UHGV virus genome: UHGV-0179428
Length of the DNA stretch: 64,000 nt
DNA from: a virus
Direction: 5' to 3' (one strand)
In this document: in pieces, positions 1 through 64,000 of the stretch
Position numbering within the stretch: the first letter of the stretch is position 1
Layout: each line of letters begins with the position of its first letter
The notes under the pieces: generated by a model
Databases searched by the model: none
Seen by the model: the letters and a program-made list of their open reading frames with translations, nothing else
What the model was told of the DNA's origin: nothing
Translations under genes and position numbers: made by a program

Positions 1-1193
1 ATTGCTTGCGCGTCGTTAATCTTCTTCTGATTATACCACCGGGCTTCACGAAAGACGTAGTTTTGACTGTCGAATTCGGTGGTGTTAAATACCCACTCAC
101 CCTCCTCCCATGTAGGCCAATAGCCCACCGTCTTTCCGAAACGATTATTTAAGTACCCTAATGGTTTTTCAGAATCAGGATCGCTAGGGTCCTTGAGATA
201 ACAACGTCCCCAAACTGCGTTATGCGATACACCCACAACCTCTTCTTCTAAATACGGATTATCTACCGTAAAGATAAACGAAGACTCGTGGAGTAAAAGC
301 GCCTTTAATGTTTCGGGGTTGCGAATACGTTGGACATTAGTAGGTGTTGATAAATCCCCTACACCGATGGCGTCCCAGTCGTAATAGCGGCGGGTTTCCA
401 GAACGGTCCGCGCAAGATCAAAATTCGGTAAAGAAATCATGATCGCACGGTCGGAGAAATAACCGCCCGGAGGCAACCAACGTAACAGTCCACCGATGAC
501 GAAACCCACCGTTTTTCCCGTGATAGATTCTGGCAGCGAAATCATTAGCGTGGAGTAATAGTCACGTGTAGTGTCGAGCTTGTTTAGGGTAAGGTTGGCA
601 ATGGGGTAAGTTTTAACATTCCCTAACTGACCAAAAACCATACAGCCGATATCTGGCGTACAGGCTCTTCGTACGATTTTACCGGCTCCAGGTAATCGCA
701 CACCTACGGTATCTGTCTGATGCGGTACCCATTGACCGTTAATGTTGTACAGTACACTATTACGGTATTTGTCCTTCCACTTGTCCTCACAAACGATGAC
801 AACGTCATCAGCATCGTCTAAGCTGAAATCTTGACTGTGGTGGTACCCAGGCGGACACAGATATGTTTCAACGGGTACGTCGGCATTAATCGATTGGTAA
901 TGTGCCCAACTGAATTCGAGTTTCGGCAATCCGGCCCTTAGAGTGGGGATGACGTTTCCGGCTTTTTCATTTAACCAATCTTGTAAAGTGTCTGTTCGGT
1001 TTTGTAGTTCGGCAAGATGGTATTGGCTGACTAACGTATAGTCTTTACCAAGTGCACTTAAACCGATCTCAAAGGTGTGGTAGTCTGAACACAACGTATT
1101 TAAGGGTTGCGTGACATCGATGGCTCCCCAGGTACGGGACTCTCGAGAGAAGCCAAAAGCGCTGTCGGGCCGCACTTGATAAGCAGTAGTCAC
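1..1193 (-). CDS. hypothetical protein, partial (C-terminal part lies outside the window)
   Basis: Stop-free minus-strand frame from the window edge to a GTG at 1191-1193 preceded by AGGA; translation begins VTTAYQVRPDSAFGF. Absent from the ORF track because no stop lies in the window. Hand-translated, so approximate. Confidence 0.55.
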   Translation of the reverse strand, partial: MTTAYQVRPDSAFGFSRESRTWGAIDVTQPLNTLCSDYHTFEIGLSALGKDYTLVSQYHLAELQNRTDTLQDWLNEKAGNVIPTLRAGLPKLEFSWAHYQSINADVPVETYLCPPGYHHSQDFSLDDADDVVIVCEDKWKDKYRNSVLYNINGQWVPHQTDTVGVRLPGAGKIVRRACTPDIGCMVFGQLGNVKTYPIANLTLNKLDTTRDYYSTLMISLPESITGKTVGFVIGGLLRWLPPGGYFSDRAIMISLPNFDLARTVLETRRYYDWDAIGVGDLSTPTNVQRIRNPETLKALLLHESSFIFTVDNPYLEEEVVGVSHNAVWGRCYLKDPSDPDSEKPLGYLNNRFGKTVGYWPTWEEGEWVFNTTEFDSQNYVFREARWYNQKKINDAQA

Positions 1194-1261
1194 AGCTCTT
1201 TTCCTCTATAGATTCAAGTCATAGTATGAACTTCGACGCCCACGGACTATAGGAGTAGAGA

Positions 1262-4200
1262 ATGGCTGTCGTCCTAGACCCACACTTCAAAAAACCGGGG
1301 AATAAAATAACCGGTGAAGCGGTCGCCGTCATTGGTACGAAATACCGAATGTTGGTACCTGCCCACGCCCCTTTTTTCACCACATCCCTGGTGGTCAAGA
1401 GCGGCGGCAAAACACTGACCTTAGGCGACGATTACATTATTACACACCCGTACGAGACCGGTATGTTGCGCACAGCCTATCTCATTCACGGGATGATTTG
1501 GATTGTTAATGACAAATACAAATCGAATTTTACGGTAGATTACCACGCCGTTGGTTGTGGTCAGGCTACCCAACAACAGATTACCGCAGAACGCGAACTC
1601 AATAAAGATAAATACCCGACTACGTGTCAGTGGGACACCGTCATCGGGGACGTTTACTTTCCGCCGGTCGATATCCAGTTCGATTGGGAGAATTGGAAAG
1701 GCGAACTGGAGTTAATGCAGGCTATTGCTGGATTAGGCGATTCGTTAGGGGAAGTCGTGAGTCGACTTAACCCCATCGCACGCAATACCCTGGATTTAGA
1801 ATACCGTGCTAACAGCAAGGTTATCACTTCCGAGCAGTATGCCGTATACGACAATAAAGGTGGTTTCACCTACAACACTACCCGTCATCGTTATAGCTTG
1901 AGTTATAAAACTGCAACCTTTAACGACTACGTCCTGTCCGTGAAACACAGAATTCCTGCTATTCTGCCAGACATGACGAAATTGAATCCAAACGAACAGA
2001 TCGATTGGATGCTCTGTTATGCTAACGGCGGTGCAAGCATTCTACGGTTGCAGCTAAAACAGCGCAAAATCTCACTGGTCTTAACGGTCGCTATTGGCAG
2101 CGGTTCAACAAACTACGATTATACGTTAATCAACGGTTTAACTGACGATGAGTTAAAAAACGATATCGATTTTAGTGTAACCCGTCAACCCGGAAACGGT
2201 GTTTACGTCATCGTAGTAAAAACAAATAAACAGACCATGGATTACACATTCAACGTCGATACGCCGCCTGATGAGTTCTCGGCAGGGTATTCGAAAACGG
2301 ATGTTGCTAAATGGTTGAAGTTTAAAACGAACATTAATCTAAACTGGTATGCGGCCGAAAACGATTATATTCAAATTCGTTCTTTACCCGGCGCACCAGA
2401 ACCTGACGTCGATAATGATGTTTACCAGTTAATAGTCAAATACCATCAGTTAGTTGAGCAGCTGTATCGTAACGCGCCTGCACACGAACACGTTACACGT
2501 AAGGACAACCCGCACACCGATACGTGGGGACCGATCCGTGCGTTAGAGCTGAATGGTATTGCGTCGGATGCCGCGTTAGCTTACGGGAAAACGAAACAGC
2601 AGTTAACGGATTACGTTAATGCTAAGTACCCAACACAAGCAACGTTAACCGCACAGAAAAAACTGCTTCGTGAATCGGCGAGCAAGAACGTTAACGGCAC
2701 GATTACCACACTTCCGGGTTTTACTTCGTTCACGACGGAAGTTGATCCGGTTTCGATGTCGAAATACGTGAGTCCTTATTTTAGCGAAAGCTATGTTAGT
2801 AGTGGTCACAGATATCACGGCGCGCTTCGTTACACAGGAACGAAAAGCGGTTTCAGTGCTAACTTTAATGCGGTGCCTGCCAACCTGCAAGATATTGACT
2901 TTATTGTTACTGGACGTAAAACAGCGTCTGGTAATGAAGCGGTCGGTAGGGTTGGTTTACGTTTCTACCAAAATCCTGGTAGTAACTCCGGTAAGTACGT
3001 AGAGATTACCGGTGAAATCTGGTCCGGTACTCTTACTATCGAACTGGCGTTGCACGGTTACGGTAGTCCGGTACCGGCAGTTCGGTATATTTCACAAGCT
3101 CCTAACCCGGCAATACCGGATGGGGATTTTACGCTACGTTTTCAACTGAAGCGTACAGGGAATGTGTTTGACGTCGTTATTACCGTAAACAGTAAAACGT
3201 ATAGCGGTCGGATTAACTTCAATAACATGGACGCTGCGTTAGAAGCATTAGAGAATCAGCACCACTTTAAATCGCTGATTAATAATGTTGCCGACGCCGT
3301 TACCATTAGTTCGCAAAACAAAGGTAACACAGTTACCATTAAGAAAGCACCGGATGTTGTTGACGAGACACGTTTAGGCGCTCAGTTTGTCGTTGATCCG
3401 AAATCCATTAAGTTCATCGGTCAAGGTTCTACTGATGTTAACGTGGGTAACAACCCCGTAACGTTCCAAGCAGGTACTAACCAGCTTGTGCTATACCCCG
3501 ATGACCGAGGATTGTTGTGGCGTGGTAAAAAACTCTTAGACCCCACCACCGTAGCCCCGTATCTGCCAGGCAATACCGCAGGTGGTACAGGTTTATTCTA
3601 CGCAAACTCGACAACAACGGTTACGATCACCGGTAGCGGGATAAAAGCCTCGCCGTTCGTAGCGACCTTTATTCTTCCTACCGCGACCGATACAACAGCT
3701 CTGGCGGCTTGGCAGTTGACCGATGAGTTTGGTACCGCTGAAAACCTTGCAGCAACGCCAGCACTGATTGAAAAACTCGATGCGGAGTTCACCGGTAAGT
3801 TAGTTGCAGTTAAATCGTACATTAACGACATGCAACTTACCAGCTCGGTTACTATCGATAAGATTACCTTTGGTTTAGGTAATGTTGCGAATACGCCTGA
3901 TGTTGATTTACCGATTTCTACAGCACAACGTGCGGAGTTAGATAAATACTCGCCTAAAGTTCACCAACACCCGTTTACCGCTTTTGGTACAGGGAACGCA
4001 ACCACAGCGAAACGTGGTCTGATTAAATTTGGTCTGGATGTGGATGATGCGACTTTAGCACTCGATGGGAGTGTGGTAATGGCGCAGACTTCCCAGATTG
4101 AAAAATTGGAGCGCGCTGTCAGCGGTGTTGACTCGGAGGCACGTCTTGACATTATACGTTTTGGTGAGTCTGGTAACGACTTAATAGACCTTACGGTCAA

Positions 4201-5584
4201 AGACAAAATTCTGGTCACGCTTCCAGCTTCAACGTATTTTATCGGTGGTGAAACATACGACGTTCCGTTGATGACGATTAACGTCAGTGAACGTTTTCCG
4301 AAATTGAATACAGAAATCTACGCAGGGATTTTTGTTGATATTGTTGACAACAAAGCGAAGTATATTGTCCATGACAGCTACAGTCAGGCTGAAACGGATA
4401 CCATGACGCGTGTAGGGTTGATTGGTGTTAACGACATTTCTGAGGTGTTCGTTACGGAGATGCGTAATGTCACACGGTTGGGTGATTTCCGTGAACTGAA
4501 AGATCATAAAGCCGATGACAACGCACACATTCAGCGCTCCGCGTCACGTGCAGCGCTTGGGTTAGCTAACTTAACCGTAGGCGCGCCTTGCTGGGCTTCT
4601 GGACTCCAGGCAGTAGTACGCGGTGAAGCAGATTGGCGTTATGTTGCCGGTGGGCAGTATAAAGCTTTAGACGGGGTGAAATACGACCAACTCGCATCAA
4701 AGTGGATTTTTGACGCGAAAGGGGTAAGCGATAACCTACACGGGTTTATCCACAACATGTTCCCAGCTTTTAAGAACGCAGGAATGCGGGTAAGTTGGGA
4801 AACAGAAAGCAACGCAAAAACCGGCACGGTGTTAGAAACTGTTTTAGGTTGTTGGAAAAACACCGACGGCGAGTTTATGCGGTTGTCGTTACTTATCACT
4901 CGTGGTTATCGTTTAACTGACAGCAATGGTGAATATTGTTACGCAGGGTTCGGTTTGAACTTCGGTAGCGGGAAATCGGTAGTGGTAGGTTTCACACCAA
5001 CGAAGCGTGTTACGCCTGCACCGTGGAATACGTTACAACCTGACGTAACGTTTACCCACACCCGTGCTGCAAACAACGCAATAACGTTTAACGCAACACT
5101 GACCTTAGCGGGCACTACGTATACCATCGTGGTGTTTTTATCTGCGACAGATAAATACGTAAGCTGCACGGCAGCAGGGGGAGCTACGCAGAAAATCCCT
5201 CTAACTGACCGTTTAACAGGGTTCAATATCGCACCTATCGTTAACGATCCGTATACCCCTATTTACTACGGTTTAGGGGGACTTTATGAGGATGAGGTTC
5301 GTGCCAACATCCGTTCTACGGCAGACAGCGCAACCTCGAATAAAGTCTATGGTACGTTGTTAGACTATATTAGCAACTATTCCTCATTAAATCGTGTGCG
5401 CGTTATGGAATTGACCGGTGTCAGTTCAGACCCCGAAACGCTTAATGCGTTAGTGGCAACTGAATTTAATAACAACCTGGCGGATTACGCTGCGTTACCG
5501 ATACCTCCTTATCTTAACAAGGAGCGCGTAATGTCGTTTATCGACACCAACAATAAAGTGCAGGCGGTAATCATTCGCGATTAA
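1262..5584 (+). CDS. giant tail fibre-like structural protein (1440 aa)
   Basis: Long ORF with AGGAG RBS; N-terminal module (PFF..LVV..G.TL.LGDDY) shared with the next three proteins; internal fibre-like motif FGLGNVANTPDVDLPISTAQ. Confidence 0.85.
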   Translation: MAVVLDPHFKKPGNKITGEAVAVIGTKYRMLVPAHAPFFTTSLVVKSGGKTLTLGDDYIITHPYETGMLRTAYLIHGMIWIVNDKYKSNFTVDYHAVGCGQATQQQITAERELNKDKYPTTCQWDTVIGDVYFPPVDIQFDWENWKGELELMQAIAGLGDSLGEVVSRLNPIARNTLDLEYRANSKVITSEQYAVYDNKGGFTYNTTRHRYSLSYKTATFNDYVLSVKHRIPAILPDMTKLNPNEQIDWMLCYANGGASILRLQLKQRKISLVLTVAIGSGSTNYDYTLINGLTDDELKNDIDFSVTRQPGNGVYVIVVKTNKQTMDYTFNVDTPPDEFSAGYSKTDVAKWLKFKTNINLNWYAAENDYIQIRSLPGAPEPDVDNDVYQLIVKYHQLVEQLYRNAPAHEHVTRKDNPHTDTWGPIRALELNGIASDAALAYGKTKQQLTDYVNAKYPTQATLTAQKKLLRESASKNVNGTITTLPGFTSFTTEVDPVSMSKYVSPYFSESYVSSGHRYHGALRYTGTKSGFSANFNAVPANLQDIDFIVTGRKTASGNEAVGRVGLRFYQNPGSNSGKYVEITGEIWSGTLTIELALHGYGSPVPAVRYISQAPNPAIPDGDFTLRFQLKRTGNVFDVVITVNSKTYSGRINFNNMDAALEALENQHHFKSLINNVADAVTISSQNKGNTVTIKKAPDVVDETRLGAQFVVDPKSIKFIGQGSTDVNVGNNPVTFQAGTNQLVLYPDDRGLLWRGKKLLDPTTVAPYLPGNTAGGTGLFYANSTTTVTITGSGIKASPFVATFILPTATDTTALAAWQLTDEFGTAENLAATPALIEKLDAEFTGKLVAVKSYINDMQLTSSVTIDKITFGLGNVANTPDVDLPISTAQRAELDKYSPKVHQHPFTAFGTGNATTAKRGLIKFGLDVDDATLALDGSVVMAQTSQIEKLERAVSGVDSEARLDIIRFGESGNDLIDLTVKDKILVTLPASTYFIGGETYDVPLMTINVSERFPKLNTEIYAGIFVDIVDNKAKYIVHDSYSQAETDTMTRVGLIGVNDISEVFVTEMRNVTRLGDFRELKDHKADDNAHIQRSASRAALGLANLTVGAPCWASGLQAVVRGEADWRYVAGGQYKALDGVKYDQLASKWIFDAKGVSDNLHGFIHNMFPAFKNAGMRVSWETESNAKTGTVLETVLGCWKNTDGEFMRLSLLITRGYRLTDSNGEYCYAGFGLNFGSGKSVVVGFTPTKRVTPAPWNTLQPDVTFTHTRAANNAITFNATLTLAGTTYTIVVFLSATDKYVSCTAAGGATQKIPLTDRLTGFNIAPIVNDPYTPIYYGLGGLYEDEVRANIRSTADSATSNKVYGTLLDYISNYSSLNRVRVMELTGVSSDPETLNALVATEFNNNLADYAALPIPPYLNKERVMSFIDTNNKVQAVIIRD

Positions 5585-5597
5585 GGAGAATTTTTTG

Positions 5598-8500
5598 ATG
5601 AAAGCGTATCCTTACGATCCTCGGGGGACGAAAGCCGAGAATCACTTCTTAGAGGAGCGTATCATCGGGTCAGAGAACAACAACGATCGGGTGGTGATTT
5701 TAGACCACCGCCCGTTCTTTGAAGATTTGGTCGTCAGACAACCAGGTTCAACCACCCCACTGAGTCGTGGGGTGGACTACGAACTGCAATATCAGCTGAC
5801 GGAACTGGATGACTCGGTAGCAGCCAACGTGTATTGTGGGGTACACCTTATCAACCCATCCATCAAGGGTATCGTAACCTTTGAAGGACAAATGCTCGGC
5901 GGTACGTTCTACGACCCGTTTGTTGATATTCTCGATGAACTGGTGAAATATTTGAATAACCCAGTCAGTGCTGACTGGTTGTTATTAGACGGTAGACCAT
6001 CGTTATATCCAGCGACGCCAGCAGCAACGTCCTGGGCGGATTTGCTGAACAAAAAATATTTAGCGTCGGCAGTTCACGACATTGAATTGAAAACCGACGA
6101 CGCTAACCAATTAATTAAAGACAAATTAGCTGAAGTTAAAGCGTTAGTGACTGCGTTGGGTAAAGAAATCGAAGCATTTAACTACCCAGCACATATCGCA
6201 GCGAAGAACCCGCACGAAACCACATCCGCGCAGATTAACGCGCATCCTGTTAACTTGAAAACCCCCGACACCTTTATGGCGTACGGGTTAAAGTTGAAAG
6301 CACTGACGGATGAGCTGAAAGCGTTTCGTTTACCCCAGTCAGTTATCGACACGTATATCTCTCACTGGATTTCTTCGGAAGTACGGGGCGTGTTTAACTG
6401 TACGGTGTCAGGAAACCGCGCACAGTTCCGTTCGAAAAACGGTGAGTCAGAAATCATTTTTGCCAACGATGGCTTTACGTTAAAATCCAACGGTTCTGTG
6501 GTATTAGCGGTAGGACATCTGGAAGGCACAGGTGCAGGACGTTACATTAATTGGCGTGCTGGTAAAAACACCTTACGTATCGAGTCAACCGGCGATGCTT
6601 TAGGGATGAACAAACTCACCCTGAATGGTAACCCGTTACTGACTACCACAGCTTTGATGGAATACCAACAAGATCCTGATGCTGGCGGGAGCGGCGGCGG
6701 TGATCCTGATGACTCGAAGGTGTACATCGAAGGCCGTAATGGGATTAGCTTCACCGGTAAAGGCTCTCGGACCGATCCTATCGTGGGTACTATCGACCCG
6801 ACGAAAGCGACAACCGCTGAAAAAGGTGTTGTTAAGCTTAAAACTGGTAAAGGTACAGAAACGGTTGGGGTTGCAGCAACGCCAGCGTCATTAACACCTT
6901 ATTCGACCGACCTATCAGGGTATGTGGCTAAAACGACCATGATTAACGGTAAGCCAATGAATGACGGCTCCAGGACAATCACGAAAGCTGACCTGGGGTT
7001 AGGGCAAGCGGATAACACCGCAGACCTTGACAAACCGTTGTCAACCGAGTTAACTAAGGCGGTTAGCGGTCTAGCAGATGTAGGCCATCATCACGATTGG
7101 TCGGAGTTAGGCATTTATAAAGCTTCTCAATCTGTTTACGGTATTGGTCGTTATGCAACTAACCAGAACGGTTTGGTTGAAAACCGTGCAGTGGTACCGA
7201 ACATCTTAAAAGAGCTTTCGGCACGTTTAAGTGTGGTCGCTGCGGCAATTGCAAATGCGAAAGAAGGAACAGTCACGGATTTCGCTGCTGTAAAAGGCGC
7301 AGACTGGCGATTTAATAGCCAGGGTACGGCAATCTCCGTTCAGGATTTGAAATATTTCTATTTGCTGGACGGCACGAAAGGTGACAGTACCGTTACCGGT
7401 GCGATTGACCTGCAAACCACCCCGATGTTTAACTGGTTCTCACCGAACAACCAACTTGAGCTGACTTGGGCTACGGGTAAGGTGAGTAACGGTACGGGAA
7501 TCAACTGGACGGGTATTGAAGAACCGCCATTGATGGGGTTCCAGTCTGTCCCGGTAGGTAAGACTGCTACACAGATGGGTGACCAGTCAGTTGTTACTGT
7601 ATTGGCAAAAACGCGTGTAAAAGCATACCAACCGAAGCTCTGGGTTTATGCTGCTGGGGGTGGTCCGGTTACGGTTTACATTAACGGTATCCAGGCAGCC
7701 ACAGGCCAGTCTCCACTCGTCGCGGTGTATGAAACGTCGTCAGACGTTGAAAATTACACAGTGGCGGTTAAAGCCGAGTGTAGCGACACGACTAAATCCG
7801 CAGCGGTACAGTTCGAAGTTTACGATGGTGACTACCCCGTTTATTTCAGTGGCCCTGAAACGCGCGTAGAGCTTCTCCAGGAGTTTGTTACAACGCACGT
7901 AGGGGTTCGTCACTATTTGTACGTTAACATGCTCACAGGCTCTCTGTATTCGCGTGCTGAACCGATTCAGAGTATTGCCGTCGACCCAGAACGCGGTTAT
8001 ATCGGTTATGTTGATATCGTTCCTGGTCAGTCTTACGCGAATAAAACTGTGGGATTTGAAACCACGTTTGATTTCGGGAAAAGTGCGGAAGTTAGCGAGC
8101 ACATCAGCACTCGTAAGGCACACGGTCTCAGCGCTGTTGACTGGGCGTTAACGGATAACCCACGGTTGCCGTTATTAAACCGTGCTATTGCTGAACCAAG
8201 AGCGTGTATCTTTAGGAAACCGTTAGCAACCGCTACAGGGGATGTTTTCCATCTTGTCAGTCGTGGCCTTTATACCTACGCACACAACCAAAACGTGAAG
8301 TCGAGTCTTCAATACGTTGTGATACCTGAAGGTGCTACGCCGTATTGTTGGTTTACACCATTTAACCCGAAAGAAAACAACGCACCGACATTCGAAGGCT
8401 CGTTTGCGTTCGATGTTGACGATGTTGGTGGAACGCAAGCCCTTGCTGCTGCGCCGGATTTGGTTCTATGCACGTCAACGCAAGGTAGCAGCGTTAAACG

Positions 8501-9779
8501 TCGCTATCTGCGCATTGACCTAACTACCAAAACCTGTAAGTTGGGGATTGGTTCCCGTTCAGATTCTGCTGTTACGGATATTCCGTTAGTGATGGAGGAG
8601 TCTGGGGAAACGGCAGTGGCCGCAACGTTTAAGGATGTGTTGTTCAACGGTGAGGAAACCAACGCGGCGACGCTCGACTTGATAGGTTGGGGTGCCAGCC
8701 GAGATAAAATTCCTGCAAACCATGCACCTCGTGGCATGATTCGCTATCGTTACAACGTAAACAGTCGGGTATTACGTTTAGCACTGACGTTCTCACAGTT
8801 CGGAACGACAACAGTTAAACATCGACAGCTGGAGATTCAATTCCCGTTCGATTTAGTGGATTATTTCACTGGCGACGGTGTGGGATTGTCGTTTAAAGAA
8901 CTGTCTGCGAAATGTCGTGTAACGATTAGTCACGCGCTGATTGATCCGGCTACGAGTAACGTCGACATTGATAAGTACCATTACTTACGTTCGTTGTTCG
9001 AATCGTATCTGGATTCGTCCGTTGGGTATTTGGCTGATACCAAAGACGTTGATTTTAGTCAGTCTGTGATTGACCCTGCGACTTATGAGGTTAGTCAAAA
9101 ATACCGCGTTACAGAAAGCATCGCGCTGCCAACCGGCCAGGGAAGTGTTGCTGTTTCCCATGACGGTCAGTTGCCTGCGCAGTTCTTTGACCGTAAGCTG
9201 TCTCGTGGTGCCTTGATGGCCAAGAAAGGTGAACTCAACGCTTCCTGGAATAATGAGTGGAGCACGACTAAAGCTGCTGCGAGTCGTTATCGCCATAAAC
9301 TCATTCTACGCTTTGCACAAGGTGCTGATAAACAGCAGTATCGCGTTGCAAAAGTGGCCGGGACGGTGAAGTCTAACTGGCCGGGTAAAGTGATTATCGG
9401 TGATGCCGGGAAGGACCCGTATGTATCGGCTATTGATAGCGTATCTTTTGCGCTTTCGACCGCCTCTGATACAGGTAAAGCGATTACTCTTACGCCAAAG
9501 GACTTACGTGTAGGTCAAGACATTTATATTGTCTTAGAACCGCCCGGCAATAATCCAGAAGGTTATGAACTTAACTTCACTTGTTCGTTAGATGTCACTG
9601 ACGAGAAAAGTGTCCGTCAAGATCAACTCAATGCACAGAGTTTCGAACTCCGTAGCGGCGAAAGTCAGTTCTTAATGGAGAAACGCAACCCGTACCACAT
9701 CACGAGTAAAGCGTGGAAGTGGATTCTGGCTGTACTGAAACGAGAACTTAACGGGAAGCAGTTAGGGGATCGTACTTAG
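5598..9779 (+). CDS. giant tail fibre protein (about 1393 aa)
   Basis: ATG at 5598 after AAGGAG (track start 5595 is TTG); shared N-terminal module (RPFFEDLVV...GVDYEL); fibre motif KADLGLGQADNTADLDKPLST and HHH box; terminator follows at 9817-9854. Confidence 0.85.
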   Translation: MKAYPYDPRGTKAENHFLEERIIGSENNNDRVVILDHRPFFEDLVVRQPGSTTPLSRGVDYELQYQLTELDDSVAANVYCGVHLINPSIKGIVTFEGQMLGGTFYDPFVDILDELVKYLNNPVSADWLLLDGRPSLYPATPAATSWADLLNKKYLASAVHDIELKTDDANQLIKDKLAEVKALVTALGKEIEAFNYPAHIAAKNPHETTSAQINAHPVNLKTPDTFMAYGLKLKALTDELKAFRLPQSVIDTYISHWISSEVRGVFNCTVSGNRAQFRSKNGESEIIFANDGFTLKSNGSVVLAVGHLEGTGAGRYINWRAGKNTLRIESTGDALGMNKLTLNGNPLLTTTALMEYQQDPDAGGSGGGDPDDSKVYIEGRNGISFTGKGSRTDPIVGTIDPTKATTAEKGVVKLKTGKGTETVGVAATPASLTPYSTDLSGYVAKTTMINGKPMNDGSRTITKADLGLGQADNTADLDKPLSTELTKAVSGLADVGHHHDWSELGIYKASQSVYGIGRYATNQNGLVENRAVVPNILKELSARLSVVAAAIANAKEGTVTDFAAVKGADWRFNSQGTAISVQDLKYFYLLDGTKGDSTVTGAIDLQTTPMFNWFSPNNQLELTWATGKVSNGTGINWTGIEEPPLMGFQSVPVGKTATQMGDQSVVTVLAKTRVKAYQPKLWVYAAGGGPVTVYINGIQAATGQSPLVAVYETSSDVENYTVAVKAECSDTTKSAAVQFEVYDGDYPVYFSGPETRVELLQEFVTTHVGVRHYLYVNMLTGSLYSRAEPIQSIAVDPERGYIGYVDIVPGQSYANKTVGFETTFDFGKSAEVSEHISTRKAHGLSAVDWALTDNPRLPLLNRAIAEPRACIFRKPLATATGDVFHLVSRGLYTYAHNQNVKSSLQYVVIPEGATPYCWFTPFNPKENNAPTFEGSFAFDVDDVGGTQALAAAPDLVLCTSTQGSSVKRRYLRIDLTTKTCKLGIGSRSDSAVTDIPLVMEESGETAVAATFKDVLFNGEETNAATLDLIGWGASRDKIPANHAPRGMIRYRYNVNSRVLRLALTFSQFGTTTVKHRQLEIQFPFDLVDYFTGDGVGLSFKELSAKCRVTISHALIDPATSNVDIDKYHYLRSLFESYLDSSVGYLADTKDVDFSQSVIDPATYEVSQKYRVTESIALPTGQGSVAVSHDGQLPAQFFDRKLSRGALMAKKGELNASWNNEWSTTKAAASRYRHKLILRFAQGADKQQYRVAKVAGTVKSNWPGKVIIGDAGKDPYVSAIDSVSFALSTASDTGKAITLTPKDLRVGQDIYIVLEPPGNNPEGYELNFTCSLDVTDEKSVRQDQLNAQSFELRSGESQFLMEKRNPYHITSKAWKWILAVLKRELNGKQLGDRT

Positions 9780-9873
9780 GACAGACTGCCTGCGGGCAGT
9801 TGTGTGTCCGTAGGTAACCCCTCCCTGTAATGGGGAGGGGTATCCATTTTATTTAAAAGTAGGAGTCTTTACG

Positions 9874-12800
9874 ATGCCGAGAGAAGACGCGGCGCAGTTT
9901 AACGGTACGCTAAGCACAGTGACGTACCCTAACCGATTTAACGTGGTCATTCCGCCTGAAGGACCTTTTTATCGTATCGGATTAAAACTCACAGTAGCCG
10001 ACGATACCGCGCCTAACGGACGTCGTACTCTGATTGAGGGGTTGGACTACTATTTAGGCTATTACTTTAAAGAACTCGCAGAAGCTGAACAAGATCAGAT
10101 TTATGGCGGGTTTATGTTGCTTACTGCAACAGAAATCGAATATGAGATTTTAGGGGTAGCACGGCAGTATCGTGTACCGCAATCTGAAATCGGGAAGTTC
10201 TTAGTTCGTACTGACCTGAAAGACCCACGTAACGTGGACTGGTCGGAGTTAATGGCGTACGCGCCGGTTATTCAACCAATCGACCCCCCTGCTAACTTAG
10301 AAGAAGCTATTCTGAGGGACGAGGTCGTTAAAGCGTTGAACGATATCCGCAAGAAAATCATTCAGCGTTCAACAGAGTTAGATGCGGCCTTCACCGAAGT
10401 CACTAACCTGATTTACGAGAACGGTAAAAAGATTTTCGATGAAGAACTATACCAACACCACCTTAATCCTAACGCTCACCAGTATACGACCAATGACGTT
10501 GGGGCCCTTCCGGTTTTAGGACGTGCTGTTGACGCTACAAAAGCGTTTGGGTTGACAATTGACCAACTGGCTACGCTGATGGGTTCGGCGGGCATTGAGC
10601 AATCAGACGTTGAACAGTTAATGGGCGAAGCCCTCGGTACCGTTTACGGTCGTTGGGGTACCACGAACGGTAATGAACTAACGTTTAAAACACCGGGTGG
10701 ACACATCATCAGCATCCGTGGTGATAAGTGGTTAATTACTTCACCACAACCGTTAGTGATTAAAGCAGACCAAGACAACAACGAATCCGGTTTGGCGGTT
10801 GAGTTTAGTGCGGGGCTGAATACGCTTTGGGTACACTCTGGGTCAGAACAGGATGTATTAGCACCGGTCTATAACTCTGTGTATTTGGTTACACCAGAAA
10901 TGGTGAACATGTACCTGACGTCTGTAACGTTACTTGAAGCGAACGCCTATTTCAAATCGTCTGACACCGTAAAACCGTACGGTACAGCGAAGCAGTCTAA
11001 CCCACTAACGTTGAATGCGAATATTCCCACAGCAACCGAGTCGGTTTATGGGGTGTTTTCGATTACGAATATCGCAACCTCTGTAGCGCTAGGCACTGCT
11101 ATTTCCCAAAAGGCTGTGACCGAGTTAAAAAACCGGTTGGACTTGTACGTTGATGATAGCTACACGGTTAACGGTAAAGGGTTTGTTAAGACAGGCGACA
11201 ACATGGTGTTAACCTTAACGAAGGCCGATTTCGGTATCGATAAGATGAATAACACCACACCCATCGCTAAACCGGTAACAAAAGCATTAGCGAACGTGCT
11301 GAAAAATAAAAGTTTGAAGGTACACACGCACACTACCGCTGATTTGGATAATGTCCCGATTGGTAGCGCAACAGTGGACGGTATCTTACAGCTGTGGGAT
11401 GCGATTGATACCACGAATGATAAAGCCGTTACATCACGCCAAGGGTGGTTGTTCGCAAAAGAGATTAAGAAGGTCTCTGATAAACTGAATACCCTCTTGC
11501 CCGCATGGACAACGGCCGGGAGCAAATATACCAACAATTCGATATTGCCGATCTTGTCGATGGGTAATTACGAAGGTTATGGTAAAAACATGGATGCGCT
11601 CCAGATGGTTATAGGGGTACAACAAGGTAAGCTTTACGCTTTAATTAGTTCTAAATCTGCCCTTCCGGGAACTGAGGGTATTTATTACGCTGTTGCTGGG
11701 TTAAAAAACGACAAAAGTCTCGGTGAAATTTACAAAACAACTTTCCGTTATAAGCCGAAAGGGTTAGAGACGAATTATCCGGGGGTGGAACTAAAAGAAA
11801 TTACCGTTACTGGTACCGAAGCATTTATAGCGAAGGGCAGCGACGATAATTATTATTTAGTTAAACTGAACGGTTCAATGGATTACACCAAACATACCGA
11901 TGTCAGGTTGGTAACTTTCTCAGAATTTGTTTCAGAAACAACATGGGAATTTGTGCCGAATATGTTCATGGATCGTGTGGTCATAGCCGATAACGGCGTC
12001 TATGTTTTGCGTACGATGCTAATGGCCGATCTGAAAAACAATAGTCTGGTGGACTACATTAAGGATACTCCGCAACCTATGTTCCGTGTTGGGTTATTGC
12101 GGCTTAATAAAACCGATCGGTTTGAACAGGTTGATTTAAGCTCTACACGAAAAATCGGTAAGTGTGCCGATTTGGTTGAACCTGGCGCGTTCGATGTAGA
12201 TAATCCGAATACGAAGCGTCTTGCCTACTTCACTGCGGAAGGCAAAGCGTTGTGGACAGTGAATTTACAATTAACTAGAGGGGTGTCAAGATGGATAACG
12301 CCCGTTGTTAAGGACGGTCACTTGTTAACCGTCGGCGTGTCTGGCGTTTGTCTTGGTTTTTCTTCAACGAAAGGTACCACATTCGGGCCATGGAATGGTG
12401 CTTATCGTCTCGACCTATTAACCGGGGAGGTTGGGTTAGAGACAACTAACATCTTCCCAATCAAAATCGATACTACAGGTTGCTACTTAAAAGACGGAAC
12501 AAAAATAGAGCTGAAATGGAAATGGGCTACTCGAAGTTCTGGCTATATGACCGACAATAGAATCTGTGTCGGTGATATGGTTTATTCTTGCTGCTGTTCG
12601 ACAGAAAAACAACTTGCACCATCTCTCCATTACCAGAAACTCCCAGAAGGAGTTAGTTATCTGGACTATGTTAAGTTGAGTGCGGGGTATGAGGGGCAAT
12701 CTACGTTTGAAAATCGGATAAACCCTGTGGTGGGTTCGGTGTGGAAACCGTCTATGACCTTCCCATTGTTCTTCCCAGGAACAAACAAAGTATGGCTTAA

Positions 12801-15060
12801 ACATCAAAAAACGGCTTATTTCATTGAAGCCGAATATGATAAAGATACGACTTATGGTTATCCTGGATACGGCGGGTTTGGACCAACATCCCGCCGTGTT
12901 GAAAAAAAAGCGAACGAATACGGCGTATTGACAAATATACCGCTGGTTGTTACGCCAGACATACCGAAAGGTCTACTAGATGGGGCTTACTTTATCGGTG
13001 CTGAAAGTAAACCATGTAAAGTTGTTTACGGTACCACTACGGTGGCTAGTGATCGGTTGTCTATCGATGCGGCAGAATGGGCGAAGTTGACTAATATTGT
13101 TCAGTCCAGCCAGTTCTCTGGGGCTTCTAACGGCAACGCCTATGAGCGGATTAGCGTAGCTAAGACCAAAAAGAACAACTACAGTTTGTCCTTTTGGGTG
13201 CTTGGTCAAACGATGTCTGGTGGTCCGCTTTGTATCGCGATAGTGAGTCTTATCTATAAAGACACTGACGGGGTAAATAAGTTTGCTTTTTACTTCTTTC
13301 AGGTAAAACCGACTATAACCAACGGGGTCATAAGGTTCGTTAGTTCGGAAGCGAGAATGATGACGTTCAGGGAAAAAGTGGCCAGTAACGCCATTAATCT
13401 CTCACCCACAGCTTTTAATGGTGAACTTAAACAACGCTCCGGTCAAGTTTTCCTTTATTCGCAAGACGGACAAAAGTTCAGATTCTCAATACATAACCTG
13501 GTTGGCGGGAATCTTGTAGGATCAGAGATTTCTTTTGCTTTTGGGATAAACTTGACTAAAAAAGGAGAATGGTTTACCGGCGAAATTCATCGGGCGTGGG
13601 GCTATACGTATACGCTGAATAATACATCTGAAGTCTATATACCCGATCTCTCGGGCATCGCGCTATTGACTTGTAACTCGGAAGATTTAAACGAGTTGTA
13701 TCTCGGTGGCGAACAGTATAGAATCTCTGATTTGTTTAACAAAAAATATACTGTTATCGATAAGATTATTATTGGCGGCGTACAAACACAGAGCGGTTGG
13801 AATTTCTATCTGACGGAGGAAACCGAGTTAAGTTTTGGAAATAAAAGATATACCGTTCCAAGATGGTCCGTTGATTTAAGCGATGAATTCCCGACTAATC
13901 ACGCTAACCAGACATTCTACGTTTATGCTGAAGTGGTCGGTTCTACTGCCCAATACCGCATCGGTTTAGAGCAGTTAGCTGATACCTCGTCGAGACTGTT
14001 TGTTGGGACAGTAACCACTGATTCGAACCGTATTACGGATATCAGTATCGATAAAGTAAAACGGTTAGGTCGTGTAAAAGAGCTGGAAAATCATGCCTCG
14101 GTTGTTGATCAGCACGATGTGGCGCAGGCGTTCGACAGGAAAACTGGTCCACTATTAACAGTGGTTAATAAACCCGTTAAAGCCATTACAGCATCTGCGA
14201 GCAAGGGTGCTGGGTATGTCGATGGTCAGAAATGGAATACGTTGTCCGGGATTGCAACGCGGCCCAGGTTGCCGGTACAGGAAACCTATTCAGGTTATAA
14301 AAGTATCAGCAGGGTGGCGTATGAGAACTGCGCTGACCAGTTCTGGCAGAAAGCGGTTGCTGCGAACGTTGCAGCGGCTACTGCTTCTGAGAACAAACAA
14401 GCAGCAACCGCGAACATGAAGTGGTTGGGTGCGTATACGAAACCGACTACCGGCGAGTATGCATATCTGGCATTGAGTCTGCGTGTTAAAGTACCTGGCG
14501 ATCCTGGTACTACTAATCGTCGACTGAAAATCAGGCTTGCGGCCCCGACAGGTATAACTCAAGTTCGTTACGGGCTAAATCAGTCTGGCGGTACGATGAC
14601 TGAACAGACAGTAACATTAACTGCTAACAGCTATCTGGAAAAAGAACACGCCGGATTTAAGCCAGCCGAAGAAGTCCGTGTACATGCTACGTTTGTCATT
14701 CCAAAAAATGAATACGATAGCTACCGTACGAAGTTCGGTGCTGTTCAGCTGATTGACGTTGAGTCGAACACTGTCATTAAACAGACAGATATCGACACAC
14801 CGTTTATCGTGTATACCGACACGGAGTTAGCAGCACAATCTGGTTTGGTGTATAAAGCGGTTAAGGGTCAGTTCCATCAACTCCCGTCTCAACCTGTCGT
14901 CATTGTAACTGATGGACAGACAGGGACTACGCCACCGGTGAAAACCTCGTTTGCTGACGGGACATTAACGGTCTACGTGGCAACCACGTACGACGCGGTG
15001 AATCCAGCACAAACGCGCGATATCGATAAGCTCCAGTTCAATCTTATGTTTACATCTTAA
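9874..15060 (+). CDS. giant tail fibre protein (1728 aa)
   Basis: AGGAG RBS; shared N-terminal module (GPFYRIGL...GLDYYL); fibre motif KADFGIDKMNNTTPIAKPV and HTHTTADLDNVP. Confidence 0.85.
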   Translation: MPREDAAQFNGTLSTVTYPNRFNVVIPPEGPFYRIGLKLTVADDTAPNGRRTLIEGLDYYLGYYFKELAEAEQDQIYGGFMLLTATEIEYEILGVARQYRVPQSEIGKFLVRTDLKDPRNVDWSELMAYAPVIQPIDPPANLEEAILRDEVVKALNDIRKKIIQRSTELDAAFTEVTNLIYENGKKIFDEELYQHHLNPNAHQYTTNDVGALPVLGRAVDATKAFGLTIDQLATLMGSAGIEQSDVEQLMGEALGTVYGRWGTTNGNELTFKTPGGHIISIRGDKWLITSPQPLVIKADQDNNESGLAVEFSAGLNTLWVHSGSEQDVLAPVYNSVYLVTPEMVNMYLTSVTLLEANAYFKSSDTVKPYGTAKQSNPLTLNANIPTATESVYGVFSITNIATSVALGTAISQKAVTELKNRLDLYVDDSYTVNGKGFVKTGDNMVLTLTKADFGIDKMNNTTPIAKPVTKALANVLKNKSLKVHTHTTADLDNVPIGSATVDGILQLWDAIDTTNDKAVTSRQGWLFAKEIKKVSDKLNTLLPAWTTAGSKYTNNSILPILSMGNYEGYGKNMDALQMVIGVQQGKLYALISSKSALPGTEGIYYAVAGLKNDKSLGEIYKTTFRYKPKGLETNYPGVELKEITVTGTEAFIAKGSDDNYYLVKLNGSMDYTKHTDVRLVTFSEFVSETTWEFVPNMFMDRVVIADNGVYVLRTMLMADLKNNSLVDYIKDTPQPMFRVGLLRLNKTDRFEQVDLSSTRKIGKCADLVEPGAFDVDNPNTKRLAYFTAEGKALWTVNLQLTRGVSRWITPVVKDGHLLTVGVSGVCLGFSSTKGTTFGPWNGAYRLDLLTGEVGLETTNIFPIKIDTTGCYLKDGTKIELKWKWATRSSGYMTDNRICVGDMVYSCCCSTEKQLAPSLHYQKLPEGVSYLDYVKLSAGYEGQSTFENRINPVVGSVWKPSMTFPLFFPGTNKVWLKHQKTAYFIEAEYDKDTTYGYPGYGGFGPTSRRVEKKANEYGVLTNIPLVVTPDIPKGLLDGAYFIGAESKPCKVVYGTTTVASDRLSIDAAEWAKLTNIVQSSQFSGASNGNAYERISVAKTKKNNYSLSFWVLGQTMSGGPLCIAIVSLIYKDTDGVNKFAFYFFQVKPTITNGVIRFVSSEARMMTFREKVASNAINLSPTAFNGELKQRSGQVFLYSQDGQKFRFSIHNLVGGNLVGSEISFAFGINLTKKGEWFTGEIHRAWGYTYTLNNTSEVYIPDLSGIALLTCNSEDLNELYLGGEQYRISDLFNKKYTVIDKIIIGGVQTQSGWNFYLTEETELSFGNKRYTVPRWSVDLSDEFPTNHANQTFYVYAEVVGSTAQYRIGLEQLADTSSRLFVGTVTTDSNRITDISIDKVKRLGRVKELENHASVVDQHDVAQAFDRKTGPLLTVVNKPVKAITASASKGAGYVDGQKWNTLSGIATRPRLPVQETYSGYKSISRVAYENCADQFWQKAVAANVAAATASENKQAATANMKWLGAYTKPTTGEYAYLALSLRVKVPGDPGTTNRRLKIRLAAPTGITQVRYGLNQSGGTMTEQTVTLTANSYLEKEHAGFKPAEEVRVHATFVIPKNEYDSYRTKFGAVQLIDVESNTVIKQTDIDTPFIVYTDTELAAQSGLVYKAVKGQFHQLPSQPVVIVTDGQTGTTPPVKTSFADGTLTVYVATTYDAVNPAQTRDIDKLQFNLMFTS

Positions 15061-15100
15061 CGCCACGAGACAAGGACGTCTCGGATTAAGGAGAGTGGCC

Positions 15101-16300
15101 ATGGCCTCCATTGTATACCAATACCCTTTAGATTTAACGGGAAGCCTAACCTCTAACGCCGTGGAGCGTCAGGTTACGTTAGGTACAGGTAAAGTTAACC
15201 GTGCGTTTGCTTTTCCTGATGGACCGTTTTATGCCGATACGTTCCGCTTGCGGGTTGCCAACCGACCCGATGCGACGTATGAGCGCGGAACGGACTATGA
15301 GTTGATTTTTGCACATCCGGCTTACGAGAAATTGACGAAGAACCGGGAAGTGGTAATGGCGGTTGTTGTAACGAACACCGCCATTCCGACCGATATCACG
15401 GTATCGGCGCAAGTAGTCGGGGGTCCGCAGTCTGCAAACGTGACTGCGATAGAACAGGCGATTGCTGAGTTGAATCTCGATAATCGAACTGTCGGCTTTA
15501 AAGACTTGCGAAATGTTCCTGATACATTTCCGTCAGCACCAACGTATAAAGACGTCGGTGATATTTACGGTTTCGAATATATCATTACAGTGCTCGCTGG
15601 CATTAAAGATGCGATAACGGCGGGCGATGCTGTACAGCTTGAGAACATCAAAGCGATTCTCGAAAGCCTGAAAAACGATTTCCTGGACGCGCTGAACGCA
15701 CACATTAACGCCACGGGTAACGTCCACCATCTGGATATTCACCAGGTTAACGGGTTAACAGAAACGGAGATCCGTGCACTTATCCGTGATGTACAGTCTG
15801 CCATCGATGCAACCATTACCGATATTAATGCGTTGAAGAAAGCAGATGAAGCGTTAGGAAAACGTATTGATGCTGTTGTCAAATCTTTGGAAGCGTGGAA
15901 CGACCAACTTAACATCGTTGCACAAAACTACCAGAAAATGGCATTGGCATTGGCGAACCTAAATTCGTTAGTGTTACAGTTACAGAAAAATATCAACGAT
16001 CTGAACACCAAACTCAACCAAGCGATTCAGCGCATTGCTGCGTTAGAACAGCGGGGTAATGAGTCCGATCAGAAAATTGATAATCTGCAACAAAACCTGG
16101 ATGCGCTTAAACAACAGGTTGCGAATAACACGAACGCAATCAGTCAGGCGAATCAGAACCTACAAAACCATATTGCGGCAGATAACCCACACACGGGCTA
16201 TCTCCACAAGAAATACGGTGGTGTGGTTCAGGCTCCAGTGCACGTTAACGCTAACTTGACGTCCCGTGATGACGTTCAGGCAGAAGCGGGTACGAAATAA
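15101..16300 (+). CDS. coiled-coil fibre/needle-like structural protein (about 399 aa)
   Basis: ATG at 15101 after AAGGAGAG (track start 15095 is GTG); shared N-terminal module (GPFYADTFRL...GTDYELIF); long heptad-like Q/N/L-rich coiled-coil region. Confidence 0.8.
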   Translation: MASIVYQYPLDLTGSLTSNAVERQVTLGTGKVNRAFAFPDGPFYADTFRLRVANRPDATYERGTDYELIFAHPAYEKLTKNREVVMAVVVTNTAIPTDITVSAQVVGGPQSANVTAIEQAIAELNLDNRTVGFKDLRNVPDTFPSAPTYKDVGDIYGFEYIITVLAGIKDAITAGDAVQLENIKAILESLKNDFLDALNAHINATGNVHHLDIHQVNGLTETEIRALIRDVQSAIDATITDINALKKADEALGKRIDAVVKSLEAWNDQLNIVAQNYQKMALALANLNSLVLQLQKNINDLNTKLNQAIQRIAALEQRGNESDQKIDNLQQNLDALKQQVANNTNAISQANQNLQNHIAADNPHTGYLHKKYGGVVQAPVHVNANLTSRDDVQAEAGTK

Positions 16301-16310
16301 CTTTATTACA

Positions 16311-16355
16311 GGAGGAACTATGCTTATGGGCGTAGTCCTCCATTCTTTTTTATTT
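16311..16355 (+). terminator. rho-independent terminator-like hairpin plus T-run between the fibre gene and the Cys-rich peptide genes
   Basis: Imperfect inverted repeat GGAGGAACTA...TAGTCCTCC followed by ATTCTTTTTTATTTT. Confidence 0.5.
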
Positions 16356-16367
16356 TAAGGATACGTG

Positions 16368-16763
16368 ATGGCGATCAGTGTTAAAAATGTACGTGACCGA
16401 ATCACCAACGTAGAGAACCAAATGGCAACTGGCCCACGTGTTGATCCGCAAGTTGCGTCGAAAGCACATAATGCCGCCGACACTTTTTCGGGTTGGACGC
16501 CAAGTCGGTTAGACTGCGGGGGGAGTTGCAGCTGGACGTGCTCAAACGGTTGTACGCATGGCTGTACGAGTTGTTCGGGCACCTGTACGTCAGTGTGTGT
16601 AGGTAGCTGCTCCTCTGCGTGCGGTAACCAGTGTACTGGATGTAGTTCAACGTGTTCCGGTGGCTGCTCAGGTTGCAGTGGGACCTGTGGGGGTGCTTGC
16701 TCGGGCCGTTGTTCTACGGGTTGTTCTGGTGCTTGCTCTGGTGGCTGTTCTGGCCCAACCTAA
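16368..16763 (+). CDS. Cys-rich repeat peptide A (131 aa), candidate radical-SAM substrate/precursor
   Basis: ATG after AAGGA RBS; N-terminus MAISVKNVRDRITNVEN, junction DCGGSCSWTCS, then about 80 aa of C-x3-C repeats rich in G/S/T; paralogous to the next two ORFs. Confidence 0.8.
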   Translation: MAISVKNVRDRITNVENQMATGPRVDPQVASKAHNAADTFSGWTPSRLDCGGSCSWTCSNGCTHGCTSCSGTCTSVCVGSCSSACGNQCTGCSSTCSGGCSGCSGTCGGACSGRCSTGCSGACSGGCSGPT

Positions 16764-16773
16764 GAGGTGAAAA

Positions 16774-17172
16774 ATGGCAATTGGATTACCTGCGCTACAA
16801 GCGCGGCTAAATAACATTGACAACACTGCATTGAAGAATACGGGTGCAGTACAAAACTATATTCGTGGGAAAGCGACGAACAACGCAGACTTATTCGGTG
16901 GGCAAGCTCGCAACCACTATGACTGTGGTGGGAGCTGTAGCTGGACCTGTTCGAGCTGTTCTGGTGGTTGTACAGGGAACGCATCAGGCGGCTGTGGTTC
17001 TTCCTGTTCTGCAAACTGTGTATCAGGTTGTAGTGCAGGCTGTAGTGGATGTTCGAATACCTGTTCTGGTGGCTGTTCAGGAAGCTGTACGGGGAGTTGT
17101 TCTAACTCGTGTGTAGGAAACTGTTCTGCAGGCTGCTCAGGTAGTTGTTCTGGTGGGTGTTCTGGGAGGTAA
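16774..17172 (+). CDS. Cys-rich repeat peptide B (132 aa), candidate radical-SAM substrate/precursor
   Basis: ATG after AGAGGTGA; N-terminus MAIGLPALQARLNNIDN, junction DCGGSCSWTCS, about 80 aa of C-x3-C repeats. Confidence 0.8.
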   Translation: MAIGLPALQARLNNIDNTALKNTGAVQNYIRGKATNNADLFGGQARNHYDCGGSCSWTCSSCSGGCTGNASGGCGSSCSANCVSGCSAGCSGCSNTCSGGCSGSCTGSCSNSCVGNCSAGCSGSCSGGCSGR

Positions 17173-17174
17173 TT

Positions 17175-17381
17175 GTGATTAGCCTTAAGAACCTTCGTGA
17201 TCGGTTAGTAACAGCGGAAGGGTATATTACGACCGCTAACGCAAACAACTATATTGCAAACCAGGGCACTGTGTCTTCAACCAATAACCTTGCCGGTTTA
17301 CCTTTAAGCCATTATAACTGTAACGGTGGATGTAGCTGGTCGTGCAGTGGTAGCTGTAGTAAAGGTGCGGGGGGAAGGTAA
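17175..17381 (+). CDS. Cys-rich peptide C (68 aa), short paralog of A/B
   Basis: GTG at 17175 five nt after GGGAGG, three nt after the stop of peptide B; N-terminus MISLKNLRDRLVTAEG, junction NCNGGCSWSCSGSCS, then only 8 more residues. The track start at 17145 is an upstream in-frame artefact. Confidence 0.65.
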   Translation: MISLKNLRDRLVTAEGYITTANANNYIANQGTVSSTNNLAGLPLSHYNCNGGCSWSCSGSCSKGAGGR

Positions 17382-17530
17382 CTAAGCCCTCCAGTGGTAG
17401 TATGTCTATTACGCAATAACCGAGTTAATTGTACGGGTTTACTACTGAGTTTCAAGTCACCGGTAGGCAATGGCGCGGTGGTTTCTATACCCTGAATGTC
17501 CGTTTGACCGTGAAATAATTGGAGCAATCA

Positions 17531-18418
17531 ATGAAGAATGATTTACATTTAGCGTACAAAACAATTTTCAATCATCCACTTCACATTTCTTCCCCTGATT
17601 CCGTACGTGCACACTTAGCAGATGAAGTTCGTCTGCTGACTCAGTTGCCGGGCGAATGGCCTAAAGTGCGCGGACGTTTCTTTACCGATCGTAAAAACTA
17701 TCGTGTAGAAAATACGTTTAAGATTCGTGATCTGACGGCAGAAAGTGTAGTGGTCTTTACCGGTGACTCCGAGTTGCGTGGTAAACTGGTTGCGGGTAAA
17801 TATTTCTTTAGTGACGGGATTTTGAATAACTCCGTAGATATGGAATTGTTCTTTACCCCATTTGAAGAAATGGGCGCAAAACCGGTTGCCCGTCGTTGGT
17901 GGTCACCGGATTACTTAGGCTCGTTCCCGTATTTCTTTACCCTGGTAACACCAGAAACGAAGAACTATTTCGATACGGAATCGTATATCGAAATTGAAGG
18001 GTACGAAGCGTTAGGGATTAATTGCTTAGCGGATTTAATGGCGTATAGCTATAAGTTCGTGTGGGATCGTGAACGTTCCGTGTGGGTTGCCCTGACGGAT
18101 GAACACGAAATCACAAAACGCATCCGTAAGCCTTGGATGCAGCATTTGATTCAAACGCGTATTGGCGAGCATCCGTCAACAGAAGCGGATCTGGCAAAAC
18201 TCGTTAGTTTCTTAATGACGAAAGTCACGTTAACTGACGAAGAGAAAGCAGCAGTGTCGGCGGTGTTGGACCGTAACGTAACGTTAGCGGATTTAGAACG
18301 TTTAAATGTCCGTTATAAAGACCTTAACCGTGTTTTGGAAGCGTATAACTCTCCATTTTTGTTAACCCCTGGTGCTAACGTAGACGACGATCCTTTGTTC
18401 GCCATTGATTATATTTAA
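17531..18418 (+). CDS. hypothetical protein (296 aa) inside the Cys-peptide/radical SAM locus
   Basis: ATG at 17531 seven nt after GGAG (track start 17519 is TTG); no recognisable motif; sits between the precursors and the radical SAM genes. Confidence 0.75.
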   Translation: MKNDLHLAYKTIFNHPLHISSPDSVRAHLADEVRLLTQLPGEWPKVRGRFFTDRKNYRVENTFKIRDLTAESVVVFTGDSELRGKLVAGKYFFSDGILNNSVDMELFFTPFEEMGAKPVARRWWSPDYLGSFPYFFTLVTPETKNYFDTESYIEIEGYEALGINCLADLMAYSYKFVWDRERSVWVALTDEHEITKRIRKPWMQHLIQTRIGEHPSTEADLAKLVSFLMTKVTLTDEEKAAVSAVLDRNVTLADLERLNVRYKDLNRVLEAYNSPFLLTPGANVDDDPLFAIDYI

Positions 18419-18439
18419 AAACGACCGGAGTCACCTGCA

Positions 18440-19363
18440 ATGACAACCAATGCAGAACCAAGGTTATCGAATCGTTTATACGATAAACCCACCGTATTGT
18501 CCGTAGTCGCTACGTCCAAGTGTAACCTGGATTGTAGCTTCTGCGGTGGAGCCTATTACATGAATCGTGAAGATTCTCCGCGAGAGTTTCAACGTGAGCG
18601 AATTTTGGAAGCGCTGGAAGCTAATCCAACCATTACCGAAATTCAGTGGACGGGTGGTGAGCCATTACTGGCAACCCGTAAAATTGAGGCGTTTGTTGAC
18701 GAATTAAAAGTGATTCGTCCAGAACTCAAACACCAGTTGTATACCAATGGCTTAAAGATGCGTAAATCGCATCTCCCGTTGCTAAAACAGTTTGACAATG
18801 TCTACGTTAGCATCGATGGGTTTAAGTCGTCTGAGCGCCCGTTTATGCGCTTTATTGACGAAGGCTGTTACGAAGCACTGGAAACGATCTACGAGCTGGA
18901 TAATGTCCAGACTTGGGGTGTCCTGACACGGGACCGTTTAGGGGACAAACGCTGGCACGAAGATATTATTCAGCTGCACAGCGCGATTTACCATTACGGT
19001 TTCCGTGCAATGACGTTACTCTTAGATGCGAAAATGCCAAAACCTTTATCGCCTGACCACGTCATGAACTTTATTTACGGCTACTATCAGGTTCAGGACA
19101 ACATTGAACGGCTGAATGTAGTAAATAGTCGTGAATGCGGCTTTACGGTAAGTAAAGTGTTTGAAGAAGGGTGTAACGTTTGCAGCGAAAGTCTTTGGAT
19201 TAATGCAGACGGTGGTGAGCACCAACTCCAGAATGCACCTAACGTTCTGGAATCGGGATGTAACCAACTGGCCTTCTCTATCGGTGTAGAGGCGTACGAA
19301 TATATTCGTCGTGTGGTGATGGCAGGGCGTAATAGAGGGGCGGCAAATGAGTCAAGTAAATGA
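18440..19363 (+). CDS. radical SAM enzyme (307 aa)
   Basis: CNLDCSFCGG (CxxxCxxC) near the N-terminus, GGEPLL glycine-rich motif, VSIDGFKSSERP segment, additional C-terminal cysteines (CGF...CNVC...GC). Confidence 0.8.
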   Translation: MTTNAEPRLSNRLYDKPTVLSVVATSKCNLDCSFCGGAYYMNREDSPREFQRERILEALEANPTITEIQWTGGEPLLATRKIEAFVDELKVIRPELKHQLYTNGLKMRKSHLPLLKQFDNVYVSIDGFKSSERPFMRFIDEGCYEALETIYELDNVQTWGVLTRDRLGDKRWHEDIIQLHSAIYHYGFRAMTLLLDAKMPKPLSPDHVMNFIYGYYQVQDNIERLNVVNSRECGFTVSKVFEEGCNVCSESLWINADGGEHQLQNAPNVLESGCNQLAFSIGVEAYEYIRRVVMAGRNRGAANESSK

Positions 19364-20669
19364 ATTCCCTAAGCAGTTAACGTATCAGATCGTAACCAAC
19401 CTTTCGTGTAACCTGGACTGCGAATATTGTTACGAACGTAAGTACCCGCGTAACAACAAAGCGGCTGACATTGTTGATTTCTTACACGCCTGTTTTGAAC
19501 GTGATAAAAACGAACCGAATGTTGAAGTTATTATCGACATTATCGGTGGTGAACCGTTCATGCAGCCTAAACTGCTGTTGGCTGCGTTTGAAACCGCTGA
19601 GCAGTTGTGTAAAGAACACAACCGACCGTTTATGTTTAGTATCTCCACGAACGGAACGCTGTTAGATCGTCCGTTGAACCGTGAGATTGTAGAACGTTGG
19701 AAAGATAAACTTTCGGTTGGGGTTTCGATTGATGGCTTACCTGAATCCCATGACCGTTATCGTATCTTCACAACAACACGCCAGGGTTCTTACGAAGCCG
19801 CAGTACGTGGCTATAACTACTTAAAAGAGGTTGGCATTGCAGAGCTCGGCGTAAAAGCAACCTTTACGTTAGAAACGCTGCCGTTCTATGCTGCGGGGAT
19901 GAAGTCATTAATTGACATTACTGGCGGTGGGACAATTTCTGGAAACGTAACTTTCGAAGACGTTATGCCACGTAGCATGGCGACGTCAATCGCTTTACAG
20001 ATGATGGATGTGATAGATTACTGGGTTGAGAAAGGATTACACACCAACCCACGTAATATCCTATCGCATATCATTCCAGAAGGGTTGGATTTCGACACGA
20101 TTTGGGAACCGAACTGGCGTGACCAGTTACTGTATAATGACACCGTACGGTTGAACCCGGAACGCTTACGTCCGTTCTGTGGGACGTTAACGCACATGAC
20201 GTGCTTAGGGTTTGACCGTAAGATCTTTGGCTGTAACCGCTTTATGTCAACGGTAACGTCGCGTTCTGCGGTGTTTGAGTTGGTAGGTCGGGAATTCGTC
20301 AGTCTGGACAACGGTAAATTGTTAGAAGAGATTCAAACGCAATATACCAACTACCCAGAGACCTGTTTAGGTTGTCCGATGAAACACGCTTGTGGTAGCT
20401 GCGCAGCGGCTTCTTACGAGAACGGGGAAGGAACGTTAGAAGACCGTAAAGCGTATCACGCTGAACGACGTCAGTGTGGCTGGACGACAGCGAAACTGAT
20501 GGTGGCGGAATACTGGAAACAGAAGATGGGTACGACGTCAGCAAAAGCGTTCCACGACACGAGTATGTGTTATTGCCCACGCTGTGTTCGTGAACGTGCC
20601 CAAAAGGAAAAATTATTAAGAGAAGCCAAAGATGAAACCAATTCTGATCAACAATATTACGAAGCGTAG
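19347..20669 (+). CDS. radical SAM enzyme with SPASM-like C-terminal Cys cluster (440 aa), anSME/peptide-maturase-like
   Basis: CNLDCEYCY (CxxxCxxC), GGEPF, SIDGLPESHDRYR, C-terminal CLGCPMKHACGSC plus further cysteines; overlaps the previous gene by 17 nt. Confidence 0.8.
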   Translation: MSQVNEFPKQLTYQIVTNLSCNLDCEYCYERKYPRNNKAADIVDFLHACFERDKNEPNVEVIIDIIGGEPFMQPKLLLAAFETAEQLCKEHNRPFMFSISTNGTLLDRPLNREIVERWKDKLSVGVSIDGLPESHDRYRIFTTTRQGSYEAAVRGYNYLKEVGIAELGVKATFTLETLPFYAAGMKSLIDITGGGTISGNVTFEDVMPRSMATSIALQMMDVIDYWVEKGLHTNPRNILSHIIPEGLDFDTIWEPNWRDQLLYNDTVRLNPERLRPFCGTLTHMTCLGFDRKIFGCNRFMSTVTSRSAVFELVGREFVSLDNGKLLEEIQTQYTNYPETCLGCPMKHACGSCAAASYENGEGTLEDRKAYHAERRQCGWTTAKLMVAEYWKQKMGTTSAKAFHDTSMCYCPRCVRERAQKEKLLREAKDETNSDQQYYEA

Positions 20670-21204
20670 AATTCGACTTCTGGATAAGTTTCTGGAAAAC
20701 AGTAAGCTATTTGGTTGTTATGTGGTGATTAACGGTGAAGATTTTACCGATGACGTAAAACGCTTGCTGATTCGTCACGGTGTGACTGTAATCATCCCAA
20801 TGTACTGCACCGAACTTACTGACCTGTCGGTCGCGGAAATTGAAAAACGTAACCCAGGGTTTGAAGAACGGGTATTGGATTTCCCACGTCACAAAATTGC
20901 GTTTCTACGCCGCTCTTTAAGCGAACCCAGCGCAGAATCTATCACTGTGTTGGCATTGTCCTTCCCCGGCATTACTATCTTCGCAACACGTAACCCGAAC
21001 TCACCGATTGATGGGTTTTACGATGAGCGGGAGAAATTTAATACCGTGATTTTTCCTGAGCTAACGCCAGAAGAATGCCAGGGTATCCGTATCGATTGGG
21101 AATCGGACTTCGACACAAGATTCCGTCATATCGATTTTGAACTGTTAATCGAATTAGGGTTGATTAAAGGAGACGATGAATGTCTGCTACTGGTGAAGGC
21201 TTAA
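20632..21204 (+). CDS. hypothetical protein (190 aa)
   Basis: ORF overlapping the 3' end of the SPASM gene by 38 nt; no motif recognised. Confidence 0.6.
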   Translation: MKPILINNITKRRIRLLDKFLENSKLFGCYVVINGEDFTDDVKRLLIRHGVTVIIPMYCTELTDLSVAEIEKRNPGFEERVLDFPRHKIAFLRRSLSEPSAESITVLALSFPGITIFATRNPNSPIDGFYDEREKFNTVIFPELTPEECQGIRIDWESDFDTRFRHIDFELLIELGLIKGDDECLLLVKA

Positions 21205-21851
21205 CGAAAGAAGAAATCCGTCGCCGTTATTTTGCGCATGATTTACCGATTGACCGTCATGGTAACTACATGGAGAAAATCGGTAGCGAAGATCACGGCC
21301 GTACAGGGTTTTGTGCGTTACTGCACTATAAGCTGATTGATGGGATGTCTGATCGCGAAGCATTGGAACAAATGCGTAACTACGACATGTCTGAAATCGA
21401 AGCACGGTTTACGCTACAGAAAGCGAAAGACTTTGTTAACGACACGTTGGGAATCGACCTGGAAGAAATTCGTACAGGTTTACGTTCCACGGTGCGGTAC
21501 ATCTTTACCGATGTTCAGAAAATTCTAAGCGCTCTGGAATTCCGTTATCAGGATGCACGCTATGCTGAGATTCAGGTAGGTGATTTCACTTTCCAGGCAG
21601 ATGAGAAGTCACAGGTAGCATTGAGTCGTTATATCCAGTCAGAAACTGCGCCAGCGTATTGGTTAACGGCTAACAACACCCGTATCGAACCGTTTACGTT
21701 AGAACAGTGCAAGACGTTGCTGGCAGCAATCGTTGAGCGTGATCAAAGACTACATCACGCAATGTCTGAGCAGAAAAGAGAAGTCAGGGCTTGGGCTGAA
21801 GCACGTGATTACGATTCGATAAAAGCGTTTGCGTTAGAGCAAGGGCTGTAA
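21180..21851 (+). CDS. hypothetical protein (223 aa)
   Basis: ORF with AAAGGAG RBS; last gene of the plus-strand block. Confidence 0.7.
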   Translation: MSATGEGLTKEEIRRRYFAHDLPIDRHGNYMEKIGSEDHGRTGFCALLHYKLIDGMSDREALEQMRNYDMSEIEARFTLQKAKDFVNDTLGIDLEEIRTGLRSTVRYIFTDVQKILSALEFRYQDARYAEIQVGDFTFQADEKSQVALSRYIQSETAPAYWLTANNTRIEPFTLEQCKTLLAAIVERDQRLHHAMSEQKREVRAWAEARDYDSIKAFALEQGL

Positions 21852-21874
21852 TCGACAGCGAAAAAAAAATAGTA

Positions 21875-21915
21875 TACCTACCTCCCGTAATAGGAGGTAG
21901 GTATTTTTATTTTTC
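21875..21915. terminator. bidirectional rho-independent terminator at the strand-switch point
   Basis: Perfect hairpin TACCTACCTCC-CGTAAT-AGGAGGTAGGTA flanked by an A-run upstream and TTTTTATTTTT downstream, between convergent gene blocks. Confidence 0.75.
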
Positions 21916-21930
21916 TGTTGTTGATTTTCA

Positions 21931-22461
21931 TTAGGCTGGAGTAAAACCGTCAAGTTCACTATTTAACGTTGACATGTCCGTAACAACACGTAGCGTCAGT
22001 GTGCACAAAGACCCAGGTTGAAATTTGAGATTACCACCTTTAACGTTACAGTTATACAGGGCTGTAGATTCTGTTACTGCGCCTTTAGCGATTATAACCT
22101 CACCTACCGCAAACTCATCGTCAACCCAACCGCGTTTCTGAATCAGCTCGTTGAGAATAGCGACAATCTGATCGTTATTCTTTTCAAGTTCTTCAGCAGT
22201 GGCTACATTGTAAGTTTGTGGGCCTAAAACATTAACCCCGGGAATTCGGGTATAGTGGAATACTTTAGAGCCTGTGAAATTTGCAGATGTGGGCCGTGCG
22301 GTGAGCGTTACTTGCGCGTTGCGGGAACTACCAGGTTCTGTAGGCTGGTAGTTGGCAACGCCTTCACCAAAGTCAACATCCTCTAAAGTCAGTGGTGCTT
22401 GAAGCTGATTGTTTTTAAGGTTTATTAAATCAATCAGCTGTTGTTCAGTGCTTTTAGCCAT
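21931..22461 (-). CDS. ELDGFT-family paralog (176 aa), probable virion-associated protein
   Basis: N-terminus QQLIDLINLKNNQL...LTLEDVDFG, C-terminal ELDGFTPA; paralogous to the two ORFs upstream. Confidence 0.75.
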   Translation of the reverse strand: MAKSTEQQLIDLINLKNNQLQAPLTLEDVDFGEGVANYQPTEPGSSRNAQVTLTARPTSANFTGSKVFHYTRIPGVNVLGPQTYNVATAEELEKNNDQIVAILNELIQKRGWVDDEFAVGEVIIAKGAVTESTALYNCNVKGGNLKFQPGSLCTLTLRVVTDMSTLNSELDGFTPA

Positions 22462-22529
22462 GGTAGCGATTTCTCTATCGTGAACTAAAAGATCTGGGGG
22501 TTAACACCCCCAGACGGTTCTTTTGGGAT

Positions 22530-23060
22530 TTAGGACGTAAAGCCGTCCAGCTCACCGTTGGTGGTAGCCAGGTCAATACGTTTGTCTTCCACTTTCGGGG
22601 TAATAACAAACGTTGCCATTACACCTGGTTTATAACGGAGGTTCTTTTCAGTAACAGTACACGTTACCGTACGCAGAGTAACGTTTTCATGTTCGTCTTT
22701 CTGGTCTTCGGTAGAATAAGAAACGTCCGCTGGATGAATAGCATCGTCCGGTTTAACTTTATTGATGTAATATTGTAACCATGCGCGCAATTCGTTTTGA
22801 TCTTCCCAACGAGACAGATCGTCAGTTAGTTCAATACGACCTACAACACCCGGTTCCAGACGATCGTAATGCAGTTCGATTGCGCCTTTGAAATTCTCAG
22901 AACCTGGTAGTGCAGTCATGGTAACTTTGGTATTCTTACCTTCGCCTTCCAGCGCAGTAGGGAGACCAAAGGACACTTCTTTATCAGTAATCTGATGTGG
23001 TAGCTCAGTGTTAGCAGCATTATAAAGCGCGACCAACATCATCTGGTTAGTAGCGGCCAT
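22530..23060 (-). CDS. ELDGFT-family paralog (176 aa)
   Basis: C-terminal GELDGFTS; same architecture as neighbours. Confidence 0.75.
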   Translation of the reverse strand: MAATNQMMLVALYNAANTELPHQITDKEVSFGLPTALEGEGKNTKVTMTALPGSENFKGAIELHYDRLEPGVVGRIELTDDLSRWEDQNELRAWLQYYINKVKPDDAIHPADVSYSTEDQKDEHENVTLRTVTCTVTEKNLRYKPGVMATFVITPKVEDKRIDLATTNGELDGFTS

Positions 23061-23125
23061 TATCTTAGATCCTTAATAATACGTTTTAAAGAAATATCGG
23101 GGGAGGACACCCCCCCCCGATTCAA

Positions 23126-23668
23126 TTACTCTTTAGGACTCGGTGCAGTGAAGCCCTCGAGCTCACCATCCAGGCTGTCCAGAGCTACCTTCTGAGGAGC
23201 CGGTACACGGTACTGGTAATTTGCAATCATACCAGCCTGGAACTTGATATGACCTTCTTTTACCTGTACAGTATAGTTGAAACCGCCTTCACCTGCATCA
23301 GTTTTCTGGATTTCCAGTTCTTCTGCGATAAAGGCATCATCGACATAACCTTTAGTAATCATGTCGGCATTCAGTGCAGCTACGATAACATCGTTAGCGA
23401 CATCAGTAGTTGCATCAGTAACGGTTTTCACACCGATTAAAGATTCGGCGACCAGACGGATATAATGGAACTCTTTGCTTCCGGTAAAGTTAGCGCTTTC
23501 GTCTTTTGCAGTCAGGACAACTTTAGTATTACGGTTGTCATCTTCGCCAGAAGGACTATAAAGTTCTACAGTACCGAAATTAACATCGCCAACAGTCAGT
23601 TGGTGTTCCAGGGAACCGTTTTTGGCATTAACGGCGTCAATAAGTTGCTGTTGAAAAGCTTTAGCCAT
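23126..23668 (-). CDS. ELDGFT-family paralog (180 aa)
   Basis: N-terminus QQLIDAVNAKNGSL, C-terminal GELEGFTAP. Confidence 0.75.
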   Translation of the reverse strand: MAKAFQQQLIDAVNAKNGSLEHQLTVGDVNFGTVELYSPSGEDDNRNTKVVLTAKDESANFTGSKEFHYIRLVAESLIGVKTVTDATTDVANDVIVAALNADMITKGYVDDAFIAEELEIQKTDAGEGGFNYTVQVKEGHIKFQAGMIANYQYRVPAPQKVALDSLDGELEGFTAPSPKE

Positions 23669-23808
23669 CGTTTTTACCTCGTGTGTGGCAGGGTGGATTG
23701 CATAGTATTGTTCGGATTATAGAAGTGGTGTTAATTGTTATGACAGACGGCAGTAAGGCTTGTCTGTAAAAATATTTTTTTAAACTTTTTATAAAAAAGG
23801 TGAAAAGT

Positions 23809-24291
23809 ATGATAAAGCGTTTTCTTATCGTTTTGGTTGGTGTTTTTTCGTTGGCAGGATGTGCTTTACAACCGAATAGTAACGGTCAATTCTCGACTGT
23901 GCCGGTGGAGCCACATGACATGGTTATTTACACCTGTATGGGTGTAGAGCAAGATTTTGCGAATTACAAACCTGTCGTCAGCTCGACTAACCTCATGTTA
24001 GGGTCAGTAACCGTACTCGATACTGGTGCTAATTGGGTAGCCACTTGGCCAAACGGTAAGATTGAGTCGCCACAACTTTATAAAGACTTATTAGGTAAAG
24101 TTAATGGGAATATTGATCCTATCACTGGACAACGTTACTACCGTGTAAATGGTTTACTTTCAAAAACACCAACATTTGCGTATTCTACTTTGGAATATAA
24201 AACGGGTGATGGTAAAGGCATTACTTTCTTCCGCTGTATAGAAGGTGTAGCGCCTGACACTGGAACAATGCTCCATCCTGCGGAACAATAA
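23809..24291 (+). CDS. predicted lipoprotein (about 160 aa)
   Basis: ATG at 23809 after AAGGTG; signal peptide with lipobox LAGC (MIKRFLIVLVGVFSLAGC); only plus-strand gene inside the minus block. Confidence 0.7.
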   Translation: MIKRFLIVLVGVFSLAGCALQPNSNGQFSTVPVEPHDMVIYTCMGVEQDFANYKPVVSSTNLMLGSVTVLDTGANWVATWPNGKIESPQLYKDLLGKVNGNIDPITGQRYYRVNGLLSKTPTFAYSTLEYKTGDGKGITFFRCIEGVAPDTGTMLHPAEQ

Positions 24292-24297
24292 AAACTA

Positions 24298-24333
24298 CCC
24301 TACTCCCGATAAGGAGTAGGGTATATTCATTTT
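24298..24333. terminator. bidirectional terminator between the convergent lipoprotein and peptidase genes
   Basis: Hairpin CCCTACTCC-CGATAA-GGAGTAGGG followed by TATATTCATTTT. Confidence 0.6.
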
Positions 24334-24406
24334 AACCGCCAAATAGTGCGTAAAACGCATTCTAAGCGTCTTTATACAAAATGAGGTATAAACACCTTAG
24401 AAATAG

Positions 24407-24922
24407 TTAAATATCGACTATGGCGCTCCAATCGATTGGTTTTTGCTTAACAACTTTCACAGTACCACGATTTGGTGACCAGAAAGTAATGTTAGGCTGG
24501 TTACGAACGTCGATGTGCAACCAACTGATGTCACATTCAATAAAGTGAATGAACGGAAACTCGTCAGGGTTAGCAGCGATATAGTCGTGGACCTGTTTTA
24601 CGGTGCTATCCAACAACGTTGCATCAATGGCGTTACCGAATTTGTGTTGACTTCCTGAATCGGCGTAAAGCTGCAATGCACGTTGTTTATAACTACCACC
24701 CTTAGGCTTTTCTTGATTAATAAAGAAATCTAAGGTTCTTAGTCCGCGTTGCTGTGCGGCAGTTGAGTTAATCACCATTCTACCGAAACGGTTACGAATC
24801 TGTTGTAGGGAAATCATTAGCAACGGATTCATAAACCGAATTGCGGAATCGCCGTATTTGGCAATGTAGGACTGTGGTACTAACTCTCTGAGTTTAAAGT
24901 TACTCGGATTTGGATGAAACAT
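24407..24922 (-). CDS. peptidase M15-like (D-Ala-D-Ala carboxypeptidase fold) cell-wall hydrolase
   Basis: Motif DSGSQHKFGNAIDA matches the S.H..G.A.D zinc-peptidase signature; sits in the lysis neighbourhood. Confidence 0.5.
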   Translation of the reverse strand: MFHPNPSNFKLRELVPQSYIAKYGDSAIRFMNPLLMISLQQIRNRFGRMVINSTAAQQRGLRTLDFFINQEKPKGGSYKQRALQLYADSGSQHKFGNAIDATLLDSTVKQVHDYIAANPDEFPFIHFIECDISWLHIDVRNQPNITFWSPNRGTVKVVKQKPIDWSAIVDI

Positions 24923-25574
24923 CTTCCCTCCCAGACAGAAATGCTCGTTTGATGTTCAGGTATTTGACATTAACGGGACAATCTGTGGTGATATCAATAC
25001 GTTCGTGGTCAGGGATTGCAGGTTCCTTAAACTCGCGAACGAATAAATAGTTTCGATTGTAATCTAACGTACGAAACGCGTTAGTGTTGTAGGATGGCTT
25101 TGCATTAGGATCTACGTAGGCATCCCAGCCGAATTCAACAACGGCCTTATAAAATGTTTGGCAGATATAAGGCGAGATTTCCAACGACTGCATAATACGC
25201 AGGAACGTTAAGTCAGAAAACTCTTTGTCGATAAAACGCGAAACGTTACCACCCGGTGTCATGGGATAGCTACGCTCCGTGTTACATTTTTGATAAAGTA
25301 GGTCGTGAATGCAGGCCGCAGGTGCCCACGGTCCGTCAGGATGAAAAATTCCCTGGAGGTGTTCAGGAATTGACGCTAAATCGGTAACGAACCCTTTCGG
25401 TGCCGTTAACCACAGTTGTGTGTCAGGCAATACACCTGTTAAATAAACCGCACGGTCTAAGTGTACGTGGTCGTGATAAATTTCACGTAACGTAAACGGA
25501 TAATGGTAATCCTCCGTTAATACAAACCACTTATTGTCTAAACGTTTATATTGAAGCTTCTCCATTACCCACAC
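24900..25574 (-). CDS. DUF1353-like protein (224 aa)
   Basis: FVTDLASIP ... IHDLLYQ motifs typical of DUF1353; overlaps the downstream gene by 23 nt. Confidence 0.5.
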   Translation of the reverse strand: MWVMEKLQYKRLDNKWFVLTEDYHYPFTLREIYHDHVHLDRAVYLTGVLPDTQLWLTAPKGFVTDLASIPEHLQGIFHPDGPWAPAACIHDLLYQKCNTERSYPMTPGGNVSRFIDKEFSDLTFLRIMQSLEISPYICQTFYKAVVEFGWDAYVDPNAKPSYNTNAFRTLDYNRNYLFVREFKEPAIPDHERIDITTDCPVNVKYLNIKRAFLSGREDVSSKSE

Positions 25575-25681
25575 CTTCCCTTATAGAAACCAGAAAAATT
25601 CGTATCCACGTTTTTCGTCTTTACGTTTCCGCCCAGACGTTAACGCCTTCCACAATAACGCTAAGAGTTTAGCAAACCAGT

Positions 25682-26272
25682 TCATTTTACTAACCCCGCC
25701 TTCGCCACATAATCCGGCATTTCCCTGAACACACGTGCGTACCAACCGTAAGCGAATTTTTCATTCTTCTTACGCTTTTCGGAGATTTCTGTGTAGTAAG
25801 TTACCTGGTGTGAGATTAATGCAAAGATTAAGATGCCTAATCCTTCGTCTTTACGGTATTTCAGATAAGCATTCAGGGCACCTAGCGTTTTAGGCCCCAT
25901 CCCCCCGTCGGTGTCAATATCTGCGTAAAGCTTCCCTTCGTTATTTAAAACGTTGAGAATACGTTGTAACGATTTCACACAGTTAACGCGGCCAGAGTTA
26001 ATAGCAAAATCAAACATCCGGTCTGCGAGCAAGGGTGAGATAGCGAAAATCTCATCGAGTTTAAGTTTCTTCCACCAACCGCGATCGTAAATATCAAACG
26101 CCTGCGCACGGGTCAGATCCTTCATTCTTCCTTTATACCCGTATTCGCGTGCAGTTGTTAGTGTTACACCGTGACAGGTTTCCCCACCTTTATCGTCGGG
26201 GTCGTTCACGTACCCACCTTCTAAATCTGTTTTCGAAGCAATAATACCTTCTTTAGTCCAACGTTCGGCCAT
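25682..26272 (-). CDS. endolysin, glycoside hydrolase family 108 with C-terminal peptidoglycan-binding region
   Basis: N-terminal LEGGYVNDPDDKGGETCHGVT is the GH108 signature; strong RBS AAAGAGGAG. Confidence 0.75.
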   Translation of the reverse strand: MAERWTKEGIIASKTDLEGGYVNDPDDKGGETCHGVTLTTAREYGYKGRMKDLTRAQAFDIYDRGWWKKLKLDEIFAISPLLADRMFDFAINSGRVNCVKSLQRILNVLNNEGKLYADIDTDGGMGPKTLGALNAYLKYRKDEGLGILIFALISHQVTYYTEISEKRKKNEKFAYGWYARVFREMPDYVAKAGLVK

Positions 26273-26285
26273 TTTGTTTAACTCC

Positions 26286-26328
26286 TCTTTTACACAAAAA
26301 AAGAAAAGAGGGTGGGATTACCCCACCC
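26286..26328 (-). terminator. rho-independent terminator downstream of gene 26334-26810
   Basis: Hairpin GGGTGGG-ATTA-CCCCACCC; on the minus strand it is followed by TCTTTTCTTTTTTTG. Confidence 0.6.
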
Positions 26329-26333
26329 TGTCG

Positions 26334-26810
26334 TTATTTCTTCTTAGCGCGTGATGGCTTAGCTGGCGGTGTTTCAACAGTCGGTTTACGCGCAACACGC
26401 ACTGTAAAACCACCGACCCAGGTTAGGCACTCAGGACGGAAGAAAATGCCGTGCTCGATTGCACTGCCGTCCAGCGGTAACTCACCAACCTGCTCTACCC
26501 ATACGTCGTCTTCAGTAAGGGTTAAGCCATACTGCTCGTTAATTACAGGCAACAGGTCCGCAGTCGTGGTTGCTGTCTCAACTAACAGTTTCGGCAATAC
26601 GTTGAGGAAATACAAACCTGCATCGATACGATTATACTGGAACGTTTGCTTATTAGCATAACCGAGATTCTTAACCGCCACAACCGTAATTTCGGTGTTG
26701 TACGCACCGGTACTTACGACGGGCTCACCCAATGTAACTTTGGCGGTGTCAAGCTCAGCGTCTGGGTTAGCCTTTTTAATAAGGTCGAAGATAGTTTCTT
26801 GACTGGTCAT
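26334..26810 (-). CDS. ELDGFT-family-related protein (158 aa)
   Basis: N-terminus ETIFDLIKKANPDAELDTAKVTLGEP resembles the family N-terminus; basic C-terminal tail. Confidence 0.65.
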   Translation of the reverse strand: MTSQETIFDLIKKANPDAELDTAKVTLGEPVVSTGAYNTEITVVAVKNLGYANKQTFQYNRIDAGLYFLNVLPKLLVETATTTADLLPVINEQYGLTLTEDDVWVEQVGELPLDGSAIEHGIFFRPECLTWVGGFTVRVARKPTVETPPAKPSRAKKK

Positions 26811-26823
26811 TACTGTAATCCTC

Positions 26824-27672
26824 TTAATCTAAGAATCCCGGTAAGACCGAATTAGTTTTAGCTAATTCAATCTTCGACTTCGGACGATCGGTTCCGTTAA
26901 AGTGGATTAACAGATTACCGGTCAGGTTAGCACACAGTCCACTGAGTGCGAGTACCAGCACACGCGTGTACTTCGTATTTGCGCCTTCGTAACCTGCGGT
27001 AGGGCCATCGTACATAACCTTGGCACCGTAGAGGTTATTAGCAGCGTTTTTAGGTACGCTTACCCATTTCTCATCAACGACGTTAACCAGTTTAGTGGCT
27101 AACTCAGCCAGGTCGACAGTGTCGTTAATGGTAATCGGATCGAGGTAATCTTTTTCTGCGGTGAAGTCAATTGGATAAGAATAAACCGCTGCGTTACCTT
27201 TCTTAGTGGACGGATACTCTACCAGGTTTTCTAATTGAGTAACAGGTAACAGTTTAGCCAGATCAATAGGATCGCGTAGCGTAAGTGTCACCTCGCCACA
27301 CCATTCGTAGGATTTCTCATTAGCGGTAAACTGATGGGTTTCACCTTCAACTTTCGCATCAATGATATCCGACGGCAGGATATTTAAATCGTATTTTGCG
27401 TTGATTGCATTAAGCAAATCTGCAGCGGTTACAACACCATCGTTACCGAATACCAACTCACCTGTTAGGTATTCGGGCAAGTTACGACGATGATAAGTCA
27501 CAGTTAAAGTAGTAGACTCATCGCCTTTGAGTTTAGAAGTCAGAACCACCTGGGTATCAACCCCAGTACCAGTAGGTTCGCCGATATCAACATCACTGAA
27601 GGTCAATGGCGGAACAATATTGTTTTCAGTGTTGATGAGTTTTAGCAGTTTCTGTTTTGACGTAAGAGACAT
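26824..27672 (-). CDS. ELDGFT-family-related protein (282 aa)
   Basis: N-terminus KLLKLINTENNIVPPLTFSDVDIGEP, C-terminal SVLPGFLD. Confidence 0.7.
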   Translation of the reverse strand: MSLTSKQKLLKLINTENNIVPPLTFSDVDIGEPTGTGVDTQVVLTSKLKGDESTTLTVTYHRRNLPEYLTGELVFGNDGVVTAADLLNAINAKYDLNILPSDIIDAKVEGETHQFTANEKSYEWCGEVTLTLRDPIDLAKLLPVTQLENLVEYPSTKKGNAAVYSYPIDFTAEKDYLDPITINDTVDLAELATKLVNVVDEKWVSVPKNAANNLYGAKVMYDGPTAGYEGANTKYTRVLVLALSGLCANLTGNLLIHFNGTDRPKSKIELAKTNSVLPGFLD

Positions 27673-27780
27673 CGCGTTAACTCACAATAAGTAAAAAAGG
27701 TTTAAGAGGTCGTTTTACATCCCTCAGCCAGCATAGGAATAGTCGAGTAGAGGGTAAGCAAAGTAATGTCAAAATAACAA

Positions 27781-27831
27781 AAAAGAAAAGGCAAAGAAAA
27801 TTAATTCCGCTATAGACCGAAGCCTATAGCG
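27781..27831 (-). terminator. rho-independent terminator downstream of gene 27840-28271
   Basis: Hairpin CCGCTATAG-ACCGAAGC-CTATAGCGG followed on the minus strand by a T-rich run. Confidence 0.55.
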
Positions 27832-27839
27832 GAGTGAGA

Positions 27840-28271
27840 TTAACGAACGTTGTGTGCTAAGTACATCAGAGAACGAGTGTCGGTGTCACGAGAAGTTTGT
27901 GACATCTGGCTCAGTAACTTGTTGGCGGTAGGATCGCTATAAAGACGTTTTAACCATTCGTCAACCATTTCTGGTACAGTGTCGACCAGCAGTGGATAGT
28001 TAAGATTTTCCAGTGTGTATTCAACGAATTCGTGCATCAGATTCTGGTCACGATACATGGTGTCACCTAACTCACCTGCGGGATACTCTTCACGAGGACG
28101 TTTACCCCAGCTACAAATCTCCATATAGGCCGTGTTTACAATCTCTTTGTATTCCTCTAACTTAAGTAAATCGAAGCCAGTATTCGGGCGGCAGAAACCT
28201 ACTAAAACGCTCAGAGCAATAGGGTTGTTACGAACGTAGTTACGGATTTCATCATTTAATACGAAAAACAT
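27840..28271 (-). CDS. hypothetical protein (143 aa), paralog of 29483-29911
   Basis: Strong RBS CCTAAAGGAG; similar to the ORF at 29483-29911 (NDEIRNYVRNNP vs NSDLRDYIRKYP, shared Cys/Trp positions). Confidence 0.7.
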   Translation of the reverse strand: MFFVLNDEIRNYVRNNPIALSVLVGFCRPNTGFDLLKLEEYKEIVNTAYMEICSWGKRPREEYPAGELGDTMYRDQNLMHEFVEYTLENLNYPLLVDTVPEMVDEWLKRLYSDPTANKLLSQMSQTSRDTDTRSLMYLAHNVR

Positions 28272-28340
28272 TTTAATACTCCTTTAGGTAAATACAATAA
28301 TGGAGGGGTGGTAAACCACCCCTTGTACGATTTTAGTTAA

Positions 28341-29462
28341 TTAACGAAATTTTTGACAAGCAGGGCAATCGCAGCCTATACCAGAAGATATTTCTCTAAA
28401 GATCGCGTCGAACGAGTGCTCATTATTCTTAAGAAAACGAGCTCCCGCCAAGTCACGCAGATGAGTTTTTAACTTTCCGATAATACCGGGTTCATAGTTG
28501 AGTAGAATGGTAAGTGTATTGTCTGTGTAAGTCCACTGACGGACTTTCTCAGGAAACCAACGAGCGATATCGCGCATAAACGTATCGGCATCTTCTTTCC
28601 CAATAGTAGTGATTGTTAGAAGACGTAGACGTTTGTCAACAATCTCATTAATGAGGTTGCTAATTTCTTCGTCAAGAGCAGCGTCCCACCATTTCCATTT
28701 AATGGTGAGTTTTTCGCCCTCGAGTTTAGTCTCTACTTTGGTAGGATAGAAAGCTGTCAAGGTATCATTAATCGCTTCGGCCTCTGGGCCAGTGTAAGTA
28801 AAGGAATACGGTTCTTCGAACCATTTAATAACGTCAGGATCATTATCAACAAGCACGGTTAGCGTGCCGTCGACATAATTAGACCCACGAATTTTCTTTT
28901 TGTATTCGTGAACAGCACTACGCATGACTGCATCTGCGTCTTCTTTTCCGATATCACGAACCGAAATAAGTCGAACGGCGTCTTTGACGATCAGAGCAAC
29001 GATGATGCGAATAGCTTTCATGATCTTAGGATCGAATTCCTTCATCCTGAAAGCCAACATGTCGTATTTTTGACTAATGTATAAGGCGTCGGGATAGAGG
29101 ATATTTAATGCTTCTTTAATTTTCTCGATCGTTTCGACATCATATTGATTTACGTATGACGTGTCATCATTGCCTACAGACCACTGCTGGTCTTTGACTT
29201 TCGGTTGCTCAGCCTCGGTCGCTTTTACCTTGGCGTTCTCGGCTACCGGGTTGAGTAACTCACCGATTTCCACCGCAATAGTGTCACAAAGATAATCGTT
29301 GCAGTGAGTCCAGTAGAATACGATGCTTTCATCGTTGACCTGCTCTACACGGAAATACACACCTTTATCCAGGAATATGCGATAAAGTTGATCGAGTAAC
29401 TGTGCTTCGGGAACCGGACGGATTTCAGTTTTAACGAGCGGGGTAATTTCGATATTAAACAT
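28341..29462 (-). CDS. hypothetical protein (373 aa) with internal duplication
   Basis: Two copies of an IGKEDAD.(V/F)MR...YTD.TLT(V/I)L segment. Confidence 0.7.
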   Translation of the reverse strand: MFNIEITPLVKTEIRPVPEAQLLDQLYRIFLDKGVYFRVEQVNDESIVFYWTHCNDYLCDTIAVEIGELLNPVAENAKVKATEAEQPKVKDQQWSVGNDDTSYVNQYDVETIEKIKEALNILYPDALYISQKYDMLAFRMKEFDPKIMKAIRIIVALIVKDAVRLISVRDIGKEDADAVMRSAVHEYKKKIRGSNYVDGTLTVLVDNDPDVIKWFEEPYSFTYTGPEAEAINDTLTAFYPTKVETKLEGEKLTIKWKWWDAALDEEISNLINEIVDKRLRLLTITTIGKEDADTFMRDIARWFPEKVRQWTYTDNTLTILLNYEPGIIGKLKTHLRDLAGARFLKNNEHSFDAIFREISSGIGCDCPACQKFR

Positions 29463-29482
29463 GTATTTTTCCTTTTGGTAAA

Positions 29483-29911
29483 TTAGCTGTAATTGTGCTT
29501 AAAGAACTCTAAAGCACGCTGGTCGTTTGTAATCGCCGTTGTGGACATTCGTTTCAACGCTTGGCGGCAGTAAGGGTCGTTCAGAATACGTTGCTGCCAA
29601 GCATTGACTATTTCCGTCACTGTTTCCCCTTCTACAGCAGTGTTAAGTTTATCGAGGCAGTGTCGCCCTAACAGAAACGCAACCGCATAATCTGTAAACA
29701 TCTCGGTGCCGAAATCCCCGTCGGGATAATCGCAACGTTTACGTACTGACGTTGCGGTAATGGAGTTATATGCGGTTTTTATTATCTCGTGAAATTGTTC
29801 CACAGTTAAGACGTTAACGTCAGTACCTGAAAGCGTAAGTGAAGCCAGTACAGGAATACTGGCTGGATACTTACGGATATAATCACGCAAATCTGAATTG
29901 AGTGTTTTCAT
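29483..29911 (-). CDS. hypothetical protein (142 aa), paralog of 27840-28271
   Basis: See paralog. Confidence 0.7.
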   Translation of the reverse strand: MKTLNSDLRDYIRKYPASIPVLASLTLSGTDVNVLTVEQFHEIIKTAYNSITATSVRKRCDYPDGDFGTEMFTDYAVAFLLGRHCLDKLNTAVEGETVTEIVNAWQQRILNDPYCRQALKRMSTTAITNDQRALEFFKHNYS

Positions 29912-30659
29912 TCATGAACCCCTTTGTTTTTATCCAATATAAGCAATTTGTACCAACCTGAACTGGTTCGATCCTATCGAGTTCTTCCATCAAAGCCAGA
30001 TAAGTCTGCCAAACGATTTGACGTTCGAGGAAAAATGATGTTGTGCCATTAGACCTAACACAAGCACGTACCAGGTGCTCGGTTTGTGAAAACTGAATAT
30101 TAACGTTGTTCAGGACACGTTGAATAGTATCAGAATCGTAATGCGCGAAACGATCTTTGTATACCAGAACCATCTCTATAGGCGTGGAGCCATCATTGAC
30201 TGAAAAAGGTTCGTCAATACGAATAAGGTTATTCCGGTGAGGTACCCCATCATAACCGAGCGTATAGACATCCATACCTTCCCCTGGGTTACAGTCGAAA
30301 TACTCCAGAAGTTTATCAGCGTTTTTCTCCGCTGAACGTTTAAAGTAAACAATATAAACGCCATGACTAACCTTCTCAACTTCGTATACTTTTTCGGAGA
30401 GTGCCCTGAAGATTGCCATGATGTTTAATCTTCCTTTGTCTTTAGCAACATAACTCGCAACCAAACACGTCGCGTTGCCATGAAGAACATCGTCAATGAA
30501 CTCTTTTGCACGTTTTAATTCTTCCTCGTTAAAACCACCGATAGTGAGCTCATTTCCACAAAACTGATAAGCGAGGTGCGAAGTAACGTTTTTCAGGAAA
30601 CTCGTAATGATGTGCGAGTATGCCCAAAGACTGCTATTTTTAAACTCAACAGTTTTCAT
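29883..30659 (-). CDS. hypothetical protein (258 aa)
   Basis: Long ORF in the co-directional block. Confidence 0.65.
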   Translation of the reverse strand: MKTVEFKNSSLWAYSHIITSFLKNVTSHLAYQFCGNELTIGGFNEEELKRAKEFIDDVLHGNATCLVASYVAKDKGRLNIMAIFRALSEKVYEVEKVSHGVYIVYFKRSAEKNADKLLEYFDCNPGEGMDVYTLGYDGVPHRNNLIRIDEPFSVNDGSTPIEMVLVYKDRFAHYDSDTIQRVLNNVNIQFSQTEHLVRACVRSNGTTSFFLERQIVWQTYLALMEELDRIEPVQVGTNCLYWIKTKGFMNENTQFRFA

Positions 30660-30714
30660 TTTTATCTTCCTTTTTAGTTTTTACATGTCGAAGTGATAAT
30701 GAGTTGATTTATGC

Positions 30715-31209
30715 TTAGAGATGTTTTCCGATAACTTCCGAAACTAATTCGTAAAGGTCATCGTCACTGCACAAGTCTACACTAATCCCAATGTCGATGC
30801 TACGGCTGCGGAATCCCACTTTCACCACTTTACCGAGTTCGGTTTGTAGGGCTTTATAGAGTCTATTCTTATCTTCTTCAGTGAGAGGAACGGGTAGCCT
30901 AACGGTGAACTTGTAATGTTCTTTCGAAACAAGCTCGTTGGAATAATTAAGTCGTTTGGCTACTTGCGTTCCGACAATCTGTGTTACCAGCTTAAACATT
31001 TCTTCGTCACTATACGGTGTTGCGCCATAACCGATATCAATAGAATTTCTACGGAAACCTGCGCAGAACAAAGCACCGAACTGCTCACGGAATTCTTTGT
31101 GTAGAATATCTTTTTCTACATCCAACAACCCGTAACCCAAGTCAACAGTGAATTTGTATTTTTCTTTGTCAACTAATTCGTTAGTGTAATCAAGTCTAGT
31201 GAAGTTCAT
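30715..31209 (-). CDS. hypothetical protein (164 aa) with tandem internal duplication
   Basis: Two about 75-aa repeats (YTNELVDKEKYKFTV...SIDIGYG / YSNELVSKEHYKFTV...SIDIGIS); promoter-like box and hairpin upstream. Confidence 0.7.
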   Translation of the reverse strand: MNFTRLDYTNELVDKEKYKFTVDLGYGLLDVEKDILHKEFREQFGALFCAGFRRNSIDIGYGATPYSDEEMFKLVTQIVGTQVAKRLNYSNELVSKEHYKFTVRLPVPLTEEDKNRLYKALQTELGKVVKVGFRSRSIDIGISVDLCSDDDLYELVSEVIGKHL

Positions 31210-31234
31210 GGTATATTCTCCTAAAATGGTTTTC

Positions 31235-31290
31235 GTTAAGTGAGAGCTTTTGTACTCTCACTTAAGTAATATATATCTGAAATTATTTTT
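31235..31290 (-). promoter_or_regulatory. promoter-like ATATATATTAC box plus conserved 5' hairpin (module c)
   Basis: Minus strand reads TTCAGATATATATTACTTAAGTGAGAG-TACAAAAG-CTCTCACTTAAC, then RBS and ATG at 31209. Confidence 0.4.
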
Positions 31291-31291
31291 A

Positions 31292-31573
31292 TTAAAAACC
31301 CGCAATAAAACTGCCTAGCGAGACACGCTGTAGGTATTTTGGCTTGCGAGCCAGGTAACAGTTCTTAGGATCACCTATTGCCATCTGCGCAACTGCACGT
31401 TCTAAACGCGGTGCTTCTAAGATGGCGCGATAGTTCCCTTCGTAATGCATTAACCACGCACATTCTTCAACGAAACGTTTTGCTTCTCGGTATTCTAATG
31501 TACGGATTAACTTCTTACCCCGGTACTGTTTTACATCACCGTTTTGACAAAATACAATAGTTTCACGCTTCAT
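31292..31573 (-). CDS. hypothetical protein (93 aa)
   Basis: ORF in operon context. Confidence 0.55.
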   Translation of the reverse strand: MKRETIVFCQNGDVKQYRGKKLIRTLEYREAKRFVEECAWLMHYEGNYRAILEAPRLERAVAQMAIGDPKNCYLARKPKYLQRVSLGSFIAGF

Positions 31574-31910
31574 TGATAATCTCCCAATTCGCTCTTATAA
31601 TCTCACGTTTACAGTCTTCAATATCTTTACGGTAAAACGACGTTTTTTCTTTTAATAGTTTTAATATCTCCTCTTTAGGCAATTTCCCCTCACAACCCAA
31701 TTCAGCAATAGCACAAACGAGAACAGTCAAATATTCTACTGAACCAGTTTTCGCACGGTATTCAGAGATAAGTTCTTGTTGTGTTTCAACTGTTTCTTCT
31801 AATAGCTTGATAAATTCTTCGTGCTTTGTGCACTCTTTGCATTTTCCGAAACCTAGCAATTTAAAAACCACTGTTACCTCCTCTGGCAATCCAGGTCGCC
31901 ACACGCACAT
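31563..31910 (-). CDS. hypothetical protein (115 aa)
   Basis: ORF in operon context. Confidence 0.55.
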   Translation of the reverse strand: MCVWRPGLPEEVTVVFKLLGFGKCKECTKHEEFIKLLEETVETQQELISEYRAKTGSVEYLTVLVCAIAELGCEGKLPKEEILKLLKEKTSFYRKDIEDCKREIIRANWEIINEA

Positions 31911-32172
31911 GGGCGTCCTGAAAGGATGAGATCAGTAAGATCACACCACCTAACGTACGAGGTACGCGTAAGGCTTCGAAACGTCGGCAGTAAGAGCGTA
32001 CGCAATACTCGGAACCTAAGATAGCGATTTCGCAGTATTCTGAACGAATAGGCAGTAGTTGAGAAACGAGTTTATCGCACGTTTCTTTGTTGTCTTCTAG
32101 TAACCCGCCACTGAGAATATAATTGACAATGTTCTCAGGTGCCGATGTGTTCGCGATTTTATTTTCCATCAT
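31861..32172 (-). CDS. hypothetical protein (about 103 aa)
   Basis: Start moved to ATG at 32172 (MMENK) after AGGAG; TAATG overlap with the upstream stop. Confidence 0.5.
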   Translation of the reverse strand: MMENKIANTSAPENIVNYILSGGLLEDNKETCDKLVSQLLPIRSEYCEIAILGSEYCVRSYCRRFEALRVPRTLGGVILLISSFQDAHVRVATWIARGGNSGF

Positions 32173-32570
32173 TAAACTCCTATTGTGATCTCCGTAATGT
32201 GCATTCTTCGCATCTCGCGGATCATTCTGTCCATTGCTCGTTGACACTCGAATAAATTGTCGTAGTATTTCTGGGCGGTAACATTGAATAAAACTCGACC
32301 ATCTTTCAATTGTTTAGCAGCGACTCTTATAGTTTCCGATTCAAACAACCGACCGCCACCCCTACCAACCTTAACCATAACGTCACGAATAGTAACGTTT
32401 ATAAGTTCACCGTTAGGGGAAGTCACAACCTCCGTATACCAGTCGCCTTCTTTAACGACATATTGTACCCTTTTACCGCACAGCCAGTTTTTAACTTTCT
32501 CGTTAACAAACAGTTGGGCTTTTAATGACAAACGCCTTTTTAAGTAAACTAAACGTATCATGTAAATCAC
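32172..32570 (-). CDS. hypothetical protein (132 aa)
   Basis: ORF in operon context. Confidence 0.6.
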   Translation of the reverse strand: MIYMIRLVYLKRRLSLKAQLFVNEKVKNWLCGKRVQYVVKEGDWYTEVVTSPNGELINVTIRDVMVKVGRGGGRLFESETIRVAAKQLKDGRVLFNVTAQKYYDNLFECQRAMDRMIREMRRMHITEITIGV

Positions 32571-32604
32571 CTTATCTCCCTCGGTATTCCCGAGGGAGAG
32601 ATAA

Positions 32605-32886
32605 TCACAGTTTCTCTTCTATTGTATCTAATCGAACTAGCGCATCGTGACTGACTTTACGTGCGTGTCCAATCGTACTACCTAAAGCTTTTGTTGTTGG
32701 GTCTAAGGTATTCAGACGGTGATACTGGTAATCGATATCTCGTATACAACGCGCCTGTTGTTTTACCATCCGAATTAATTGTCGTTTGGTTTGACGATTG
32801 TTACTAAGCTCCTGCCGTAATCGTGTGTTTTCTTTATAAAGCTCCTGTTGACGTGAGTTAATTAAACCCAACAACCAATCTAACAT
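32605..32886 (-). CDS. hypothetical coiled-coil protein (93 aa)
   Basis: ORF, Q/R/L-rich. Confidence 0.55.
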   Translation of the reverse strand: MLDWLLGLINSRQQELYKENTRLRQELSNNRQTKRQLIRMVKQQARCIRDIDYQYHRLNTLDPTTKALGSTIGHARKVSHDALVRLDTIEEKL

Positions 32887-32888
32887 TT

Positions 32889-33404
32889 TTACCCCCGGTG
32901 CAAGAAAATACGGTTAGTGTTTTCGAATTTCGGTTCTGTCCACTCCAGTTCCCAGTAAGCCTGGTTAATATCGCGAGACGTGAGTTTCAAATTCGAAACG
33001 CCGGGGATGTCGATCTGCTGCAGTAAATTAATAATCGTCACCAGCTCTTTACGAGGACGGTTCCAGATAACTTCAAGATATTCCTTTAGGCGTTCTGGGT
33101 AAGCGACAGGACGAATATAAACTAACCCAGAAGGATACTCAATTGCTGAGGGTGTTCTTGGCACTAACCAAACCCAGTCTTTTAATAGCGGTCCTGGGTG
33201 ATAGTTAGAGAGTTGAGTAAGCGCGTTTGCGACCGAACAACAACGGAAGTAGGTGATATCCCAATCGTGTTCATGGCAATTTCGCGCAACGATAACTTTT
33301 AAACGGTCAATAGGTTTACCGTCGATGGTCGTAACGCCAGGTTGATTCGCCAGAATCTGACGTTCACGTTTAGTATAAAGATTCATGTTAATATTTACTG
33401 ACAT
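32889..33404 (-). CDS. hypothetical protein (171 aa)
   Basis: RBS CCTAAAGGAG upstream. Confidence 0.65.
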   Translation of the reverse strand: MSVNINMNLYTKRERQILANQPGVTTIDGKPIDRLKVIVARNCHEHDWDITYFRCCSVANALTQLSNYHPGPLLKDWVWLVPRTPSAIEYPSGLVYIRPVAYPERLKEYLEVIWNRPRKELVTIINLLQQIDIPGVSNLKLTSRDINQAYWELEWTEPKFENTNRIFLHRG

Positions 33405-33447
33405 TTAATGCTCCTTTAGGTAAATGGTGGGGGTAGTTAATGCTTCG

Positions 33448-34275
33448 TTATTTAATATTCTGAATTTCTCTCATCTCGTTACAAAACTTATCAAACAGCT
33501 GGCCGTATACACACTCTCCAAAAAAGTGGTGTGCAAAGCGCTGTCTGATTTCCTTTTCGTATTTCTCGAGAACGTGTTTAAAAGATTCACTGTCTCTCTT
33601 AATTTTCTTCGCATGGGTTTCCAAAGTTTTAAGAAGTCGTGGTTCGTTTTTGATCAGGAGATGCAAGTCACCTTTAAGATATCTGCTTTGATAAATCATT
33701 ATTTTGGCGAGCTTGTGTTCACCTTTCACAACACTGATAAGCTCATCAGCACCGGCTTCTGTAATGTTTTCAACGGTAAATAGCAGAATATTTTCACCCT
33801 CTATATCTTTCAATAATTGATTTATACTAGCGCGATAAGCAGTATATTCATAGCTCACTTTAAGCATGTTGTCTTCAATCACATACGTGAATTTATCGCC
33901 GAAAAAATGGTATAGTATTGGTCCAATTTTATCTGCTTGTTTGGGGGTAAGTGGGAACTCCTTTGTGTAGTAAGCGACGTCTTTCGTAGTTGGCTTGTCC
34001 TTTAACCCACAAGTCGACTGTTCTGGTAATTCTGGATCTTTAGACACCTCAACAGACCGTACTAAAATATCCGTAATCGCACTAATGAGTTTGTTAGGAA
34101 AATCGACATCACCTTCTACCCAGAAAATGTTAAATGATTCCGATTTAACTTTATAGTAAAAGGTGTACGCTTTTTGTAGCTCAGCAATTTCCTTAATTTG
34201 TTCTTCAGTAGGGATAGGGGAGATCTTAAATCGGCTGATGACTTTTTCTTCTTCGGTGAGTTCGAACTGTAACAT
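33448..34275 (-). CDS. hypothetical protein (275 aa)
   Basis: Long ORF. Confidence 0.65.
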   Translation of the reverse strand: MLQFELTEEEKVISRFKISPIPTEEQIKEIAELQKAYTFYYKVKSESFNIFWVEGDVDFPNKLISAITDILVRSVEVSKDPELPEQSTCGLKDKPTTKDVAYYTKEFPLTPKQADKIGPILYHFFGDKFTYVIEDNMLKVSYEYTAYRASINQLLKDIEGENILLFTVENITEAGADELISVVKGEHKLAKIMIYQSRYLKGDLHLLIKNEPRLLKTLETHAKKIKRDSESFKHVLEKYEKEIRQRFAHHFFGECVYGQLFDKFCNEMREIQNIK

Positions 34276-34286
34276 GTTATAGTTCC

Positions 34287-34730
34287 TTAAATCATACCTG
34301 GGAATTCGAAATCGATTTTATCTAAAAGTTTGTAGTCTTCTTTTAGCTGAAGCATTAGCGTATTCTTAAACAGTTCAAGCGAACCGATAAAGTAAGCCGT
34401 ATAGCAGCTACCAAGAACAGAAGAGGAAAGACCCAAGTCTCTTAAACATTGTTTCAAGATTTCATGTTCTTCAGCGGTACCGAAAAGTTGGAAATTGATA
34501 ACGGTAATCTGTTTATTAATGATTGCCGATAACCATTCTTTAATTCTTCTCGTGGTTATACGTTCTTTGAAATCACTAGCTTCTGGCAACCAGGTAATGT
34601 GAACGAACGGTGCATCGTAATCCACGAGAACTTTCTGCTGCCAACGTACTTGCATCAAACCACGAATACGGTTTGCTAACGTTTCAGAATCACAAAGCAA
34701 CATAATGCCATTAGTAGTATTTGGTTTCAT
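34287..34730 (-). CDS. hypothetical protein (147 aa)
   Basis: ORF; 4-nt overlap with upstream gene. Confidence 0.6.
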   Translation of the reverse strand: MKPNTTNGIMLLCDSETLANRIRGLMQVRWQQKVLVDYDAPFVHITWLPEASDFKERITTRRIKEWLSAIINKQITVINFQLFGTAEEHEILKQCLRDLGLSSSVLGSCYTAYFIGSLELFKNTLMLQLKEDYKLLDKIDFEFPGMI

Positions 34731-35578
34731 AATTGCCCTTCCTTCTTAATGTAATCTTCAACCAACTTATCAAACACGATTTTTATCTTCTCGCGTTCTT
34801 TTTCACCCAATTCACCGGAACAGGTTAGTCCATTTATCTTTCCGTACCGTAATTCCAACACATATTTCAACCGATGACGTAAGGCTTGTTCAAAATGTGT
34901 CGGGATATAGATCGGTTCGAAGTTGTGCAATAAAGTAAAATTGTCTTCGGTGTGTTTAGGGGGTTCGAATTTTACTCTATCTAAGATAGTAAGCCAGCGT
35001 TGTCTGTCGACTAGCCGATCGTCCCAATAAACAGGTTTTGTTTTAGAGGGGGTAAGTGTATTGTAGTTACTGGAATCGGAGATACGGAAATTTGCTGTGA
35101 CGTAAGTCTTCGTGAGTAACGAGAGAAGACAAATCGTTCCTTCTTCGGAGTAACTTAAACCCTCGTCGAGTACGTCTTTAGCTTTCTTGAAGTAGTCTTC
35201 AATATAGTCTTCAGCAATTGGTTGAATCTCTACTTCTATAGCGCTAATTTGGGGCCCGTCTATCCGTAAAGGAAATTTTAGTTCAGCAATATATTGCCTA
35301 TCCGATGTATAAGCGCGTGTAATAATAGGGTAAGTAACAGGCTTAGCCAAATGACGATATTCACCAACCCTAATGACTGCGGAACGTCCAAAGTCACCTT
35401 TATTCGATTTTGAAAAACCGTAAAGGTCTTTTAGATACTCCAAATACTGGTCATCAGTCATTTCGTCGGTATTAAATTCACGAATGTAAAGTCGATTAAA
35501 AGATCCCTTTGTTTGTTCGTAGTAATAACCGGGGTCCCTATTTGCTAGAATGTGCGGGAGATAATACGGGTGATACAT
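34727..35578 (-). CDS. hypothetical protein (283 aa)
   Basis: RBS CCTAAAGGAGG; promoter-like box and hairpin upstream. Confidence 0.7.
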   Translation of the reverse strand: MYHPYYLPHILANRDPGYYYEQTKGSFNRLYIREFNTDEMTDDQYLEYLKDLYGFSKSNKGDFGRSAVIRVGEYRHLAKPVTYPIITRAYTSDRQYIAELKFPLRIDGPQISAIEVEIQPIAEDYIEDYFKKAKDVLDEGLSYSEEGTICLLSLLTKTYVTANFRISDSSNYNTLTPSKTKPVYWDDRLVDRQRWLTILDRVKFEPPKHTEDNFTLLHNFEPIYIPTHFEQALRHRLKYVLELRYGKINGLTCSGELGEKEREKIKIVFDKLVEDYIKKEGQL

Positions 35579-35605
35579 CTAATCCTCCTTTAGGCTATAA
35601 CTAAT

Positions 35606-35663
35606 GGAGTGAACGTAAATTTCACTCTCCCCTAGGTAATATATATCTGAGAAAAAATAAAAA
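35606..35663 (-). promoter_or_regulatory. promoter-like ATATATATTAC box plus conserved 5' hairpin (module a)
   Basis: Minus strand: T-run, TCAGATATATATTACCTAGGGGAGAG, hairpin GGAGAGTGAA-ATTTACG-TTCACTCC, RBS, ATG 35578; box nearly identical to the one at 53172-53197. Confidence 0.45.
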
Positions 35664-35697
35664 AGGTAGTAGGGGCTAAGCCCCTACTACCTAAAAA

Positions 35698-36318
35698 TTA
35701 CTTCATTCCGTTCTGAGAAAGTGTTGTCCCTGCAAGATGTTTAATAACGATCTTAACAGGTAAATTACCATTCTCGTACTGTACTTCGGTTTCAGACAAA
35801 TCGTCGATATTGATAACTTTAGAGGGTACCTTCGCTAAAACAACACGAATGGTGTGGGTTATTGTACTGGCTGTAGTTTTTGTATTACTAACGTAGAAAT
35901 ACGCATCAATAATACTACCATCCGCTGCCAGGTAAACCAATTTATTTTCCAACAGGCACTGGCTATAAATTGACACTCCTGATAATTGCGAAACACCCAG
36001 CCTGTTGTTAACGTCAACCGTTGTTTTGCAGATTACCGCACCACCCGTCAACGTTTTTTCTACTACCATATTTCCCGATAAGGTTTTTGCATCTATTTTT
36101 GGTACTACCGGATGAGCACCATTAACAAATAACCCATCGTTATTAGACTTAAGGATGTTATTCGCCGACGGACTCACTGTAACCTCAGTACCCCCTAATT
36201 TCTCAATCGGGAGTTGGTATTCAGTTTGTTCCTTAGACGCTAAGACTACTACACCCGTGACGTCTTCTGAAAGTGTCGGCAGTTCGTGAACGCGTACCTT
36301 TCCTACCAGTTCAGTCAT
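35698..36318 (-). CDS. short fibre-like protein (206 aa) sharing its N-terminal module with the long tail fibre
   Basis: MTELVGKVRVHELPTLSEDVTGVVVLASKEQTEYQLPIEKL aligns with the fibre N-terminus MAKAVKKIRLHDLRPYTGDIGEGVLLFSKDEKDYKLPVREI. Confidence 0.7.
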   Translation of the reverse strand: MTELVGKVRVHELPTLSEDVTGVVVLASKEQTEYQLPIEKLGGTEVTVSPSANNILKSNNDGLFVNGAHPVVPKIDAKTLSGNMVVEKTLTGGAVICKTTVDVNNRLGVSQLSGVSIYSQCLLENKLVYLAADGSIIDAYFYVSNTKTTASTITHTIRVVLAKVPSKVINIDDLSETEVQYENGNLPVKIVIKHLAGTTLSQNGMK

Positions 36319-36833
36319 TGGCGACCTCCGAATGTTAAGGCACGGTTATCTGCAGTGACGATTAAATCGTTGTCTTTTACTACAGCGGCTTCTTCGTCGT
36401 TACCGAAAACCAGAACGGAGAATTGACCTTTATAACCTAACGAGTTGGGTGAAACCTGTAATGTTACAGTGTCTCTCCCTACGGTAAATGGTTCGTCGGT
36501 AAGATCTTCGGCTTGTAAATTGCAACCACAAGCCGCGTTAATTCCGTCGATTAGATCGTGTGCGGTAAAGCCATTACCGAAAACCTTTACCAGAATAGGC
36601 TGCTGGTTTAACCACCGCTCTGCGGTTAAACGGTTGTAATAGATCTGTAACGTTCTGTTGCCAGGACGTTTGATCTTTACAACAGCGGTAGTATCACGAT
36701 CCATTTCATCGCTGATCTTTACTTCGCTGATTTCAACCTCATTCTCTTGCAGATTGAGCTGAAGGTCGTGGTTGATCAGCGAAATAACCATGTTAGGTGA
36801 GGTTAGCGACAAATCTGGCACGAATTGTCCCAT
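36315..36833 (-). CDS. hypothetical protein (about 172 aa), paralog of 42865-43431
   Basis: Probable start ATG 36833 (MGQFVPDLSLTSP); conserved VPDLSL, LINHD and CG.NLQ(A/P)EDL segments shared with the paralog. Confidence 0.65.
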   Translation of the reverse strand: MGQFVPDLSLTSPNMVISLINHDLQLNLQENEVEISEVKISDEMDRDTTAVVKIKRPGNRTLQIYYNRLTAERWLNQQPILVKVFGNGFTAHDLIDGINAACGCNLQAEDLTDEPFTVGRDTVTLQVSPNSLGYKGQFSVLVFGNDEEAAVVKDNDLIVTADNRALTFGGRQ

Positions 36834-36921
36834 AAGCTTACTCTCTACGGTTGGGGGATAAAATGATTCTAGCAATATTTTATCCCCGATTATATTTTCA
36901 AGCGCATTCAGTTGAAAATAA

Positions 36922-37425
36922 TTAGCTAATTCTCAAATCACGCAGCGCGCCTGTTGATTTCATCACGTTTTGGAACGCAGCGCTGATGTTATTAGTCCAG
37001 TAATAATGCTGTCCGTTAATAACCTGCTGATAGGTCAGCGCGCAGGTGTTGCCACCTAAATTTACGGTAATGTTAGAGCCTCTGCCTCCTTGTAAGTAAA
37101 CCGCTAAAGTAGGCTTTGCGTTGGCAACTATCGTTGTTAACTGTAACTCAATACCTACTAAAGTTCCCACCCCGCAGTTACCCGCGTTTTGAATGGTTCC
37201 CTGATTTTTCTGGTTTAACGGCCAGCTTGGTCCTACTGCGCCCCATTTCTTACCTAAAGAATCGCTATATGCAGCGGTTGCAATTTTACAGCCCATAGAT
37301 CGTCCCACCATTTGACTCATCATAAAAGGTCTACCCAATCCTAATTTACTACCAGCGGCGCTCATCCATTGTTCGCCCGTTTCGTTCTTGGCCGAAGAAC
37401 CGACCCATCCAGATGCTACCCCCAT
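36922..37425 (-). CDS. gp38-like adhesin paralog (167 aa) lacking the poly-Gly region
   Basis: N-terminus MGVASGWVGSSAKNETGEQWMS parallels the T-even gp38 attachment domain; C-terminus divergent. Confidence 0.6.
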   Translation of the reverse strand: MGVASGWVGSSAKNETGEQWMSAAGSKLGLGRPFMMSQMVGRSMGCKIATAAYSDSLGKKWGAVGPSWPLNQKNQGTIQNAGNCGVGTLVGIELQLTTIVANAKPTLAVYLQGGRGSNITVNLGGNTCALTYQQVINGQHYYWTNNISAAFQNVMKSTGALRDLRIS

Positions 37426-37441
37426 CTACCCTCTTTTTTAA

Positions 37442-38224
37442 TTAAACACGTGAACCGTATATTGCACCTACTGCGTCCCATCTTGGCGCATTACCAGTAA
37501 CAGCTTTACCAGCTGCTCCGCCGTTATATTCTGTACCGTTACCTTGAGTATTACATCTTCCTCCAGCAGCACCGACATTACCACCCGAACCGCCTGTATA
37601 TGCACTAAGAGACCCCTCACCAACAGATCCTCTACCAGGAGCGGAAATAGTACCAGCAGCTGCACCGGAACTCATATGAGAGGAAGACCCACCAGCACCG
37701 AATGGGCGACCACCGCCACCACCAAATATTAGTCTACCCCTGTTACCGCCACCACCGCCGCCACCGCCTCCGGCAATAGCGCCACGGTTGGTTATACGCA
37801 GTCTGTTTCCTATTCCGTTCTGTATTGCGGTTCCACCTGCACCGCCTGGTGAGTTAGAACCGCCGTTGCCTCCTCTGCCGTATACTGTAACCCCAGGATT
37901 GATGATGAGGGTAATATACGAATTTGGAAGATTGCTAGGGAATTCTAAACAAGGAACCGTGCTACTATGGGACACTAAATCCCCCGTAATAGTCACAACG
38001 ACAGCAGTAGAGCCTAAAGAACGTAAATAGTTAATAAGCGTATCTTTATTGTAATTGTGATTAGCCCCGATCGAATACTGAACCTCTTTTGATTTTCCCG
38101 CCAATTGCGACATCCAGCCTGGAACCGGCACACCAAGTGTGCGCATCGCGCCAGACATCCATTCGTTACCAGCTTCAGCTTTTGCTGAAGAACCAATCCA
38201 ACCACCTACGCCGACAACTGCCAT
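37442..38224 (-). CDS. T-even gp38-like tail-fibre adhesin with glycine-rich motifs (260 aa)
   Basis: N-terminus MAVVGVGGWIGSSAKAEAGNEWMS and multiple poly-Gly blocks (GGGGGGGGG, FGGGGGRPFGAGG, AAGKAVTGNAPRWDAVGAIYGSRV), recalled from memory as gp38-like; immediately downstream of the tail-fibre gene. Confidence 0.7.
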   Translation of the reverse strand: MAVVGVGGWIGSSAKAEAGNEWMSGAMRTLGVPVPGWMSQLAGKSKEVQYSIGANHNYNKDTLINYLRSLGSTAVVVTITGDLVSHSSTVPCLEFPSNLPNSYITLIINPGVTVYGRGGNGGSNSPGGAGGTAIQNGIGNRLRITNRGAIAGGGGGGGGGNRGRLIFGGGGGRPFGAGGSSSHMSSGAAAGTISAPGRGSVGEGSLSAYTGGSGGNVGAAGGRCNTQGNGTEYNGGAAGKAVTGNAPRWDAVGAIYGSRV

Positions 38225-41200
38225 TAGGATCTTCCTTTAATTTCGTTAACCTCTTGACGCAACGCTTTCATACCCTCTACTAACAGCGCAATAACGCCAT
38301 TGTAGTTTAGACGTAAACGTTTTTCGCCTGAAATGGCATCATCATCCTCAGACACAAGTTCAGGTAACGCTTCTAATGCGTCCTGAGCAATTAGACCTAC
38401 AGAAGTCTGCCAGCCGTCATCAGGATGCTGAATTTCGTACAAATAACCGGTTAGTAACTCTAACCGATCCAAAGCTTTATCCAGCTTCACCAGATTACGT
38501 TTGTTACGACGGTCAGAACGAATCTGTACGTCGTTAAACGAACCGTTACCGTTGCCAGTAACGTTATGTCCAAAGTTTACTTGGCCGTTAGAATTATTAA
38601 AAGACAACGGGCGTAATCCGTTCCAGGAACCCGCTGCGGCTTGTCCGGCGTCGGTTACTAAGAAATAGGTATTGGCACCGTCGTTACGTAAAATAAAACC
38701 GTAGGTACCGTAAGCGATTCGAAAATCAGGGTATTTAGTGGCCAATTTACCGTTAACGGTTAAATCGCCGCCTATAGTACCGCCCCCCGAAGGTAGTGCA
38801 CCCACTTCTGCAGCAGTTGGCTTGTTTCTCGTATTGTAAGCACGACGCCAGCCTGGTGAGTATGTATCGCCGTTAAATACGTAGATAAACTCCGCATTAG
38901 TGAGTGCGCCACCGACGCTCGCCGTTGTGGCAGTCGTTATACGGATCGTGTAGTTGTTTGTGCTATTACCGTTACTAATCACTTCTATAACGGCCCCAGC
39001 TAACGGAATAACACCACAACCCGTCTCGCTGTGTGGTATGGACGCACTAGCGGCATAAGCCCATGCACAGCGAGCAACCCACGATCTTGTGGTAAATGCG
39101 CCGTTATTTTTCAATAACGTCACTAGCTGTGCTGTAGTTATTGCGCCGCCATCTTTGCCAGTTTCTAACCAACCACTAGGCGATGCCGGACAACCTATAT
39201 CGGCAGGTCCTAACGATATATTTCTAGTGCCGTCAAATGCGATACCGTTAATGGTTCTTGCGGTTTGCAACTTTGTTGCCGTGGCTGCGTTTCCGGTGGT
39301 CGCCTGATTACCTGTTTGGTTTACTCCAGGTAAACTGATGTCTTTAGTACCATCAAAAGCTACACCACCTATATTTCGCGCAGTCTGGAGCTTAGTCGCT
39401 GTCGCCGCATTCCCCGTAGTCGATTGGTTACCGGTTTGGTTTACGCCAGGAAGATTAACGTCTTTTGTCCCATCGAAAAGCACACCGCCGATCTTACGTG
39501 CGGTTTGTAACTTAGTAGCGGTCGCTGCATTACCTGTCGTATTCTGGTTGCCTTGCTGGTTAACGCCCGGTAAATTGATATCACCTGTACCGTCAAAGGT
39601 AACGCCTCCGATCCTGCGAGCGGTTTTCAGTTTCGTCGCGGTAGCGGCGTTGCCGGTAGTATCTTGATTACCGGTGGCATTTACGCCAGGAATGCTGTCA
39701 CGGGCAGTATAAACTTGTGCCCAATCTGACCACGGCGCATCAGCCGTATCACGTCGACTACGAATATAAACTGGCGCGTGCGCACCACTCGTCCCCGACC
39801 ATCCGATTAACAGCTCGCCTTCACCTAGCGCAGTAGAACCACCCAAATGCAATAAGTTACCATAAGCGGTTGGATAACCGTTATTGTAAACTTCGTACAT
39901 CTGAATACCGGGTGTACCTTTGTTTGATCCAGTCAGTGCAGTAACACGTCCACGTCCTACCAACGTGTTGATATTGATGTCTCTAGACCCATCAAATTTC
40001 ACACCGTTGATGTTTCGAGCCGTTTGTAATTTGGTTGCGGTTCCCGCGTTCCCAGAGGTGTTTTGATTACCCTGTTGGTTCACACCAGGGAGGCTAATGT
40101 CGCCGCTACCGTCGAAACTTACACCGCCGATTAAACGGGCTGTTTTCAGTTTTGTTGCCGTTGACGCATTACCTGTCAATTCGCCCGATAACCCTTTTGC
40201 AAAGGTCTGTTTTTCTGCCCACGTATGCGCTGCATTCAATACGGGCATCTGGCGGCTAGTAATAGTACGTTTACCCTTTTCACCAGCGACGCGAACAGCA
40301 AAGAAGCGATAGTTAGCAGTAGACACTGTACCACGCCAGACCAACATACTCCGGCCAGTACCGGTGTCCTCCGACGCCCCTACAAGAATAGTGACCAAGT
40401 TACCGTCGATAACACCCCAATCCATTCCCGCAGGAATGTTTTTCATGGTATTCAACGGTGTACTTATCATCTGGCCAGGAACGAAGTCGAATGTTTGCCA
40501 GTCTAACGGATCGACCTTAGCAGCAACCCCACCGATCCCTAAAGTCAGCGGGAGTGAATAGGATGTGAAAATCTCTCGCCATTCGCTCCAGGCGTTTCCT
40601 GTACGAATTCGTTGGAACTTGCGACCTTTCGAAGTTGCGCCTGTACCGTATGTGGTATAATTTTGTTCAACACCTGAACCGTCTAAGCGTAAGGTAACTT
40701 CGCAAACGCCTAGCAAGGTTGCGCCAGCAGAGTCTGTTAACGGACTGTCTGTAGCCTCACCGGTAACACTAAAGCGACCTGGTTTAGTTAAGTCGTTAAA
40801 GCTACCCTTATAGTAGGCACCGTCTACCTGATACCCAACCTGAATCCAATCTTCCCACTGCGGATTAGACGAATCCCAAGTCGCAGTCAAACCACGGACA
40901 TACATCGTACCATGTCGTGTGGTGTATCGTTGCAACCGTCCGTAAAGACCACCTTCCATGACTTCTAATACGCCTTGCGCATTACCGCCCTCTTCAGGAT
41001 AATGTCTGTCGAACACCGCTAACGAACTGGACGAGTTACGCCAGTTACCCATGTGCTCAGCGCCGCCTAAGGAGTTCAGATCGATCGATGTAGATAACGG
41101 GCGTACACCGGTAGTTACCATTCTCCACGGTGACCACGGGCCATTAGTTCCGTTCCACGCACCTGACAACATACGGTTGTACACGTTACCATTACGGCAG

Positions 41201-42666
41201 GTAAAACGTTGCGCTCCACTGTAGTTGCCCGCTTTATACACTTCCAGATAACCGACTGCACCGTCTTCTGGGAAGTGTTTTGCCATCGACGCATTGGTTG
41301 ATGTCGACTTGGACCATGTTCCTGTGTAATTAGCATCTGGAGCAAATGTGTTAATATCAGCATCTACAGGCATTTCGCCACGGAAACGCAGATAGGTATC
41401 AGGAGATAGGCCGATATTGCGAGCAAAGGTTTCTTTATTGGGGATATCGGCACCGTTAGAATTTTTCTGTAATGCGCCGTTTGCTTTATCAACGGTGGGT
41501 TTCAAACCCAGGAAGTTAATGATATCCGCAGTTGACCCTTTCGCTAACAAGGATCTGGCAGTTTCTGTAAAATCGGTTAACTCGACTTTATTAGAGCCCG
41601 TGAAATACAGGAGTTTGTTTGCTGCACTTGTAACCGCAGCGATTGCGGTGAGTAACGGACTGAGAGGTTGTTTCTGAGCAAGCTCCTCAGTGATCGTTGT
41701 TGCGAAGTTAGGGTCATTACCTAACGCCTCTGCTAATTCCGCTAAGGTATTTAACGTCTCGGGTGAGGAACCAACCAATTCAGCAATCGCGTCACGCACC
41801 CAGGACGTTGTGGAGATGCTCGTGTCATTCGAGTCCTTCGGCGGTTTTGGTGTTGTCGGTTTACCCGTAAAATTCGGCGAATGTTTATTGGCTTTTAACT
41901 GTAATTCGTCGTTCAGCTGTTTAACAGTGGACGGCGTGGCAGCCTCCGTCACGGATTCGCTAGTCAGGGTATCGTTAAGTTTAACAATACCTTTACCGGT
42001 TGTAGTAGCGTCAACTAAGCCTTGGGCGGCGATTTTCTCCGCACGTAGGGCAGCTGACTCCGAACGCGTAGCTGCCCCTTCTGAGCTTTCTTTATCTTTC
42101 GCGACCTGTGCAGCAATCTTCTCCACTGCACCTTTACTGGCCTCAACTGAAGCCGCAGTATTTTCAACGCTGGTAGCCGCCTGTTGAACTTGTCCGGCCT
42201 GTTGCGTAACCGTTTCTGCTTTCTTAGTTACATCAGCCGCCGTAGCCGTCACAGATTGTTCGGATGTGGCGACAGCTTGAGCCTTCTCATTTACTGATTG
42301 TGAAACAGTATCTACGGCAGTTTTCGCTGCTAAAACCTCAGCGTGTTTTTTGTTAACCTCCGCAGTTTTAGTGGCAACGGTTCCCGCTTGCTCATTAACT
42401 GTGGAAGCTAACGTGTCAGTTTGTTGCTTCGCGGTTTCCGCTAAATTTTTTGCTTGCGCAGCTTCTGTTGCAGACTGTTGTGATTTGGCCGCAGCCGTTT
42501 GTGCATCAGCAACCGCGTTTCTGACGGTGTCAATGTCCGCAACGATTTCGCGGACGGGTAACTTATAATCTTTTTCGTCTTTCGAAAAAAGTAAAACGCC
42601 TTCGCCGATATCCCCGGTGTATGGACGCAAATCGTGTAAACGAATTTTCTTTACCGCTTTAGCCAT
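38224..42666 (-). CDS. long tail-fibre protein (about 1480 aa) with C-terminal intramolecular chaperone (peptidase S74-like) domain
   Basis: Start taken as ATG 42666 (MAKAVKKIRLHDL); about seven 37-aa repeats GNQ.TTGNAATATKLQTAR.IGGV.FDGT.DI.LPGVNQ; C-terminal segment SDRRNKRNLVKLDKALDRLELLTGYLYE...GLIAQDALEALPELV typical of self-cleaving chaperone domains. Confidence 0.85.
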   Translation of the reverse strand: MAKAVKKIRLHDLRPYTGDIGEGVLLFSKDEKDYKLPVREIVADIDTVRNAVADAQTAAAKSQQSATEAAQAKNLAETAKQQTDTLASTVNEQAGTVATKTAEVNKKHAEVLAAKTAVDTVSQSVNEKAQAVATSEQSVTATAADVTKKAETVTQQAGQVQQAATSVENTAASVEASKGAVEKIAAQVAKDKESSEGAATRSESAALRAEKIAAQGLVDATTTGKGIVKLNDTLTSESVTEAATPSTVKQLNDELQLKANKHSPNFTGKPTTPKPPKDSNDTSISTTSWVRDAIAELVGSSPETLNTLAELAEALGNDPNFATTITEELAQKQPLSPLLTAIAAVTSAANKLLYFTGSNKVELTDFTETARSLLAKGSTADIINFLGLKPTVDKANGALQKNSNGADIPNKETFARNIGLSPDTYLRFRGEMPVDADINTFAPDANYTGTWSKSTSTNASMAKHFPEDGAVGYLEVYKAGNYSGAQRFTCRNGNVYNRMLSGAWNGTNGPWSPWRMVTTGVRPLSTSIDLNSLGGAEHMGNWRNSSSSLAVFDRHYPEEGGNAQGVLEVMEGGLYGRLQRYTTRHGTMYVRGLTATWDSSNPQWEDWIQVGYQVDGAYYKGSFNDLTKPGRFSVTGEATDSPLTDSAGATLLGVCEVTLRLDGSGVEQNYTTYGTGATSKGRKFQRIRTGNAWSEWREIFTSYSLPLTLGIGGVAAKVDPLDWQTFDFVPGQMISTPLNTMKNIPAGMDWGVIDGNLVTILVGASEDTGTGRSMLVWRGTVSTANYRFFAVRVAGEKGKRTITSRQMPVLNAAHTWAEKQTFAKGLSGELTGNASTATKLKTARLIGGVSFDGSGDISLPGVNQQGNQNTSGNAGTATKLQTARNINGVKFDGSRDININTLVGRGRVTALTGSNKGTPGIQMYEVYNNGYPTAYGNLLHLGGSTALGEGELLIGWSGTSGAHAPVYIRSRRDTADAPWSDWAQVYTARDSIPGVNATGNQDTTGNAATATKLKTARRIGGVTFDGTGDINLPGVNQQGNQNTTGNAATATKLQTARKIGGVLFDGTKDVNLPGVNQTGNQSTTGNAATATKLQTARNIGGVAFDGTKDISLPGVNQTGNQATTGNAATATKLQTARTINGIAFDGTRNISLGPADIGCPASPSGWLETGKDGGAITTAQLVTLLKNNGAFTTRSWVARCAWAYAASASIPHSETGCGVIPLAGAVIEVISNGNSTNNYTIRITTATTASVGGALTNAEFIYVFNGDTYSPGWRRAYNTRNKPTAAEVGALPSGGGTIGGDLTVNGKLATKYPDFRIAYGTYGFILRNDGANTYFLVTDAGQAAAGSWNGLRPLSFNNSNGQVNFGHNVTGNGNGSFNDVQIRSDRRNKRNLVKLDKALDRLELLTGYLYEIQHPDDGWQTSVGLIAQDALEALPELVSEDDDAISGEKRLRLNYNGVIALLVEGMKALRQEVNEIKGRS
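39230..39700 (-). repeat. tandem about 108-111 bp coding repeats inside the tail-fibre gene
   Basis: Visible DNA-level periodicity corresponding to the 37-aa TATKLQTAR repeats; a second shorter block lies near 40010-40230. Confidence 0.55.
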
Positions 42667-42864
42667 GATATTTAATTCTCTATCTGGAGCTAAAAGATCT
42701 GGGAAGGTAAAACACCCCCCCAACATTTTTATAAGCGGACTATTATACTGGTTTTAATCCATCATCTTCTAACGTGAAAGTGATGTCCAATTCCGCGTTC
42801 TCATGATCTGGGTTTACTAAGTCTTGATAAAAGTTTGTTTTGGCCTCCGTTACCGGTAAAACCG

Positions 42865-43431
42865 TCAAGTTCCTGTAGCCGGGCTTTCCTCAGCTGTGTC
42901 GTCATCTGGAACCTCGAATGTAAGAACGGCTTCATCATCAATACAGAAGATTGCATCTTCTTCGTTTGCCAATGCCCGTTCGGTTGTATCAAATAACGTC
43001 ACCATAAACGCATTCATCCACGCAGGAGAATCGTCAGCAACGTTAACAGCAATGGGTTCGTTACCTAAGGTGATATCTGCAGCACGTAAATCTTCGGGTT
43101 GTAAGTTCGTTCCGCAGAATTCATTTACAACACCTAAAATGTCACGAAGGTTGTCTTCAGTACCGTCTAACGAAATCAAAATAGGTTCAGACGCTAACAC
43201 TTCGTCCGCATCCAAACGGTCGTAATAAACAACCACAGAAGCACCATCAGGTTTCCTGATTTTTGTAATCTCTGTCAGTGTGTTACGACGCGATGTGGTC
43301 GGGGACGGGTTTGCCATAGTGTTGCTAATACGGATTTCGTTTAGAGACAACCGTGAACCGTTATCGTGGTTGATTAAAGCGACCACCAATTCGGCTGAGG
43401 CCAGACTTAAATCAGGTACGTAAGTAGTCAC
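42865..43431 (-). CDS. hypothetical protein (about 188 aa), paralog of 36315-36833
   Basis: Probable GTG start at 43431 after GGGAGG (VTTYVPDLSLASA); conserved blocks shared with the paralog. Confidence 0.65.
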   Translation of the reverse strand: MTTYVPDLSLASAELVVALINHDNGSRLSLNEIRISNTMANPSPTTSRRNTLTEITKIRKPDGASVVVYYDRLDADEVLASEPILISLDGTEDNLRDILGVVNEFCGTNLQPEDLRAADITLGNEPIAVNVADDSPAWMNAFMVTLFDTTERALANEEDAIFCIDDEAVLTFEVPDDDTAEESPATGT

Positions 43432-43440
43432 TAAAACCTC

Positions 43441-43491
43441 CCAGATCAAAAAAAATAAAAACACCTACCGCCCATAGAATCGGGCGGTAGG
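43441..43491 (-). terminator. rho-independent terminator downstream of gene 43518-43892
   Basis: Hairpin CCTACCGCCC-GATTCTAT-GGGCGGTAGG followed on the minus strand by TGTTTTTATTTTTTTT. Confidence 0.7.
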
Positions 43492-43517
43492 CGGTCATTT
43501 TGCAGCTAAATATCAAA

Positions 43518-43892
43518 TCAGACCGTTAGTTCTCCACATAACTCAACATCGATACCGAACGTCATTCCCACTTCTTGAAGTTTGTTCGCCAGTAGGTGAC
43601 GATGACAAAACTTACCTGCGGGACAATAGCACATCAAAACCAAATCTTCGTGTCTAAGCAACGAGACCAACGTTTCGGCATCGGTATCTAACAGTCGTTC
43701 GAGTTTGTACAAATACTTTACCGTGTATTCACGCTCAGCGCCAGCGTCTTGGGCAGAATTTTTATACGCCATTAGGAAATCCCAGTCGGGGGCGAGTTCC
43801 TTTCGCCCTGACTTCACAGTGATATCCACTGCGTGAAATCCTTTTTGCTTAGCTAACCGCCACTTAGCGAGTTGTAGCGTCCAGATACGCAT
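43518..43892 (-). CDS. hypothetical protein (124 aa), possibly DUF488-like
   Basis: C-terminal LVLMCYCPAGKFCHRHLLA loosely resembles the DUF488 CHR..LA motif; weak. Confidence 0.5.
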   Translation of the reverse strand: MRIWTLQLAKWRLAKQKGFHAVDITVKSGRKELAPDWDFLMAYKNSAQDAGAEREYTVKYLYKLERLLDTDAETLVSLLRHEDLVLMCYCPAGKFCHRHLLANKLQEVGMTFGIDVELCGELTV

Positions 43893-44089
43893 TAGGAACG
43901 AGTCTGCGATTCAGCCATCAACGCACAGCTTCTTACAGCCTGTGCATGAAGCTCTGTACCGGGTGTATAATCCTTTATACAGTCCTGGTACAATTCACGT
44001 TTCGTTTCTAAAGTACGAGAGTCGTACTCGGCATTCGCTAAAGCCCCTGCAATAACGATAAAAACTACAATCGGCAACCAAATTTTCAT
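43892..44089 (-). CDS. small membrane-anchored protein (65 aa)
   Basis: N-terminal hydrophobic helix (IWLPIVVFIVIAGALA); paralogous to the next ORF. Confidence 0.55.
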   Translation of the reverse strand: MKIWLPIVVFIVIAGALANAEYDSRTLETKRELYQDCIKDYTPGTELHAQAVRSCALMAESQTRS

Positions 44090-44298
44090 TTCCCTCCTCC
44101 CATTCGTTTAGCGTATTCCGTACACGCCATTACTAATTCAGCGTAACGTGGGCTATCTACAGTAGTGCCTGACATACATTCACGATAAAGGGAGTCTCTA
44201 CGTGCTTCGTCAGACGTCTTAACGTAGAACATCAACATCGCTACAATCAACGCAGTTGAAACGATTGCTGAAATGATATATCCGTCATTTATTTTCAT
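44086..44298 (-). CDS. small membrane-anchored protein (70 aa), tandem paralog
   Basis: Hydrophobic N-terminal helix; conserved R..LY..C...T......A....C segment shared with 43892-44089. Confidence 0.55.
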   Translation of the reverse strand: MKINDGYIISAIVSTALIVAMLMFYVKTSDEARRDSLYRECMSGTTVDSPRYAELVMACTEYAKRMGGGK

Positions 44299-44815
44299 CT
44301 ATAAAGCACCAAGGTTCTGGATAAAAGTCTGTAAGTAAATCAACGTAAAAACTATGTAAATTTGTTAGCCTTATAACACACCCTAACAAATCGTGATCGG
44401 CGCGATGATAAATCACTACAGAAGTTTTTGATAATCGTTTAACATGTATAAACCCATCATCTTTTATTCTGCGATACAGCATCTTAAAATCGATTTCACC
44501 TACCGTATCAGGTTCACCTACGACGGAAAACCGAATATGTGGCCGTTCGCTACCTTGGGTTGATAAAAATTCCTCTGTCGTCATTGCATAAACCTGCCCT
44601 AAAAAGGATAGGTGGGGAATTACTTCTTTACGCAACTCGCTGCTCGAAATCTTAGCAAAAACCTGGCGTTCCGTTAAGTGCATTAACTCGCCTAATCTCC
44701 CCAAGTCTTTGTTATATCCCAAAAAAAGAGCCACTTTCTCGTCATGCGTAATAGGCGGCCATTCGACCGCCTTTGCCCGACGTTGCTTAAACCAACTCAC
44801 AAGTCGCGCTATCAC
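44285..44815 (-). CDS. hypothetical protein (176 aa)
   Basis: ORF. Confidence 0.6.
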   Translation of the reverse strand: MIARLVSWFKQRRAKAVEWPPITHDEKVALFLGYNKDLGRLGELMHLTERQVFAKISSSELRKEVIPHLSFLGQVYAMTTEEFLSTQGSERPHIRFSVVGEPDTVGEIDFKMLYRRIKDDGFIHVKRLSKTSVVIYHRADHDLLGCVIRLTNLHSFYVDLLTDFYPEPWCFIDENK

Positions 44816-44817
44816 GC

Positions 44818-45510
44818 TTAGTAATCCTCTTCCTGATTAACTACCGATTGGATACGCGTTGCGACTTCGCTAGTGTCCAGGTCAGTTTCGTCGACCTTAT
44901 CCACGAGCTTCTGTACTTTACGTACATGAGATTCGGTAACATCAAAACGACCACGATCGGCTAACAGCAACGTTACCATGTCCTTACGTGTAACCATCAG
45001 TTCTTCTTCAGGTAAGTGTAAGGATTTGTCTAACAGCCCAGAATGCATGAAGTTTTCCAGTAAGCGTTCTTCTCCCTGGTCGAAATCATAACGTTCGTTA
45101 GGTGCAGCAACAAAAGCATAACCGAAGTAGTTTTCTTCTGTCTCACGTAGCGATTTAATGATTTTGTCACCGTGTTGGCAGAAATCACTTAACGTGTAGT
45201 CGTCAAGTGTTGCCACGATGGTTTCTGCTTGTACACCGTTATCTGTTTCGTACAGATGCGCAACCCATAGTTTCCAGTTACGCGGTTCGTCAAACAGACC
45301 ACCGATTAACATATCAGTTGCTGCCATGCGCATACGCGGCGACGTTGTGAACTGGAAACCACGGCCCGCGTACGGGCCGATAGGACGAATAGAACTACCG
45401 ACGAAGGTAATGCGGTTTAACGCATTTTCAGCAATGGTATGCGCGGTACGGTTAGCAGCCGCTTTCGGGTTATACTTTTTGTTACGAGGTTTCTTTTGTT
45501 TGGTAGCCAT
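44818..45510 (-). CDS. hypothetical protein (230 aa)
   Basis: ORF with basic N-terminus. Confidence 0.6.
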   Translation of the reverse strand: MATKQKKPRNKKYNPKAAANRTAHTIAENALNRITFVGSSIRPIGPYAGRGFQFTTSPRMRMAATDMLIGGLFDEPRNWKLWVAHLYETDNGVQAETIVATLDDYTLSDFCQHGDKIIKSLRETEENYFGYAFVAAPNERYDFDQGEERLLENFMHSGLLDKSLHLPEEELMVTRKDMVTLLLADRGRFDVTESHVRKVQKLVDKVDETDLDTSEVATRIQSVVNQEEDY

Positions 45511-45992
45511 TATTTATTCTCAACTAATACTGTGTGAAATGCTTTGTAAAGAGCTTGACGTGTCTCAACTAACGCAGGGCGATTAATCAAGCACATGTAT
45601 CCGATTTTCCAAGACCAGTAAGAAGTGTCGTCGGTATTTAATCCATAGTCAGGTTCAAGATATACCAAATCCGTGTATGCATCTGGTATATAAAGACGAC
45701 ACAAACTAAGATTCCAAAAATTAGGTAAATCCGACTTTGCAAGTTCGGACATAACCTCCATTGGAAGCTGGCTTCCGATACCATCTGTTGCAAAAACGAT
45801 ATGCAGATTTCCAGGCGATTTAGAATACATACCGTGGCCTTCACAGCTCCACATCGTCGCCAGGTGCGGATGGTCGTTGATTAGTTTACAGGTATCACGA
45901 ACACCTTTCTCAATGTAACCGTTTTTAGTTGCAGACTGAGCACGCTCTTTAAATGACGCCAGTCTTTCTGCGTCAACAGAAAATTGAATCAT
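45510..45992 (-). CDS. hypothetical protein (160 aa)
   Basis: ORF. Confidence 0.6.
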   Translation of the reverse strand: MIQFSVDAERLASFKERAQSATKNGYIEKGVRDTCKLINDHPHLATMWSCEGHGMYSKSPGNLHIVFATDGIGSQLPMEVMSELAKSDLPNFWNLSLCRLYIPDAYTDLVYLEPDYGLNTDDTSYWSWKIGYMCLINRPALVETRQALYKAFHTVLVENK

Positions 45993-46453
45993 GACGGATT
46001 CTTCCCTAAAATTATCTCACGCATTTCCAGGTAGGTATCAAACGGCACTACGGTGTCTTTGTAACGCAACGTTACGTAAGTTACGAAGTGTTGCGGTGCC
46101 AGGAAAGCACGTTTTGGCGACCCGTCGTGGTTGTAATACTGTTTCGGACGATAGTTGTTGAAAATGTCTTCCCGTGGGAATAATGATTTCTGAATAACCA
46201 CTTCCCAGCGGTGTGGCGTTTCCAAGAGTCCAATACGGATCAGCATAGCATCTACCCACCGGCTCATGTTTTCGGTTAATACGAAACTGACGTGGTGGTG
46301 CTGTACCTCTGCTAACGCGACTTCGGGTTCTTTATCCAGTCGCATTAATACCGCAAACAGAGGACGATAGTCAGAATCGTACAGGTCACGGAAAGCGGTT
46401 TTCTCACGCTGTTTAAACAACTCAACAATTTCTTTAGATTCAAAACATTTCAT
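45989..46453 (-). CDS. hypothetical protein (154 aa)
   Basis: ORF. Confidence 0.6.
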   Translation of the reverse strand: MKCFESKEIVELFKQREKTAFRDLYDSDYRPLFAVLMRLDKEPEVALAEVQHHHVSFVLTENMSRWVDAMLIRIGLLETPHRWEVVIQKSLFPREDIFNNYRPKQYYNHDGSPKRAFLAPQHFVTYVTLRYKDTVVPFDTYLEMREIILGKNPS

Positions 46454-46498
46454 TTTCTTTTCTCCTAATCATTAAAATAGTCACAGTTGTAAAAAAGA

Positions 46499-47020
46499 CT
46501 ACGGGTTATAAGGCAGCGGTTTGCAATCCCGCTTTTTCAACTCCTCTACTAACTCAGGTAACGTACACCAGCGTTTAAATTGGTTGTTGGCTTTAAAGTG
46601 GCTAAGAATTTCCTCTACACGTTCAATAGACCAATTCCCTTTACCTACGTTATCTAAATCTTTACGTAGCGAGAGCGTCTCAATGGTAAACGCTAACTCT
46701 GAACTGTCCGAGTGGTCGTACAACAATCTTACTGGCGTGGACTGATGCAGCGTAACACGCCACCCTGACTCCTTAGCCCAATAGACATCCTTAATCCGAC
46801 CACTGACGTCAATTAAAGAGCTAATATAAGTCCATTCTCCTTCCAGTTTGTTCTCTTCGGCAGTTAATGCTTCTTCTAATCGCAAAGAGTTAGGGGACGG
46901 AATCCACCAACCGTACTTACCGTAATAATCGTCTATTACAGTAATACCTTCGTAATACAGATATTGTGTTTTTGTATTAACGAATATTTCATCGCCAATT
47001 AAGACAGCGTTTATCTTCAT
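46499..47020 (-). CDS. hypothetical protein (173 aa)
   Basis: ORF. Confidence 0.6.
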   Translation of the reverse strand: MKINAVLIGDEIFVNTKTQYLYYEGITVIDDYYGKYGWWIPSPNSLRLEEALTAEENKLEGEWTYISSLIDVSGRIKDVYWAKESGWRVTLHQSTPVRLLYDHSDSSELAFTIETLSLRKDLDNVGKGNWSIERVEEILSHFKANNQFKRWCTLPELVEELKKRDCKPLPYNP

Positions 47021-47505
47021 CGTAAGTGCTTCCTGTAAAACAAGTCATAGGTGGTCGAGCTAGATGGATCAATAGAACCTACCAATGGCATAATTTTCTT
47101 TTCTGATATTCCAGTTGCCCAAGCAGCCCGCGCAAAGTCGCCACCAGAACCCGTTGTCCAAACCGCATTTTTATTTATTACAAACGTTTTAAACTTATCT
47201 GCTACTAACGTCAACCAATGTGTTTCTCTAGCCGTAAAAATGACGATTTGATCGTATATTCGCTCTTTTTCGATAAGATCTGCAAACAGGGGCTCAACTT
47301 TCTTACGTTTATCCTCGTCTAAATATTTTTCTATAGCAGCGGTAATCGACATTTTCCAAAACTCGGTGTCCAGTACACGTTCACCCGTGTAGAAAACAAA
47401 CTTGTTTTTGTGTTTATGCAGTTTGGGCAATTCTTTAACCGTACCAGCATAATCCACAAGTCGGTCAGCTAAAATGTAATCCTTTGTTACTAATACCGTT
47501 GTCAT
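47017..47505 (-). CDS. HslV-like (proteasome beta-type, Ntn-hydrolase) peptidase (about 162 aa)
   Basis: Start ATG 47505 after GAGGTG gives MTTVLV (Thr after initiator Met, as in HslV MTTIVSV); GSGGDFARAAWA resembles HslV GSGGPYAQAAARA. Confidence 0.45.
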   Translation of the reverse strand: MTTVLVTKDYILADRLVDYAGTVKELPKLHKHKNKFVFYTGERVLDTEFWKMSITAAIEKYLDEDKRKKVEPLFADLIEKERIYDQIVIFTARETHWLTLVADKFKTFVINKNAVWTTGSGGDFARAAWATGISEKKIMPLVGSIDPSSSTTYDLFYRKHLR

Positions 47506-47521
47506 CACGCACCTCGAAGAA

Positions 47522-47556
47522 AAATAAAAGTACCCTCTCTCCAGACGGAGAGAGGG
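47522..47556 (-). terminator. rho-independent terminator downstream of gene 47564-47833
   Basis: Hairpin CCCTCTCTCC-AGAC-GGAGAGAGGG followed on the minus strand by TACTTTTATTTTT. Confidence 0.65.
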
Positions 47557-47563
47557 GCACTGC

Positions 47564-47833
47564 TTAAATCTTACGACTGCTACCGTAGCAGCCACAACCT
47601 GCTGTCGTTTTCGCAGCACTGGCCGGTGCTAACGCAACCATCGTGCCGTCGTCCTTAACAATCTGCAAGTTACCTGCGCGAATCAGACCTTTAAAGGTAA
47701 TCTTCACACCCTTACGTAAACTCTTCACATTGAAGCCGTCGAGTTTGAGTGTTTTAACTTTTTCAGGTTTACCTTCTTCGTAATAGGAAAGAACATTACC
47801 TGCACGTTTTTCAACAATATAAATCTTACCCAT
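47564..47833 (-). CDS. hypothetical small protein (89 aa)
   Basis: Promoter-like box and hairpin upstream, terminator downstream; lysine-rich with C-terminal CGCYG. Confidence 0.6.
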   Translation of the reverse strand: MGKIYIVEKRAGNVLSYYEEGKPEKVKTLKLDGFNVKSLRKGVKITFKGLIRAGNLQIVKDDGTMVALAPASAAKTTAGCGCYGSSRKI

Positions 47834-47856
47834 TTTAGATTACTCCATTTAGTTAA

Positions 47857-47897
47857 GTGAGAACTCTCACATAGATGAAATATATCTTAAATTTTTT
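47857..47897 (-). promoter_or_regulatory. promoter-like AAGATATATTTC box plus conserved hairpin GTGAGAG..CTCACTTAAC (module d)
   Basis: Minus strand: AAGATATATTTCATCTATGTGAGAGTTCTCACTTAACTAAATGGAG...ATG 47833. Confidence 0.4.
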
Positions 47898-47906
47898 AGA
47901 CAATTA

Positions 47907-48215
47907 TCAGTATAGCGCGATGTTAACCGACTTACCAGGTAGCGGGAAATGCTGTAGTTCTATTGACCGAAGTTTCCTGTCAATCGTCAGTATTTCATCA
48001 ACGTTGGGCGTAAGACGGAATACAGCGCGCGGTAGCGTGAAAGGCACGTTCGTCGAGCAGTTGTTTAACAGTAACTGATCCTGAGAATAGTCAATTTCTA
48101 CCACCCTCGCAATTACCCAACGTTCGTGAATCTCACCGCCTAGCGGTGCGGCGAGTGCCCGTTGCAAGCGCTGTGAATTCGTTTCGTTGGTATTAGTGTG
48201 GTTTTGGTTCGACAT
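47907..48215 (-). CDS. hypothetical protein (about 102 aa)
   Basis: Track start at 48245 is TTG; ATG at 48215 (MSNQNH) reduces the overlap with the upstream gene. Confidence 0.5.
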   Translation of the reverse strand: MSNQNHTNTNETNSQRLQRALAAPLGGEIHERWVIARVVEIDYSQDQLLLNNCSTNVPFTLPRAVFRLTPNVDEILTIDRKLRSIELQHFPLPGKSVNIALY

Positions 48216-48528
48216 AAGTTTCCCCAAACATGTATACGTGTTCAATCACGTATGCAGATTCTGTTTCAAGCGTCGGTTTAGCGACACGCCACTTCCATGC
48301 ACCGGTTTCAGGATCTTGCCAGGACAACAAAAGAGAACCCTCACAAATTTCAGAGGTATCGACCTCAGGGTGGAACAGCATGAATTCGTTTTCGTTGTCG
48401 TCCACTACGACGAATTGACCTTCTTCTACCCTTTCGAACTTAGCAACGCCTACTACAGTTGCTGGCTCGCCAACAGTAAATACCATTTCTTGTTTTGGTA
48501 AATCACGGTGAATCGCACTTAACCACAT
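48193..48528 (-). CDS. hypothetical protein (111 aa)
   Basis: ORF. Confidence 0.6.
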   Translation of the reverse strand: MWLSAIHRDLPKQEMVFTVGEPATVVGVAKFERVEEGQFVVVDDNENEFMLFHPEVDTSEICEGSLLLSWQDPETGAWKWRVAKPTLETESAYVIEHVYMFGETYVEPKPH

Positions 48529-48585
48529 TTAGCTGTTCCTCAATTAATTTTGTTTACGTGTGCATAATTAGACACGAAAGCGTAA

Positions 48586-48620
48586 AAATAAATTATCCCT
48601 CTCTCCGTTTGGAGAGAGGG
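48586..48620 (-). terminator. rho-independent terminator downstream of gene 48626-49132
   Basis: Hairpin CCCTCTCTCC-GTTT-GGAGAGAGGG, near-identical stem to the terminator at 47533, followed on the minus strand by ATAATTTATTTTTA. Confidence 0.6.
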
Positions 48621-48625
48621 AAGGT

Positions 48626-49132
48626 TTACAGTACGTTTTCTTCGCGATCGTCTACTAACACAGAAGTAATCACATAACGCGCTAAGCGATTACGTGCTTC
48701 TTCCGTTTCTTCTTCAGAAGGTAGCTGTTCGCCCGCAGGCGCACACAACGTTAGCCCAGACTCACGAAGCTGTTCGGCATAGTCTTCCACAGCGCTGTCG
48801 AACGTACCACGAATACCTGCTACCGCATCCATAATTTCGTCGTTCGGAATAATGGATTCTTTTAGCACGGCGTGAGCATCCGTAGGCTCCACCATTTGCA
48901 GGTTCTGTTCTACCAGCAACGCCTGTTTCGCTAAGCTGTCGGTGATAAAGCAAGACAGAATCTTTTCGAAATCGTCTAACGAGAATTCGGTGTCTTCAGA
49001 TGCCTCGGTAATCAGTTGCCCGTAGCGATTAAAGAATTCTTTACAACGTGTTTCGTAGTCAGCTTCTAAGTCGCGAACACCGAGATCAAAATCGTGCTGC
49101 TCCAGCTGATTAAAATCCAGAGTCTCTTTCAT
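48626..49132 (-). CDS. hypothetical acidic protein (168 aa)
   Basis: ORF, D/E-rich. Confidence 0.6.
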   Translation of the reverse strand: MKETLDFNQLEQHDFDLGVRDLEADYETRCKEFFNRYGQLITEASEDTEFSLDDFEKILSCFITDSLAKQALLVEQNLQMVEPTDAHAVLKESIIPNDEIMDAVAGIRGTFDSAVEDYAEQLRESGLTLCAPAGEQLPSEEETEEARNRLARYVITSVLVDDREENVL

Positions 49133-49170
49133 CTCTAAGTCTCCAGTTAAGAGGTCATATTACCTGCTGG

Positions 49171-49398
49171 TTAGAGTGCCAACGTTAACCCGGTATGGGT
49201 TTCTACTGAACCAACACCGTCACGTGCTTTTGCTTTGGCGATGAGTTTGTCAATCACGCGCTGATGGCTACGAGTAATGGCTTTACCTGGATAACCGATA
49301 ATCAGCACGTTCTCGTCATTAATAACCGCCGAGAACTCGTTATCACCTGCAACATAAGCAATCTTTTTGTCTTTGGTTACAATACGCTTGATTTCCAT
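49171..49398 (-). CDS. hypothetical protein (75 aa)
   Basis: ORF. Confidence 0.5.
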   Translation of the reverse strand: MEIKRIVTKDKKIAYVAGDNEFSAVINDENVLIIGYPGKAITRSHQRVIDKLIAKAKARDGVGSVETHTGLTLAL

Positions 49399-49407
49399 TC
49401 AATGTCC

Positions 49408-50181
49408 TTAAAAGATAAAATGGCCAGTTAATGCTTCTACCTCAACACCAGACATTGCTGGAGGTGCTGAGTATGGAAAAGTAAGACGCACGGTTGCACC
49501 CTTTAAATACGCAATACGGTAGTATGTGGTCAAGAGCGCAATCCCGTAAGTACAGTCGTTATAAAAGAAACCTTCGGTTGCAAACGTCTTTTCGTTGATT
49601 TTCGAATAGACTAAGATACCTTCAACTTTACCGTCTTTACGACAGCACAGCCCTTCAGCAGCCCCAATAGCTAACAATCCCAGGCAGTATGTATCTAAAC
49701 TGACATTAACCACCTTAGGGATCGTAAACGTTTCTTCTAACGTTAGAGATTCAATATCATCGACATCAGGTAAATCGGTACGAACCTCAGGTTTTTCAGT
49801 AAACGTCAGCTCATAGTCGATAGAGGTCGGTTGCATACTCAAGAACGCCATTAACTGATCGCGACGTTTTAGGTCGTTGGCAGGGTAAGTGATATCAAAC
49901 ACCTCCACATTTAACAACCGTTTGAGTTGTGCGAAATTGATGTTCTTCTTCGCAAACACAACGATTGCTGACATGTAGAAAATCTTACCGTCAGTGCGAC
50001 CGGAGAAGATTCCTTGCAGCTGATTCGTGTTCGAAAGAATGATAAAGGTCGGATCTTCAGATTCGCGAATGACGTCCTTTTCCAGTAACCCTTTCCGTAC
50101 ACGGGTTAGCGAAACCATTTTGCCATCCACACCAATTGCTAAATGGTCATTACGATAATCGTGGATATCCACTATGCGCAT
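49408..50181 (-). CDS. hypothetical protein (257 aa)
   Basis: ORF; start overlaps the dam stop region. Confidence 0.65.
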   Translation of the reverse strand: MRIVDIHDYRNDHLAIGVDGKMVSLTRVRKGLLEKDVIRESEDPTFIILSNTNQLQGIFSGRTDGKIFYMSAIVVFAKKNINFAQLKRLLNVEVFDITYPANDLKRRDQLMAFLSMQPTSIDYELTFTEKPEVRTDLPDVDDIESLTLEETFTIPKVVNVSLDTYCLGLLAIGAAEGLCCRKDGKVEGILVYSKINEKTFATEGFFYNDCTYGIALLTTYYRIAYLKGATVRLTFPYSAPPAMSGVEVEALTGHFIF

Positions 50182-50996
50182 TAGAGCACTCCCAGTAATT
50201 CAGTCACCGTTTTCCGAGCGGCACCAGACGCACCCATATAGCGACCGACCTCAATACTCCGCCACTCAAAACCGTAATAAATTTCGCGGGTGAGTAGGGT
50301 GTCTGCATTTGACAGCACGACGCTGTTGCCACGTTCCACCTGCTGCTGTAGTAACTTGGCTAATTCACGATGATCCGTTTGTGAGAATTCTTTACGGTGG
50401 TATTGTGCATGTTTCGCGGTATCCGAAAGCGGAATATAAGGAGGATCAGCATAAATCACGGCATCTTCAGGTGTCCGTGCTAATACAGAGCGAAAGTCCT
50501 CACAAACAATTTCCAGATACTCAACTTCTGCGCAACGTTTAGCCCAATCCCGAATTTCTTCTAATGGATAATAAACACCGTTCGGGTAACGTCCAAACGG
50601 AACATTGAACCCACCACTACTGTTATAGCGACACATCCCGTTATAGCCGTGACGCATTAAGTATAAAAACATTGCGGCACGTTCAACTTCGGTCATCGTT
50701 TTACCGCTATTAAACAGTTCACGACGTTCCATATACTTTACAGTGGTATTACCGTCTAAGAACAACGGTTGCGACGCAGCAATCAGTTCTTCAGGCTGTT
50801 CACGCGCAACACAAAGTAAGCGTATCAAATCAGGGTTAGAATCCGATAGAATATACCGGCTGTAATTCGTATTTAGGAAAACAGACCCTGCGCCCACAAA
50901 CGGTTCTACAAAGGTTGTACGTTTAGGTAAGACCTTTTGTAATTCACCCAAAACGCGTGTTTTCCCACCCATCCATTTAATTATCGGTTTCCGCAT
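50181..50996 (-). CDS. dam: DNA adenine methyltransferase (Dam family, GATC-type)
   Basis: Close motif-by-motif resemblance to E. coli Dam: VEPFVGAGSVFLNT, FLYL.R.GYNG.CRYN, FNVPFGRY, catalytic DPPY, LSN.DT.LTRE. Confidence 0.9.
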   Translation of the reverse strand: MRKPIIKWMGGKTRVLGELQKVLPKRTTFVEPFVGAGSVFLNTNYSRYILSDSNPDLIRLLCVAREQPEELIAASQPLFLDGNTTVKYMERRELFNSGKTMTEVERAAMFLYLMRHGYNGMCRYNSSGGFNVPFGRYPNGVYYPLEEIRDWAKRCAEVEYLEIVCEDFRSVLARTPEDAVIYADPPYIPLSDTAKHAQYHRKEFSQTDHRELAKLLQQQVERGNSVVLSNADTLLTREIYYGFEWRSIEVGRYMGASGAARKTVTELLGVL

Positions 50997-51975
50997 TATA
51001 TCCGCCTTGTAACGATGACATTTCGTCGCCTAACACCAACTCGACTCGATTTTTCCGACGCTCCCAACTGACAACATCGTCGTCACGCACTAAAACAAAT
51101 TCGTATTCGTAGGGGCGAAATTTAAATAATTCGACGGCCAGGTGCCTGAATGCAGGGTTGTTATTGAAACACCCTATCTCTAATGGTGCCGCTGTTGTCG
51201 ATGCAATCTGTAGAGCGCGATACAACAAAGTCCGTCCGATACCACGACCCCGATGTGTCTCACTTACCGCAATGGCTTTTAATTCACACTCGTTAAAATT
51301 ACGCAACTTAACTTGCACCACACCCACAACATCGTTGCCATCCATCCAAACGTAAGTGTGGTGGTTGACGTGGCGTACTAACTCCACCAACGTTTCGACT
51401 TGTGGCATGATTTGACGTGAGCGACTTACAGGGTCAGCGTTGATGTTTTCAACGACACTCGTACCCAAAAGCAACATAAGCTGTTCACGTTGTGCAGCGG
51501 TTAGCTCTTTATAAAAATCGCCGGAAATGTTCTTCACGTTTGTTGGTAGAGCGATATCCAATAACGAGCGTGTACCTAAACGATACGTAGTGTGGGTGTG
51601 TCTAAATCCTAAGTCATTAAGCTCAGCGATTTCTTCTACACCACTGGCGATTCGATTAAGATACGTAAAACCGGTATAGTCGAGTACCAGTAGCAGGTTC
51701 AGTTTGTTCAAACAACCCGGTACAATTTCATGCATATACAAACAGTGTAACGTTGGGTCGCCGTAAATGTGTTTTGTGATGATAAACCCTTGAATTGTTT
51801 TTCCTTTTTGTAAAGAGAACGTATTCAGCTCACTATTGCACAACGCCTCACGAATCACAGCACCGTTAGGGCCCGATAAACACGCCTGAAGTTGAGGATT
51901 GCGAATATCTCTACGTGCTAACCGACCTACTGTTAAATCCGTGGCGGTGCGTTCTATAGTCTTCCTAAAAGCCAT
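50977..51975 (-). CDS. protein with C-terminal GNAT acetyltransferase domain (332 aa)
   Basis: C-terminal ELKAIAVSETHRGRGIGRTLLYRAL (GNAT motif A R..G.G); N-terminal roughly 200 aa unassigned. Confidence 0.6.
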   Translation of the reverse strand: MAFRKTIERTATDLTVGRLARRDIRNPQLQACLSGPNGAVIREALCNSELNTFSLQKGKTIQGFIITKHIYGDPTLHCLYMHEIVPGCLNKLNLLLVLDYTGFTYLNRIASGVEEIAELNDLGFRHTHTTYRLGTRSLLDIALPTNVKNISGDFYKELTAAQREQLMLLLGTSVVENINADPVSRSRQIMPQVETLVELVRHVNHHTYVWMDGNDVVGVVQVKLRNFNECELKAIAVSETHRGRGIGRTLLYRALQIASTTAAPLEIGCFNNNPAFRHLAVELFKFRPYEYEFVLVRDDDVVSWERRKNRVELVLGDEMSSLQGGYNAETDN

Positions 51976-52023
51976 GTTAATTACTCCTTAAAAGGTCGTC
52001 TCAAAACAATACGCTAAAGTTGT

Positions 52024-52058
52024 AAAAACAAAAAAAGAAAGGGGAACCGAAGTTCCCC
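52024..52058 (-). terminator. rho-independent terminator downstream of gene 52071-52742
   Basis: Hairpin GGGGAAC-CGAA-GTTCCCC with a T-run on the minus strand. Confidence 0.6.
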
Positions 52059-52070
52059 AATTATTAAACA

Positions 52071-52742
52071 TCATGCAGAAGGGGCAGAGTTTGTAAAAGC
52101 AAGATTGGGTGTCAAGCCAGCTTTCCCTAATTTTTCATACAGGTAATTGAAAAATCTGAGATGGGCGTCGTAGTGGCCAGCCGCTACTCGCTGGCCGTAA
52201 ACTTCTACCAAGTCAGGCGAAAACTTAATATGGCAGTTTTGTCTAGAGAACAAAGGTTGTTGCACCCCGCCCTTAATTAAGATGCGATACTTTTTACCGT
52301 CGTCTGTTACGGCGTGAAGAATATTTGTACTGAAATGGAAATAGATAGAAGGGTTAAAACACAACCAGGTGGCGGCATTGATTAGTAAGTCAGCTAACTT
52401 AACAGCGATTTTGTCAAGTTCAGGCCCTTCAAACTTATGCATTAACCTCAGAAGAATTTCAGTAATAACCGTACCTGTAAGTAATTTGTCTCTATTAAGA
52501 CCAGGTGCAACCGCCAAAACATCACCATTATGAGTGCAGACAAGTGTGAATAGGTTGAAAGGCTGGTCTTGATAAAGTTCGAAAACCAGGTCAGTATACG
52601 GGCTAAAAGTTAAGAATTTCACCCCGAGTATTTCATTAACGCAGGGTAAAAGTTCAACCTTCGCAGCATGTTGAATTTCGTTGGCTTTAGTCTCGTTCTT
52701 TACAGTTTCTTCAATTACGGTTTTACCAATTTTCGGTGGCAT
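52071..52742 (-). CDS. hypothetical protein (223 aa)
   Basis: ORF. Confidence 0.6.
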   Translation of the reverse strand: MPPKIGKTVIEETVKNETKANEIQHAAKVELLPCVNEILGVKFLTFSPYTDLVFELYQDQPFNLFTLVCTHNGDVLAVAPGLNRDKLLTGTVITEILLRLMHKFEGPELDKIAVKLADLLINAATWLCFNPSIYFHFSTNILHAVTDDGKKYRILIKGGVQQPLFSRQNCHIKFSPDLVEVYGQRVAAGHYDAHLRFFNYLYEKLGKAGLTPNLAFTNSAPSA

Positions 52743-52763
52743 GATAATACTCCTTCAGGTTGA

Positions 52764-53123
52764 TTAGTGCGTTGCGGTGTTAGTGATAAAACGCACATTC
52801 TTCGTGGTGCGTTTAACGGACGTGTTTGCAACGTAGTCCAACGCGGACTCTACGTGAACGGTTACTGAGCAACGACCCTTAACGGAATTAAAACTAATCT
52901 GATATTTCAGACGAATCGCATCAGCAACTTTCATCATAATCGGTAAACTTAAACGTTCTACGCGGTCGTTCTTAATAGATGAGATAACGGGTTGTGAAAC
53001 TTTCGCAAGCTGGGCAAGCTCACGCTGGGTAATGTCTTTCGTGGTCAAATGACGAATTACGTAAGACAAGTGAAGACCGAATTTACGTTTTGCCAGAACG
53101 ATGGAATTGTGATTGTAAGCCAT
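52764..53123 (-). CDS. helix-turn-helix DNA-binding protein (119 aa), putative transcriptional regulator
   Basis: ITQRELAQLAKVSQPVISSIKN is a classic HTH segment; RBS CCTAAAGGAG. Confidence 0.5.
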   Translation of the reverse strand: MAYNHNSIVLAKRKFGLHLSYVIRHLTTKDITQRELAQLAKVSQPVISSIKNDRVERLSLPIMMKVADAIRLKYQISFNSVKGRCSVTVHVESALDYVANTSVKRTTKNVRFITNTATH

Positions 53124-53157
53124 GGTAATACTCCTTTAGGTTAAACGGTCGGTGTAA

Positions 53158-53210
53158 AGAGTTAATTGTAACTCTCCCCTAGGTAATATATATCTGAGAA
53201 AAAATAAAAT
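53158..53210 (-). promoter_or_regulatory. promoter-like ATATATATTAC box plus 5' hairpin (module b)
   Basis: Minus strand: T-run, TCAGATATATATTACCTAGGGGAGAG, hairpin AGAGTTA-CAAT-TAACTCT, RBS, ATG 53123. Confidence 0.45.
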
Positions 53211-53242
53211 ATAGGTACCACCGTTGGGTGGTACCTAAGCGG

Positions 53243-53866
53243 TTAGTTCGCTAAAATGTGCGTAACAATCTCTGCGGCTTTCAAACGGTAATCGTCATTC
53301 TGAGTTACCGGTAATAACGCGTGAAGACAACCGCCTTCTGTTAAGATGTGGTGTGCGAAACGATAATGGTCGCGTAAGCCATCCCAACATTGGTTGTCCT
53401 TTAGATACTTAACAGTAAGTACCTCGTCATCCCAATTCTTACCTTGTTCTTCTACACGTTTCTTAAATCGTGCTAACGCTGTTGGGTAATCAACATCTGT
53501 CCAAACATAAAGGTCAGGCGTGTGGAAATGACGAGTTAGTTTACGTTGGAAAACCACGTCCTTACCATCTGTCCCCTGATAAACAATCGTTGAAGGACAG
53601 AAGCGATCGAAAATAACGACATCGTATTCATCAACAACATGGTCCAACGTGTGAAGGAAATCATCACACATTGCTTCGGCAATTTTTGTTTTCGAAGCAG
53701 ACTGTACAACCAAGCTACGTGCACGAATGCCCGCCTCAGTTTCAGACGTCGGATGGTTCCGAATACAAACTTTTAATCCTGCGGACTCCAACATCGCTTT
53801 TACCATTTTACACAACGTTGATTTCCCAGAAAAATCAGGGCCATCAATAGACACTGTCTTAAGCAT
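53243..53866 (-). CDS. tmk: thymidylate (dTMP) kinase-like nucleotide kinase
   Basis: P-loop GPDFSGKST and FDRFCPSTIVYQG (DR(Y/F)..S...YQG motif). Confidence 0.65.
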   Translation of the reverse strand: MLKTVSIDGPDFSGKSTLCKMVKAMLESAGLKVCIRNHPTSETEAGIRARSLVVQSASKTKIAEAMCDDFLHTLDHVVDEYDVVIFDRFCPSTIVYQGTDGKDVVFQRKLTRHFHTPDLYVWTDVDYPTALARFKKRVEEQGKNWDDEVLTVKYLKDNQCWDGLRDHYRFAHHILTEGGCLHALLPVTQNDDYRLKAAEIVTHILAN

Positions 53867-53890
53867 TATTGTTTTACCTTTTTACGCACG

Positions 53891-53940
53891 TTAAGTGAAA
53901 CCTCTCACAATGAGAGTAACAGTTGTAATAATTTACAATA
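53891..53940 (-). promoter_or_regulatory. promoter-like AATTATTAC box plus conserved hairpin GTGAGAGG..CACTTAAC (module e)
   Basis: Minus strand: TAAATTATTACAACTGTTACTCTCATTGTGAGAGGTTTCACTTAACG then RBS AAAAAGG and ATG 53866. Confidence 0.35.
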
Positions 53941-53980
53941 AAAAAGAAACCCGCCCCTACCGTTAAGTAGGGGTAAGGTT

Positions 53981-54586
53981 TTATTGGTGATCAACAATCG
54001 GATCACTCCACACTTCTGACGTTTCCGGCGCGGTGAGGTTAGCAGCCTGTGCAGAAGTTACGCACAGCAAGACTAACCCTTGTTTAGCAAGATAATGTTG
54101 CATTCTTGCTGCCTGCACGGCGGTGTCCACAATAACGAGCTCAGCGCCACGTAGAAGCGTTAGAGCCGCTTGCCCCTCTTGCGGTGTGGTTAAAACATCG
54201 TTGTCGTCCAGAATGCGTTTAAGGCGGTTATATGCCAACCCAGTTACATTACTCCGGCCTGCACGAAGATCAACGACCATATTGCTGTATTCCCCCACCA
54301 CTTGTTGCGTCGAGTTTGGATAAAATCGAAACGCAGCACGGCGACGTTTACGTCGCACCTCAGAAATCGCGCGTTGTAAAACCAGCAATACGTATTTCGG
54401 AGCCGCTTCGCTATTCGGTCGTCGCATCTTGGCTAAACGTGCAGCTAAATCCAAAATTTTCGTTAAGGGATAGCGGTGTTTAAAGCCGTCACGTTCGATA
54501 GTAACGCCACGTTTAGGCAACTTGCCTGTTTTGTTGATATACGATACTGTAATCAATAGTAATGAATCGAGAATCATCTCTGACAT
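53981..54586 (-). CDS. hypothetical protein (201 aa)
   Basis: ORF, basic patches. Confidence 0.6.
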   Translation of the reverse strand: MSEMILDSLLLITVSYINKTGKLPKRGVTIERDGFKHRYPLTKILDLAARLAKMRRPNSEAAPKYVLLVLQRAISEVRRKRRRAAFRFYPNSTQQVVGEYSNMVVDLRAGRSNVTGLAYNRLKRILDDNDVLTTPQEGQAALTLLRGAELVIVDTAVQAARMQHYLAKQGLVLLCVTSAQAANLTAPETSEVWSDPIVDHQ

Positions 54587-54600
54587 TACAAGGCCCTCTC

Positions 54601-54972
54601 TTAGAACCCCTCAAGAACAGCTTTCACAAATTCGTAAACCGTGCGTCGGTGTTCTTCAAGCGGATAAACAAACTTAGAATAATCGTTGTTCCAGACAACC
54701 GGATAGAGGTCACCGTCACAACTTAAATAGCTCTTACGAACCATGTAATAATCTAAACCTACACGGAAGTTTAACGACAGACTCCCGTGTTTACTACAAA
54801 CGTGTAGCTGGAGCGATTTCACACCGTCATGAGTCGGCGATTCAATCGTTTCCGCATACAATACATCCGAACACTGTTCTATAGTGCTAACGACATCTCT
54901 GAGGTTGTTGTCCGCATCGATGGTCGCTTTTCGGAGAGCGTCGGTGTATTGCTGAAGTTCTCGATAGAACAT
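54601..54972 (-). CDS. hypothetical protein (123 aa)
   Basis: ATG with AGGAG RBS; its 5' end overlaps the 3' end of the upstream ORF by about 94 nt. Confidence 0.55.
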   Translation of the reverse strand: MFYRELQQYTDALRKATIDADNNLRDVVSTIEQCSDVLYAETIESPTHDGVKSLQLHVCSKHGSLSLNFRVGLDYYMVRKSYLSCDGDLYPVVWNNDYSKFVYPLEEHRRTVYEFVKAVLEGF

Positions 54973-55511
54973 CCTGCTAATCTCCTGTCTCTACCGTATG
55001 GCAGAGGAAATGCTTTGTGTTCAAATTCTGCAACGACATACGCAGGATAGAACAAAAGGTATTTATAGAACGTAGCTAACGTAACGTCCTTCGGGGTGGC
55101 TAAGAAGTAATTAAGATCGGGGTTGTCTGGAAAAGCAAAATGCAACCCTGTGTATACCTGACCTTTGTACTCCCCATTAAAGGGCGTCACTGCACACCGT
55201 GGACGTGTTGGTTCGACGTGTAACCAACGACTCCCAACATGATAAACACCGCGTACTACGGCGTTTCGTGTTTTGCCTAAATATCGACAACGGATATTCT
55301 TTTCCCACGCAGCACGTTGCGTGGGAGAACCCAGAGAAACAAACCGCGTTAAAGCTTCAGGTGTAAAGTAATCAAAAATACCCGTCGGTAAATACCAACA
55401 CGCCTTGTCGATTCGTACCACTCTCCAACCAGGACGAAAACCCACAGCGTAACGCTCTACACCAAAAGTATATCTAGACCCGTCGTGAAACGGTACGAAT
55501 CTTGCAGCCAT
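54879..55511 (-). CDS. hypothetical protein (210 aa)
   Basis: ORF; the C-terminal about 30 aa look low-complexity, so the true 3' end is uncertain. Confidence 0.5.
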   Translation of the reverse strand: MAARFVPFHDGSRYTFGVERYAVGFRPGWRVVRIDKACWYLPTGIFDYFTPEALTRFVSLGSPTQRAAWEKNIRCRYLGKTRNAVVRGVYHVGSRWLHVEPTRPRCAVTPFNGEYKGQVYTGLHFAFPDNPDLNYFLATPKDVTLATFYKYLLFYPAYVVAEFEHKAFPLPYGRDRRLAGCSIENFSNTPTLSEKRPSMRTTTSEMSLAL

Positions 55512-55512
55512 T

Positions 55513-55980
55513 TTAGATTTCCTTTATCATTTCCCTGCATTCAGTACGGAATCCCATTTTCTCATACAAGGAGATAGCTTTAACGTTGTTGTCCAGTACA
55601 TCCAAACTCATCCAACCACAACCTTTGGACTTTCCATATTCACGGACTTTGTCCATAAGCGCACGACCCACCCCTTGAGAACGCGCTTCGGGAATCACGT
55701 AGTAGTTCCCAATATAAACAAATGTGTCCTTCGAGCAAGAACCCATTGAAAAGGTCATGAAGCCCAGAAGTTGTTCGTTGTCATCCACGGCACACGCACA
55801 GAGATAATCTTGGGGCCAGATCTCTTCTAAGTGTTCAATTGGATTGAACGTGTCACGTCCGGTTAACTGACTAATACGCACTTTCTCTTCTGCGAACAAC
55901 ATGTTGTGCAGTTTGAGTACCTGGTCGCCGTATAACTTTCCGTATTTACTGTCGGGTTTGAGAATAATAGTGATACGCAT
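55513..55980 (-). CDS. GNAT family N-acetyltransferase (155 aa)
   Basis: YVIPEARSQGVGRALM motif A and typical C-terminal KAISLYEKMGF. Confidence 0.7.
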   Translation of the reverse strand: MRITIILKPDSKYGKLYGDQVLKLHNMLFAEEKVRISQLTGRDTFNPIEHLEEIWPQDYLCACAVDDNEQLLGFMTFSMGSCSKDTFVYIGNYYVIPEARSQGVGRALMDKVREYGKSKGCGWMSLDVLDNNVKAISLYEKMGFRTECREMIKEI

Positions 55981-57113
55981 TATTTAACCTCAATCAGTGA
56001 CAACCTGCACCATTCCAGTAACCCTTCCGCAACGCGCACTAACGAAGTAGTAAACGCATCTTCTAAACGCAGTGCGTTTTTATAACGTACGGTAGCGTCG
56101 CGTAACTCCCGCCCTTCAAGCGACTTAAGTTCCTTACGCATACGCTGAATCTCATCATAAATTCCTGTATACCCAACACTACGTCGTTTCGCACCACGCT
56201 GACGTAACGCTCGGATAATGTTTCTAACGGCGTCGAGTGCTGAACCGATTTCGTGCAAGTTCAGAGATTTAATTGTGTGGCCAAAATCGCCATCGCGGGC
56301 AATCGCCCACTCAATCTTACCGTTGTTGTGTTCAACGACCACCACGTTTCCTGGCCACGGGTATGCTTTCACCGTTTTAAACGGATCGATAATACCGAAC
56401 AGCCCTGCGCTTCGTTTAATCGCCCAGTTCGTTGACCGACCCACTTTCTCCAAACCGCTCTCGGTAACTTTCTTGCTCTTACCGATTAACGTACGTGTTT
56501 TAACGGTATACTCGTTGACCATCGCATCCATTGCACTCAGGTTCTTACTGAACTCAATACATGCTTTTACGTTAGGCTTGTCTTCTAAGCAAACTTTGGT
56601 TGTCCAACTTCCCGTGTCACAGTCAACCGGTTCTAAAGTGTCCTTGATACCGAGTAAACTTAAACGTGCTTCTAACTTCTGTAGCTTGCGCTCTAACGAC
56701 GATGCTTTGGACGTCGCTTCTTTCAGTTCATTAATAACTTCTTTACCGGCGGCTTCCGCGAAGTCGATAAACCGTAAGGCCAATTGCTTAGAATGTTTAC
56801 CTGCGAATTTTCCAGACGCTTTGGCTCCCGCCACTGCTGCTTTTCCAGCAACGCGTCCAACACCCTTAACCGCTCTGCCGGTCGCACGTGCGACCGCTTT
56901 ACCTACCCCTGCGTAAGGCTCGGTGTCCGCAACAAATTGCGCGCGTTCCATCATCGCTGCAGACTCCAACGCAACGTGGACATCATCTAAAGCCCACCGT
57001 TTTCGGATAGCGACAACCGCCGGATAGTTGTCTTTAACATTAAGCGATTCTAACGCGACCAAACGATCGTAGTCATCGCAAAGGACTTCTAAATCGGAAT
57101 CTAATGTTGACAT
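55980..57113 (-). CDS. hypothetical protein (377 aa)
   Basis: Long ORF with an Ala/Lys/Gly-rich central region. Confidence 0.65.
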   Translation of the reverse strand: MSTLDSDLEVLCDDYDRLVALESLNVKDNYPAVVAIRKRWALDDVHVALESAAMMERAQFVADTEPYAGVGKAVARATGRAVKGVGRVAGKAAVAGAKASGKFAGKHSKQLALRFIDFAEAAGKEVINELKEATSKASSLERKLQKLEARLSLLGIKDTLEPVDCDTGSWTTKVCLEDKPNVKACIEFSKNLSAMDAMVNEYTVKTRTLIGKSKKVTESGLEKVGRSTNWAIKRSAGLFGIIDPFKTVKAYPWPGNVVVVEHNNGKIEWAIARDGDFGHTIKSLNLHEIGSALDAVRNIIRALRQRGAKRRSVGYTGIYDEIQRMRKELKSLEGRELRDATVRYKNALRLEDAFTTSLVRVAEGLLEWCRLSLIEVK

Positions 57114-57163
57114 CCTTTACCCCATTTTAAGCTAAAGCGGGGAGAAGCCCGCCCTGACTAACT

Positions 57164-57712
57164 TCATAATAAGCGTAGGTCTTCTAACCACTTAGATGCA
57201 TCCGTAACATGATAATAACAAGGGATGTTCAGTGACTGTGCGTAGCGGACACCCATCGCCGTACCCCCTTTTGGATTTCCCTTTTTATCATGCTCAGCGT
57301 AATAATAGACGGCGTCTACATGATCGTCCAAAGAATCACCTGATACAATATTTAAGTTTCGTCCATGCAACACCCAAGCTATTTCCGATAGCTTATCAGG
57401 ATTAGGGTGAAGCGATGCCACAATCCCACGATAACGGACGTCTTGTGGAATAACGCGAAAATCCACATTCGGATGTAACTTACGTAACCACAACTTACGT
57501 TCGTCAGGCAAATAACAAATATGTGGTCCTGGTTCAGTACGTGCTAACATAAACTGTAATTGGTCTGGTCCTTTGTAACAACCGCCTGACCGCGTTTCGA
57601 TACTGTGCTGTTTATTACGAAGAATTTTGAACCCGCGTTGCAACACATCCAACATTTCATGCATCGTATCTTCGGGCGTTTCTCGAGAACCAATAATAGC
57701 AATTTTATACAT
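57164..57712 (-). CDS. hypothetical protein (182 aa), possibly Rossmann/SLOG-like
   Basis: N-terminal MYKIAIIGSRE resembles Rossmann-type nucleotide-binding starts; weak. Confidence 0.55.
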   Translation of the reverse strand: MYKIAIIGSRETPEDTMHEMLDVLQRGFKILRNKQHSIETRSGGCYKGPDQLQFMLARTEPGPHICYLPDERKLWLRKLHPNVDFRVIPQDVRYRGIVASLHPNPDKLSEIAWVLHGRNLNIVSGDSLDDHVDAVYYYAEHDKKGNPKGGTAMGVRYAQSLNIPCYYHVTDASKWLEDLRLL

Positions 57713-57741
57713 TTGTCACCTCCATACTGAAGTTGTGAAGT

Positions 57742-57785
57742 GAAAAAAAAGAAAGCAGGAGAGAACCTTTTCAGGGTTCTCTCCT
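57742..57785 (-). terminator. rho-independent terminator downstream of gene 57799-58437
   Basis: Hairpin AGGAGAGAACC-TTTTCA-GGGTTCTCTCCT with a T-run on the minus strand. Confidence 0.65.
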
Positions 57786-57798
57786 ATCGGTGATGTTA

Positions 57799-58437
57799 TC
57801 ACGCTTCTAAACCACTTAAAACGACGGTCTCGAGTAACGCTTTGCCCATCCAGACGTCCAACTCACCATCTAAGCCCCCTAAAGGACGTTTATTCAGTTC
57901 GTTGTTGTAATTAAGTCCGTCAAGGGTTTTATTCGTAATAATTTGCCCAATATGAAGCGGTAGAATAAATCGATTTCGTGCGCTATAAATAAACGAATCA
58001 CATTCGTAAATTACCACATAGCGCTCGAGATCCTCATCATACTCAACGTGACACTGCGAGCCCGTGTCCCACGCACGTGACAAAACCATACCACGATCCT
58101 GACACATCTTCTCTACCGACGCTTTCGCGGACTCTGCCCATTTATCGTAATTTTTCGGTTGGCCGTTTTCGAAATCGAACCAATCCAGATACTTACCGGG
58201 AATATCAAGAAAGTCGTTCAATTGAAGTTTCGTGTAAGATATCATCACCGCGTCGTTAATATCATTGCGGTTAGTTAACTTTACTCGATACCGACCTTCC
58301 GGTGTGGGTGCGCCTATTAAAGAAACATCCACTTTCTCAGCCGAAAGCTTTTTACGTACACTGCCGCTATTACAGTAACTAACGAGGTTGAGTAAGTTCT
58401 GTCTATGACCAACTTCAAAATCAATTACAAAAGACAT
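57799..58437 (-). CDS. hypothetical protein (about 212 aa)
   Basis: Start set to ATG 58437 after GGAG (MSFVIDFEV). Confidence 0.6.
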   Translation of the reverse strand: MSFVIDFEVGHRQNLLNLVSYCNSGSVRKKLSAEKVDVSLIGAPTPEGRYRVKLTNRNDINDAVMISYTKLQLNDFLDIPGKYLDWFDFENGQPKNYDKWAESAKASVEKMCQDRGMVLSRAWDTGSQCHVEYDEDLERYVVIYECDSFIYSARNRFILPLHIGQIITNKTLDGLNYNNELNKRPLGGLDGELDVWMGKALLETVVLSGLEA

Positions 58438-58460
58438 ACAAACTCCGCGGGGGTTAATCA

Positions 58461-58853
58461 CTAATACCCGTATAATGGGTACCGTGCGGTGATCTCATCA
58501 CCAACATAGAAAGTTAAACGTTGAACATTAATACTTTTATTTGCGTAGGGTACAGTTTCTAACGTTACCTTTACACTGGCAGAACAACTACCCGGATCAA
58601 CAAACTGATATGTACGCCGTTTGATGTTTACCAAATAGTAGCCGCCTGCCGGGCACAATTCGGTTTTACCGTAATTTACCGTGGCGAACTCATCGTTTTG
58701 AACTGCAACAACTGGCTGGTCGGTAGATTTAAAAACGACGGGTTTATCGCCCGGCACTGTAGGTTCAAAACGACTAATATCGTGCGGTTTAAATTCCGCG
58801 AACGCGGAAAACGAAAGTAACGTTAGAAATAGGGTAATAACAGATCGTTTCAT
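58461..58853 (-). CDS. secreted/periplasmic hypothetical protein (130 aa)
   Basis: N-terminal signal peptide MKRSVITLFLTLLSFSAFA. Confidence 0.6.
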   Translation of the reverse strand: MKRSVITLFLTLLSFSAFAEFKPHDISRFEPTVPGDKPVVFKSTDQPVVAVQNDEFATVNYGKTELCPAGGYYLVNIKRRTYQFVDPGSCSASVKVTLETVPYANKSINVQRLTFYVGDEITARYPLYGY

Positions 58854-59329
58854 CAGTCTACCTCATCAAGATGATCGCGTAGCCATGGCATCGACTCTAA
58901 GCGCGGAATCATATTCCGTGTGTTCGGCGAAAACCATAGCGCTTCACGATATTTCTTTTTGAAACGTTCCCAGTGATACGAGAAAGGTTTGGGTGTAAAA
59001 CCGCGCTCTTTTAGCACCTCCTCCCAAACCAAGTCTTTAATAAAATCGTCCACTAAAATTAATACCAACACTTTCCATTTACTGCGTCGGTAGTGCCGTG
59101 TAAAAGATTTGCGGAGATCAGAAAAGTCCTCTCGACGACGAGAACGTACTGCTGGAGTTGCCTTCTCTTTAAATTGCGAACAAGGATTATGTTGTAGTAT
59201 CGTTACAGGAACTCCCCGAACACGACCTGTACGTAAATCAACCTCGTGTGCGGGGATAACTTCAACGCAACGTAACACTTTTGCTTTATTGCCTTCCAAG
59301 CACCGCGTCTCATATTCGACACGAATCAT
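58853..59329 (-). CDS. hypothetical protein (158 aa)
   Basis: ORF, basic. Confidence 0.55.
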   Translation of the reverse strand: MIRVEYETRCLEGNKAKVLRCVEVIPAHEVDLRTGRVRGVPVTILQHNPCSQFKEKATPAVRSRRREDFSDLRKSFTRHYRRSKWKVLVLILVDDFIKDLVWEEVLKERGFTPKPFSYHWERFKKKYREALWFSPNTRNMIPRLESMPWLRDHLDEVD

Positions 59330-59348
59330 TTTGGGCTCTCAACTGTTT

Positions 59349-59825
59349 CTAATAAATCTTATCCGCAACAGAGAGAAAGATGGGGGTGTTTTCAATAAAA
59401 TCCACCAAATATCCTTCTTCCGGCGGGGCGTATGACGAATCAACGTTACTGTTCGTCATACGAAAATACCGACGGGAGTCACTGGCAATAAACCATCGGT
59501 CTATTTGGAAGCCTTTTTTGGAAAAGAAACACAGCCCGTCTATGTTTGAGGGATGGACACGACACATCACCATTTGACGATCTGAATTAAGTTGAACGTA
59601 TTTCAGTAGAAAGGAACCTACACCGCTACGACGAGAACCCTCGGCCACTACTAGATAGATAAGATTCCCCGGCTCCCAGATTGCAACCCCATGTGTAATA
59701 TCATCTTCAACGGCCAACGTGATTCTAACTGGCGTTTCCCGAATCGAATTTAAGTCTTTGACGTATTCACGTAATTCAGGAAATTTAGCGGAAATTTTGT
59801 CTTCGGTAATATCTAACTGCTGCAT
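59349..59825 (-). CDS. GNAT-like acetyltransferase (158 aa)
   Basis: VVAEGSRRSGVGSFLL resembles GNAT motif A. Confidence 0.5.
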   Translation of the reverse strand: MQQLDITEDKISAKFPELREYVKDLNSIRETPVRITLAVEDDITHGVAIWEPGNLIYLVVAEGSRRSGVGSFLLKYVQLNSDRQMVMCRVHPSNIDGLCFFSKKGFQIDRWFIASDSRRYFRMTNSNVDSSYAPPEEGYLVDFIENTPIFLSVADKIY

Positions 59826-60505
59826 TATTGTTCCCCTATCGATAAAACGTTTTTAACAAATTCATCCCACGTGGTGTTCCCACCAGAAGTAAATAAACTG
59901 CTAAGTGGAACGTTTCGATGCTGTGGAATAATCGCATCGAGTTTCGTTACTGGAACTTCGGCCCATAAAGCCCAACCATACAACCCTTCCACCGTTTTTC
60001 TCTCACCACGTAGGGATGGCACCCACCAGGTAAACTGTATAAATCTTTTGCCACGACAGATTTTAAGGCTGGTAGTAAAACCGTGGTCTAACATCCGAAC
60101 GTCATCAAACTTACAATTAATCGAGAAAAGACCATAACTGGCAAGCAATCTCCTTATCTGTAACATTAGGTCGTTTTGGTATTTGTTCAGTGTGGCAGTG
60201 TCTACAAAAACCTGTCCCTTCCCGACCCCAAACCCTTTCTTTTCTAAATGGTCCGCTATTAACGCAGACGTACTCCCCTCTACACCCGGACAATCTAGAC
60301 TGCCGGATAAAGGTACTGCACGATAATAGCGATGGAGCGTCTCTTGAAAAGCCGCCGTAACAATTTTTTCCTCTTTAACGAAATCAACAATTTCCCCATT
60401 AGAGGTGACCAACGGTCCAACCTTCAGGTCCTGAATAGGTATCAGTAACGTTCTGGTCATTAAGCGTAATGGTTCCACAATAGCACTCCTTCTTTTAAGT
60501 CTCAC
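59825..60505 (-). CDS. hypothetical protein (226 aa)
   Basis: ORF. Confidence 0.6.
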   Translation of the reverse strand: MRLKRRSAIVEPLRLMTRTLLIPIQDLKVGPLVTSNGEIVDFVKEEKIVTAAFQETLHRYYRAVPLSGSLDCPGVEGSTSALIADHLEKKGFGVGKGQVFVDTATLNKYQNDLMLQIRRLLASYGLFSINCKFDDVRMLDHGFTTSLKICRGKRFIQFTWWVPSLRGERKTVEGLYGWALWAEVPVTKLDAIIPQHRNVPLSSLFTSGGNTTWDEFVKNVLSIGEQ

Positions 60506-60519
60506 AGTATGTTTAAAAA

Positions 60520-60563
60520 TTGTAAAAATAAAAAGAAGTAACCTCTACCCGAAGGTAGAGGTT
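60520..60563 (-). terminator. rho-independent terminator downstream of gene 60568-61146
   Basis: Hairpin AACCTCTACC-CGAA-GGTAGAGGTT with a T-rich run on the minus strand. Confidence 0.6.
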
Positions 60564-60567
60564 AATG

Positions 60568-61146
60568 TTATTTCGTTGTTGGGCTTTCTGTCTTCGACTT
60601 AAGCTGGCCTGATTTCTCAAGCTTCTTCTCAACAACTTTTGTGGCTATCTCAAGAGACTTATAAGCCAACGTTTTAATCGGCCAAGTCGCAAAAACAACC
60701 AACGCAAAGAACGGTACCAACGTCACAATCAGAACATCTAAACTGTCTTCTGGAAAATGTTGATGCGTGTCGTATCCCAGGAAACCAGTTACAACAACCG
60801 TCGCTAACGTCAGAAGGGCAATAATGAACTTCTGGGGAGCAGATAATTTCGGCCATAAGGTTAGCATGGTTTCTTTGCTAATCTCATCCCCTAGAGATTC
60901 CACAGCGTCAGTTGCCTGCTGATGGAATTGTTCTGACAGTTTGCCTAAGTTATCGATTAGCGTCGGGCGTAAGTCGGAAAGAATCTTTGTTCCAGAACGG
61001 GTGACGTCAACGTCGACGTCATCCCCATACGCCGCTTTCAAGAGTTTCGTTAACTGTTCAGACTGTTCTTTACTTAACTTTCTGTTTCCAGCTTGGATCA
61101 ATAAGTCAAGTATTTCAGTGGGTAGTGCTTGTGTGCTCGGTTCCAT
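60568..61146 (-). CDS. predicted membrane protein (192 aa)
   Basis: Two hydrophobic helices (FIIALLTLATVVVTGFLGY; VLIVTLVPFFALVVFATWPI). Confidence 0.6.
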   Translation of the reverse strand: MEPSTQALPTEILDLLIQAGNRKLSKEQSEQLTKLLKAAYGDDVDVDVTRSGTKILSDLRPTLIDNLGKLSEQFHQQATDAVESLGDEISKETMLTLWPKLSAPQKFIIALLTLATVVVTGFLGYDTHQHFPEDSLDVLIVTLVPFFALVVFATWPIKTLAYKSLEIATKVVEKKLEKSGQLKSKTESPTTK

Positions 61147-61790
61147 TATCGTTTTCTCCGACGCCTTCTCCGCCTGGAGGTCTTAGTCGACTTTTGTTTA
61201 GGCGGTAGCAGGCTGTTTAAGTTTAACAGATTTACCCTGACGAAAATATTTCCCACCGCCACAGCATCAATACTGTGCTCATCTAACGTTGTAATATCAA
61301 ACAAAGCATGTTCACGGTAGAGCTTGGTCACGGCCCGAAACATATCGGTTTTATCCGTCCCCTTCGCTTCCACCCCAACGAATGATTTTACAATGATAGG
61401 ATTGAAGCCGTGTAAAATTTTCTCCGGGTAAACGTCCCACAAAGTACGTCGCAGCATTAATTGTAGTTCGACACCAGATTCATAAGCGGAGAGTTTTGCT
61501 CTCCGCATAAACGGTGTCTCTGTTGCAACGAAAGTTGGGCAGGCAATCCGAAGAAATTCACGGTAACAAGCTTCGAGCTTAACTAAACGATCGTCACGCT
61601 TACCGACACACTCTGCAAACGCATTTGGATGCGTTGGGTCTAATACATGCATGGTATCAGCCCAAACCACTTCGGCTTGATCGCTGCCGTATTCCCAATC
61701 CAATACTGCCATACCAAGATGGCTCGTACCGGGGTCTATTGCCGCGATTCTTACCATCTTATCTGGAAGTCTCGGCTCGGGTATCAACAT
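61146..61790 (-). CDS. RuvC-like Holliday junction resolvase with poly-Arg C-terminal tail
   Basis: VRIAAIDPGTSHLGMAV (RuvC-type IDPG start), FVATE, EHSIDAVAVG; C-terminal TSRRRRRRRKR; TGATG overlap with the upstream stop. Confidence 0.55.
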   Translation of the reverse strand: MLIPEPRLPDKMVRIAAIDPGTSHLGMAVLDWEYGSDQAEVVWADTMHVLDPTHPNAFAECVGKRDDRLVKLEACYREFLRIACPTFVATETPFMRRAKLSAYESGVELQLMLRRTLWDVYPEKILHGFNPIIVKSFVGVEAKGTDKTDMFRAVTKLYREHALFDITTLDEHSIDAVAVGNIFVRVNLLNLNSLLPPKQKSTKTSRRRRRRRKR

Positions 61791-62677
61791 CAGTTAGCTG
61801 TCCCCAGGAAGAACGGTGCAGGCTGCCCGATACGAATGGTCAAAGACAATTTGTCATTCGTCTGTGCCAGGTTGGTAAACATCGAAATATAGTACAACGC
61901 CTGAACACCGATCGCCTCGTTATAGCTGAATTTAGACCCAGTTGCAGAGTCCCCGGACGCGACCTGGTCTAACCCTGAGCAGAGTGCCAGTTCAGAGATA
62001 ATTGAACTACGCGGGCTACCACGCATAATGCTCGTTACGTTCATATATTCCTGAACATCAAAGTCTGTCCACGGAATAACCAGGTCAGCACCTGACTCCA
62101 CATAACGGCCATCTGGGATTGCAACGGTACCATCGTCGTCGTAATCGTAGTCCGGCAATACTTTCGGTACGGGGTTTAATTCCGTGTCTGTGTACACAAA
62201 GTCTTCGACGGTCTCAACACCGTTCTCACGCCTGATATCGTAATCGGTGGTTTTTACAGCGCGCATGTCGATGCGTTTTAAATAATACGCCCAGTATTCG
62301 CGTTTGTTAAACGTTTCCAAAGTACGAAAAGCGTAGTTCTTACGTTGTTCGTCAGACAGATCATTGTCTTTTGTACGCAGGACAAACGGAACGCGGGAAA
62401 ACATCCCGGAAGCAATAGGTTCTTTACCTACAGGCACAACGTCAGCCACCACATCAGAGGTGTCGACCATATGGCCACGGTTACCAATTGCCATGTACTG
62501 CAAATGAGGACGCGCTTTACCGTCCGGCACTGGTGTTTGCATGAGTTTATAGAACTCATTCAGTGTGGATTTTTGCGGGTATTGCACGTCAGCACCGGTA
62601 ATTAATGCGGTAGCCAAACGCATCGCATTAAGCGTTACCGTCGAGAGTTTACCGTCGTAAACTTTGACATTAGACAT
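61790..62677 (-). CDS. hypothetical protein (295 aa)
   Basis: Long ORF. Confidence 0.65.
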   Translation of the reverse strand: MSNVKVYDGKLSTVTLNAMRLATALITGADVQYPQKSTLNEFYKLMQTPVPDGKARPHLQYMAIGNRGHMVDTSDVVADVVPVGKEPIASGMFSRVPFVLRTKDNDLSDEQRKNYAFRTLETFNKREYWAYYLKRIDMRAVKTTDYDIRRENGVETVEDFVYTDTELNPVPKVLPDYDYDDDGTVAIPDGRYVESGADLVIPWTDFDVQEYMNVTSIMRGSPRSSIISELALCSGLDQVASGDSATGSKFSYNEAIGVQALYYISMFTNLAQTNDKLSLTIRIGQPAPFFLGTAN

Positions 62678-63197
62678 TGATTAATTCTCCTGGGCGGAAC
62701 CCATCCAACGCCAATTTCGTCACAAGAGACGCCAATTTGCGTGGGGTGGAATCAGTAAATACGACCGGAATCGTTCCTTTAAAAGACAAATGATTCGGGA
62801 CGAGACGAACATCATAAGAATCCAGCTCCTCTGAAATCGGCTCAATCATAATGTCGTCGGCACGCAGGTCAATCCCTGTTTGCGCAACGATATAATCAGC
62901 CAACTCCTCGCTGGACGTTACTGCGCCTTTCGGTACACTCACCGGTTCATCGGCCAGGAACGTTGCCAAATCAACGCGAGTTAAAATGAATTCCTGGTTT
63001 CCGACAACGCCGTTACGGAAGACGGCAGCAACCTTTGATTCTAGTCCGTAACGTTGACGTTCTGCTAAAGTTAGTGGTTGAACGCCGTTTGCGTTAAACT
63101 CGATGTTATCAGCAGTATAGGATAGACTAAATACGTAGTTAATCCGGTCTACTAAAATTTGTTTAGGTGCTTTCGTTAAATCGACACGATATGCCAT
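62670..63197 (-). CDS. hypothetical protein (175 aa), ELDGFT-family-like C-terminus
   Basis: C-terminal LALDGFRPGEL. Confidence 0.6.
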   Translation of the reverse strand: MAYRVDLTKAPKQILVDRINYVFSLSYTADNIEFNANGVQPLTLAERQRYGLESKVAAVFRNGVVGNQEFILTRVDLATFLADEPVSVPKGAVTSSEELADYIVAQTGIDLRADDIMIEPISEELDSYDVRLVPNHLSFKGTIPVVFTDSTPRKLASLVTKLALDGFRPGELINV

Positions 63198-63204
63198 GAT
63201 TCTC

Positions 63205-64000
63205 TCACTTAGGTAGCTGGTCTAACGTAAACCCTTCGAGATCGTTAATTTTCACCTGTTCGTTTAACGCCCAGTCGTCAAGTGAAGACTTGACCTTAAC
63301 AATCCCGGTGGTCGGTTCATTAATATCCACCACGACTTGCTGATTCACTCTCACGCGGATACCCATGTAAATGTTCATCCGTAGTTTGATGTGCTGCGGC
63401 ATGGACAGCTCTTTAATCACCGGCGCTGCGGGGAGCACTTTGTCCGTCGTCATGTATTGGTGTCGCGTAACTGACTGTACGCCTAAGAGAGGTTCAATGA
63501 TGGTAACTGTACCCTCCCCACTCATAGGGATATCCCCTAAGATTGGACAAAGCGGGTCCATAACGTCGTAAGAATCTGACCCCATTCGCGCAGCAAAATG
63601 TACGGTATACGACGAAAGCTTGGTCATCAATCGAACCATCGCGCGTTGTATTTCAGATTGCGAAATGGTTGCACGCGTTTCAAGGTTTGTTGCGGTGTTC
63701 AATGCATCGACTGCAATATCTTGCCACGTCTCTGCAGAGACCAACGTATAGTCTAGCCCAAAGGTCTTAAAGAACTCGTCGTAGTTACGATACTTTAACT
63801 TTAAATCACAGCGATAATCACGATAATGGTAATCGAACAGCATTAAGCCCGCGGCACGATCGGGAATCTTACGGCGGTTTTGGCTGTAACGCCAACGGCG
63901 TCGCTTCTGTAAGATAATTTCATTAATCGTATCGTAAAGTTCGTCGGCACTGAGAATGGTCCCGACTACCTCGCTGTGGGTGTCGGTGTAGTAGTTAATC
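63205..64000 (-). CDS. hypothetical protein, possibly 5'-truncated by the window edge
   Basis: Track ORF 63205-63843 begins at an ATG without a good RBS; the same frame stays open to position 64000 while both other frames contain stops, so the gene may start beyond the window. C-terminus ends NDLEGFTLDQLPK. Confidence 0.5.
   Translation of the reverse strand, partial: INYYTDTHSEVVGTILSADELYDTINEIILQKRRRWRYSQNRRKIPDRAAGLMLFDYHYRDYRCDLKLKYRNYDEFFKTFGLDYTLVSAETWQDIAVDALNTATNLETRATISQSEIQRAMVRLMTKLSSYTVHFAARMGSDSYDVMDPLCPILGDIPMSGEGTVTIIEPLLGVQSVTRHQYMTTDKVLPAAPVIKELSMPQHIKLRMNIYMGIRVRVNQQVVVDINEPTTGIVKVKSSLDDWALNEQVKINDLEGFTLDQLPK

What the first reader, a model, noticed from the sequence alone, without database searches (positions are those of the whole stretch)
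17531..18418. Unknown 296-aa protein wedged between the precursors and the radical SAM enzymes
Neither radical SAM protein has an N-terminal extension long enough to hold a dedicated peptide-recognition domain (the CxxxCxxC motif starts about 20-28 residues in). A separate partner for leader binding, leader cleavage or scaffolding is therefore plausible, and this protein occupies the right position. It has no motif I recognise.
Basis: inference. Interest (0 to 1): 0.5.

Follow-up and report, generated by a model that had tools for sequence, protein, structure and literature searches.

The report
Accessory protein of phage fibre-modifying enzymes
This real, conserved 295-residue phage protein of unknown fold always travels with a pair of radical SAM enzymes that sit next to cysteine-rich tail-fibre proteins, so it is most likely their non-catalytic helper, which points to phages chemically modifying their own fibres.

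Summary
The ORF is real: 17531-18418 (+), ATG with a GGAG ribosome-binding site, 295 aa. The window is a Seoulvirus-type (SPN3US-like) jumbo phage, and the protein is the ortholog of SPN3US gp165 (phrog_8030, function unknown).

It has no Pfam, NCBIfam or PDB sequence match. A confident AlphaFold model (pLDDT 89) has no significant fold match: no PqqD-like winged helix and no peptidase.

Genomic context carries the argument. Relatives, down to about 20% identity but with the same predicted fold, occur in unrelated myo-, sipho- and podophages and in bacterial contigs (probable prophages). Each time they sit beside two radical SAM genes, a small ~260-350 aa one and a large SPASM one. A protein or peptide with a CxxC/CxxxC-repeat tail, often a tail fibre, is encoded alongside. 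Gene order is permuted but the trio persists.

Loci with only the large-type enzyme lack it and, in several lineages checked, carry a small unrelated accessory protein instead.

SPN3US gp165 is absent from the virion proteome, whereas the neighbouring tail proteins are present.

Best reading: an obligate, probably non-catalytic adaptor or scaffold of a two-enzyme fibre maturase. Leader binding and leader cleavage are not.

The parts
17531..18418 (+). gp165-like accessory protein, 295 aa (the finding); ortholog of SPN3US_0165, phrog_8030
   Evidence: ORF. ATG start with GGAG at -12..-9. 43 full-length homologs. PHROG E 3e-141. AF2 pLDDT 88.9, pTM 0.85. No fold match.
16365..16763 (+). Cys-rich protein 1 (about 131 aa): ~50-aa N-terminal region, junction motif CGGSCSWTC, then a 21-Cys CxxC/CxxxC repeat run; presumed substrate
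   Evidence: phrog_6085 E 1.6e-40. Weak TIGR04114 Cxxx-repeat hit. Conserved in all Seoulvirus-type loci.
16774..17172 (+). Cys-rich protein 2 (132 aa), paralog of protein 1; presumed substrate
   Evidence: phrog_6085 E 4.7e-38. TIGR04114 repeat E 5e-4, 20.4 bits against a cut-off of 20.
17175..17381 (+). Short Cys-rich protein 3 (68 aa, GTG start after a GGGAGG site): same N-terminal region plus only the CNGGCSWSCSGSC junction
   Evidence: phrog_6085 E 2.5e-24. Orthologs in SPN3US, L003 and L005.
18440..19363 (+). Small radical SAM enzyme (307 aa); C28xxxC32xxC35 plus conserved C-terminal Cys (C248, C274), possibly ligands of an auxiliary cluster (inference); the component whose presence tracks gp165-like
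   Evidence: Pfam PF04055 E 6e-14. Alignment A6. Co-occurrence census.
19347..20669 (+). Large radical SAM/SPASM enzyme (440 aa), a divergent relative of the CXXX-repeat and PapB-type thioether maturases
   Evidence: PF04055 E 3.4e-15. NF047865 PapB E 1.2e-33 and TIGR04115 E 6.5e-33, both below the curated cut-offs. Invariant SPASM-type Cys set.
20632..21204 (+). gp162-like protein (190 aa, phrog_7988), overlapping operon member found only in the Seoulvirus-type loci
21180..21851 (+). gp161-like DUF4376 protein (223 aa), last gene of the + strand block; DUF4376 proteins also lie near the cassette in unrelated loci
   Evidence: PF14301 E 5e-11. L094 and L095.
21874..21904 (.). Bidirectional terminator-like hairpin that closes the block
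15095..16300 (+). gp167-like coiled-coil protein (401 aa) directly upstream of the Cys-rich ORFs; context showing this is the tail-fibre module
   Evidence: phrog_2163 E 8e-103. SPN3US gp167 is detected in virions and missing from the am27 sup- particles, like the tail proteins gp168 and gp171.
9874..15060 (+). gp168-like tail/baseplate-periphery protein (1728 aa); context
   Evidence: Synteny with SPN3US_0168. SPN3US gp168 is a tail protein similar to phiKZ gp131 (PMC5105663).

Best explanation
The gene encodes a non-virion, probably non-catalytic accessory subunit of a three-protein maturation machine. The machine consists of gp165-like, a small radical SAM enzyme and a large radical SAM/SPASM enzyme. 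It acts on the CxxC/CxxxC-repeat tails of phage tail-fibre or fibre-associated proteins, here the three Cys-rich ORFs at 16365-17381. Shown: the family is real and has one conserved two-lobed fold of its own. It occurs only where both radical SAM genes are present. It is usually translationally coupled to them. It is not in the SPN3US virion. Inferred: it works as an adaptor or scaffold. In that role it would hold the Cys-rich substrate and/or bridge the two enzymes, standing in for the recognition domain they lack. The better conserved C-terminal helical lobe (about residues 160-275) would contact the conserved enzymes. The fast-diverging N-terminal alpha/beta lobe would contact the lineage-specific part of the substrate. 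The chemistry installed is also inferred. Thioether cross-links from the SPASM enzyme are suggested by its similarity to PapB, SCIFF and CXXX-repeat maturases.
For: (1) It is a gene with a conserved family. There are 43 full-length homologs. A profile search of 1.84 billion representatives finds only 42 proteins at E<=1e-3, so the family is rare and specific. (2) The fold is conserved. The AF2 models of the window protein and of the remote member P0066 are both confident (pLDDT 88.9 and 88.5), and their secondary-structure elements come in the same order over the whole length. (3) The cassette is conserved across unrelated phages: Seoulvirus-type jumbo myophages, lambda-like siphophages with GpJ, T7-like podophages, further lineages L031, L035, the L041 group and L093-L096, and bacterial contigs from Desulfoluna, Thalassospiraceae and Synergistaceae. 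(4) Gene order is permuted (L031, L035, L041, L095, L100), yet the trio stays adjacent. (5) In a census by 70%-identity clusters of the large enzyme, small rSAM and gp165-like occur together in 12 clusters, small only in 4, neither in 13, and gp165-like only in 0. Of the 4 'small only' clusters, L030 is a genuine exception. The other three are distant enzymes: L104 and L130 have no Cys-rich neighbour, and L112 and L130 are truncated contigs. (6) Single-enzyme loci are true TIGR04115 systems. Several lineages checked carry an unrelated 90-130-aa accessory protein of the TIGR04116 type; hhalign probability of relationship to gp165 is below 1%. (7) In L101 the small and large enzymes are fused in one 672-aa ORF, so they act together. 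(8) SPN3US gp161-166 are absent from the virion mass-spectrometry table, which does list gp160 and gp167-171 (PMC5105663 Table S4). (9) No His, Cys or Ser is conserved across 34 lineages. (10) Both enzymes lack an N-terminal recognition domain.
Against: No physical interaction or activity has been tested; everything rests on genomic association. The fold is unassigned, so an enzymatic role cannot be excluded. D168, D220, E238 and R261 are widely conserved. L030 has extra radical SAM genes and no detectable gp165-like protein. The distance-correlation test shows no specific co-variation with the substrates' N-terminal regions (partial r about 0), which argues against a classical leader-binding role. 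The same test is confounded by linkage. The membership of the L041 group rests on a profile-profile match of 95% probability (E 3e-8), not on a direct hit.
Confidence: 0.55

Rival explanations
1. It is a tail-fibre assembly chaperone (Tfa-like). In this reading it helps the Cys-rich fibre proteins fold, trimerise or attach to the tail, independently of the radical SAM chemistry.
For: In most loci it lies immediately downstream of the fibre or Cys-rich gene, the classical chaperone position. It is not a virion component in SPN3US. One insignificant BFVD hit is to a 'putative tail fiber assembly protein' (E 0.42).
Against: Similar Cys-rich fibre proteins in single-enzyme loci do without it. In L035, L041 and L100 it is separated from the fibre gene but still adjacent to the radical SAM genes. 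Its stop or start often overlaps a radical SAM gene. There is no Pfam hit to known chaperone families.
Confidence: 0.15
2. It is a third enzyme with a new fold, for example a hydrolase, cyclase or transferase. It would act on the product of the small radical SAM enzyme or supply something to it.
For: A few acidic and basic residues are conserved across the superfamily: D168, D220, E238, R261. Weak, repeated sub-threshold fold hits fall on NTF2-like or SnoaL-like pocket domains. Its strict coupling to the small enzyme would also fit a two-step reaction.
Confidence: 0.15
3. It is a leader peptidase that removes the N-terminal region of the Cys-rich proteins after modification.
For: The Seoulvirus Cys-rich ORFs have a conserved ~50-aa N-terminal region.
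Against: No peptidase fold or motif. No conserved nucleophile. In many loci the Cys-rich part is the C-terminus of a 250-570-aa fibre protein. In podophages the N-terminal region is only about 14 aa.
Confidence: 0.04
4. It is a structural adaptor of the tail, linking the Cys-rich fibres to gp167 or gp168.
For: It is encoded within the tail-fibre module, next to the gp167 and gp168 tail-module genes.
Against: SPN3US gp165 (33 kDa, rich in Lys and Arg, so easy to detect) is absent from the virion proteome, while gp160 and gp167-171 are abundant. It occurs in phages with completely different tails.
Confidence: 0.04

Closest known systems
CXXX-repeat peptide modification system (NCBIfam TIGR04114 target repeat, TIGR04115 radical SAM maturase, TIGR04116 associated protein)
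   Same: Both have Cys-rich CxxxC-repeat substrates next to a radical SAM/SPASM maturase and a small accessory protein of unknown role. Bona fide TIGR04115 and TIGR04116-like genes were found in many viral contigs next to Cys-rich fibre-like proteins.
   Different: The window's large enzyme scores 114.7 bits against a cut-off of 350. The system has a second, small radical SAM enzyme. Its accessory protein is about three times larger and unrelated to TIGR04116 (hhalign probability below 1%).
PqqD-type RiPP recognition elements (PqqD with PqqE, MftB with MftC): stand-alone partners that present the peptide to a radical SAM enzyme (my own knowledge of these families)
   Same: A separate, non-catalytic partner protein encoded next to radical SAM/SPASM enzymes that lack a fused recognition domain. 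This is the functional analogy proposed here.
His-Xaa-Ser system HxsABCD: repeat peptide, paired radical SAM enzymes HxsB and HxsC, plus small protein HxsD (recalled from the TIGRFAMs descriptions)
   Same: The architecture matches: repeat-containing substrate, a SPASM-type and a second smaller radical SAM enzyme, and a further accessory protein. The large enzyme hits HxsB (E 3.9e-21) and the small one HxsC (E 4.5e-10), both far below the cut-offs.
   Different: The substrate repeat is Cys-based, not His-Xaa-Ser. No NCBIfam model, HxsD presumably included, matches gp165-like proteins. The context is a phage tail module.
Phage tail-fibre assembly chaperones (e.g. lambda or Mu Tfa, T4 gp38 and gp57A)
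   Same: A non-virion protein encoded just after the fibre gene.
   Different: No sequence or fold relationship. Its presence tracks the radical SAM pair, not the fibre.

Membership tests
PHROG phrog_8030 (phage protein family of unknown function) | Full-length match to the family profile | tested here: met
   E 3.1e-141, residues 1-293 on profile positions 1-293 of 295.
gp165-like superfamily (defined here) | Conserved C-terminal lobe (profile positions ~160-275) and the same order of predicted secondary-structure elements over the whole length | tested here: met
   Profile search. AF2 models of the window protein and of P0066. hhalign A2 against A4: probability 95%, E 3e-8.
gp165-like superfamily (defined here) | Encoded next to both a small and a large radical SAM gene and a Cys-rich repeat ORF | tested here: met
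   Window genes at 16365-20669. 12 of 12 gp165-containing lineages have both enzymes.
PqqD / RiPP recognition element (PF05402) | Sequence match to the PqqD profile | tested here: not met
   No Pfam hit at E<=0.1 for the window protein or at E<=5 for 20 remote members.
PqqD / RiPP recognition element (PF05402) | Winged helix-turn-helix fold (three strands plus three helices) similar to solved RRE domains | tested here: not met
PqqD / RiPP recognition element (PF05402) | Binds the substrate's leader region | not testable with these tools
   Needs a binding assay. The indirect test shows no specific co-variation with the N-terminal regions of the Cys-rich proteins.
TIGR04116 CXXX repeat peptide modification system protein | Profile match to the ~90-aa family | tested here: not met
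   No hit for the window protein. One of 20 remote members hits at E 0.4. hhalign of A1 and A2 against an alignment of TIGR04116-like proteins: probability 0.3% and 0.15%.
Peptidases (any Pfam/NCBIfam peptidase family) | Peptidase profile or fold, and conserved catalytic residues | tested here: not met
   No profile hit. No peptidase among the fold hits. No conserved His, Cys or Ser across 34 lineages.
Phage tail-fibre assembly chaperones (Pfam Caudo_TAP, Phage_tail_APC and similar) | Profile match | tested here: not met
   No Pfam or PHROG chaperone hit. The BFVD hit to a putative Tfa has E 0.42 and TM 0.16.
Virion structural proteins of Seoulvirus | Detected in purified particles | tested here: not met
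   SPN3US gp165 is absent from the virion mass-spectrometry table, which lists gp160 and gp167-171 (PMC5105663 Table S4).

The most novel reading that the evidence does not exclude
gp165-like proteins are the substrate-adaptor subunit, with a new fold that replaces the usual recognition element, of a heterotrimeric two-radical-SAM 'fibre maturase'. Through this machine many unrelated phages would install RiPP-type cross-links in their own tail-fibre proteins. RiPP chemistry would then be used to build a virus structural component instead of a secreted peptide.
Probability: 0.3. Interest if true: 0.85.

Novelty: new variant of a known kind. Interest (0 to 1): 0.6.

Why it matters
Radical SAM/SPASM maturases are known from small secreted or signalling peptides. 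Here the same kind of enzyme sits in the tail-fibre module of many unrelated phages, next to fibre proteins that end in long CxxxC repeats. This suggests that virion fibres are covalently modified by phage-encoded enzymes. Ten literature searches in the held library found no report of this.

The gp165-like family marks a distinct two-enzyme version of that system. It is the obvious handle for reconstituting it: without the right accessory protein, heterologous expression of such enzymes often fails.

It also matters for annotation. In SPN3US and its relatives the Cys-rich genes are missing or are called in the wrong frame or on the wrong strand. They were therefore absent from the proteomics search databases, and a possible class of tail components has been invisible to those studies.

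Tried and rejected
**Sequence and fold searches**
- Pfam, NCBIfam and PDB sequence and profile searches of the protein and of its alignments found nothing.
- The afdb50 library was not available.
- Repeated sub-threshold hits to NTF2-like curved-sheet domains were noted but are not significant.

**Homology hypotheses tested and dropped**
- Homology to TIGR04116-like accessory proteins was rejected.
- The L030 224-aa ORF as a divergent member was rejected.
- A Trp-containing junction motif (CSWxC) as the mark of two-enzyme loci was rejected. Podophage, L031, the L041 group and L094-96 substrates lack the Trp.

**Database scans that gave nothing**
- Single-protein scans of viral contigs with P0059, P0061, P0071 and P0074 found nothing.

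**Weak or unavailable tests**
- The distance-matrix correlation (mirror tree) gave only weak, linkage-confounded signals.
- A complex prediction of gp165 with an enzyme or substrate was considered and dropped. Only window or database sequences may be submitted, and no interface metrics are returned.
- The sigma-70 promoter scan is at chance level and irrelevant for this kind of phage.
- Ten literature searches found nothing on gp165, on the CXXX system in phages, or on radical SAM modification of tail fibres.
- The TTG at 17519 was rejected as the start codon.

Full report
**1. What the window is**

The region around the finding matches Salmonella phage SPN3US and other Seoulvirus jumbo phages at about 72% nucleotide identity. 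It is 100% identical, at the level of the large radical SAM protein, to a 225-kb IMG/VR contig (L013). The local gene order equals that of SPN3US genes 168 to 161:
- a 1728-aa gp168-like protein and a 401-aa gp167-like coiled-coil protein;
- three Cys-rich ORFs;
- the finding (gp165-like);
- a 307-aa radical SAM enzyme and a 440-aa radical SAM enzyme;
- a 190-aa protein and a 223-aa DUF4376 protein.

A terminator-like hairpin at 21874-21904 closes the block. In SPN3US, gp168 is a tail protein related to phiKZ gp131, which sits at the baseplate periphery (PMC5105663). This is therefore the tail-fibre module.

**2. The observation**

The ORF is real.
- It runs from 17531 to 18418 on the + strand. 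It has an ATG start with GGAG 7 nt upstream and a TAA stop, and encodes 295 aa.
- The upstream TTG at 17519 is not the start, because all homologs begin MKN(D/E).
- It has 43 full-length homologs at 41-99% identity.
- It matches phrog_8030, a family of unknown function, end to end (E 3e-141).
- The small radical SAM gene starts 21 nt after its stop, and the following genes overlap one another.
- Both enzymes carry CxxxCxxC near the N-terminus (C28 and C21).

**3. The protein itself**

There is no Pfam, NCBIfam or PDB sequence match, either for the single sequence or for profiles.

AlphaFold2 with a 41-sequence alignment gives a confident model (pLDDT 88.9, pTM 0.85). It has an N-terminal alpha/beta lobe with about nine strands and a C-terminal helical lobe, with helices at 191-211, 220-229, 236-246 and 252-272.

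| Fold search | Result |
|---|---|
| Foldseek against PDB | nothing below E 0.1 |
| Foldseek against BFVD | only the ortholog in Erwinia phage Asesino |

The weak hits are repeatedly NTF2-like curved-sheet domains, but none is significant. No PqqD-like recognition element and no peptidase appears. The AlphaFold database library could not be searched. On present evidence the fold is unassigned.

**4. The family is wider than Seoulvirus**

A profile search of 1.84 billion representative proteins found only 42 proteins at E<=1e-3. Many of them are 230-320-aa proteins that match mainly profile positions ~160-275.

A second AlphaFold model, for the remote member P0066 (about 20-25% identity), is equally confident (pLDDT 88.5). 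Its secondary-structure elements come in the same order along the whole chain. The whole two-lobed fold is therefore conserved, while the N-lobe sequence diverges fast.

Across 34 lineages the conserved positions are D168, G212, A219, D220, L228, L234, E238 and R261, plus an aromatic residue at 176. There is no conserved His, Cys or Ser.

**5. Context of the relatives**

This is the main result. The relatives were located in the following settings.

| Setting | Loci | Arrangement |
|---|---|---|
| Lambda-like siphophage contigs | L006-L008 | GpJ, then a 247-255-aa fibre-like protein ending in ...YYRCSGCTWTCQSSCTGSC..., then gp165-like, small rSAM, large rSAM |
| T7-like podophage contigs | L009-L012 | T7-type tail fibre, a 65-76-aa ORF overlapping its stop and made almost entirely of CxxC/CxxxC repeats, gp165-like, small rSAM, large rSAM |
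| Other viral or metagenomic lineages | L031, L035, L093-L096 | same components |
| L041 group | L041 and relatives | a 213-215-aa protein between the two enzymes is a remote member (hhalign probability 95%, E 3e-8) |
| Bacterial contigs | L097-L101 (Desulfoluna, Thalassospiraceae, Synergistaceae) | same components |

Gene order differs between groups:
- L031: fibre, gp165-like, large, small.
- L035: fibre, small, gp165-like, large.
- L041: large, gp165-like, small, Cys-rich x2.
- L095: Cys-rich, gp165-like, large, small.

In every case the three genes stay together. In L101 the small and large enzymes are fused into one 672-aa ORF with two CxxxCxxC motifs. L100 has two tandem gp165-like paralogs.

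**6. The converse test**

Anchoring on the large enzyme found 265 relatives in viral contigs, of which 80 loci were kept, and 55 loci in genomes.

Many viral loci have a bona fide TIGR04115 CXXX-repeat maturase (520 bits in L092) next to long Cys-rich fibre-like proteins. Examples are 816-834 aa with 40-46 Cys in one repeat run, or 433 aa with 71 Cys. These loci have no small radical SAM enzyme and no gp165-like protein. Several lineages checked instead carry a 90-130-aa protein of the TIGR04116 type, which is unrelated to gp165.

Counted by 70%-identity clusters of the large enzyme:

| Small rSAM | gp165-like | Clusters |
|---|---|---|
| present | present | 12 |
| present | absent | 4 |
| absent | absent | 13 |
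| absent | present | 0 |

Of the four 'small only' clusters, L030 is a genuine exception. The other three are distant enzymes: L104 and L130 have no Cys-rich neighbour, and L112 and L130 are truncated contigs. The L030 224-aa ORF is not detectably related to gp165.

The protein therefore tracks the enzyme pair, and specifically the small enzyme. It does not track the Cys-rich substrate or the SPASM enzyme alone.

**7. Not a virion protein**

The SPN3US particle proteome (PMC5105663, Table S4) lists gp160 and gp167-171. It lists none of gp161-166.

The Cys-rich proteins could not have been found in that study. SPN3US_0166 is annotated in the wrong frame, and the other two ORFs are not annotated at all.

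**8. Mechanism proposed**

Shown:
- strict genomic coupling to two radical SAM enzymes that lack recognition domains;
- frequent overlap of coding regions;
- one conserved fold of its own;
- no conserved nucleophile;
- absence from virions.

Inferred: gp165-like is a non-catalytic adaptor or scaffold of a two-enzyme maturase. That maturase would modify the CxxxC-repeat tails of fibre or fibre-associated proteins. The conserved C-lobe would dock onto the enzymes, and the variable N-lobe would handle the lineage-specific part of the substrate.

The SPASM enzyme resembles thioether-forming maturases: PapB E 1e-33, CXXX-repeat family E 7e-33, SCIFF E 3e-16, all below the family cut-offs. Thioether cross-links are therefore the likeliest chemistry. 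The reaction of the small enzyme is unknown; it has a conserved C-terminal Cys pair.

A distance-matrix comparison over 21 Seoulvirus-type loci gave these correlations with gp165:

| Partner | r |
|---|---|
| gp161 | 0.96 |
| small enzyme | 0.95 |
| large enzyme | 0.94 |
| N-terminal regions of the Cys-rich proteins | 0.88 |

For the Cys-rich N-terminal regions the partial r is about 0. This is weak and confounded by linkage, but it does not favour classical leader recognition.

**9. Rivals**

- **Tail-fibre chaperone.** It fits the gene position and the non-virion status. It does not explain the absence from single-enzyme loci with similar fibres, nor the adjacency to the enzymes when order is permuted.
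- **Third enzyme with a new fold.** It cannot be excluded, given the conserved D, D, E and R and the weak NTF2-like resemblance.
- **Leader peptidase and structural adaptor.** Both are unlikely. There is no catalytic set, the substrates are C-terminal tails of long fibres, and the protein is absent from virions.

**10. Comparison with known systems**

The closest described system is the CXXX-repeat peptide modification system of NCBIfam/TIGRFAMs (TIGR04114, TIGR04115, TIGR04116). This locus is a two-enzyme variant of it, with a different and larger accessory protein.

Functionally the nearest analogy is a stand-alone PqqD-type recognition partner. Architecturally the nearest is the HxsABCD paired radical SAM system. 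Membership in each of these families was tested and not met.

Ten searches of the held literature found no paper on gp165, on these Cys-rich fibre proteins, or on radical SAM modification of phage tails. That library lacks most subscription journals, so prior work cannot be excluded.

**11. Verdict**

The protein belongs to a rare, uncharacterised family that marks a two-enzyme variant of a known kind of system, found in phage tail-fibre modules and in bacterial contigs that are probably prophages. Interest is moderate to high, mainly because of what the cassette implies about enzymatic modification of virion fibres.

Noticed in passing
Proteins P0044-P0048 (Salmonella phages SPFM1, 8, 10, 14, 20; GenBank LR5359xx); window 18026-18067 is the only megablast match to several SPFM records: These 'proteins' are the gp165 ortholog with its ~20-aa blocks in reversed order. 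The deposited DNA therefore appears to have its 60-nt lines in reversed order. This is a database artefact. It explains the 42-nt hits H25-H30 and the '12 stretches' match.
   Followed up: partly
L001 (SPN3US) 7950-8342, 8353-8757, 8773-8979; window 16365-17381: The three Cys-rich ORFs are unannotated or mis-annotated in public records. SPN3US_0166 is in the wrong frame. pEa_SNUABM_29 and the metagenome gene callers call minus-strand ORFs there. The proteins were therefore absent from the proteomics databases.
   Followed up: yes
L036-L092 (IMG/VR contigs), e.g. L092 2664-5114, L048 4659-5960, L053 2613-5117: Many viral contigs encode long fibre-like proteins with huge CxxxC-repeat runs (40-71 Cys) next to a single bona fide TIGR04115 radical SAM maturase and, in several lineages checked, a ~90-130-aa TIGR04116-like protein. 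Radical SAM genes next to Cys-rich fibre-like proteins therefore look widespread in phages.
   Followed up: partly
L101 5110-7128: The small and large radical SAM enzymes are fused into one 672-aa ORF with two CxxxCxxC motifs, at residues 23 and 308. This is a Rosetta-stone-type fusion, though a MAG assembly error is not excluded.
   Followed up: partly
L100 4394-5284 and 5259-6014: Two tandem, divergent gp165-like paralogs lie in one Synergistaceae contig. This hints that the protein may act as a dimer.
   Followed up: no
L014 2575-3486 and L028 2576-3487: Close relatives of the window phage (93% identity in the large enzyme) carry an extra small radical SAM paralog (303 aa) inserted between Cys-rich ORF 1 and ORF 2.
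   Followed up: no
Window 16500-16530, 16930-16960, 17310-17340; L008 7248-7991; L035 3297-4502; L097, L100, L101: In myo- and siphophage-type loci the repeat run is preceded by a conserved junction: NA(D/E)xLxGxxxxx(Y/F)(Y/F)xC-x(2,3)-C(S/T)WxC, with an invariant Trp. Podophage, L031, L041 and L095 substrates lack it. Its role is unknown.
   Followed up: partly
Window 21180-21851; L094 5125-5760; L095 6015-6650: A DUF4376 protein recurs beside the cassette in unrelated phages. In the Seoulvirus loci its distance matrix correlates best with that of gp165 (r 0.96, partial r 0.71).
   Followed up: no
Window 21931-22461, 22530-23060, 23126-23668 (minus strand): Three tandem paralogs of ~176-180 aa lie convergent to the operon. 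SPN3US has one gene (gp160) in this position. gp160 is an abundant particle protein that is still present in the am27 sup- particles, which lack the tail proteins.
   Followed up: no
L030 3065-5983: This is the one two-enzyme locus without a detectable gp165-like gene. A 568-aa fibre with a 28-Cys tail is followed by an apparently split small radical SAM gene, a 224-aa unknown protein, a 472-aa radical SAM protein and the large enzyme.
   Followed up: partly

Follow-up and report, generated by a model that had tools for sequence, protein, structure and literature searches.

The 64,000-nucleotide stretch of viral DNA analysed here (the window) belongs to a phiKZ-like jumbo phage related to SPN3US and carries eight paralogues that, taken as a whole, are probably best explained as subunits building mixed virion-associated filaments by linker docking. 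Judged from their sequences, these paralogues belong to the chimallivirus-specific DUF7941 family (Pfam PF25613) and correspond to the already described "paralog family B" of SPN3US, which comprises gp83, tentatively gp122, gp138-154, gp160 and gp237 (PMC5105663, PMC5694885, PMC10052503).

With the Pfam gathering score of DUF7941 (27 bits) as the membership cut-off, eight members were found in the 64-kb window (copies a-h, Table 1). The earlier note had claimed a paralogous family at 21931-27672, and each of the five minus-strand ORFs of this interval indeed scored above the cut-off. It had also reported that the C-terminal motif recurs at two distant sites, of which the first holds a genuine member (copy h), whereas the second, from 63205 onward, has the motif but falls outside the family. 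With no DUF7941 match, this last ORF was ruled out as a paralogue, and it matched instead phrog_3222 (positions 510-710 of 711) and PDB 9xqs_C (PHIKZ128, E 1.4e-9). Two members absent from the earlier note, copies f and g, were added to the six scoring ORFs, giving the total of eight. A profile built from six members recovered the other two (E 1e-9 to 1e-10), and one built from all eight retrieved 2421 cluster representatives at E<=1e-3, including 647 at E<=1e-10. Searches of BFVD gave 62 matches at E<=1e-3; among the 50 listed, those with a name were all jumbo-phage proteins, with labels that were mostly virion structural, tail or tail-fibre. The idea that chance or compositional similarity had mimicked a family could draw on certain member pairs that are invisible to BLASTP, such as copies b and h (22530 vs 62670, E 3.5), but its probability is negligible, as it is refuted by the curated Pfam threshold passed by 8/8 copies, by the cross-detecting six-member profile and by a predicted fold that agrees with phiKZ gp127.

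Table 1. DUF7941 copies and associated features in the window (positions in nucleotides; bit scores of the copies are for Pfam PF25613).
Feature	Position	Strand	Length (aa)	Description	Matches
DUF7941 copy a	21931..22461	minus	176	SPN3US gp160-like short form, one module and linker tail ...NSELDGFTPA (motif 21943-21954)	41.6 bits; phrog_4862 E 9e-39
DUF7941 copy b	22530..23060	minus	176	Short form, tail ...TNGELDGFTS (motif 22539-22550)	39.6 bits; phrog_4862 E 9e-35
DUF7941 copy c	23126..23668	minus	180	Short form, tail ...LDGELEGFTAPSPKE (motif 23150-23161)	41.7 bits
DUF7941 copy d	26334..26810	minus	158	Module only, basic tail ...PPAKPSRAKKK	105.3 bits, profile positions 7-155 of 276
DUF7941 copy e	26824..27672	minus	282	Full-length form	179.1 bits, profile positions 5-275 of 276
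DUF7941 copy f	36315..36833	minus	172	Adjoins tail-fibre cluster; second tail type ...DNDLIVTADNRALTFGGRQ	65.8 bits; phrog_2935 E 8e-25
DUF7941 copy g	42865..43431	minus	188	SPN3US gp122-like; second tail type ...EDAIFCIDDEAVLTFEVPDDD...	68.1 bits; phrog_2935 E 1e-25
DUF7941 copy h	62670..63197	minus	175	SPN3US gp83-like, tail ...LVTKLALDGFRPGELINV (motif 62697-62708)	50.5 bits; phrog_2935 E 2.5e-48
Terminator-like hairpin after copy a	21874-21904	minus		Intergenic sequence read directly	
Terminator-like hairpin after copy b	22492-22515	minus		Intergenic sequence read directly	
Terminator-like hairpin after copy c	23096-23121	minus		Intergenic sequence read directly	
Baseplate spoke gene, phiKZ gp139 / Goslar gp32-like (DUF7208)	61790..62677	minus	295	Directly downstream of copy h	PF23838 334.5 bits; PDB 9xpg_A (PHIKZ139) E 1.2e-33
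phiKZ gp128-like baseplate wedge protein	63205..64000	minus		C-terminal 264 codons, cut by window end; tail ...KINDLEGFTLDQLPK (motif 63229-63240)	

Every member carries an alpha/beta module of about 150 residues starting with an L-I-x-L-I-N helix and followed, except in the motif-less copy d, by a short linker with an L-[D/E/P]-G-F core. The architecture earlier attributed to the five ORFs stood for the N-terminal block (phi-phi-x-x-phi-N by consensus, QQLIDLIN for instance), which was found in all members and forms the first helix (residues 5-16) of a confident AF2 model, but not for the L-x-G-F motif, which is absent from the C-terminus of copy d, a candidate chain terminator. Copies a, b, c and h are module-plus-linker forms, like Goslar gp23 and SPN3US gp160 and gp83, while copy e is the full module-linker-CTD form, the plan of Goslar gp22, with an internal linker (...IDLAKLLPVTQLENLVEYP) and an extra linker tail after the C-terminal domain (...IELAKTNSVLPGFLD, motif at 26833-26844). 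Copy e was matched by phmmer to PDB 9xqd_0 (PHIKZ127, E 1.5e-6), and its AF2 model was confident for the N-terminal module only and poor past it. The description of the family as having conserved ends and a variable middle was roughly correct for the three tandem copies (a-c), whose first ~90 alignment columns had a mean pairwise identity of 0.31-0.57 and whose last block had 0.50, as opposed to 0.14-0.33 in most central and second-half blocks (single blocks reaching 0.33-0.36).

The C-terminal motif is enriched well beyond chance: of the 79 non-overlapping ORFs of the window, 7 have L[DEP]GF within their last 20 residues, where shuffling predicts 0.04 and never exceeded 2 in 2000 rounds. Among diverse representatives of the family, 39 of 61 single-module proteins had the pattern [LIVM]xG[FLYW] within their last 25 residues (rough per-position chance estimate ~6%), and 23 of 55 inter-module junctions had it as well, natural tandem-module concatemers accounting for 65 of the 148 top-listed representatives analysed. 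The L-[D/E/P]-G-F tail is the linker that comes after each DUF7941 module, and that lies between modules in tandem-module proteins elsewhere. The module stands at the extreme N-terminus in 26 of the 27 representatives with a C-terminal extension of at least 150 aa, just 2 of which end in the motif; six of eight large members scanned had Pfam matches in their extension, to ConA-like lectin, BNR/sialidase-like, Ig, SPRY or propeller domains.

Several unrelated genes break up the 21931-27672 interval, at 23800-24291, 24407-24922, 24900-25574 (DUF1353) and 25682-26272 (GH108 endolysin). Each tandem copy is followed by its own terminator-like hairpin, and a terminator consensus scan identified 15 sites versus 5.2 +/- 2.5 in shuffled sequences. 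Copies f and g flank the tail-fibre cluster, the former starting with an ATG at 36833 (MGQFVPDLSL) and the latter with a GTG at 43431, preceded by a GGGAGG ribosome-binding site and a terminator-like hairpin and located upstream of a gene for a 1500-aa tail fibre. Copy h sits between the gp128-like wedge and gp139-like spoke genes, an order kept in 17 related IMG/VR loci (L008-L024), and a wedge gene followed by a DUF7941 gene was also observed in SPN3US, ChrisDB, EarlPhillipIV, 2050HW, Goslar and phiKZ.

The window and SPN3US have direct homologues arranged in a conserved order. The counterpart of copy h is gp83, flanked by wedge gp82 and spoke gp84, and that of copies a-c is gp160, whose neighbours are the DUF4376 and radical SAM genes. 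Copies d and e match the array found upstream of the endolysin, and copy g matches gp122, itself upstream of the fibre genes. SPN3US gp160 and three members of ~470 aa end in NGELDGF or NGELNGF, and the full-length SPN3US members are devoid of the extra C-terminal tail seen in copy e. Identity is only 40% between copy a and gp160 and 44% between copy e and SPN3US-group array proteins, as compared with 83-85% between the spoke protein and its SPN3US and phiEaH2 counterparts (83% for SPN3US). Copy numbers also differ, with three gp160-like genes in the window versus one in SPN3US, and two array genes versus about 18. Among relatives with flanking genes 93-100% identical, copy c ranged from 52 to 97% identity; copies b and d were 90-98% and 88-96% conserved in close relatives, and copy a had no orthologue in five close relatives (best match 34-42%). 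The divergence of copy c, the absence of copy a and the copy-number shifts relative to SPN3US all bear out the earlier view of a diversifying multi-copy family.

That such proteins are virion components, as the earlier note had also suggested, is supported in three phages. In SPN3US, about 20 family B proteins were identified in purified virions by mass spectrometry, with gp141 and gp160 being abundant (PMC5694885; PMC10052503 Table S2). Goslar gp23 (~2140 copies) and gp22 (~580) rank among the most abundant virion proteins, and a 2026 preprint described the family as head-to-tail filament subunits, with AF3 predicting head-to-tail dimers and negative stain showing filaments of purified gp22, gp22 being the only protein for which filament formation was demonstrated (bioRxiv 10.64898/2026.04.21.720040). 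In phiKZ, the N-terminal domain of gp127 was modelled in the outer peripheral baseplate, beside the outermost gp139 dimer (PMC13250141), where a dimer of gp126 and gp127 also fits density left unexplained. By analogy with the proposal for Goslar gp22 and gp23, the linker of one subunit would dock on the module of the next, so that mixed paralogues would form flexible virion-associated filaments. Such chains would be anchored through the linker peptide that ends the wedge protein, and would finish, for host recognition, in members with C-terminal binding domains or in fibre-adjacent members.

Evidence regarding the location of the family in the virion is contradictory, the phiKZ structure and the Goslar model pointing to the baseplate while SPN3US tailless particles keep most members. 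In particles of the tail-tube amber mutant 255(am107) purified through two CsCl gradients, wedge gp82 and spoke gp84 fell to 0.018 and 0.056 of wild type, whereas 19 family B proteins, including gp83, gp138-154 and gp160, were found at 1.1-1.7x wild-type normalised counts and were assigned by the authors to the head (PMC10052503), in agreement with an independent tailless mutant (PMC5694885). This retention argues against the baseplate as sole anchorage, and raises the possibility that the family is mainly head- or neck-associated, as capsid-surface fibres or another head component, with the baseplate-gene neighbourhood being no guide to location. The Goslar baseplate maps, which contain no DUF7941 density, are in line with such a location, and the SPN3US data are uncited in that preprint (bioRxiv 10.64898/2026.04.21.720040). 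We nevertheless consider it somewhat unlikely, given the baseplate position of phiKZ gp127 and the gp126-gp127 fit, the tail-protein behaviour of SPN3US gp237 and probably gp122, the only family B proteins of this kind (PMC10052503), and the Goslar virion model, which takes in the capsid and contains no DUF7941 protein, abundant gp22 and gp23 being given as unmodelled. Filaments that are free or entangled could also co-purify with heads, as other large assemblies did according to the Goslar preprint.

The filament model draws further on the wedge protein, whose frame is open to base 63999 and whose SPN3US homologue, gp82, is 727 aa long. The wedge is not homologous to DUF7941, the tail motif being the sole common feature. 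Scores between wedge and DUF7941 tails fell into clade blocks: most of the LDGF clade gave 26-69 and the D-x-G-x-Y clade 32-57, against 12-28 for comparisons across the two clades and a shuffle null with a mean of 14.5, an sd of 3.5 and a 99.9th percentile of 30. The wedge tail and that of the adjacent 175-aa DUF7941 protein thus change together across clades, suggesting a shared docking peptide; recent gene conversion is unlikely because the two tails differ at synonymous sites. The wedge of Serratia phage 2050HW ends in eight repeats spaced by ~21 aa, among which ENLGGF matches the end of 2050HW gp049 exactly, and that of Goslar in LDGLW, LRGLT and LQGLW, resembling Goslar's own linkers. The C-terminal peptide of the gp128-like wedge may be an attachment point for the DUF7941 chain.

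The same segment could instead be a cis element packing on its own module or a domain spacer, in which case the wedge would have converged on a motif that is short and evolves easily. In the AF2 monomer, copy c already has a confidently modelled tail (residues 161-170, pLDDT 89), which could thus act in cis, and the segment is an ordinary inter-domain linker in covalent concatemers. The tails of the window's own wedge and copy h score 19, with the motif core alone in common, as low as the null and as two LPGF lineages (17-19); the wedge tail is missing altogether in the related contig L016; and in phiKZ the motif was found neither in gp127, gp126 and gp143, its only three members (PDB 9xqd; PMC13250141), nor in gp128. 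Such a reading is unlikely, however, considering the joint switch of both tails in the Derbicusvirus/CR5 clade, where LDGF gives way to D-x-G-x-Y, the scores exceeding the 99.9th percentile in several lineages without DNA-level identity, the confinement of tandem copies in 2050HW (8) and Goslar (3-4) to the last 100-150 residues of the wedge, and AF3 predictions reported for Goslar and phiKZ, in which the linker sits on the following protomer's module (bioRxiv 10.64898/2026.04.21.720040).

Both tails might also have gp139-like spoke dimers (DUF7208) as binding partners instead of DUF7941 modules, capping the two equivalent ends of a spoke filament. This would fit the wedge, DUF7941, spoke gene order and the phiKZ gp139 band, which runs from wedge gp128 to gp127; Goslar gp32 dimers are two-fold symmetric and stacked end to end, so that the same surface would be exposed at both filament ends. 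Yet abundant gp160-like copies share the motif while being encoded away from the spoke gene, the motif also occurs between DUF7941 modules in concatemers, SPN3US gp83 stays with tailless particles that lose gp84, and phiKZ gp127 and gp128 have no motif, all of which makes spoke binding quite improbable.

Docking between DUF7941 subunits is best compared with Goslar, where head-to-tail docking was proposed and gp22 filaments were seen. Both phages are multi-copy, with 10 members in Goslar and 8 in the window, and the end of gp23 (...NVADGFVKP...) is a variant of the window's tail motif. Sequence identity is low, Goslar linkers being mostly L-x-G-L-x-[FY] and not L-D-G-F, and three tandem gp23-like copies, each with its own hairpin, are found in the window, unlike Goslar. 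A functional analogy may also be drawn with chaperone-usher pili, donor-strand exchange polymers in which the donated N-terminal peptide completes an Ig fold. Should the model hold, the two systems would work alike, each paralogous subunit giving a short terminal peptide to its neighbour, with a base anchor to start the chain and a tip subunit bearing an adhesin domain to end it; there is no homology, and DUF7941 assembly would be cytoplasmic and without an usher.

A role of the family in host interaction is proposed on the grounds that two members flank the tail-fibre cluster and that in large relatives the N-terminal module is followed by lectin, sialidase-like and Ig domains. The tail motif and its occurrence in the wedge are not described in the Goslar preprint (bioRxiv 10.64898/2026.04.21.720040). 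What is new here is the recognition of the shared C-terminal motif as the family's linker peptide, its joint change in the wedge and the adjacent DUF7941 protein across phage clades, and the allele variation of copy c and absence of copy a among near-identical relatives.

Every one of the five ORFs between 21931 and 27672 that the earlier note had grouped as one paralogous family scored above the curated whole-protein gathering cut-off of Pfam DUF7941 (PF25613), set at 27 bits, and membership of the window copies in this family is near certain. A profile built from these five and copy h recovered two further members (E 3.5e-10 at 36315-36875 and 2.5e-9 at 42865-43464), whose likely true starts are an ATG at 36833 and a GTG at 43431 following a GGGAGG site, which brings the total to eight members in four places. 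In a much larger search, the eight-member profile matched 2421 proteins at E<=1e-3 among 1.84 billion cluster representatives. PHROGs divide the six initial copies into three related groups, with the tandem 176-180-aa copies a to c all in one of them. Genes unrelated to the family also occur inside 21931-27672; they encode a DUF1353 protein, a GH108/PG_binding_3 endolysin, a 171-aa protein resembling an endolysin and, on the plus strand, a protein of 163 aa. Pfam matches to Spiralin, Ribosomal_L9_C and BPD_transp_2 each fell under their own cut-off and were discarded. Only DUF7941 exceeded the Pfam cut-offs in the eight members, which have no recognisable fibre, lectin or enzymatic receptor-binding domain; domains of this type were seen only in larger relatives outside the window.

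DUF7941 copies and other features of the window
Feature	Position	Strand	Description
Radical SAM gene	19347-20669	+	440 aa, 4Fe-4S cluster domain
Variable slot	20632-23668		
Hairpin	21874-21904		terminator-like, after copy a
Copy a	21931-22461	-	DUF7941 41.6 bits; phrog_4862
Hairpin	22492-22515		terminator-like, after copy b
Copy b	22530-23060	-	DUF7941 39.6 bits; phrog_4862
Hairpin	23096-23121		terminator-like, after copy c
Copy c	23126-23668	-	DUF7941 41.7 bits; phrog_4862
Hairpin	26309-26329		terminator-like, after copy d
Copy d	26334-26810	-	158 aa; DUF7941 105.3 bits; phrog_1037
Copy e	26824-27672	-	282 aa; DUF7941 179.1 bits; phrog_1037
Second paralogue pair, first gene	27840-28271		143 aa
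ORF between the pair	28341-29462		373 aa
Second paralogue pair, second gene	29483-29911		142 aa
Copy f	36315-36833	-	DUF7941 65.8 bits
gp38-like adhesin	36922-37425		
gp38-like adhesin	37442-38224		
Tail fibre	38224-42726		1500 aa, T4 gp37-like distal end
Copy g	42865-43431	-	DUF7941 68.1 bits
SPN3US gp97 homologue	54601-54972	-	123 aa
Spoke protein	61790-62677		DUF7208
Copy h	62670-63197	-	175 aa; DUF7941 50.5 bits; phrog_2935
Wedge protein	63205-64000		phrog_3222

No close DNA match was found among GenBank phages. The spoke protein shares 83-85% identity with its counterparts in SPN3US, phiEaH2 and relatives, copy c has a 100% identical counterpart on a 223-kb contig that carries the annotation of an uncultured Caudoviricetes MAG, and IMG/VR holds contigs of 221-225 kb with genes 98-100% identical to those of the window. 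Judging from the spoke identity and these near-identical genes on contigs of jumbo size, the source is an uncultured, SPN3US-related, phiKZ-like jumbo phage. The family as a whole appears restricted to phiKZ-like (chimallivirus) jumbo phages, all named BFVD matches among the 50 listed being jumbo-phage proteins.

In SPN3US, these proteins form paralog family B, comprising gp83, gp138-154, gp160, gp237 and possibly gp122. Mass spectrometry detected its members in virions, and no phage genome was thought by its authors to hold a family of paralogues that is potentially larger (PMC5105663; PMC5694885). Both homology and conserved gene order connect the window copies with this family. An iterated HMM groups members from the two phages, copy a shares 39.7% identity with SPN3US 138251-138760 (gp160; tblastn), and copy e reaches 44% identity with array proteins of the SPN3US group. 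By synteny, copy h corresponds to gp83, copies a to c to the single gp160, copy g to gp122, and copies d and e to an array of about 18 genes upstream of the endolysin, and the window adds a lineage in which the copy-number layout of the DUF7941 genes is different. Since the family has already been described, what the window contributes is further members, and no new type of system. The SPN3US array (121.5-131.7 kb) itself contains three tandem gene triplets, each with a protein of about 470 aa that carries an N-terminal DUF7941 module and ends in NGELDGF or NGELNGF; the proteins of about 332 and 300 aa that follow gave no DUF7941 profile match.

[quoted passage not shown] In the outer baseplate of phiKZ, the gp139 band ends at the N-terminal domain of gp127 (PMC13250141), and the N-terminal module of the window proteins has the fold of this domain. 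Residues R62 and D102 (copy e numbering) are invariant. The complete plan of module, linker and C-terminal globular domain occurs only in copy e (profile positions 5-275 of 276), the other seven copies spanning about positions 3-170, that is module plus linker, as in Goslar gp23. A confident AF2 monomer model was obtained for copy c (mean pLDDT 92.8), with a helix at residues 5-16 corresponding to the L-I-x-L-I-N block singled out by the first reading, four strands, a helix at 92-105 and three strands; pLDDT in the tail is 89 over residues 161-170 and 72 over 171-180. The copy e model, from a shallow 12-row alignment (mean pLDDT 53; linker and C-terminal domain <50), is usable for the predicted N-terminal module only and uninformative on the placement of its two linker motifs.

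The C-terminal L-x-G-F peptide is strongly enriched in the window, L[DEP]GF occurring within the last 20 residues of 7 of the 79 non-overlapping ORFs against 0.04 expected from shuffling. Full-length members carry a segment of the same shape after the module, as in ...IDLAKLLPVTQLENLVEYP of copy e, ELDGLKF of Goslar gp34 and DLDGLAYP of gp048 from Serratia phage 2050HW, and short-form members terminate at this segment. Behind its C-terminal domain copy e has a second copy of the motif, which SPN3US full-length members lack. Architectures were counted in the best 148 of the 2421 profile-matched representatives. At least two tandem modules, and up to about a dozen, were found in 65 of these 148, with [LIVM]xG[FLYW] at 23 of 55 module-module junctions; among 61 single-module proteins, 39 have the same pattern within their last 25 residues (against about 6% expected by chance in our own rough estimate). 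Because it occupies both the junctions and the ends of single-module proteins, the tail motif is the post-module linker of the DUF7941 family. The natural concatemers provide Rosetta-stone-type support for a head-to-tail arrangement of modules. In 26 of 27 representatives with a large C-terminal extension the module lies at the start, and only 2 end in the motif, a domain order that fits the same polarity; Pfam matches in the extensions of the eight large members scanned were to ConA-like lectin, BNR/sialidase-like, Ig, SPRY or propeller domains. Adjacent window genes lie in different frames, and natural read-through fusion between them is therefore absent. A mechanism in which these proteins would polymerize head to tail is rather probable.

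Two ORFs outside the main cluster had also been linked to the family by their C-terminal motif. The assignment was borne out for copy h; the ORF starting at 63205 gave no DUF7941 match in the Pfam search (63205-63843) and belongs to another protein. The frame is open through base 63999, which rules out a split or truncated gene at 63205-63843 and means that the window edge interrupts the gene, the N-terminal 460 or so residues of its product falling beyond that edge. This protein is a phiKZ gp128-like wedge by both sequence and position, copy h lying between it and the spoke gene; it matches PDB 9xqs_C (PHIKZ128) at E 1.4e-9, chain 11lx_Bh of Goslar at E 1.2e-5 and positions 510-710 of 711 in its PHROG (E 8e-56), and is 68-77% identical to the 727-729-aa wedge proteins of the SPN3US group. 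PHIKZ128 is the baseplate wedge protein of the phiKZ atlas (PMC13250141). The spoke gene downstream of copy h matches PHIKZ139 and Goslar gp32, the spoke joining inner with outer baseplate (PMC13250141; bioRxiv 10.64898/2026.04.21.720040).

Protein searches with the wedge fragment returned two near-identical fragments only, and IMG/VR loci were accordingly located through the spoke protein. In 17 SPN3US-group loci, the wedge and the neighbouring 175-aa DUF7941 protein have similar end peptides that change together, being LADRVKKYALDGFRPDEFF and LAELVTLRSLDGFNIGEFF, respectively, in ChrisDB, and LVDRVLIRDNGPYTAP and LVERVLITDVGAYPTA in the EarlPhillipIV/CR5 clade. BLOSUM62 scores of tail pairs form blocks, running from 26 to 69 inside most of the LDGF clade, from 32 to 57 inside the D-x-G-x-Y clade, and from 12 to 28 where tails of the two clades are paired, against a shuffle null with a mean of 14.5, an sd of 3.5 and a 99.9th percentile of 30. 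The window's own pair of wedge and copy h scores only 19, inside this null, as do two LPGF lineages (17-19). The tail DNAs of the two genes differ at synonymous positions, which points to selection acting on the peptide and speaks against a recent gene conversion. In phage 2050HW, the wedge (gp047) ends in eight repeats of about 21 residues, four with L-x-G-L-W and four with L-x-G-F, one of which (ENLGGF) is the exact end of gp049; the Goslar wedge (gp35) ends in three to four repeats (LDGLW, LRGLT, LQGLW) at about residues 700-760. In both wedges the motifs are restricted to the last 100-150 residues, with none in the first 700 or so, and phiKZ proteins lack the tail motif. One IMG/VR wedge (IMGVR_UViG_3300011862_000001, 1815-3932) ends about 20 residues early without an L-D-G-F tail or any frameshifted remnant of it, and the 173-aa DUF7941 protein beside it retains its own tail. 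From these comparisons we infer that the two tails have a common binding partner, most simply a DUF7941 module. That the wedge would serve as an anchor is a more tentative reading, which we consider possible but somewhat doubtful. The shared tail is unmentioned in the phiKZ and Goslar structural papers (PMC13250141; bioRxiv 10.64898/2026.04.21.720040).

Anchorage solely at the baseplate conflicts with data on tailless SPN3US particles, obtained from a tail-tube amber mutant over two CsCl gradients, in which gp83, gp138-154 and gp160 were retained at 1.1-1.7 of wild type while the wedge gp82 and the spoke gp84 dropped to 0.02-0.06 (PMC10052503 Table S2). In the same particles, gp237 fell to 0.06 and gp122 from 22 counts to none (PMC10052503 Table S2). 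Retention of most members could possibly reflect attachment of DUF7941 proteins to the head or neck, or possibly filaments entangled with heads. The conflict is undiscussed in the Goslar preprint (bioRxiv 10.64898/2026.04.21.720040), and a paper on Erwinia jumbo phages contains nothing relevant on fibre morphology (PMC6690015). Elsewhere in the window, the homologue of SPN3US gp97, a low-abundance 'head' protein (PMC10052503), ends in ...KAVLEGF and was considered as a candidate head-side anchor; its terminal phi-x-G-F, preceded by a helix-like segment, is conserved (VVAGF in SPN3US, VINGF in Huxley).

Diversification was assessed between orthologous slots instead of by dN/dS among the paralogues, for which saturation of synonymous sites is to be expected at 30-42% identity. 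The comparison took in five relatives that mostly share 93-100% identity with the window in the flanking genes. Copies b and e are conserved (90-98% and 91-96%, respectively), copy c ranges from 52 to 97% identity, and copy a has no orthologue in the five relatives fetched (best match 34-42%). A pattern scan of IMG/VR gave no relative of copy a either, and in GenBank phages its identity does not exceed 40%. In the nearest relative, copy b directly adjoins the DUF4376 gene. Across the variable slot, a 190-aa ORF is 47-99% and the DUF4376 protein 58-100% identical, and one relative (L033) has a different third copy. This variability of copies a and c, together with the presence of the SPN3US and Goslar homologues in virions by mass spectrometry, supports the initial view of a multi-copy, diversifying virion protein. 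The terminator-like hairpins behind copies a to d are strong, and such sites number 15 in 6.1 kb against 5.2 +/- 2.5 in shuffles, which suggests that each hairpin-followed copy may be transcribed separately. Just upstream of the slot, the radical SAM gene is syntenic with two SPN3US radical SAM genes. Beyond copy e, the second paralogue pair (33% identity, E 4e-30) is unrelated to DUF7941, and the ORF between them has an internal repeat (...IGKEDAD...); only one of these three ORFs has a PHROG match, and the family is without known function. The tail-fibre cluster (36315-43431) is flanked by copies f and g, its fibre and adhesin genes being separate from the DUF7941 genes. Both flanking copies have a second type of tail, made of two short D-[DN]-x-phi-phi-x-[TL] repeats and ending in ...LTF, which is also found in SPN3US gp122 and many metagenomic members.

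A speculative extension, to which we give less credence than to polymerization itself, is that L-x-G-F is a portable docking tag, by which DUF7941 assembly would follow a polar logic involving proteins of three classes. Initiators would carry the tag alone, as does the gp128-like wedge with one copy here, three to four in Goslar and eight in 2050HW. Extenders would combine module and tag (copies a, b, c, h and e), and terminators would have a module without the tag, as in copy d, in copies f and g beside the fibre genes, whose tail is of another type, and in large relatives bearing lectin or sialidase-like cargo. Through the exchange or gain of extender alleles, as with copies a and c, a combinatorial coat of filaments would be re-tuned and the baseplate core left untouched. 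This logic is described in neither structural paper; new here are the identification of the tail as the family linker, the finding that it also occurs, and co-varies, on the wedge, and the turnover of copies slot by slot.

With about 2500 copies per virion in Goslar and about 20 paralogues in SPN3US, DUF7941 proteins rank high in abundance among the components of chimallivirus virions that still lack an explanation, and their location and role are disputed. Three testable handles are offered: a linker or tail peptide that is now defined, the co-variation of this peptide on the wedge, and turnover of alleles and copy number at one slot among near-identical phages. If the tag-and-module logic is false, what is left is a correctly spotted, already catalogued paralogue family. 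If true, it would explain how the filament coat assembles and diversifies, and would give hints for re-targeting or stripping this coat in candidate therapy phages against Salmonella, E. coli or Erwinia.

Follow-up and report, generated by a model that had tools for sequence, protein, structure and literature searches.

Genes and features at the two sites

The window, which is the whole 64,000-nt stretch of the virus genome UHGV-0179428 that was analysed, carries a tandem array of DUF7941 genes and a tail-fibre gene on the minus strand. We compared the region upstream of gene 3 of the array (site 1) with that upstream of the fibre gene (site 2). The features concerned are listed below.

21917..22529, minus strand: hairpin-leader-gene 3 cassette of about 613 nt, an insertion/deletion relative to related phages
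21931..22461, minus strand: gene 3, third tandem DUF7941 / phrog_4862 paralogue, 176 aa, with a C-terminal ELDGFT (family matches)
22462..22491, minus strand: site 1 U-tract and translation-initiation region, CTTTTAGTTCACGATAGAGAAATCGCTACC
22492..22515, minus strand: site 1 hairpin, GTCTGGGGGT GTTA ACCCCCAGAT, directly after the paralogue 2 stop codon; 10 pairs in the terminator scan
22530..23668, minus strand: genes 2 and 1 of the DUF7941 tandem array (family matches), with a G9 hairpin between them at 23096-23121
38224..42666, minus strand: tail-fibre gene, 1480 aa (PHROG tail-fibre families; Pfam Phage_fiber_2, Gp34_trimer and Peptidase_S74)
42667..42698, minus strand: site 2 U-tract and translation-initiation region, ATCTTTTAGCTCCAGATAGAGAATTAAATATC
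42699..42723, minus strand: site 2 hairpin, TTGGGGGGGTG TTT TACCTTCCCAG, a stem-loop of terminator type that follows the remnant of the upstream ORF; 11 pairs in the terminator scan
42724..42738, minus strand: site 2 A-tract flank, CCGCTTATAAAAATG, which can pair with the U-tract and so lengthen the hairpin
42865..43428, minus strand: DUF7941 paralogue 4, of phrog_2935 type, which precedes the fibre gene (identified by its family matches and ORF)

Gene 3 shares 42% identity with gene 1 and 35% with gene 2, and the three genes probably form one operon. An invariant TATGCAATCCA(C)CCCT block was found 33 nt upstream of gene 1 in eight lineages. Gene 3 is rare, with only three protein clusters in 5.8 billion sequences and no relatives in IMG/VR or GTDB species genomes. 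It is an extra, lineage-specific virion-protein gene. For comparison we used the relatives G001-G004, two 'plasmid' records from RefSeq, and contigs from Logan and NCBI. Alignment with G001 and NZ_CP173450.1 revealed a single clean gap between the gene 2 stop codon and AGAAAAATAAAA. The cassette was absent from all five complete relatives of about 222 kb (G001, G002, G003, NZ_CP173450.1 and NZ_CP134650.1) and present in L019-L023; the hairpin, leader and gene together form a discrete cassette that is gained or lost as a unit.

The fibre gene starts at 42666 and not at 42726, the in-frame ATG that opens the listed ORF. An N-terminal extension from that ATG was rejected because relatives lose it and changes in hairpin length shift the frame, while the 1480-aa gene calls of the relatives begin at ATGGCTAAA. 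The analysis is of use chiefly for annotation, and the true start of the fibre gene is one of the points that it fixes. Two gp38-like adhesin genes, matching GP38 and Gp38_N, lie downstream. Upstream of the fibre leader, G003 has an open frame of 812 aa or more, of which a decayed 3' remnant is left here, and this side of the leader reads as a gene-replacement site. Paralogue 4 likely starts with the GTG at 43428, after a terminator at 43462-43493.

Structure of the shared module

The stretch that the initial annotation described upstream of the tail-fibre and ELDGFT genes is indeed shared. A 28-nt core with the minus-strand pattern CCCAGATCTTTTAGYTCMMGATAGAGAA is identical at 25 of 28 positions between the two sites; on the plus strand it reads ttctctatcgtgaactaaaagatctggg at 22471-22498 (site 1) and ttctctatctggagctaaaagatctggg at 42676-42703 (site 2). 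With up to three mismatches allowed, the pattern matched only these two places in the window and had no match in 100 dinucleotide shuffles. The equal distance to the start codon was also confirmed, with 9 nt from the end of the core to the minus-strand ATGGCTAAA at 22461 (gene 3) and at 42666 (fibre gene). The G-run/C-run hairpin occurs at both sites in the same orientation, as had been described, but its supposed place after the core was incorrect. Both genes are on the minus strand, and therefore the hairpins (22492-22515 and 42699-42723) precede the core in the mRNA sense. The similarity spans about 65 nt, from the hairpin to codon 3, with 52 of 67 aligned columns matching and a score of 83 versus 13 ± 6.5 for shuffles.

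In the mRNA sense, each site presents an A-tract, the G-run/C-run hairpin, the U-tract AUCUUUUAG and about 25 nt of translation-initiation region. By its layout, the module is an intrinsic-terminator-type hairpin joined to a translation-initiation region. With 10 pairs at site 1 and 11 at site 2, both hairpins have the G+C-rich stem and short loop expected of an intrinsic terminator (at least 5-7 bp and 3-8 nt), and are followed directly by a U-rich tract, AUCUUUUAG, that passes the scan rule of at least five T in eight. Both are preceded by the stop codon of a frame read in the same direction, that of gene 2 about 15 nt away for site 1 and that of the upstream ORF or its remnant about 20 nt away for site 2. 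The U-tract is short: of nine nt, five are U, in runs of three or four. Most other terminators of the window have a stronger one, and one relative has UCUUUAG only. About 20 similar elements, each a hairpin with a T-run, follow genes across the window.

The site 2 hairpin folded in each of the 13 lineages, with energies between -9 and -23 kcal/mol, in spite of being the most sequence-variable part of the fibre intergenic region. The changes included G-C to A-U (in L037), G-C or A-U to G-U, a variable G-run length and, in some lineages, an inverted loop. This conservation was judged from individual folds, as the MAFFT alignment is not structural and shifts the 3' arm in some rows. With the G-U wobbles, the sense strand gave the more stable fold in most of the 13 lineages. 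At both sites the stem was lengthened by pairing between the A-tract and the U-tract, even though the two A-tracts differ in sequence. RNAfold paired UAAAA with UUUUA at site 2 in most lineages, where 10 of 10 columns of the A-tract flank (GCTTATAAAA) were invariant across 12 lineages, and AAAAGA with UCUUUU at site 1. The folding energies of the two sites with flanks included were -15.7 and -20.8 kcal/mol, the latter for site 1.

Conservation of the fibre leader

Positions -34 to -1 of the fibre leader (42667-42700) contained 2 variable columns out of 34 among 14 lineages, compared with 31 of 49 synonymous third positions in the first 55 codons (Fisher p = 6e-8, with related sequences treated as independent). 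The mean pairwise divergence was 0.020 in the leader and 0.224 at synonymous sites, about 11 times less. Purifying selection on the linear flanks of the fibre hairpin is strong, and the hairpin structure itself is maintained. The ribosome-binding signal was poor. Pairing with the anti-Shine-Dalgarno sequence reached -2.9 kcal/mol at both leaders (rank 55-56 of 61 genes; median about -6.8), and a vestigial Shine-Dalgarno sequence, UAGAG, lies some 11 nt ahead of the start codon. The first 11 nt of the fibre gene and of gene 1 are the same (ATGGCTAAAGC), and gene 3 also starts with ATGGCTAAA. The strict conservation of the 34-nt leader combined with a very weak Shine-Dalgarno sequence is the point that could repay experiment.

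Copy number and history

The initial annotation had proposed a search of the full genome for the motif. The comparisons speak against a dedicated regulatory element common to the two genes. Two copies were found in the window, and a pattern search and a covariance model both gave a single copy, before the fibre gene only, in each of the five complete relatives. Within the window the covariance model scored the two copies at 96 and 72.5 bits, and the next match at 24 bits. Neither the whole element nor either half of it recurred upstream of several genes in the window or the five relatives. DNA searches of a phage collection for near and distant matches returned none, and matches at the protein level were to SPN3US-like phages only.

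In the L023 lineage the core before gene 3 is mostly lost, while the fibre leader, located by walking through three protein look-ups, is standard. The diverged gene-3 leader of this lineage was nonetheless significantly similar to its own fibre module, a similarity reached in 0 of 2000 shuffles overall and in 8 of 2000 for the part after the hairpin. Elsewhere, a search for the source of this leader gave chance 9-mers only, and the pattern was absent from IMG/VR. Each gene-3 hairpin was closest to the fibre hairpin of its own genome. In the window, positions -37 to -11 of site 1 matched site 2 at 24 of 27 positions; at positions -10 to -1, site 1 matched the L023-lineage gene-3 leader at 7 of 10 positions and site 2 at 5 of 10. 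The site 1 core was identical among the window-type lineages, whose gene 3 is 95% identical, a divergence too low to be informative.

These comparisons show that the fibre copy is the original and that the gene 3 leader is a paralogous copy of the fibre module. Because the other cassette lineage has a much more diverged copy, the near-identity seen here would reflect an old duplication with patchy gene conversion, a view drawn from only two cassette-bearing lineages. It need not, then, indicate a shared trans-acting regulator.

Interpretation

We consider it fairly probable that the shared stretch is an intergenic terminator/initiation module whose fibre copy is original and whose gene-3 copy, part of the cassette, arose by duplication and later patchy conversion, with no shared regulator needed. 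Transcripts arriving from the virion-protein gene upstream would be partly terminated at the hairpin and U-tract, or would gain a protected 3' end there. Those that read through would be translated from the weak initiation region at a low and constant rate, as would suit proteins needed in few copies per virion. Termination, read-through and weak translation may take place at both modules. With one homologous upstream module in common, the two genes should show similar read-through and similarly weak initiation. These genes are presumably transcribed by a multisubunit polymerase that the phage encodes, as the phiKZ-type TATATTAC boxes of the window suggest.

The co-regulation through a common element that had been proposed for the two genes stands in part. 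The module is homologous and at the same distance from both start codons, but it is single-copy in the relatives, the cassette is absent from five of them, and the core is mostly lost before gene 3 of the L023 lineage. The shared stretch thus appears to be an ordinary intergenic unit and not a regulon-wide control element. The two-site module is real yet ordinary, and the tight conservation of the fibre leader is its sole mildly interesting point.

Alternative explanations

The conservation across the 34 leader positions exceeds the usual need of a terminator tail and a generic ribosome site, so an extra sequence-specific function may exist. The leader might be a post-transcriptional operator for fibre translation, recognized by a phage RNA-binding protein or a small RNA or formed by an internal helix, and its copy would place the paralogue under the same control. 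We regard this as unlikely, though it accounts for the low divergence of the leader relative to synonymous sites, and the very weak Shine-Dalgarno sequence makes another determinant of initiation plausible. A fibre-derived leader also precedes gene 3 in both cassette-bearing lineages. In one candidate operator helix, the U-tract (CUUUUAGC/U) would pair with codons 1-3 (GGCUAAA(A)G) and enclose the AUG. In the RNAfold predictions, UUUUAGCU and GGCUAAAG paired at site 2, as did CUUUUAGUU and GGCUAAAAG at site 1, giving 8-9 bp around the start codon. However, the leader alone folded no better than shuffles (z = -0.6), and a G004 variant breaks a central pair of the helix without compensation (GCU to GCA, with one U lost). 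The complementary U-tract is missing from the L023-lineage gene-3 leader. The Rfam 15 covariance models gave chance-level matches only (13.6 and 16.2 bits, E about 0.5), and no known RNA family or candidate regulator was found. If a specific factor does read the leader, this would offer a first way to study how nucleus-forming jumbo phages control their late genes after transcription.

An extension of this idea, which we hold to be quite improbable, makes the fibre leader a portable expression tag. In jumbo phages of this group, the terminator hairpin and a 34-nt sequence-specific translational operator would together set fibre stoichiometry, and would be copied and kept similar by conversion whenever production of a new fibre-associated (DUF7941) protein must match that of the fibre. 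Such a tag, if true, would correspond to the PeSL cassettes of T4, but for late genes and at the post-transcriptional level.

The extended hairpin, with 5-6 bp of A:U lower stem, an internal loop and 9-11 bp of G:C upper stem, might instead be a processing site of the RNase III or RNase E type, or an mRNA-stabilising site, that uncouples the fibre gene from the upstream message. Folding predicts the two-part stem for both sites and for most lineages, its structure is conserved while its sequence varies, and the G-U pairs favour the sense RNA. The whole helix of about 16 bp is short for RNase III, however, and the same anatomy is equally that of an ordinary A-tract/U-tract terminator. The two hairpins are moreover indistinguishable from the other terminator-like hairpins of the window, some 20 in number. 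A processing role is very doubtful.

A role as a promoter for a phage RNA polymerase seems more doubtful still. In this account the conserved sequence that follows the hairpin, or else the TTATAAAAAT box that precedes it, would provide identical middle or late promoters just after a terminator and so co-transcribe the two genes. In its favour, phiKZ-like phages have short middle and late promoters that are difficult to predict (PMC7598289), the hairpin is flanked by invariant sequence, and the early promoters of this phage also lie directly after terminators and are then followed by a hairpin. A very short 5' UTR would also fit the weak Shine-Dalgarno sequence. However, the phiKZ-type late promoter, read by the nvRNAP with a T at -3, A, T and G at +1 (PMC7598289), requires a TATG that is missing between hairpin and ATG at both sites and in all collected variants of site 2. 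An invariant TATG with a CAATCCACCCCT block, matching the phiKZ late motif (PMC7598289), lies instead upstream of gene 1, the first in the array. The phiKZ-type early promoter, which is read by the vRNAP, has an AT-rich TATATTAC box some 10 nt upstream of the start site, and this box was likewise not found at the two sites. Such boxes occur upstream of minus-strand genes of the window at 31273, 35643 and 53190, and within ORFs at 17223 (plus strand) and 37918 (minus strand). Even the covariance model detected no recurrence before other late genes in the window and the five relatives. A late promoter was rejected as the main explanation on the missing TATG, the lack of recurrence and the good TATG footprint elsewhere. 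Site 1 lacks the TTATAAAAAT box, and nowhere else in the window is this box followed by a hairpin; its reading as a promoter with a hairpin at +1 was also rejected. An antisense RNA from the plus-strand TATG at about 42619 was discarded as well, since this TATG is not kept in L047.

The least probable account takes the similarity as a recombination scar without regulatory meaning, the cassette having been put together by illegitimate or microhomology-mediated recombination and any terminator with a ribosome site being equivalent: the common ATGGCTAAA openings and the 11 nt shared by the fibre gene and gene 1, the dispensability of the cassette in five relatives, the far drift of the L023-lineage copy and the gene-replacement site beside the fibre leader would fit it, but the resemblance of each gene-3 hairpin to the fibre hairpin of its own genome suggests continuing exchange and not a single old scar, and the identical site 1 core, at its uninformative divergence, is set against it too.

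Relation to known systems

The intercistronic RNase III sites of phage T7 are structured hairpins with an internal loop between late genes. The hairpins described here resemble them in having predicted internal loops just upstream of the next ribosome-binding site, but they have a shorter helix and an A-tract/U-tract terminator layout. Among the T4 translational operators (the RegA, gp32 and gp43 sites), RegA sites recur on many mRNAs. The fibre leader is similarly a short conserved sequence that overlaps the ribosome-binding region and is common to more than one gene. Unlike the RegA sites, it has at most two copies and no candidate repressor. The PeSL (promoter-early stem-loop) elements of T4-type phages, reportedly described by Arbiol et al. 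in 2010, are said to be mobile cassettes with a sigma-70 early promoter and a stem-loop, present in many copies. The present module may be comparable, in that a stem-loop with putative expression signals lies at the boundary of variable or inserted genes and the repeat could serve as a recombination junction. One copy heads the 613-nt insertion/deletion and the other borders a replaced gene. In contrast to PeSL, no promoter was detected, and each genome carries only one or two copies.

The G-run hairpins between virion genes of this widespread group of enterobacterial jumbo phages of about 222 kb appear to resemble the mapped terminators of phiKZ. Those terminators have a conserved C-run/G-run hairpin followed by TTAT, with the motif BCCYCCCCHWWDGGGRRGGBYTTATKYYGT (PMC10914365), and terminator motifs have also been described for 201phi2-1 (PMC11512511). 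The common features are a homopolymer-rich G/C hairpin with a short loop and a T-rich tail, an intergenic location after genes, membership of a genome-wide hairpin family, and a position that permits read-through control of the next gene. In our elements, however, the G-run precedes the C-run and the tail is AGATCTTTTAG and not TTAT; the 3' ends were mapped in phiKZ, whereas the present elements were recognized in the genome sequence. A further difference is the stretch of about 35 nt after the hairpin that is common to two genes. The fibre leader could serve phage engineering as a defined low-expression part.

In SPN3US, gp144 (virion structural protein) is followed by gp143 (tail fibre protein), an order homologous to the paralogue and fibre gene seen here. 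The two phages share the succession of DUF488, an unknown gene, a DUF7941-type paralogue and the fibre N-terminal domain. Unlike the module described here, the SPN3US junction is an overlapping TAATG with a GGAG Shine-Dalgarno sequence and neither hairpin nor leader. Since SPN3US joins the homologous genes in this way, the module is a feature of the present phage group only.

Two copies of an intergenic element

The two stretches that the initial annotation had singled out are present as it described, and both flanking genes lie on the minus strand; all sequences are therefore described in minus-strand sense. The genes are as follows.

21931-22461, minus strand: gene 3, the third member of a tandem array of three DUF7941/phrog_4862 paralogues, with a C-terminal ELDGFT
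38224-42666, minus strand: tail fibre of 1480 aa, with two gp38-like adhesins downstream
Upstream of the fibre gene: a fourth DUF7941 paralogue (paralogue 4)

Site 1, before gene 3, consists of the gene 2 stop, ATCCCAAAAGAACC, GTCTGGGGGTGTTAACCCCCAGAT, CTTTTAGTTCACGATAGAGAAATCGCTACC and ATGGCTAAAAGC, and site 2, before the fibre gene, of CCGCTTATAAAAATG, TTGGGGGGGTGTTTTACCTTCCCAG, ATCTTTTAGCTCCAGATAGAGAATTAAATATC and ATGGCTAAAGCG. With up to three mismatches, the 28-nt core CCCAGATCTTTTAGYTCMMGATAGAGAA matched only these two sites in the window and was found in 0 of 100 shuffles. The likeness covers some 65 nt, hairpin through codon 3 (52 of 67 columns), with an alignment score of 83 against 13 ± 6.5 for shuffles. 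The duplicated element between genes is real, and comprises a terminator-type hairpin, a U-tract and a weak translation-initiation region. No Rfam family matched either site. An automatic ORF listing placed the fibre start at 42726. This was rejected in favor of 42666, since the upstream ATG is absent from relatives, changes in hairpin length break the frame, and the 1480-aa gene calls in relatives start with ATGGCTAAA.

Nucleotides 1-14 of the core are the 3' arm and U-tract of the terminator-type hairpin. This assignment draws on several observations. The hairpins of both sites met the terminator-scan criteria on the sense strand, with 10 pairs at site 1 and 11 at site 2, followed by AUCUUUUAG. 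At each site the stem can be extended by pairing of the U-tract with an A-tract 5' of the hairpin, as AAAAGA:UCUUUU (site 1) and UAAAA:UUUUA (site 2), even though the two A-tracts are unrelated in sequence. About 20 comparable hairpin and T-run elements lie downstream of genes across the window, and the experimentally mapped terminators of phiKZ have in common a C-run/G-run hairpin with TTAT after it (PMC10914365). The other 14 nt of the core, with 9 more, are the ribosome-binding region, which is unusual in both leaders for its weak anti-SD pairing. Most genes in the window carry AAGGAG and the median pairing is about -6.8 (61 genes), while the best value for the fibre gene and gene 3 was -2.9 kcal/mol (rank 55-56 of 61).

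The fibre copy across relatives

Sequence comparison places the window in a jumbo phage of about 222 kb, distantly related to SPN3US (protein identity about 40% for gene 3 and 52% for fibre residues 1-50). Near-complete relatives came from IMG/VR (G001-G003) and from circular 'plasmid' records of E. coli (NZ_CP173450.1, 221,873 bp) and Enterobacter ludwigii (NZ_CP134650.1, 222,441 bp), whose source isolates were clinical and wild-bird. Many assemblies of E. coli, Shigella and Salmonella contain further near-complete relatives. The presence of phage genomes among bacterial plasmids and assemblies suggests a carrier state or contamination.

In these five complete relatives, the entire element and either half were found once each, before the fibre gene. 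A covariance model trained on 16 copies of the element scored 96 and 72.5 bits at the window's two sites; in the relatives it matched the fibre copy alone (97-102 bits), with no other match above 20.6 bits. The third-best match in the window (24 bits) was a unit of A-tract, hairpin, U-tract and leader at 26264-26352 (minus strand), before a glycoside-hydrolase-108 (endolysin-like) gene at 25682-26272. This unit has the architecture of sites 1 and 2, yet is no copy of them.

The fibre upstream regions were compared in up to 15 lineages, with fibre N-termini 73-99% identical. Sequence conservation was lowest in the hairpin, which folded in every version compared (-9 to -23 kcal/mol). The changes included G-C to G-U, A-U to G-U and one double G-C to A-U, and owing to the G-U pairs the sense strand formed the more stable hairpin in most lineages. 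The hairpin's flanks, by contrast, hardly vary: in the leader (-34 to -1) only 2 of 34 columns did so, against 31 of 49 synonymous third positions within codons 1-55 (p = 6e-8 by Fisher test, indicative only because the sequences are related), and mean pairwise divergence was 0.020 against 0.224 at synonymous sites. In SPN3US, the homologues of the paralogue and fibre genes overlap at TAATG without a hairpin. The fibre copy is ancestral and under tight constraint.

In some lineages the fibre hairpin (42699-42723) has the loop GCTTT; in others the stem is identical but the loop reads AAAGC, the reverse complement. Similarly, the loops of a bidirectional terminator at 21874-21904 were exact reverse complements in the window and G001 (CGTAATA and TATTACG) on identical stems. 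It follows that entire hairpins have flipped more than once within this phage group.

Origin of the second copy

The five complete relatives have only two tandem DUF7941 paralogues. Alignment with G001 and NZ_CP173450.1 revealed a clean insertion or deletion of about 613 nt (21917-22529), a cassette of hairpin, leader, gene 3 and 14 nt. Gene 3 is rare, with three protein clusters in a large database. In the close contigs L019-L022 (gene 3 95% identical) the leader is the same as in the window, whereas in the distant L023 (64% identical; Salmonella Braenderup sample) it looks different. The fibre leader of the L023 lineage, recovered by walking that lineage's contigs, is of the standard type. 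The L023 gene-3 leader has lost the AGATCTTTTAG..GATAGAGAA core, but resembles its own fibre module significantly, both overall (0 of 2000 shuffles) and in the post-hairpin part alone (8 of 2000). For the window lineage and L023 alike, the closest match of the gene-3 hairpin is the fibre hairpin from the same genome (scores 25 vs 19 and 33 vs 17). Of the 10 proximal nt of the window's site 1, 7 agree with the L023 gene-3 leader and 5 with site 2.

From these comparisons we infer an old duplication followed by patchy gene conversion. The fibre module would have been duplicated long ago, at the birth of the cassette, and the duplicated modules later converted in patches; a tract from the hairpin to GATAGAGAA would account for the near-identity of sites 1 and 2. 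The second copy is part of a lineage-specific gene cassette, its identity probably due to copying and conversion. Across lineages, gene 1 and gene 3 vary far more (52-64% identity) than gene 2 (85-95%).

Regulatory readings of the leader

The proposed co-regulation of the two genes holds only in the trivial sense that they share the same predicted read-through and initiation signals. The leader may still be a specific operator, as its conservation exceeds the needs of a terminator tail and an initiation region. At both sites RNAfold predicted a helix of 8-9 bp around the AUG, between the U-tract and codons 1-3, but the leader folds no better than shuffles, and the helix is broken without compensation in one relative and missing from the L023 gene-3 leader. 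As for a promoter, the phiKZ late motif TATG (PMC7598289) occurs in neither leader, and the early-promoter TATATTAC box is absent from both sites.

Promoter-like sequences lie elsewhere in the window.

23689-23704 (approximate), minus strand: TATGCAATCCA(C)CCCT block, 33 nt 5' of gene 1 (23126-23668)
31273, 35643 and 53190, minus strand: recurrent TTTTTTCTCAGATATATATTACCTAGGGGAGAG box, with similar boxes near 47840 and 53930
43462-43493, minus strand: strong 13-bp terminator just 5' of paralogue 4, with TATG in its loop (CGATTCTATGGGCGG)

The TATGCAATCCA(C)CCCT block is invariant in 8 lineages, whereas the sequence 5' of it comes in two dissimilar types. A good candidate late promoter for the gene 1-2-3 operon, the block would be of the phiKZ TATG type and include a conserved initially transcribed region. 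The TTTTTTCTCAGATATATATTACCTAGGGGAGAG box looks like a phiKZ-type early (virion polymerase) promoter. These boxes lie directly 3' of strong terminators, with a hairpin next, and the genes downstream are 30715-31209, 34727-35578 and 52764-53123. Contig L041 carries the same sequence as the terminator with TATG in its loop; transcripts would start within this hairpin if TATG serves as the late start signal.

Neighborhood of the fibre gene

42745-42900, minus strand: decayed, frame-shifted 3' remnant of a gene, about 50 codons long

In this remnant, only a shifted frame yields an ELDGFT-like peptide. G003-type relatives have the gene as an open frame of 812 aa or more directly 5' of the fibre gene, for which no Pfam match was found. 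The DUF7941 family may be fibre adaptors. The C-terminus of paralogue 4 resembles SPN3US gp144 and has no ELDGFT. DUF7941 paralogues also recur directly 5' of fibre- or tailspike-like genes in L041 (6551-7443), in another contig, L045 (3810-7104), and in SPN3US (gp144-gp143), where the genes that follow encode a 706-aa SASA-domain protein, a 710-aa protein and a fibre N-terminal domain.
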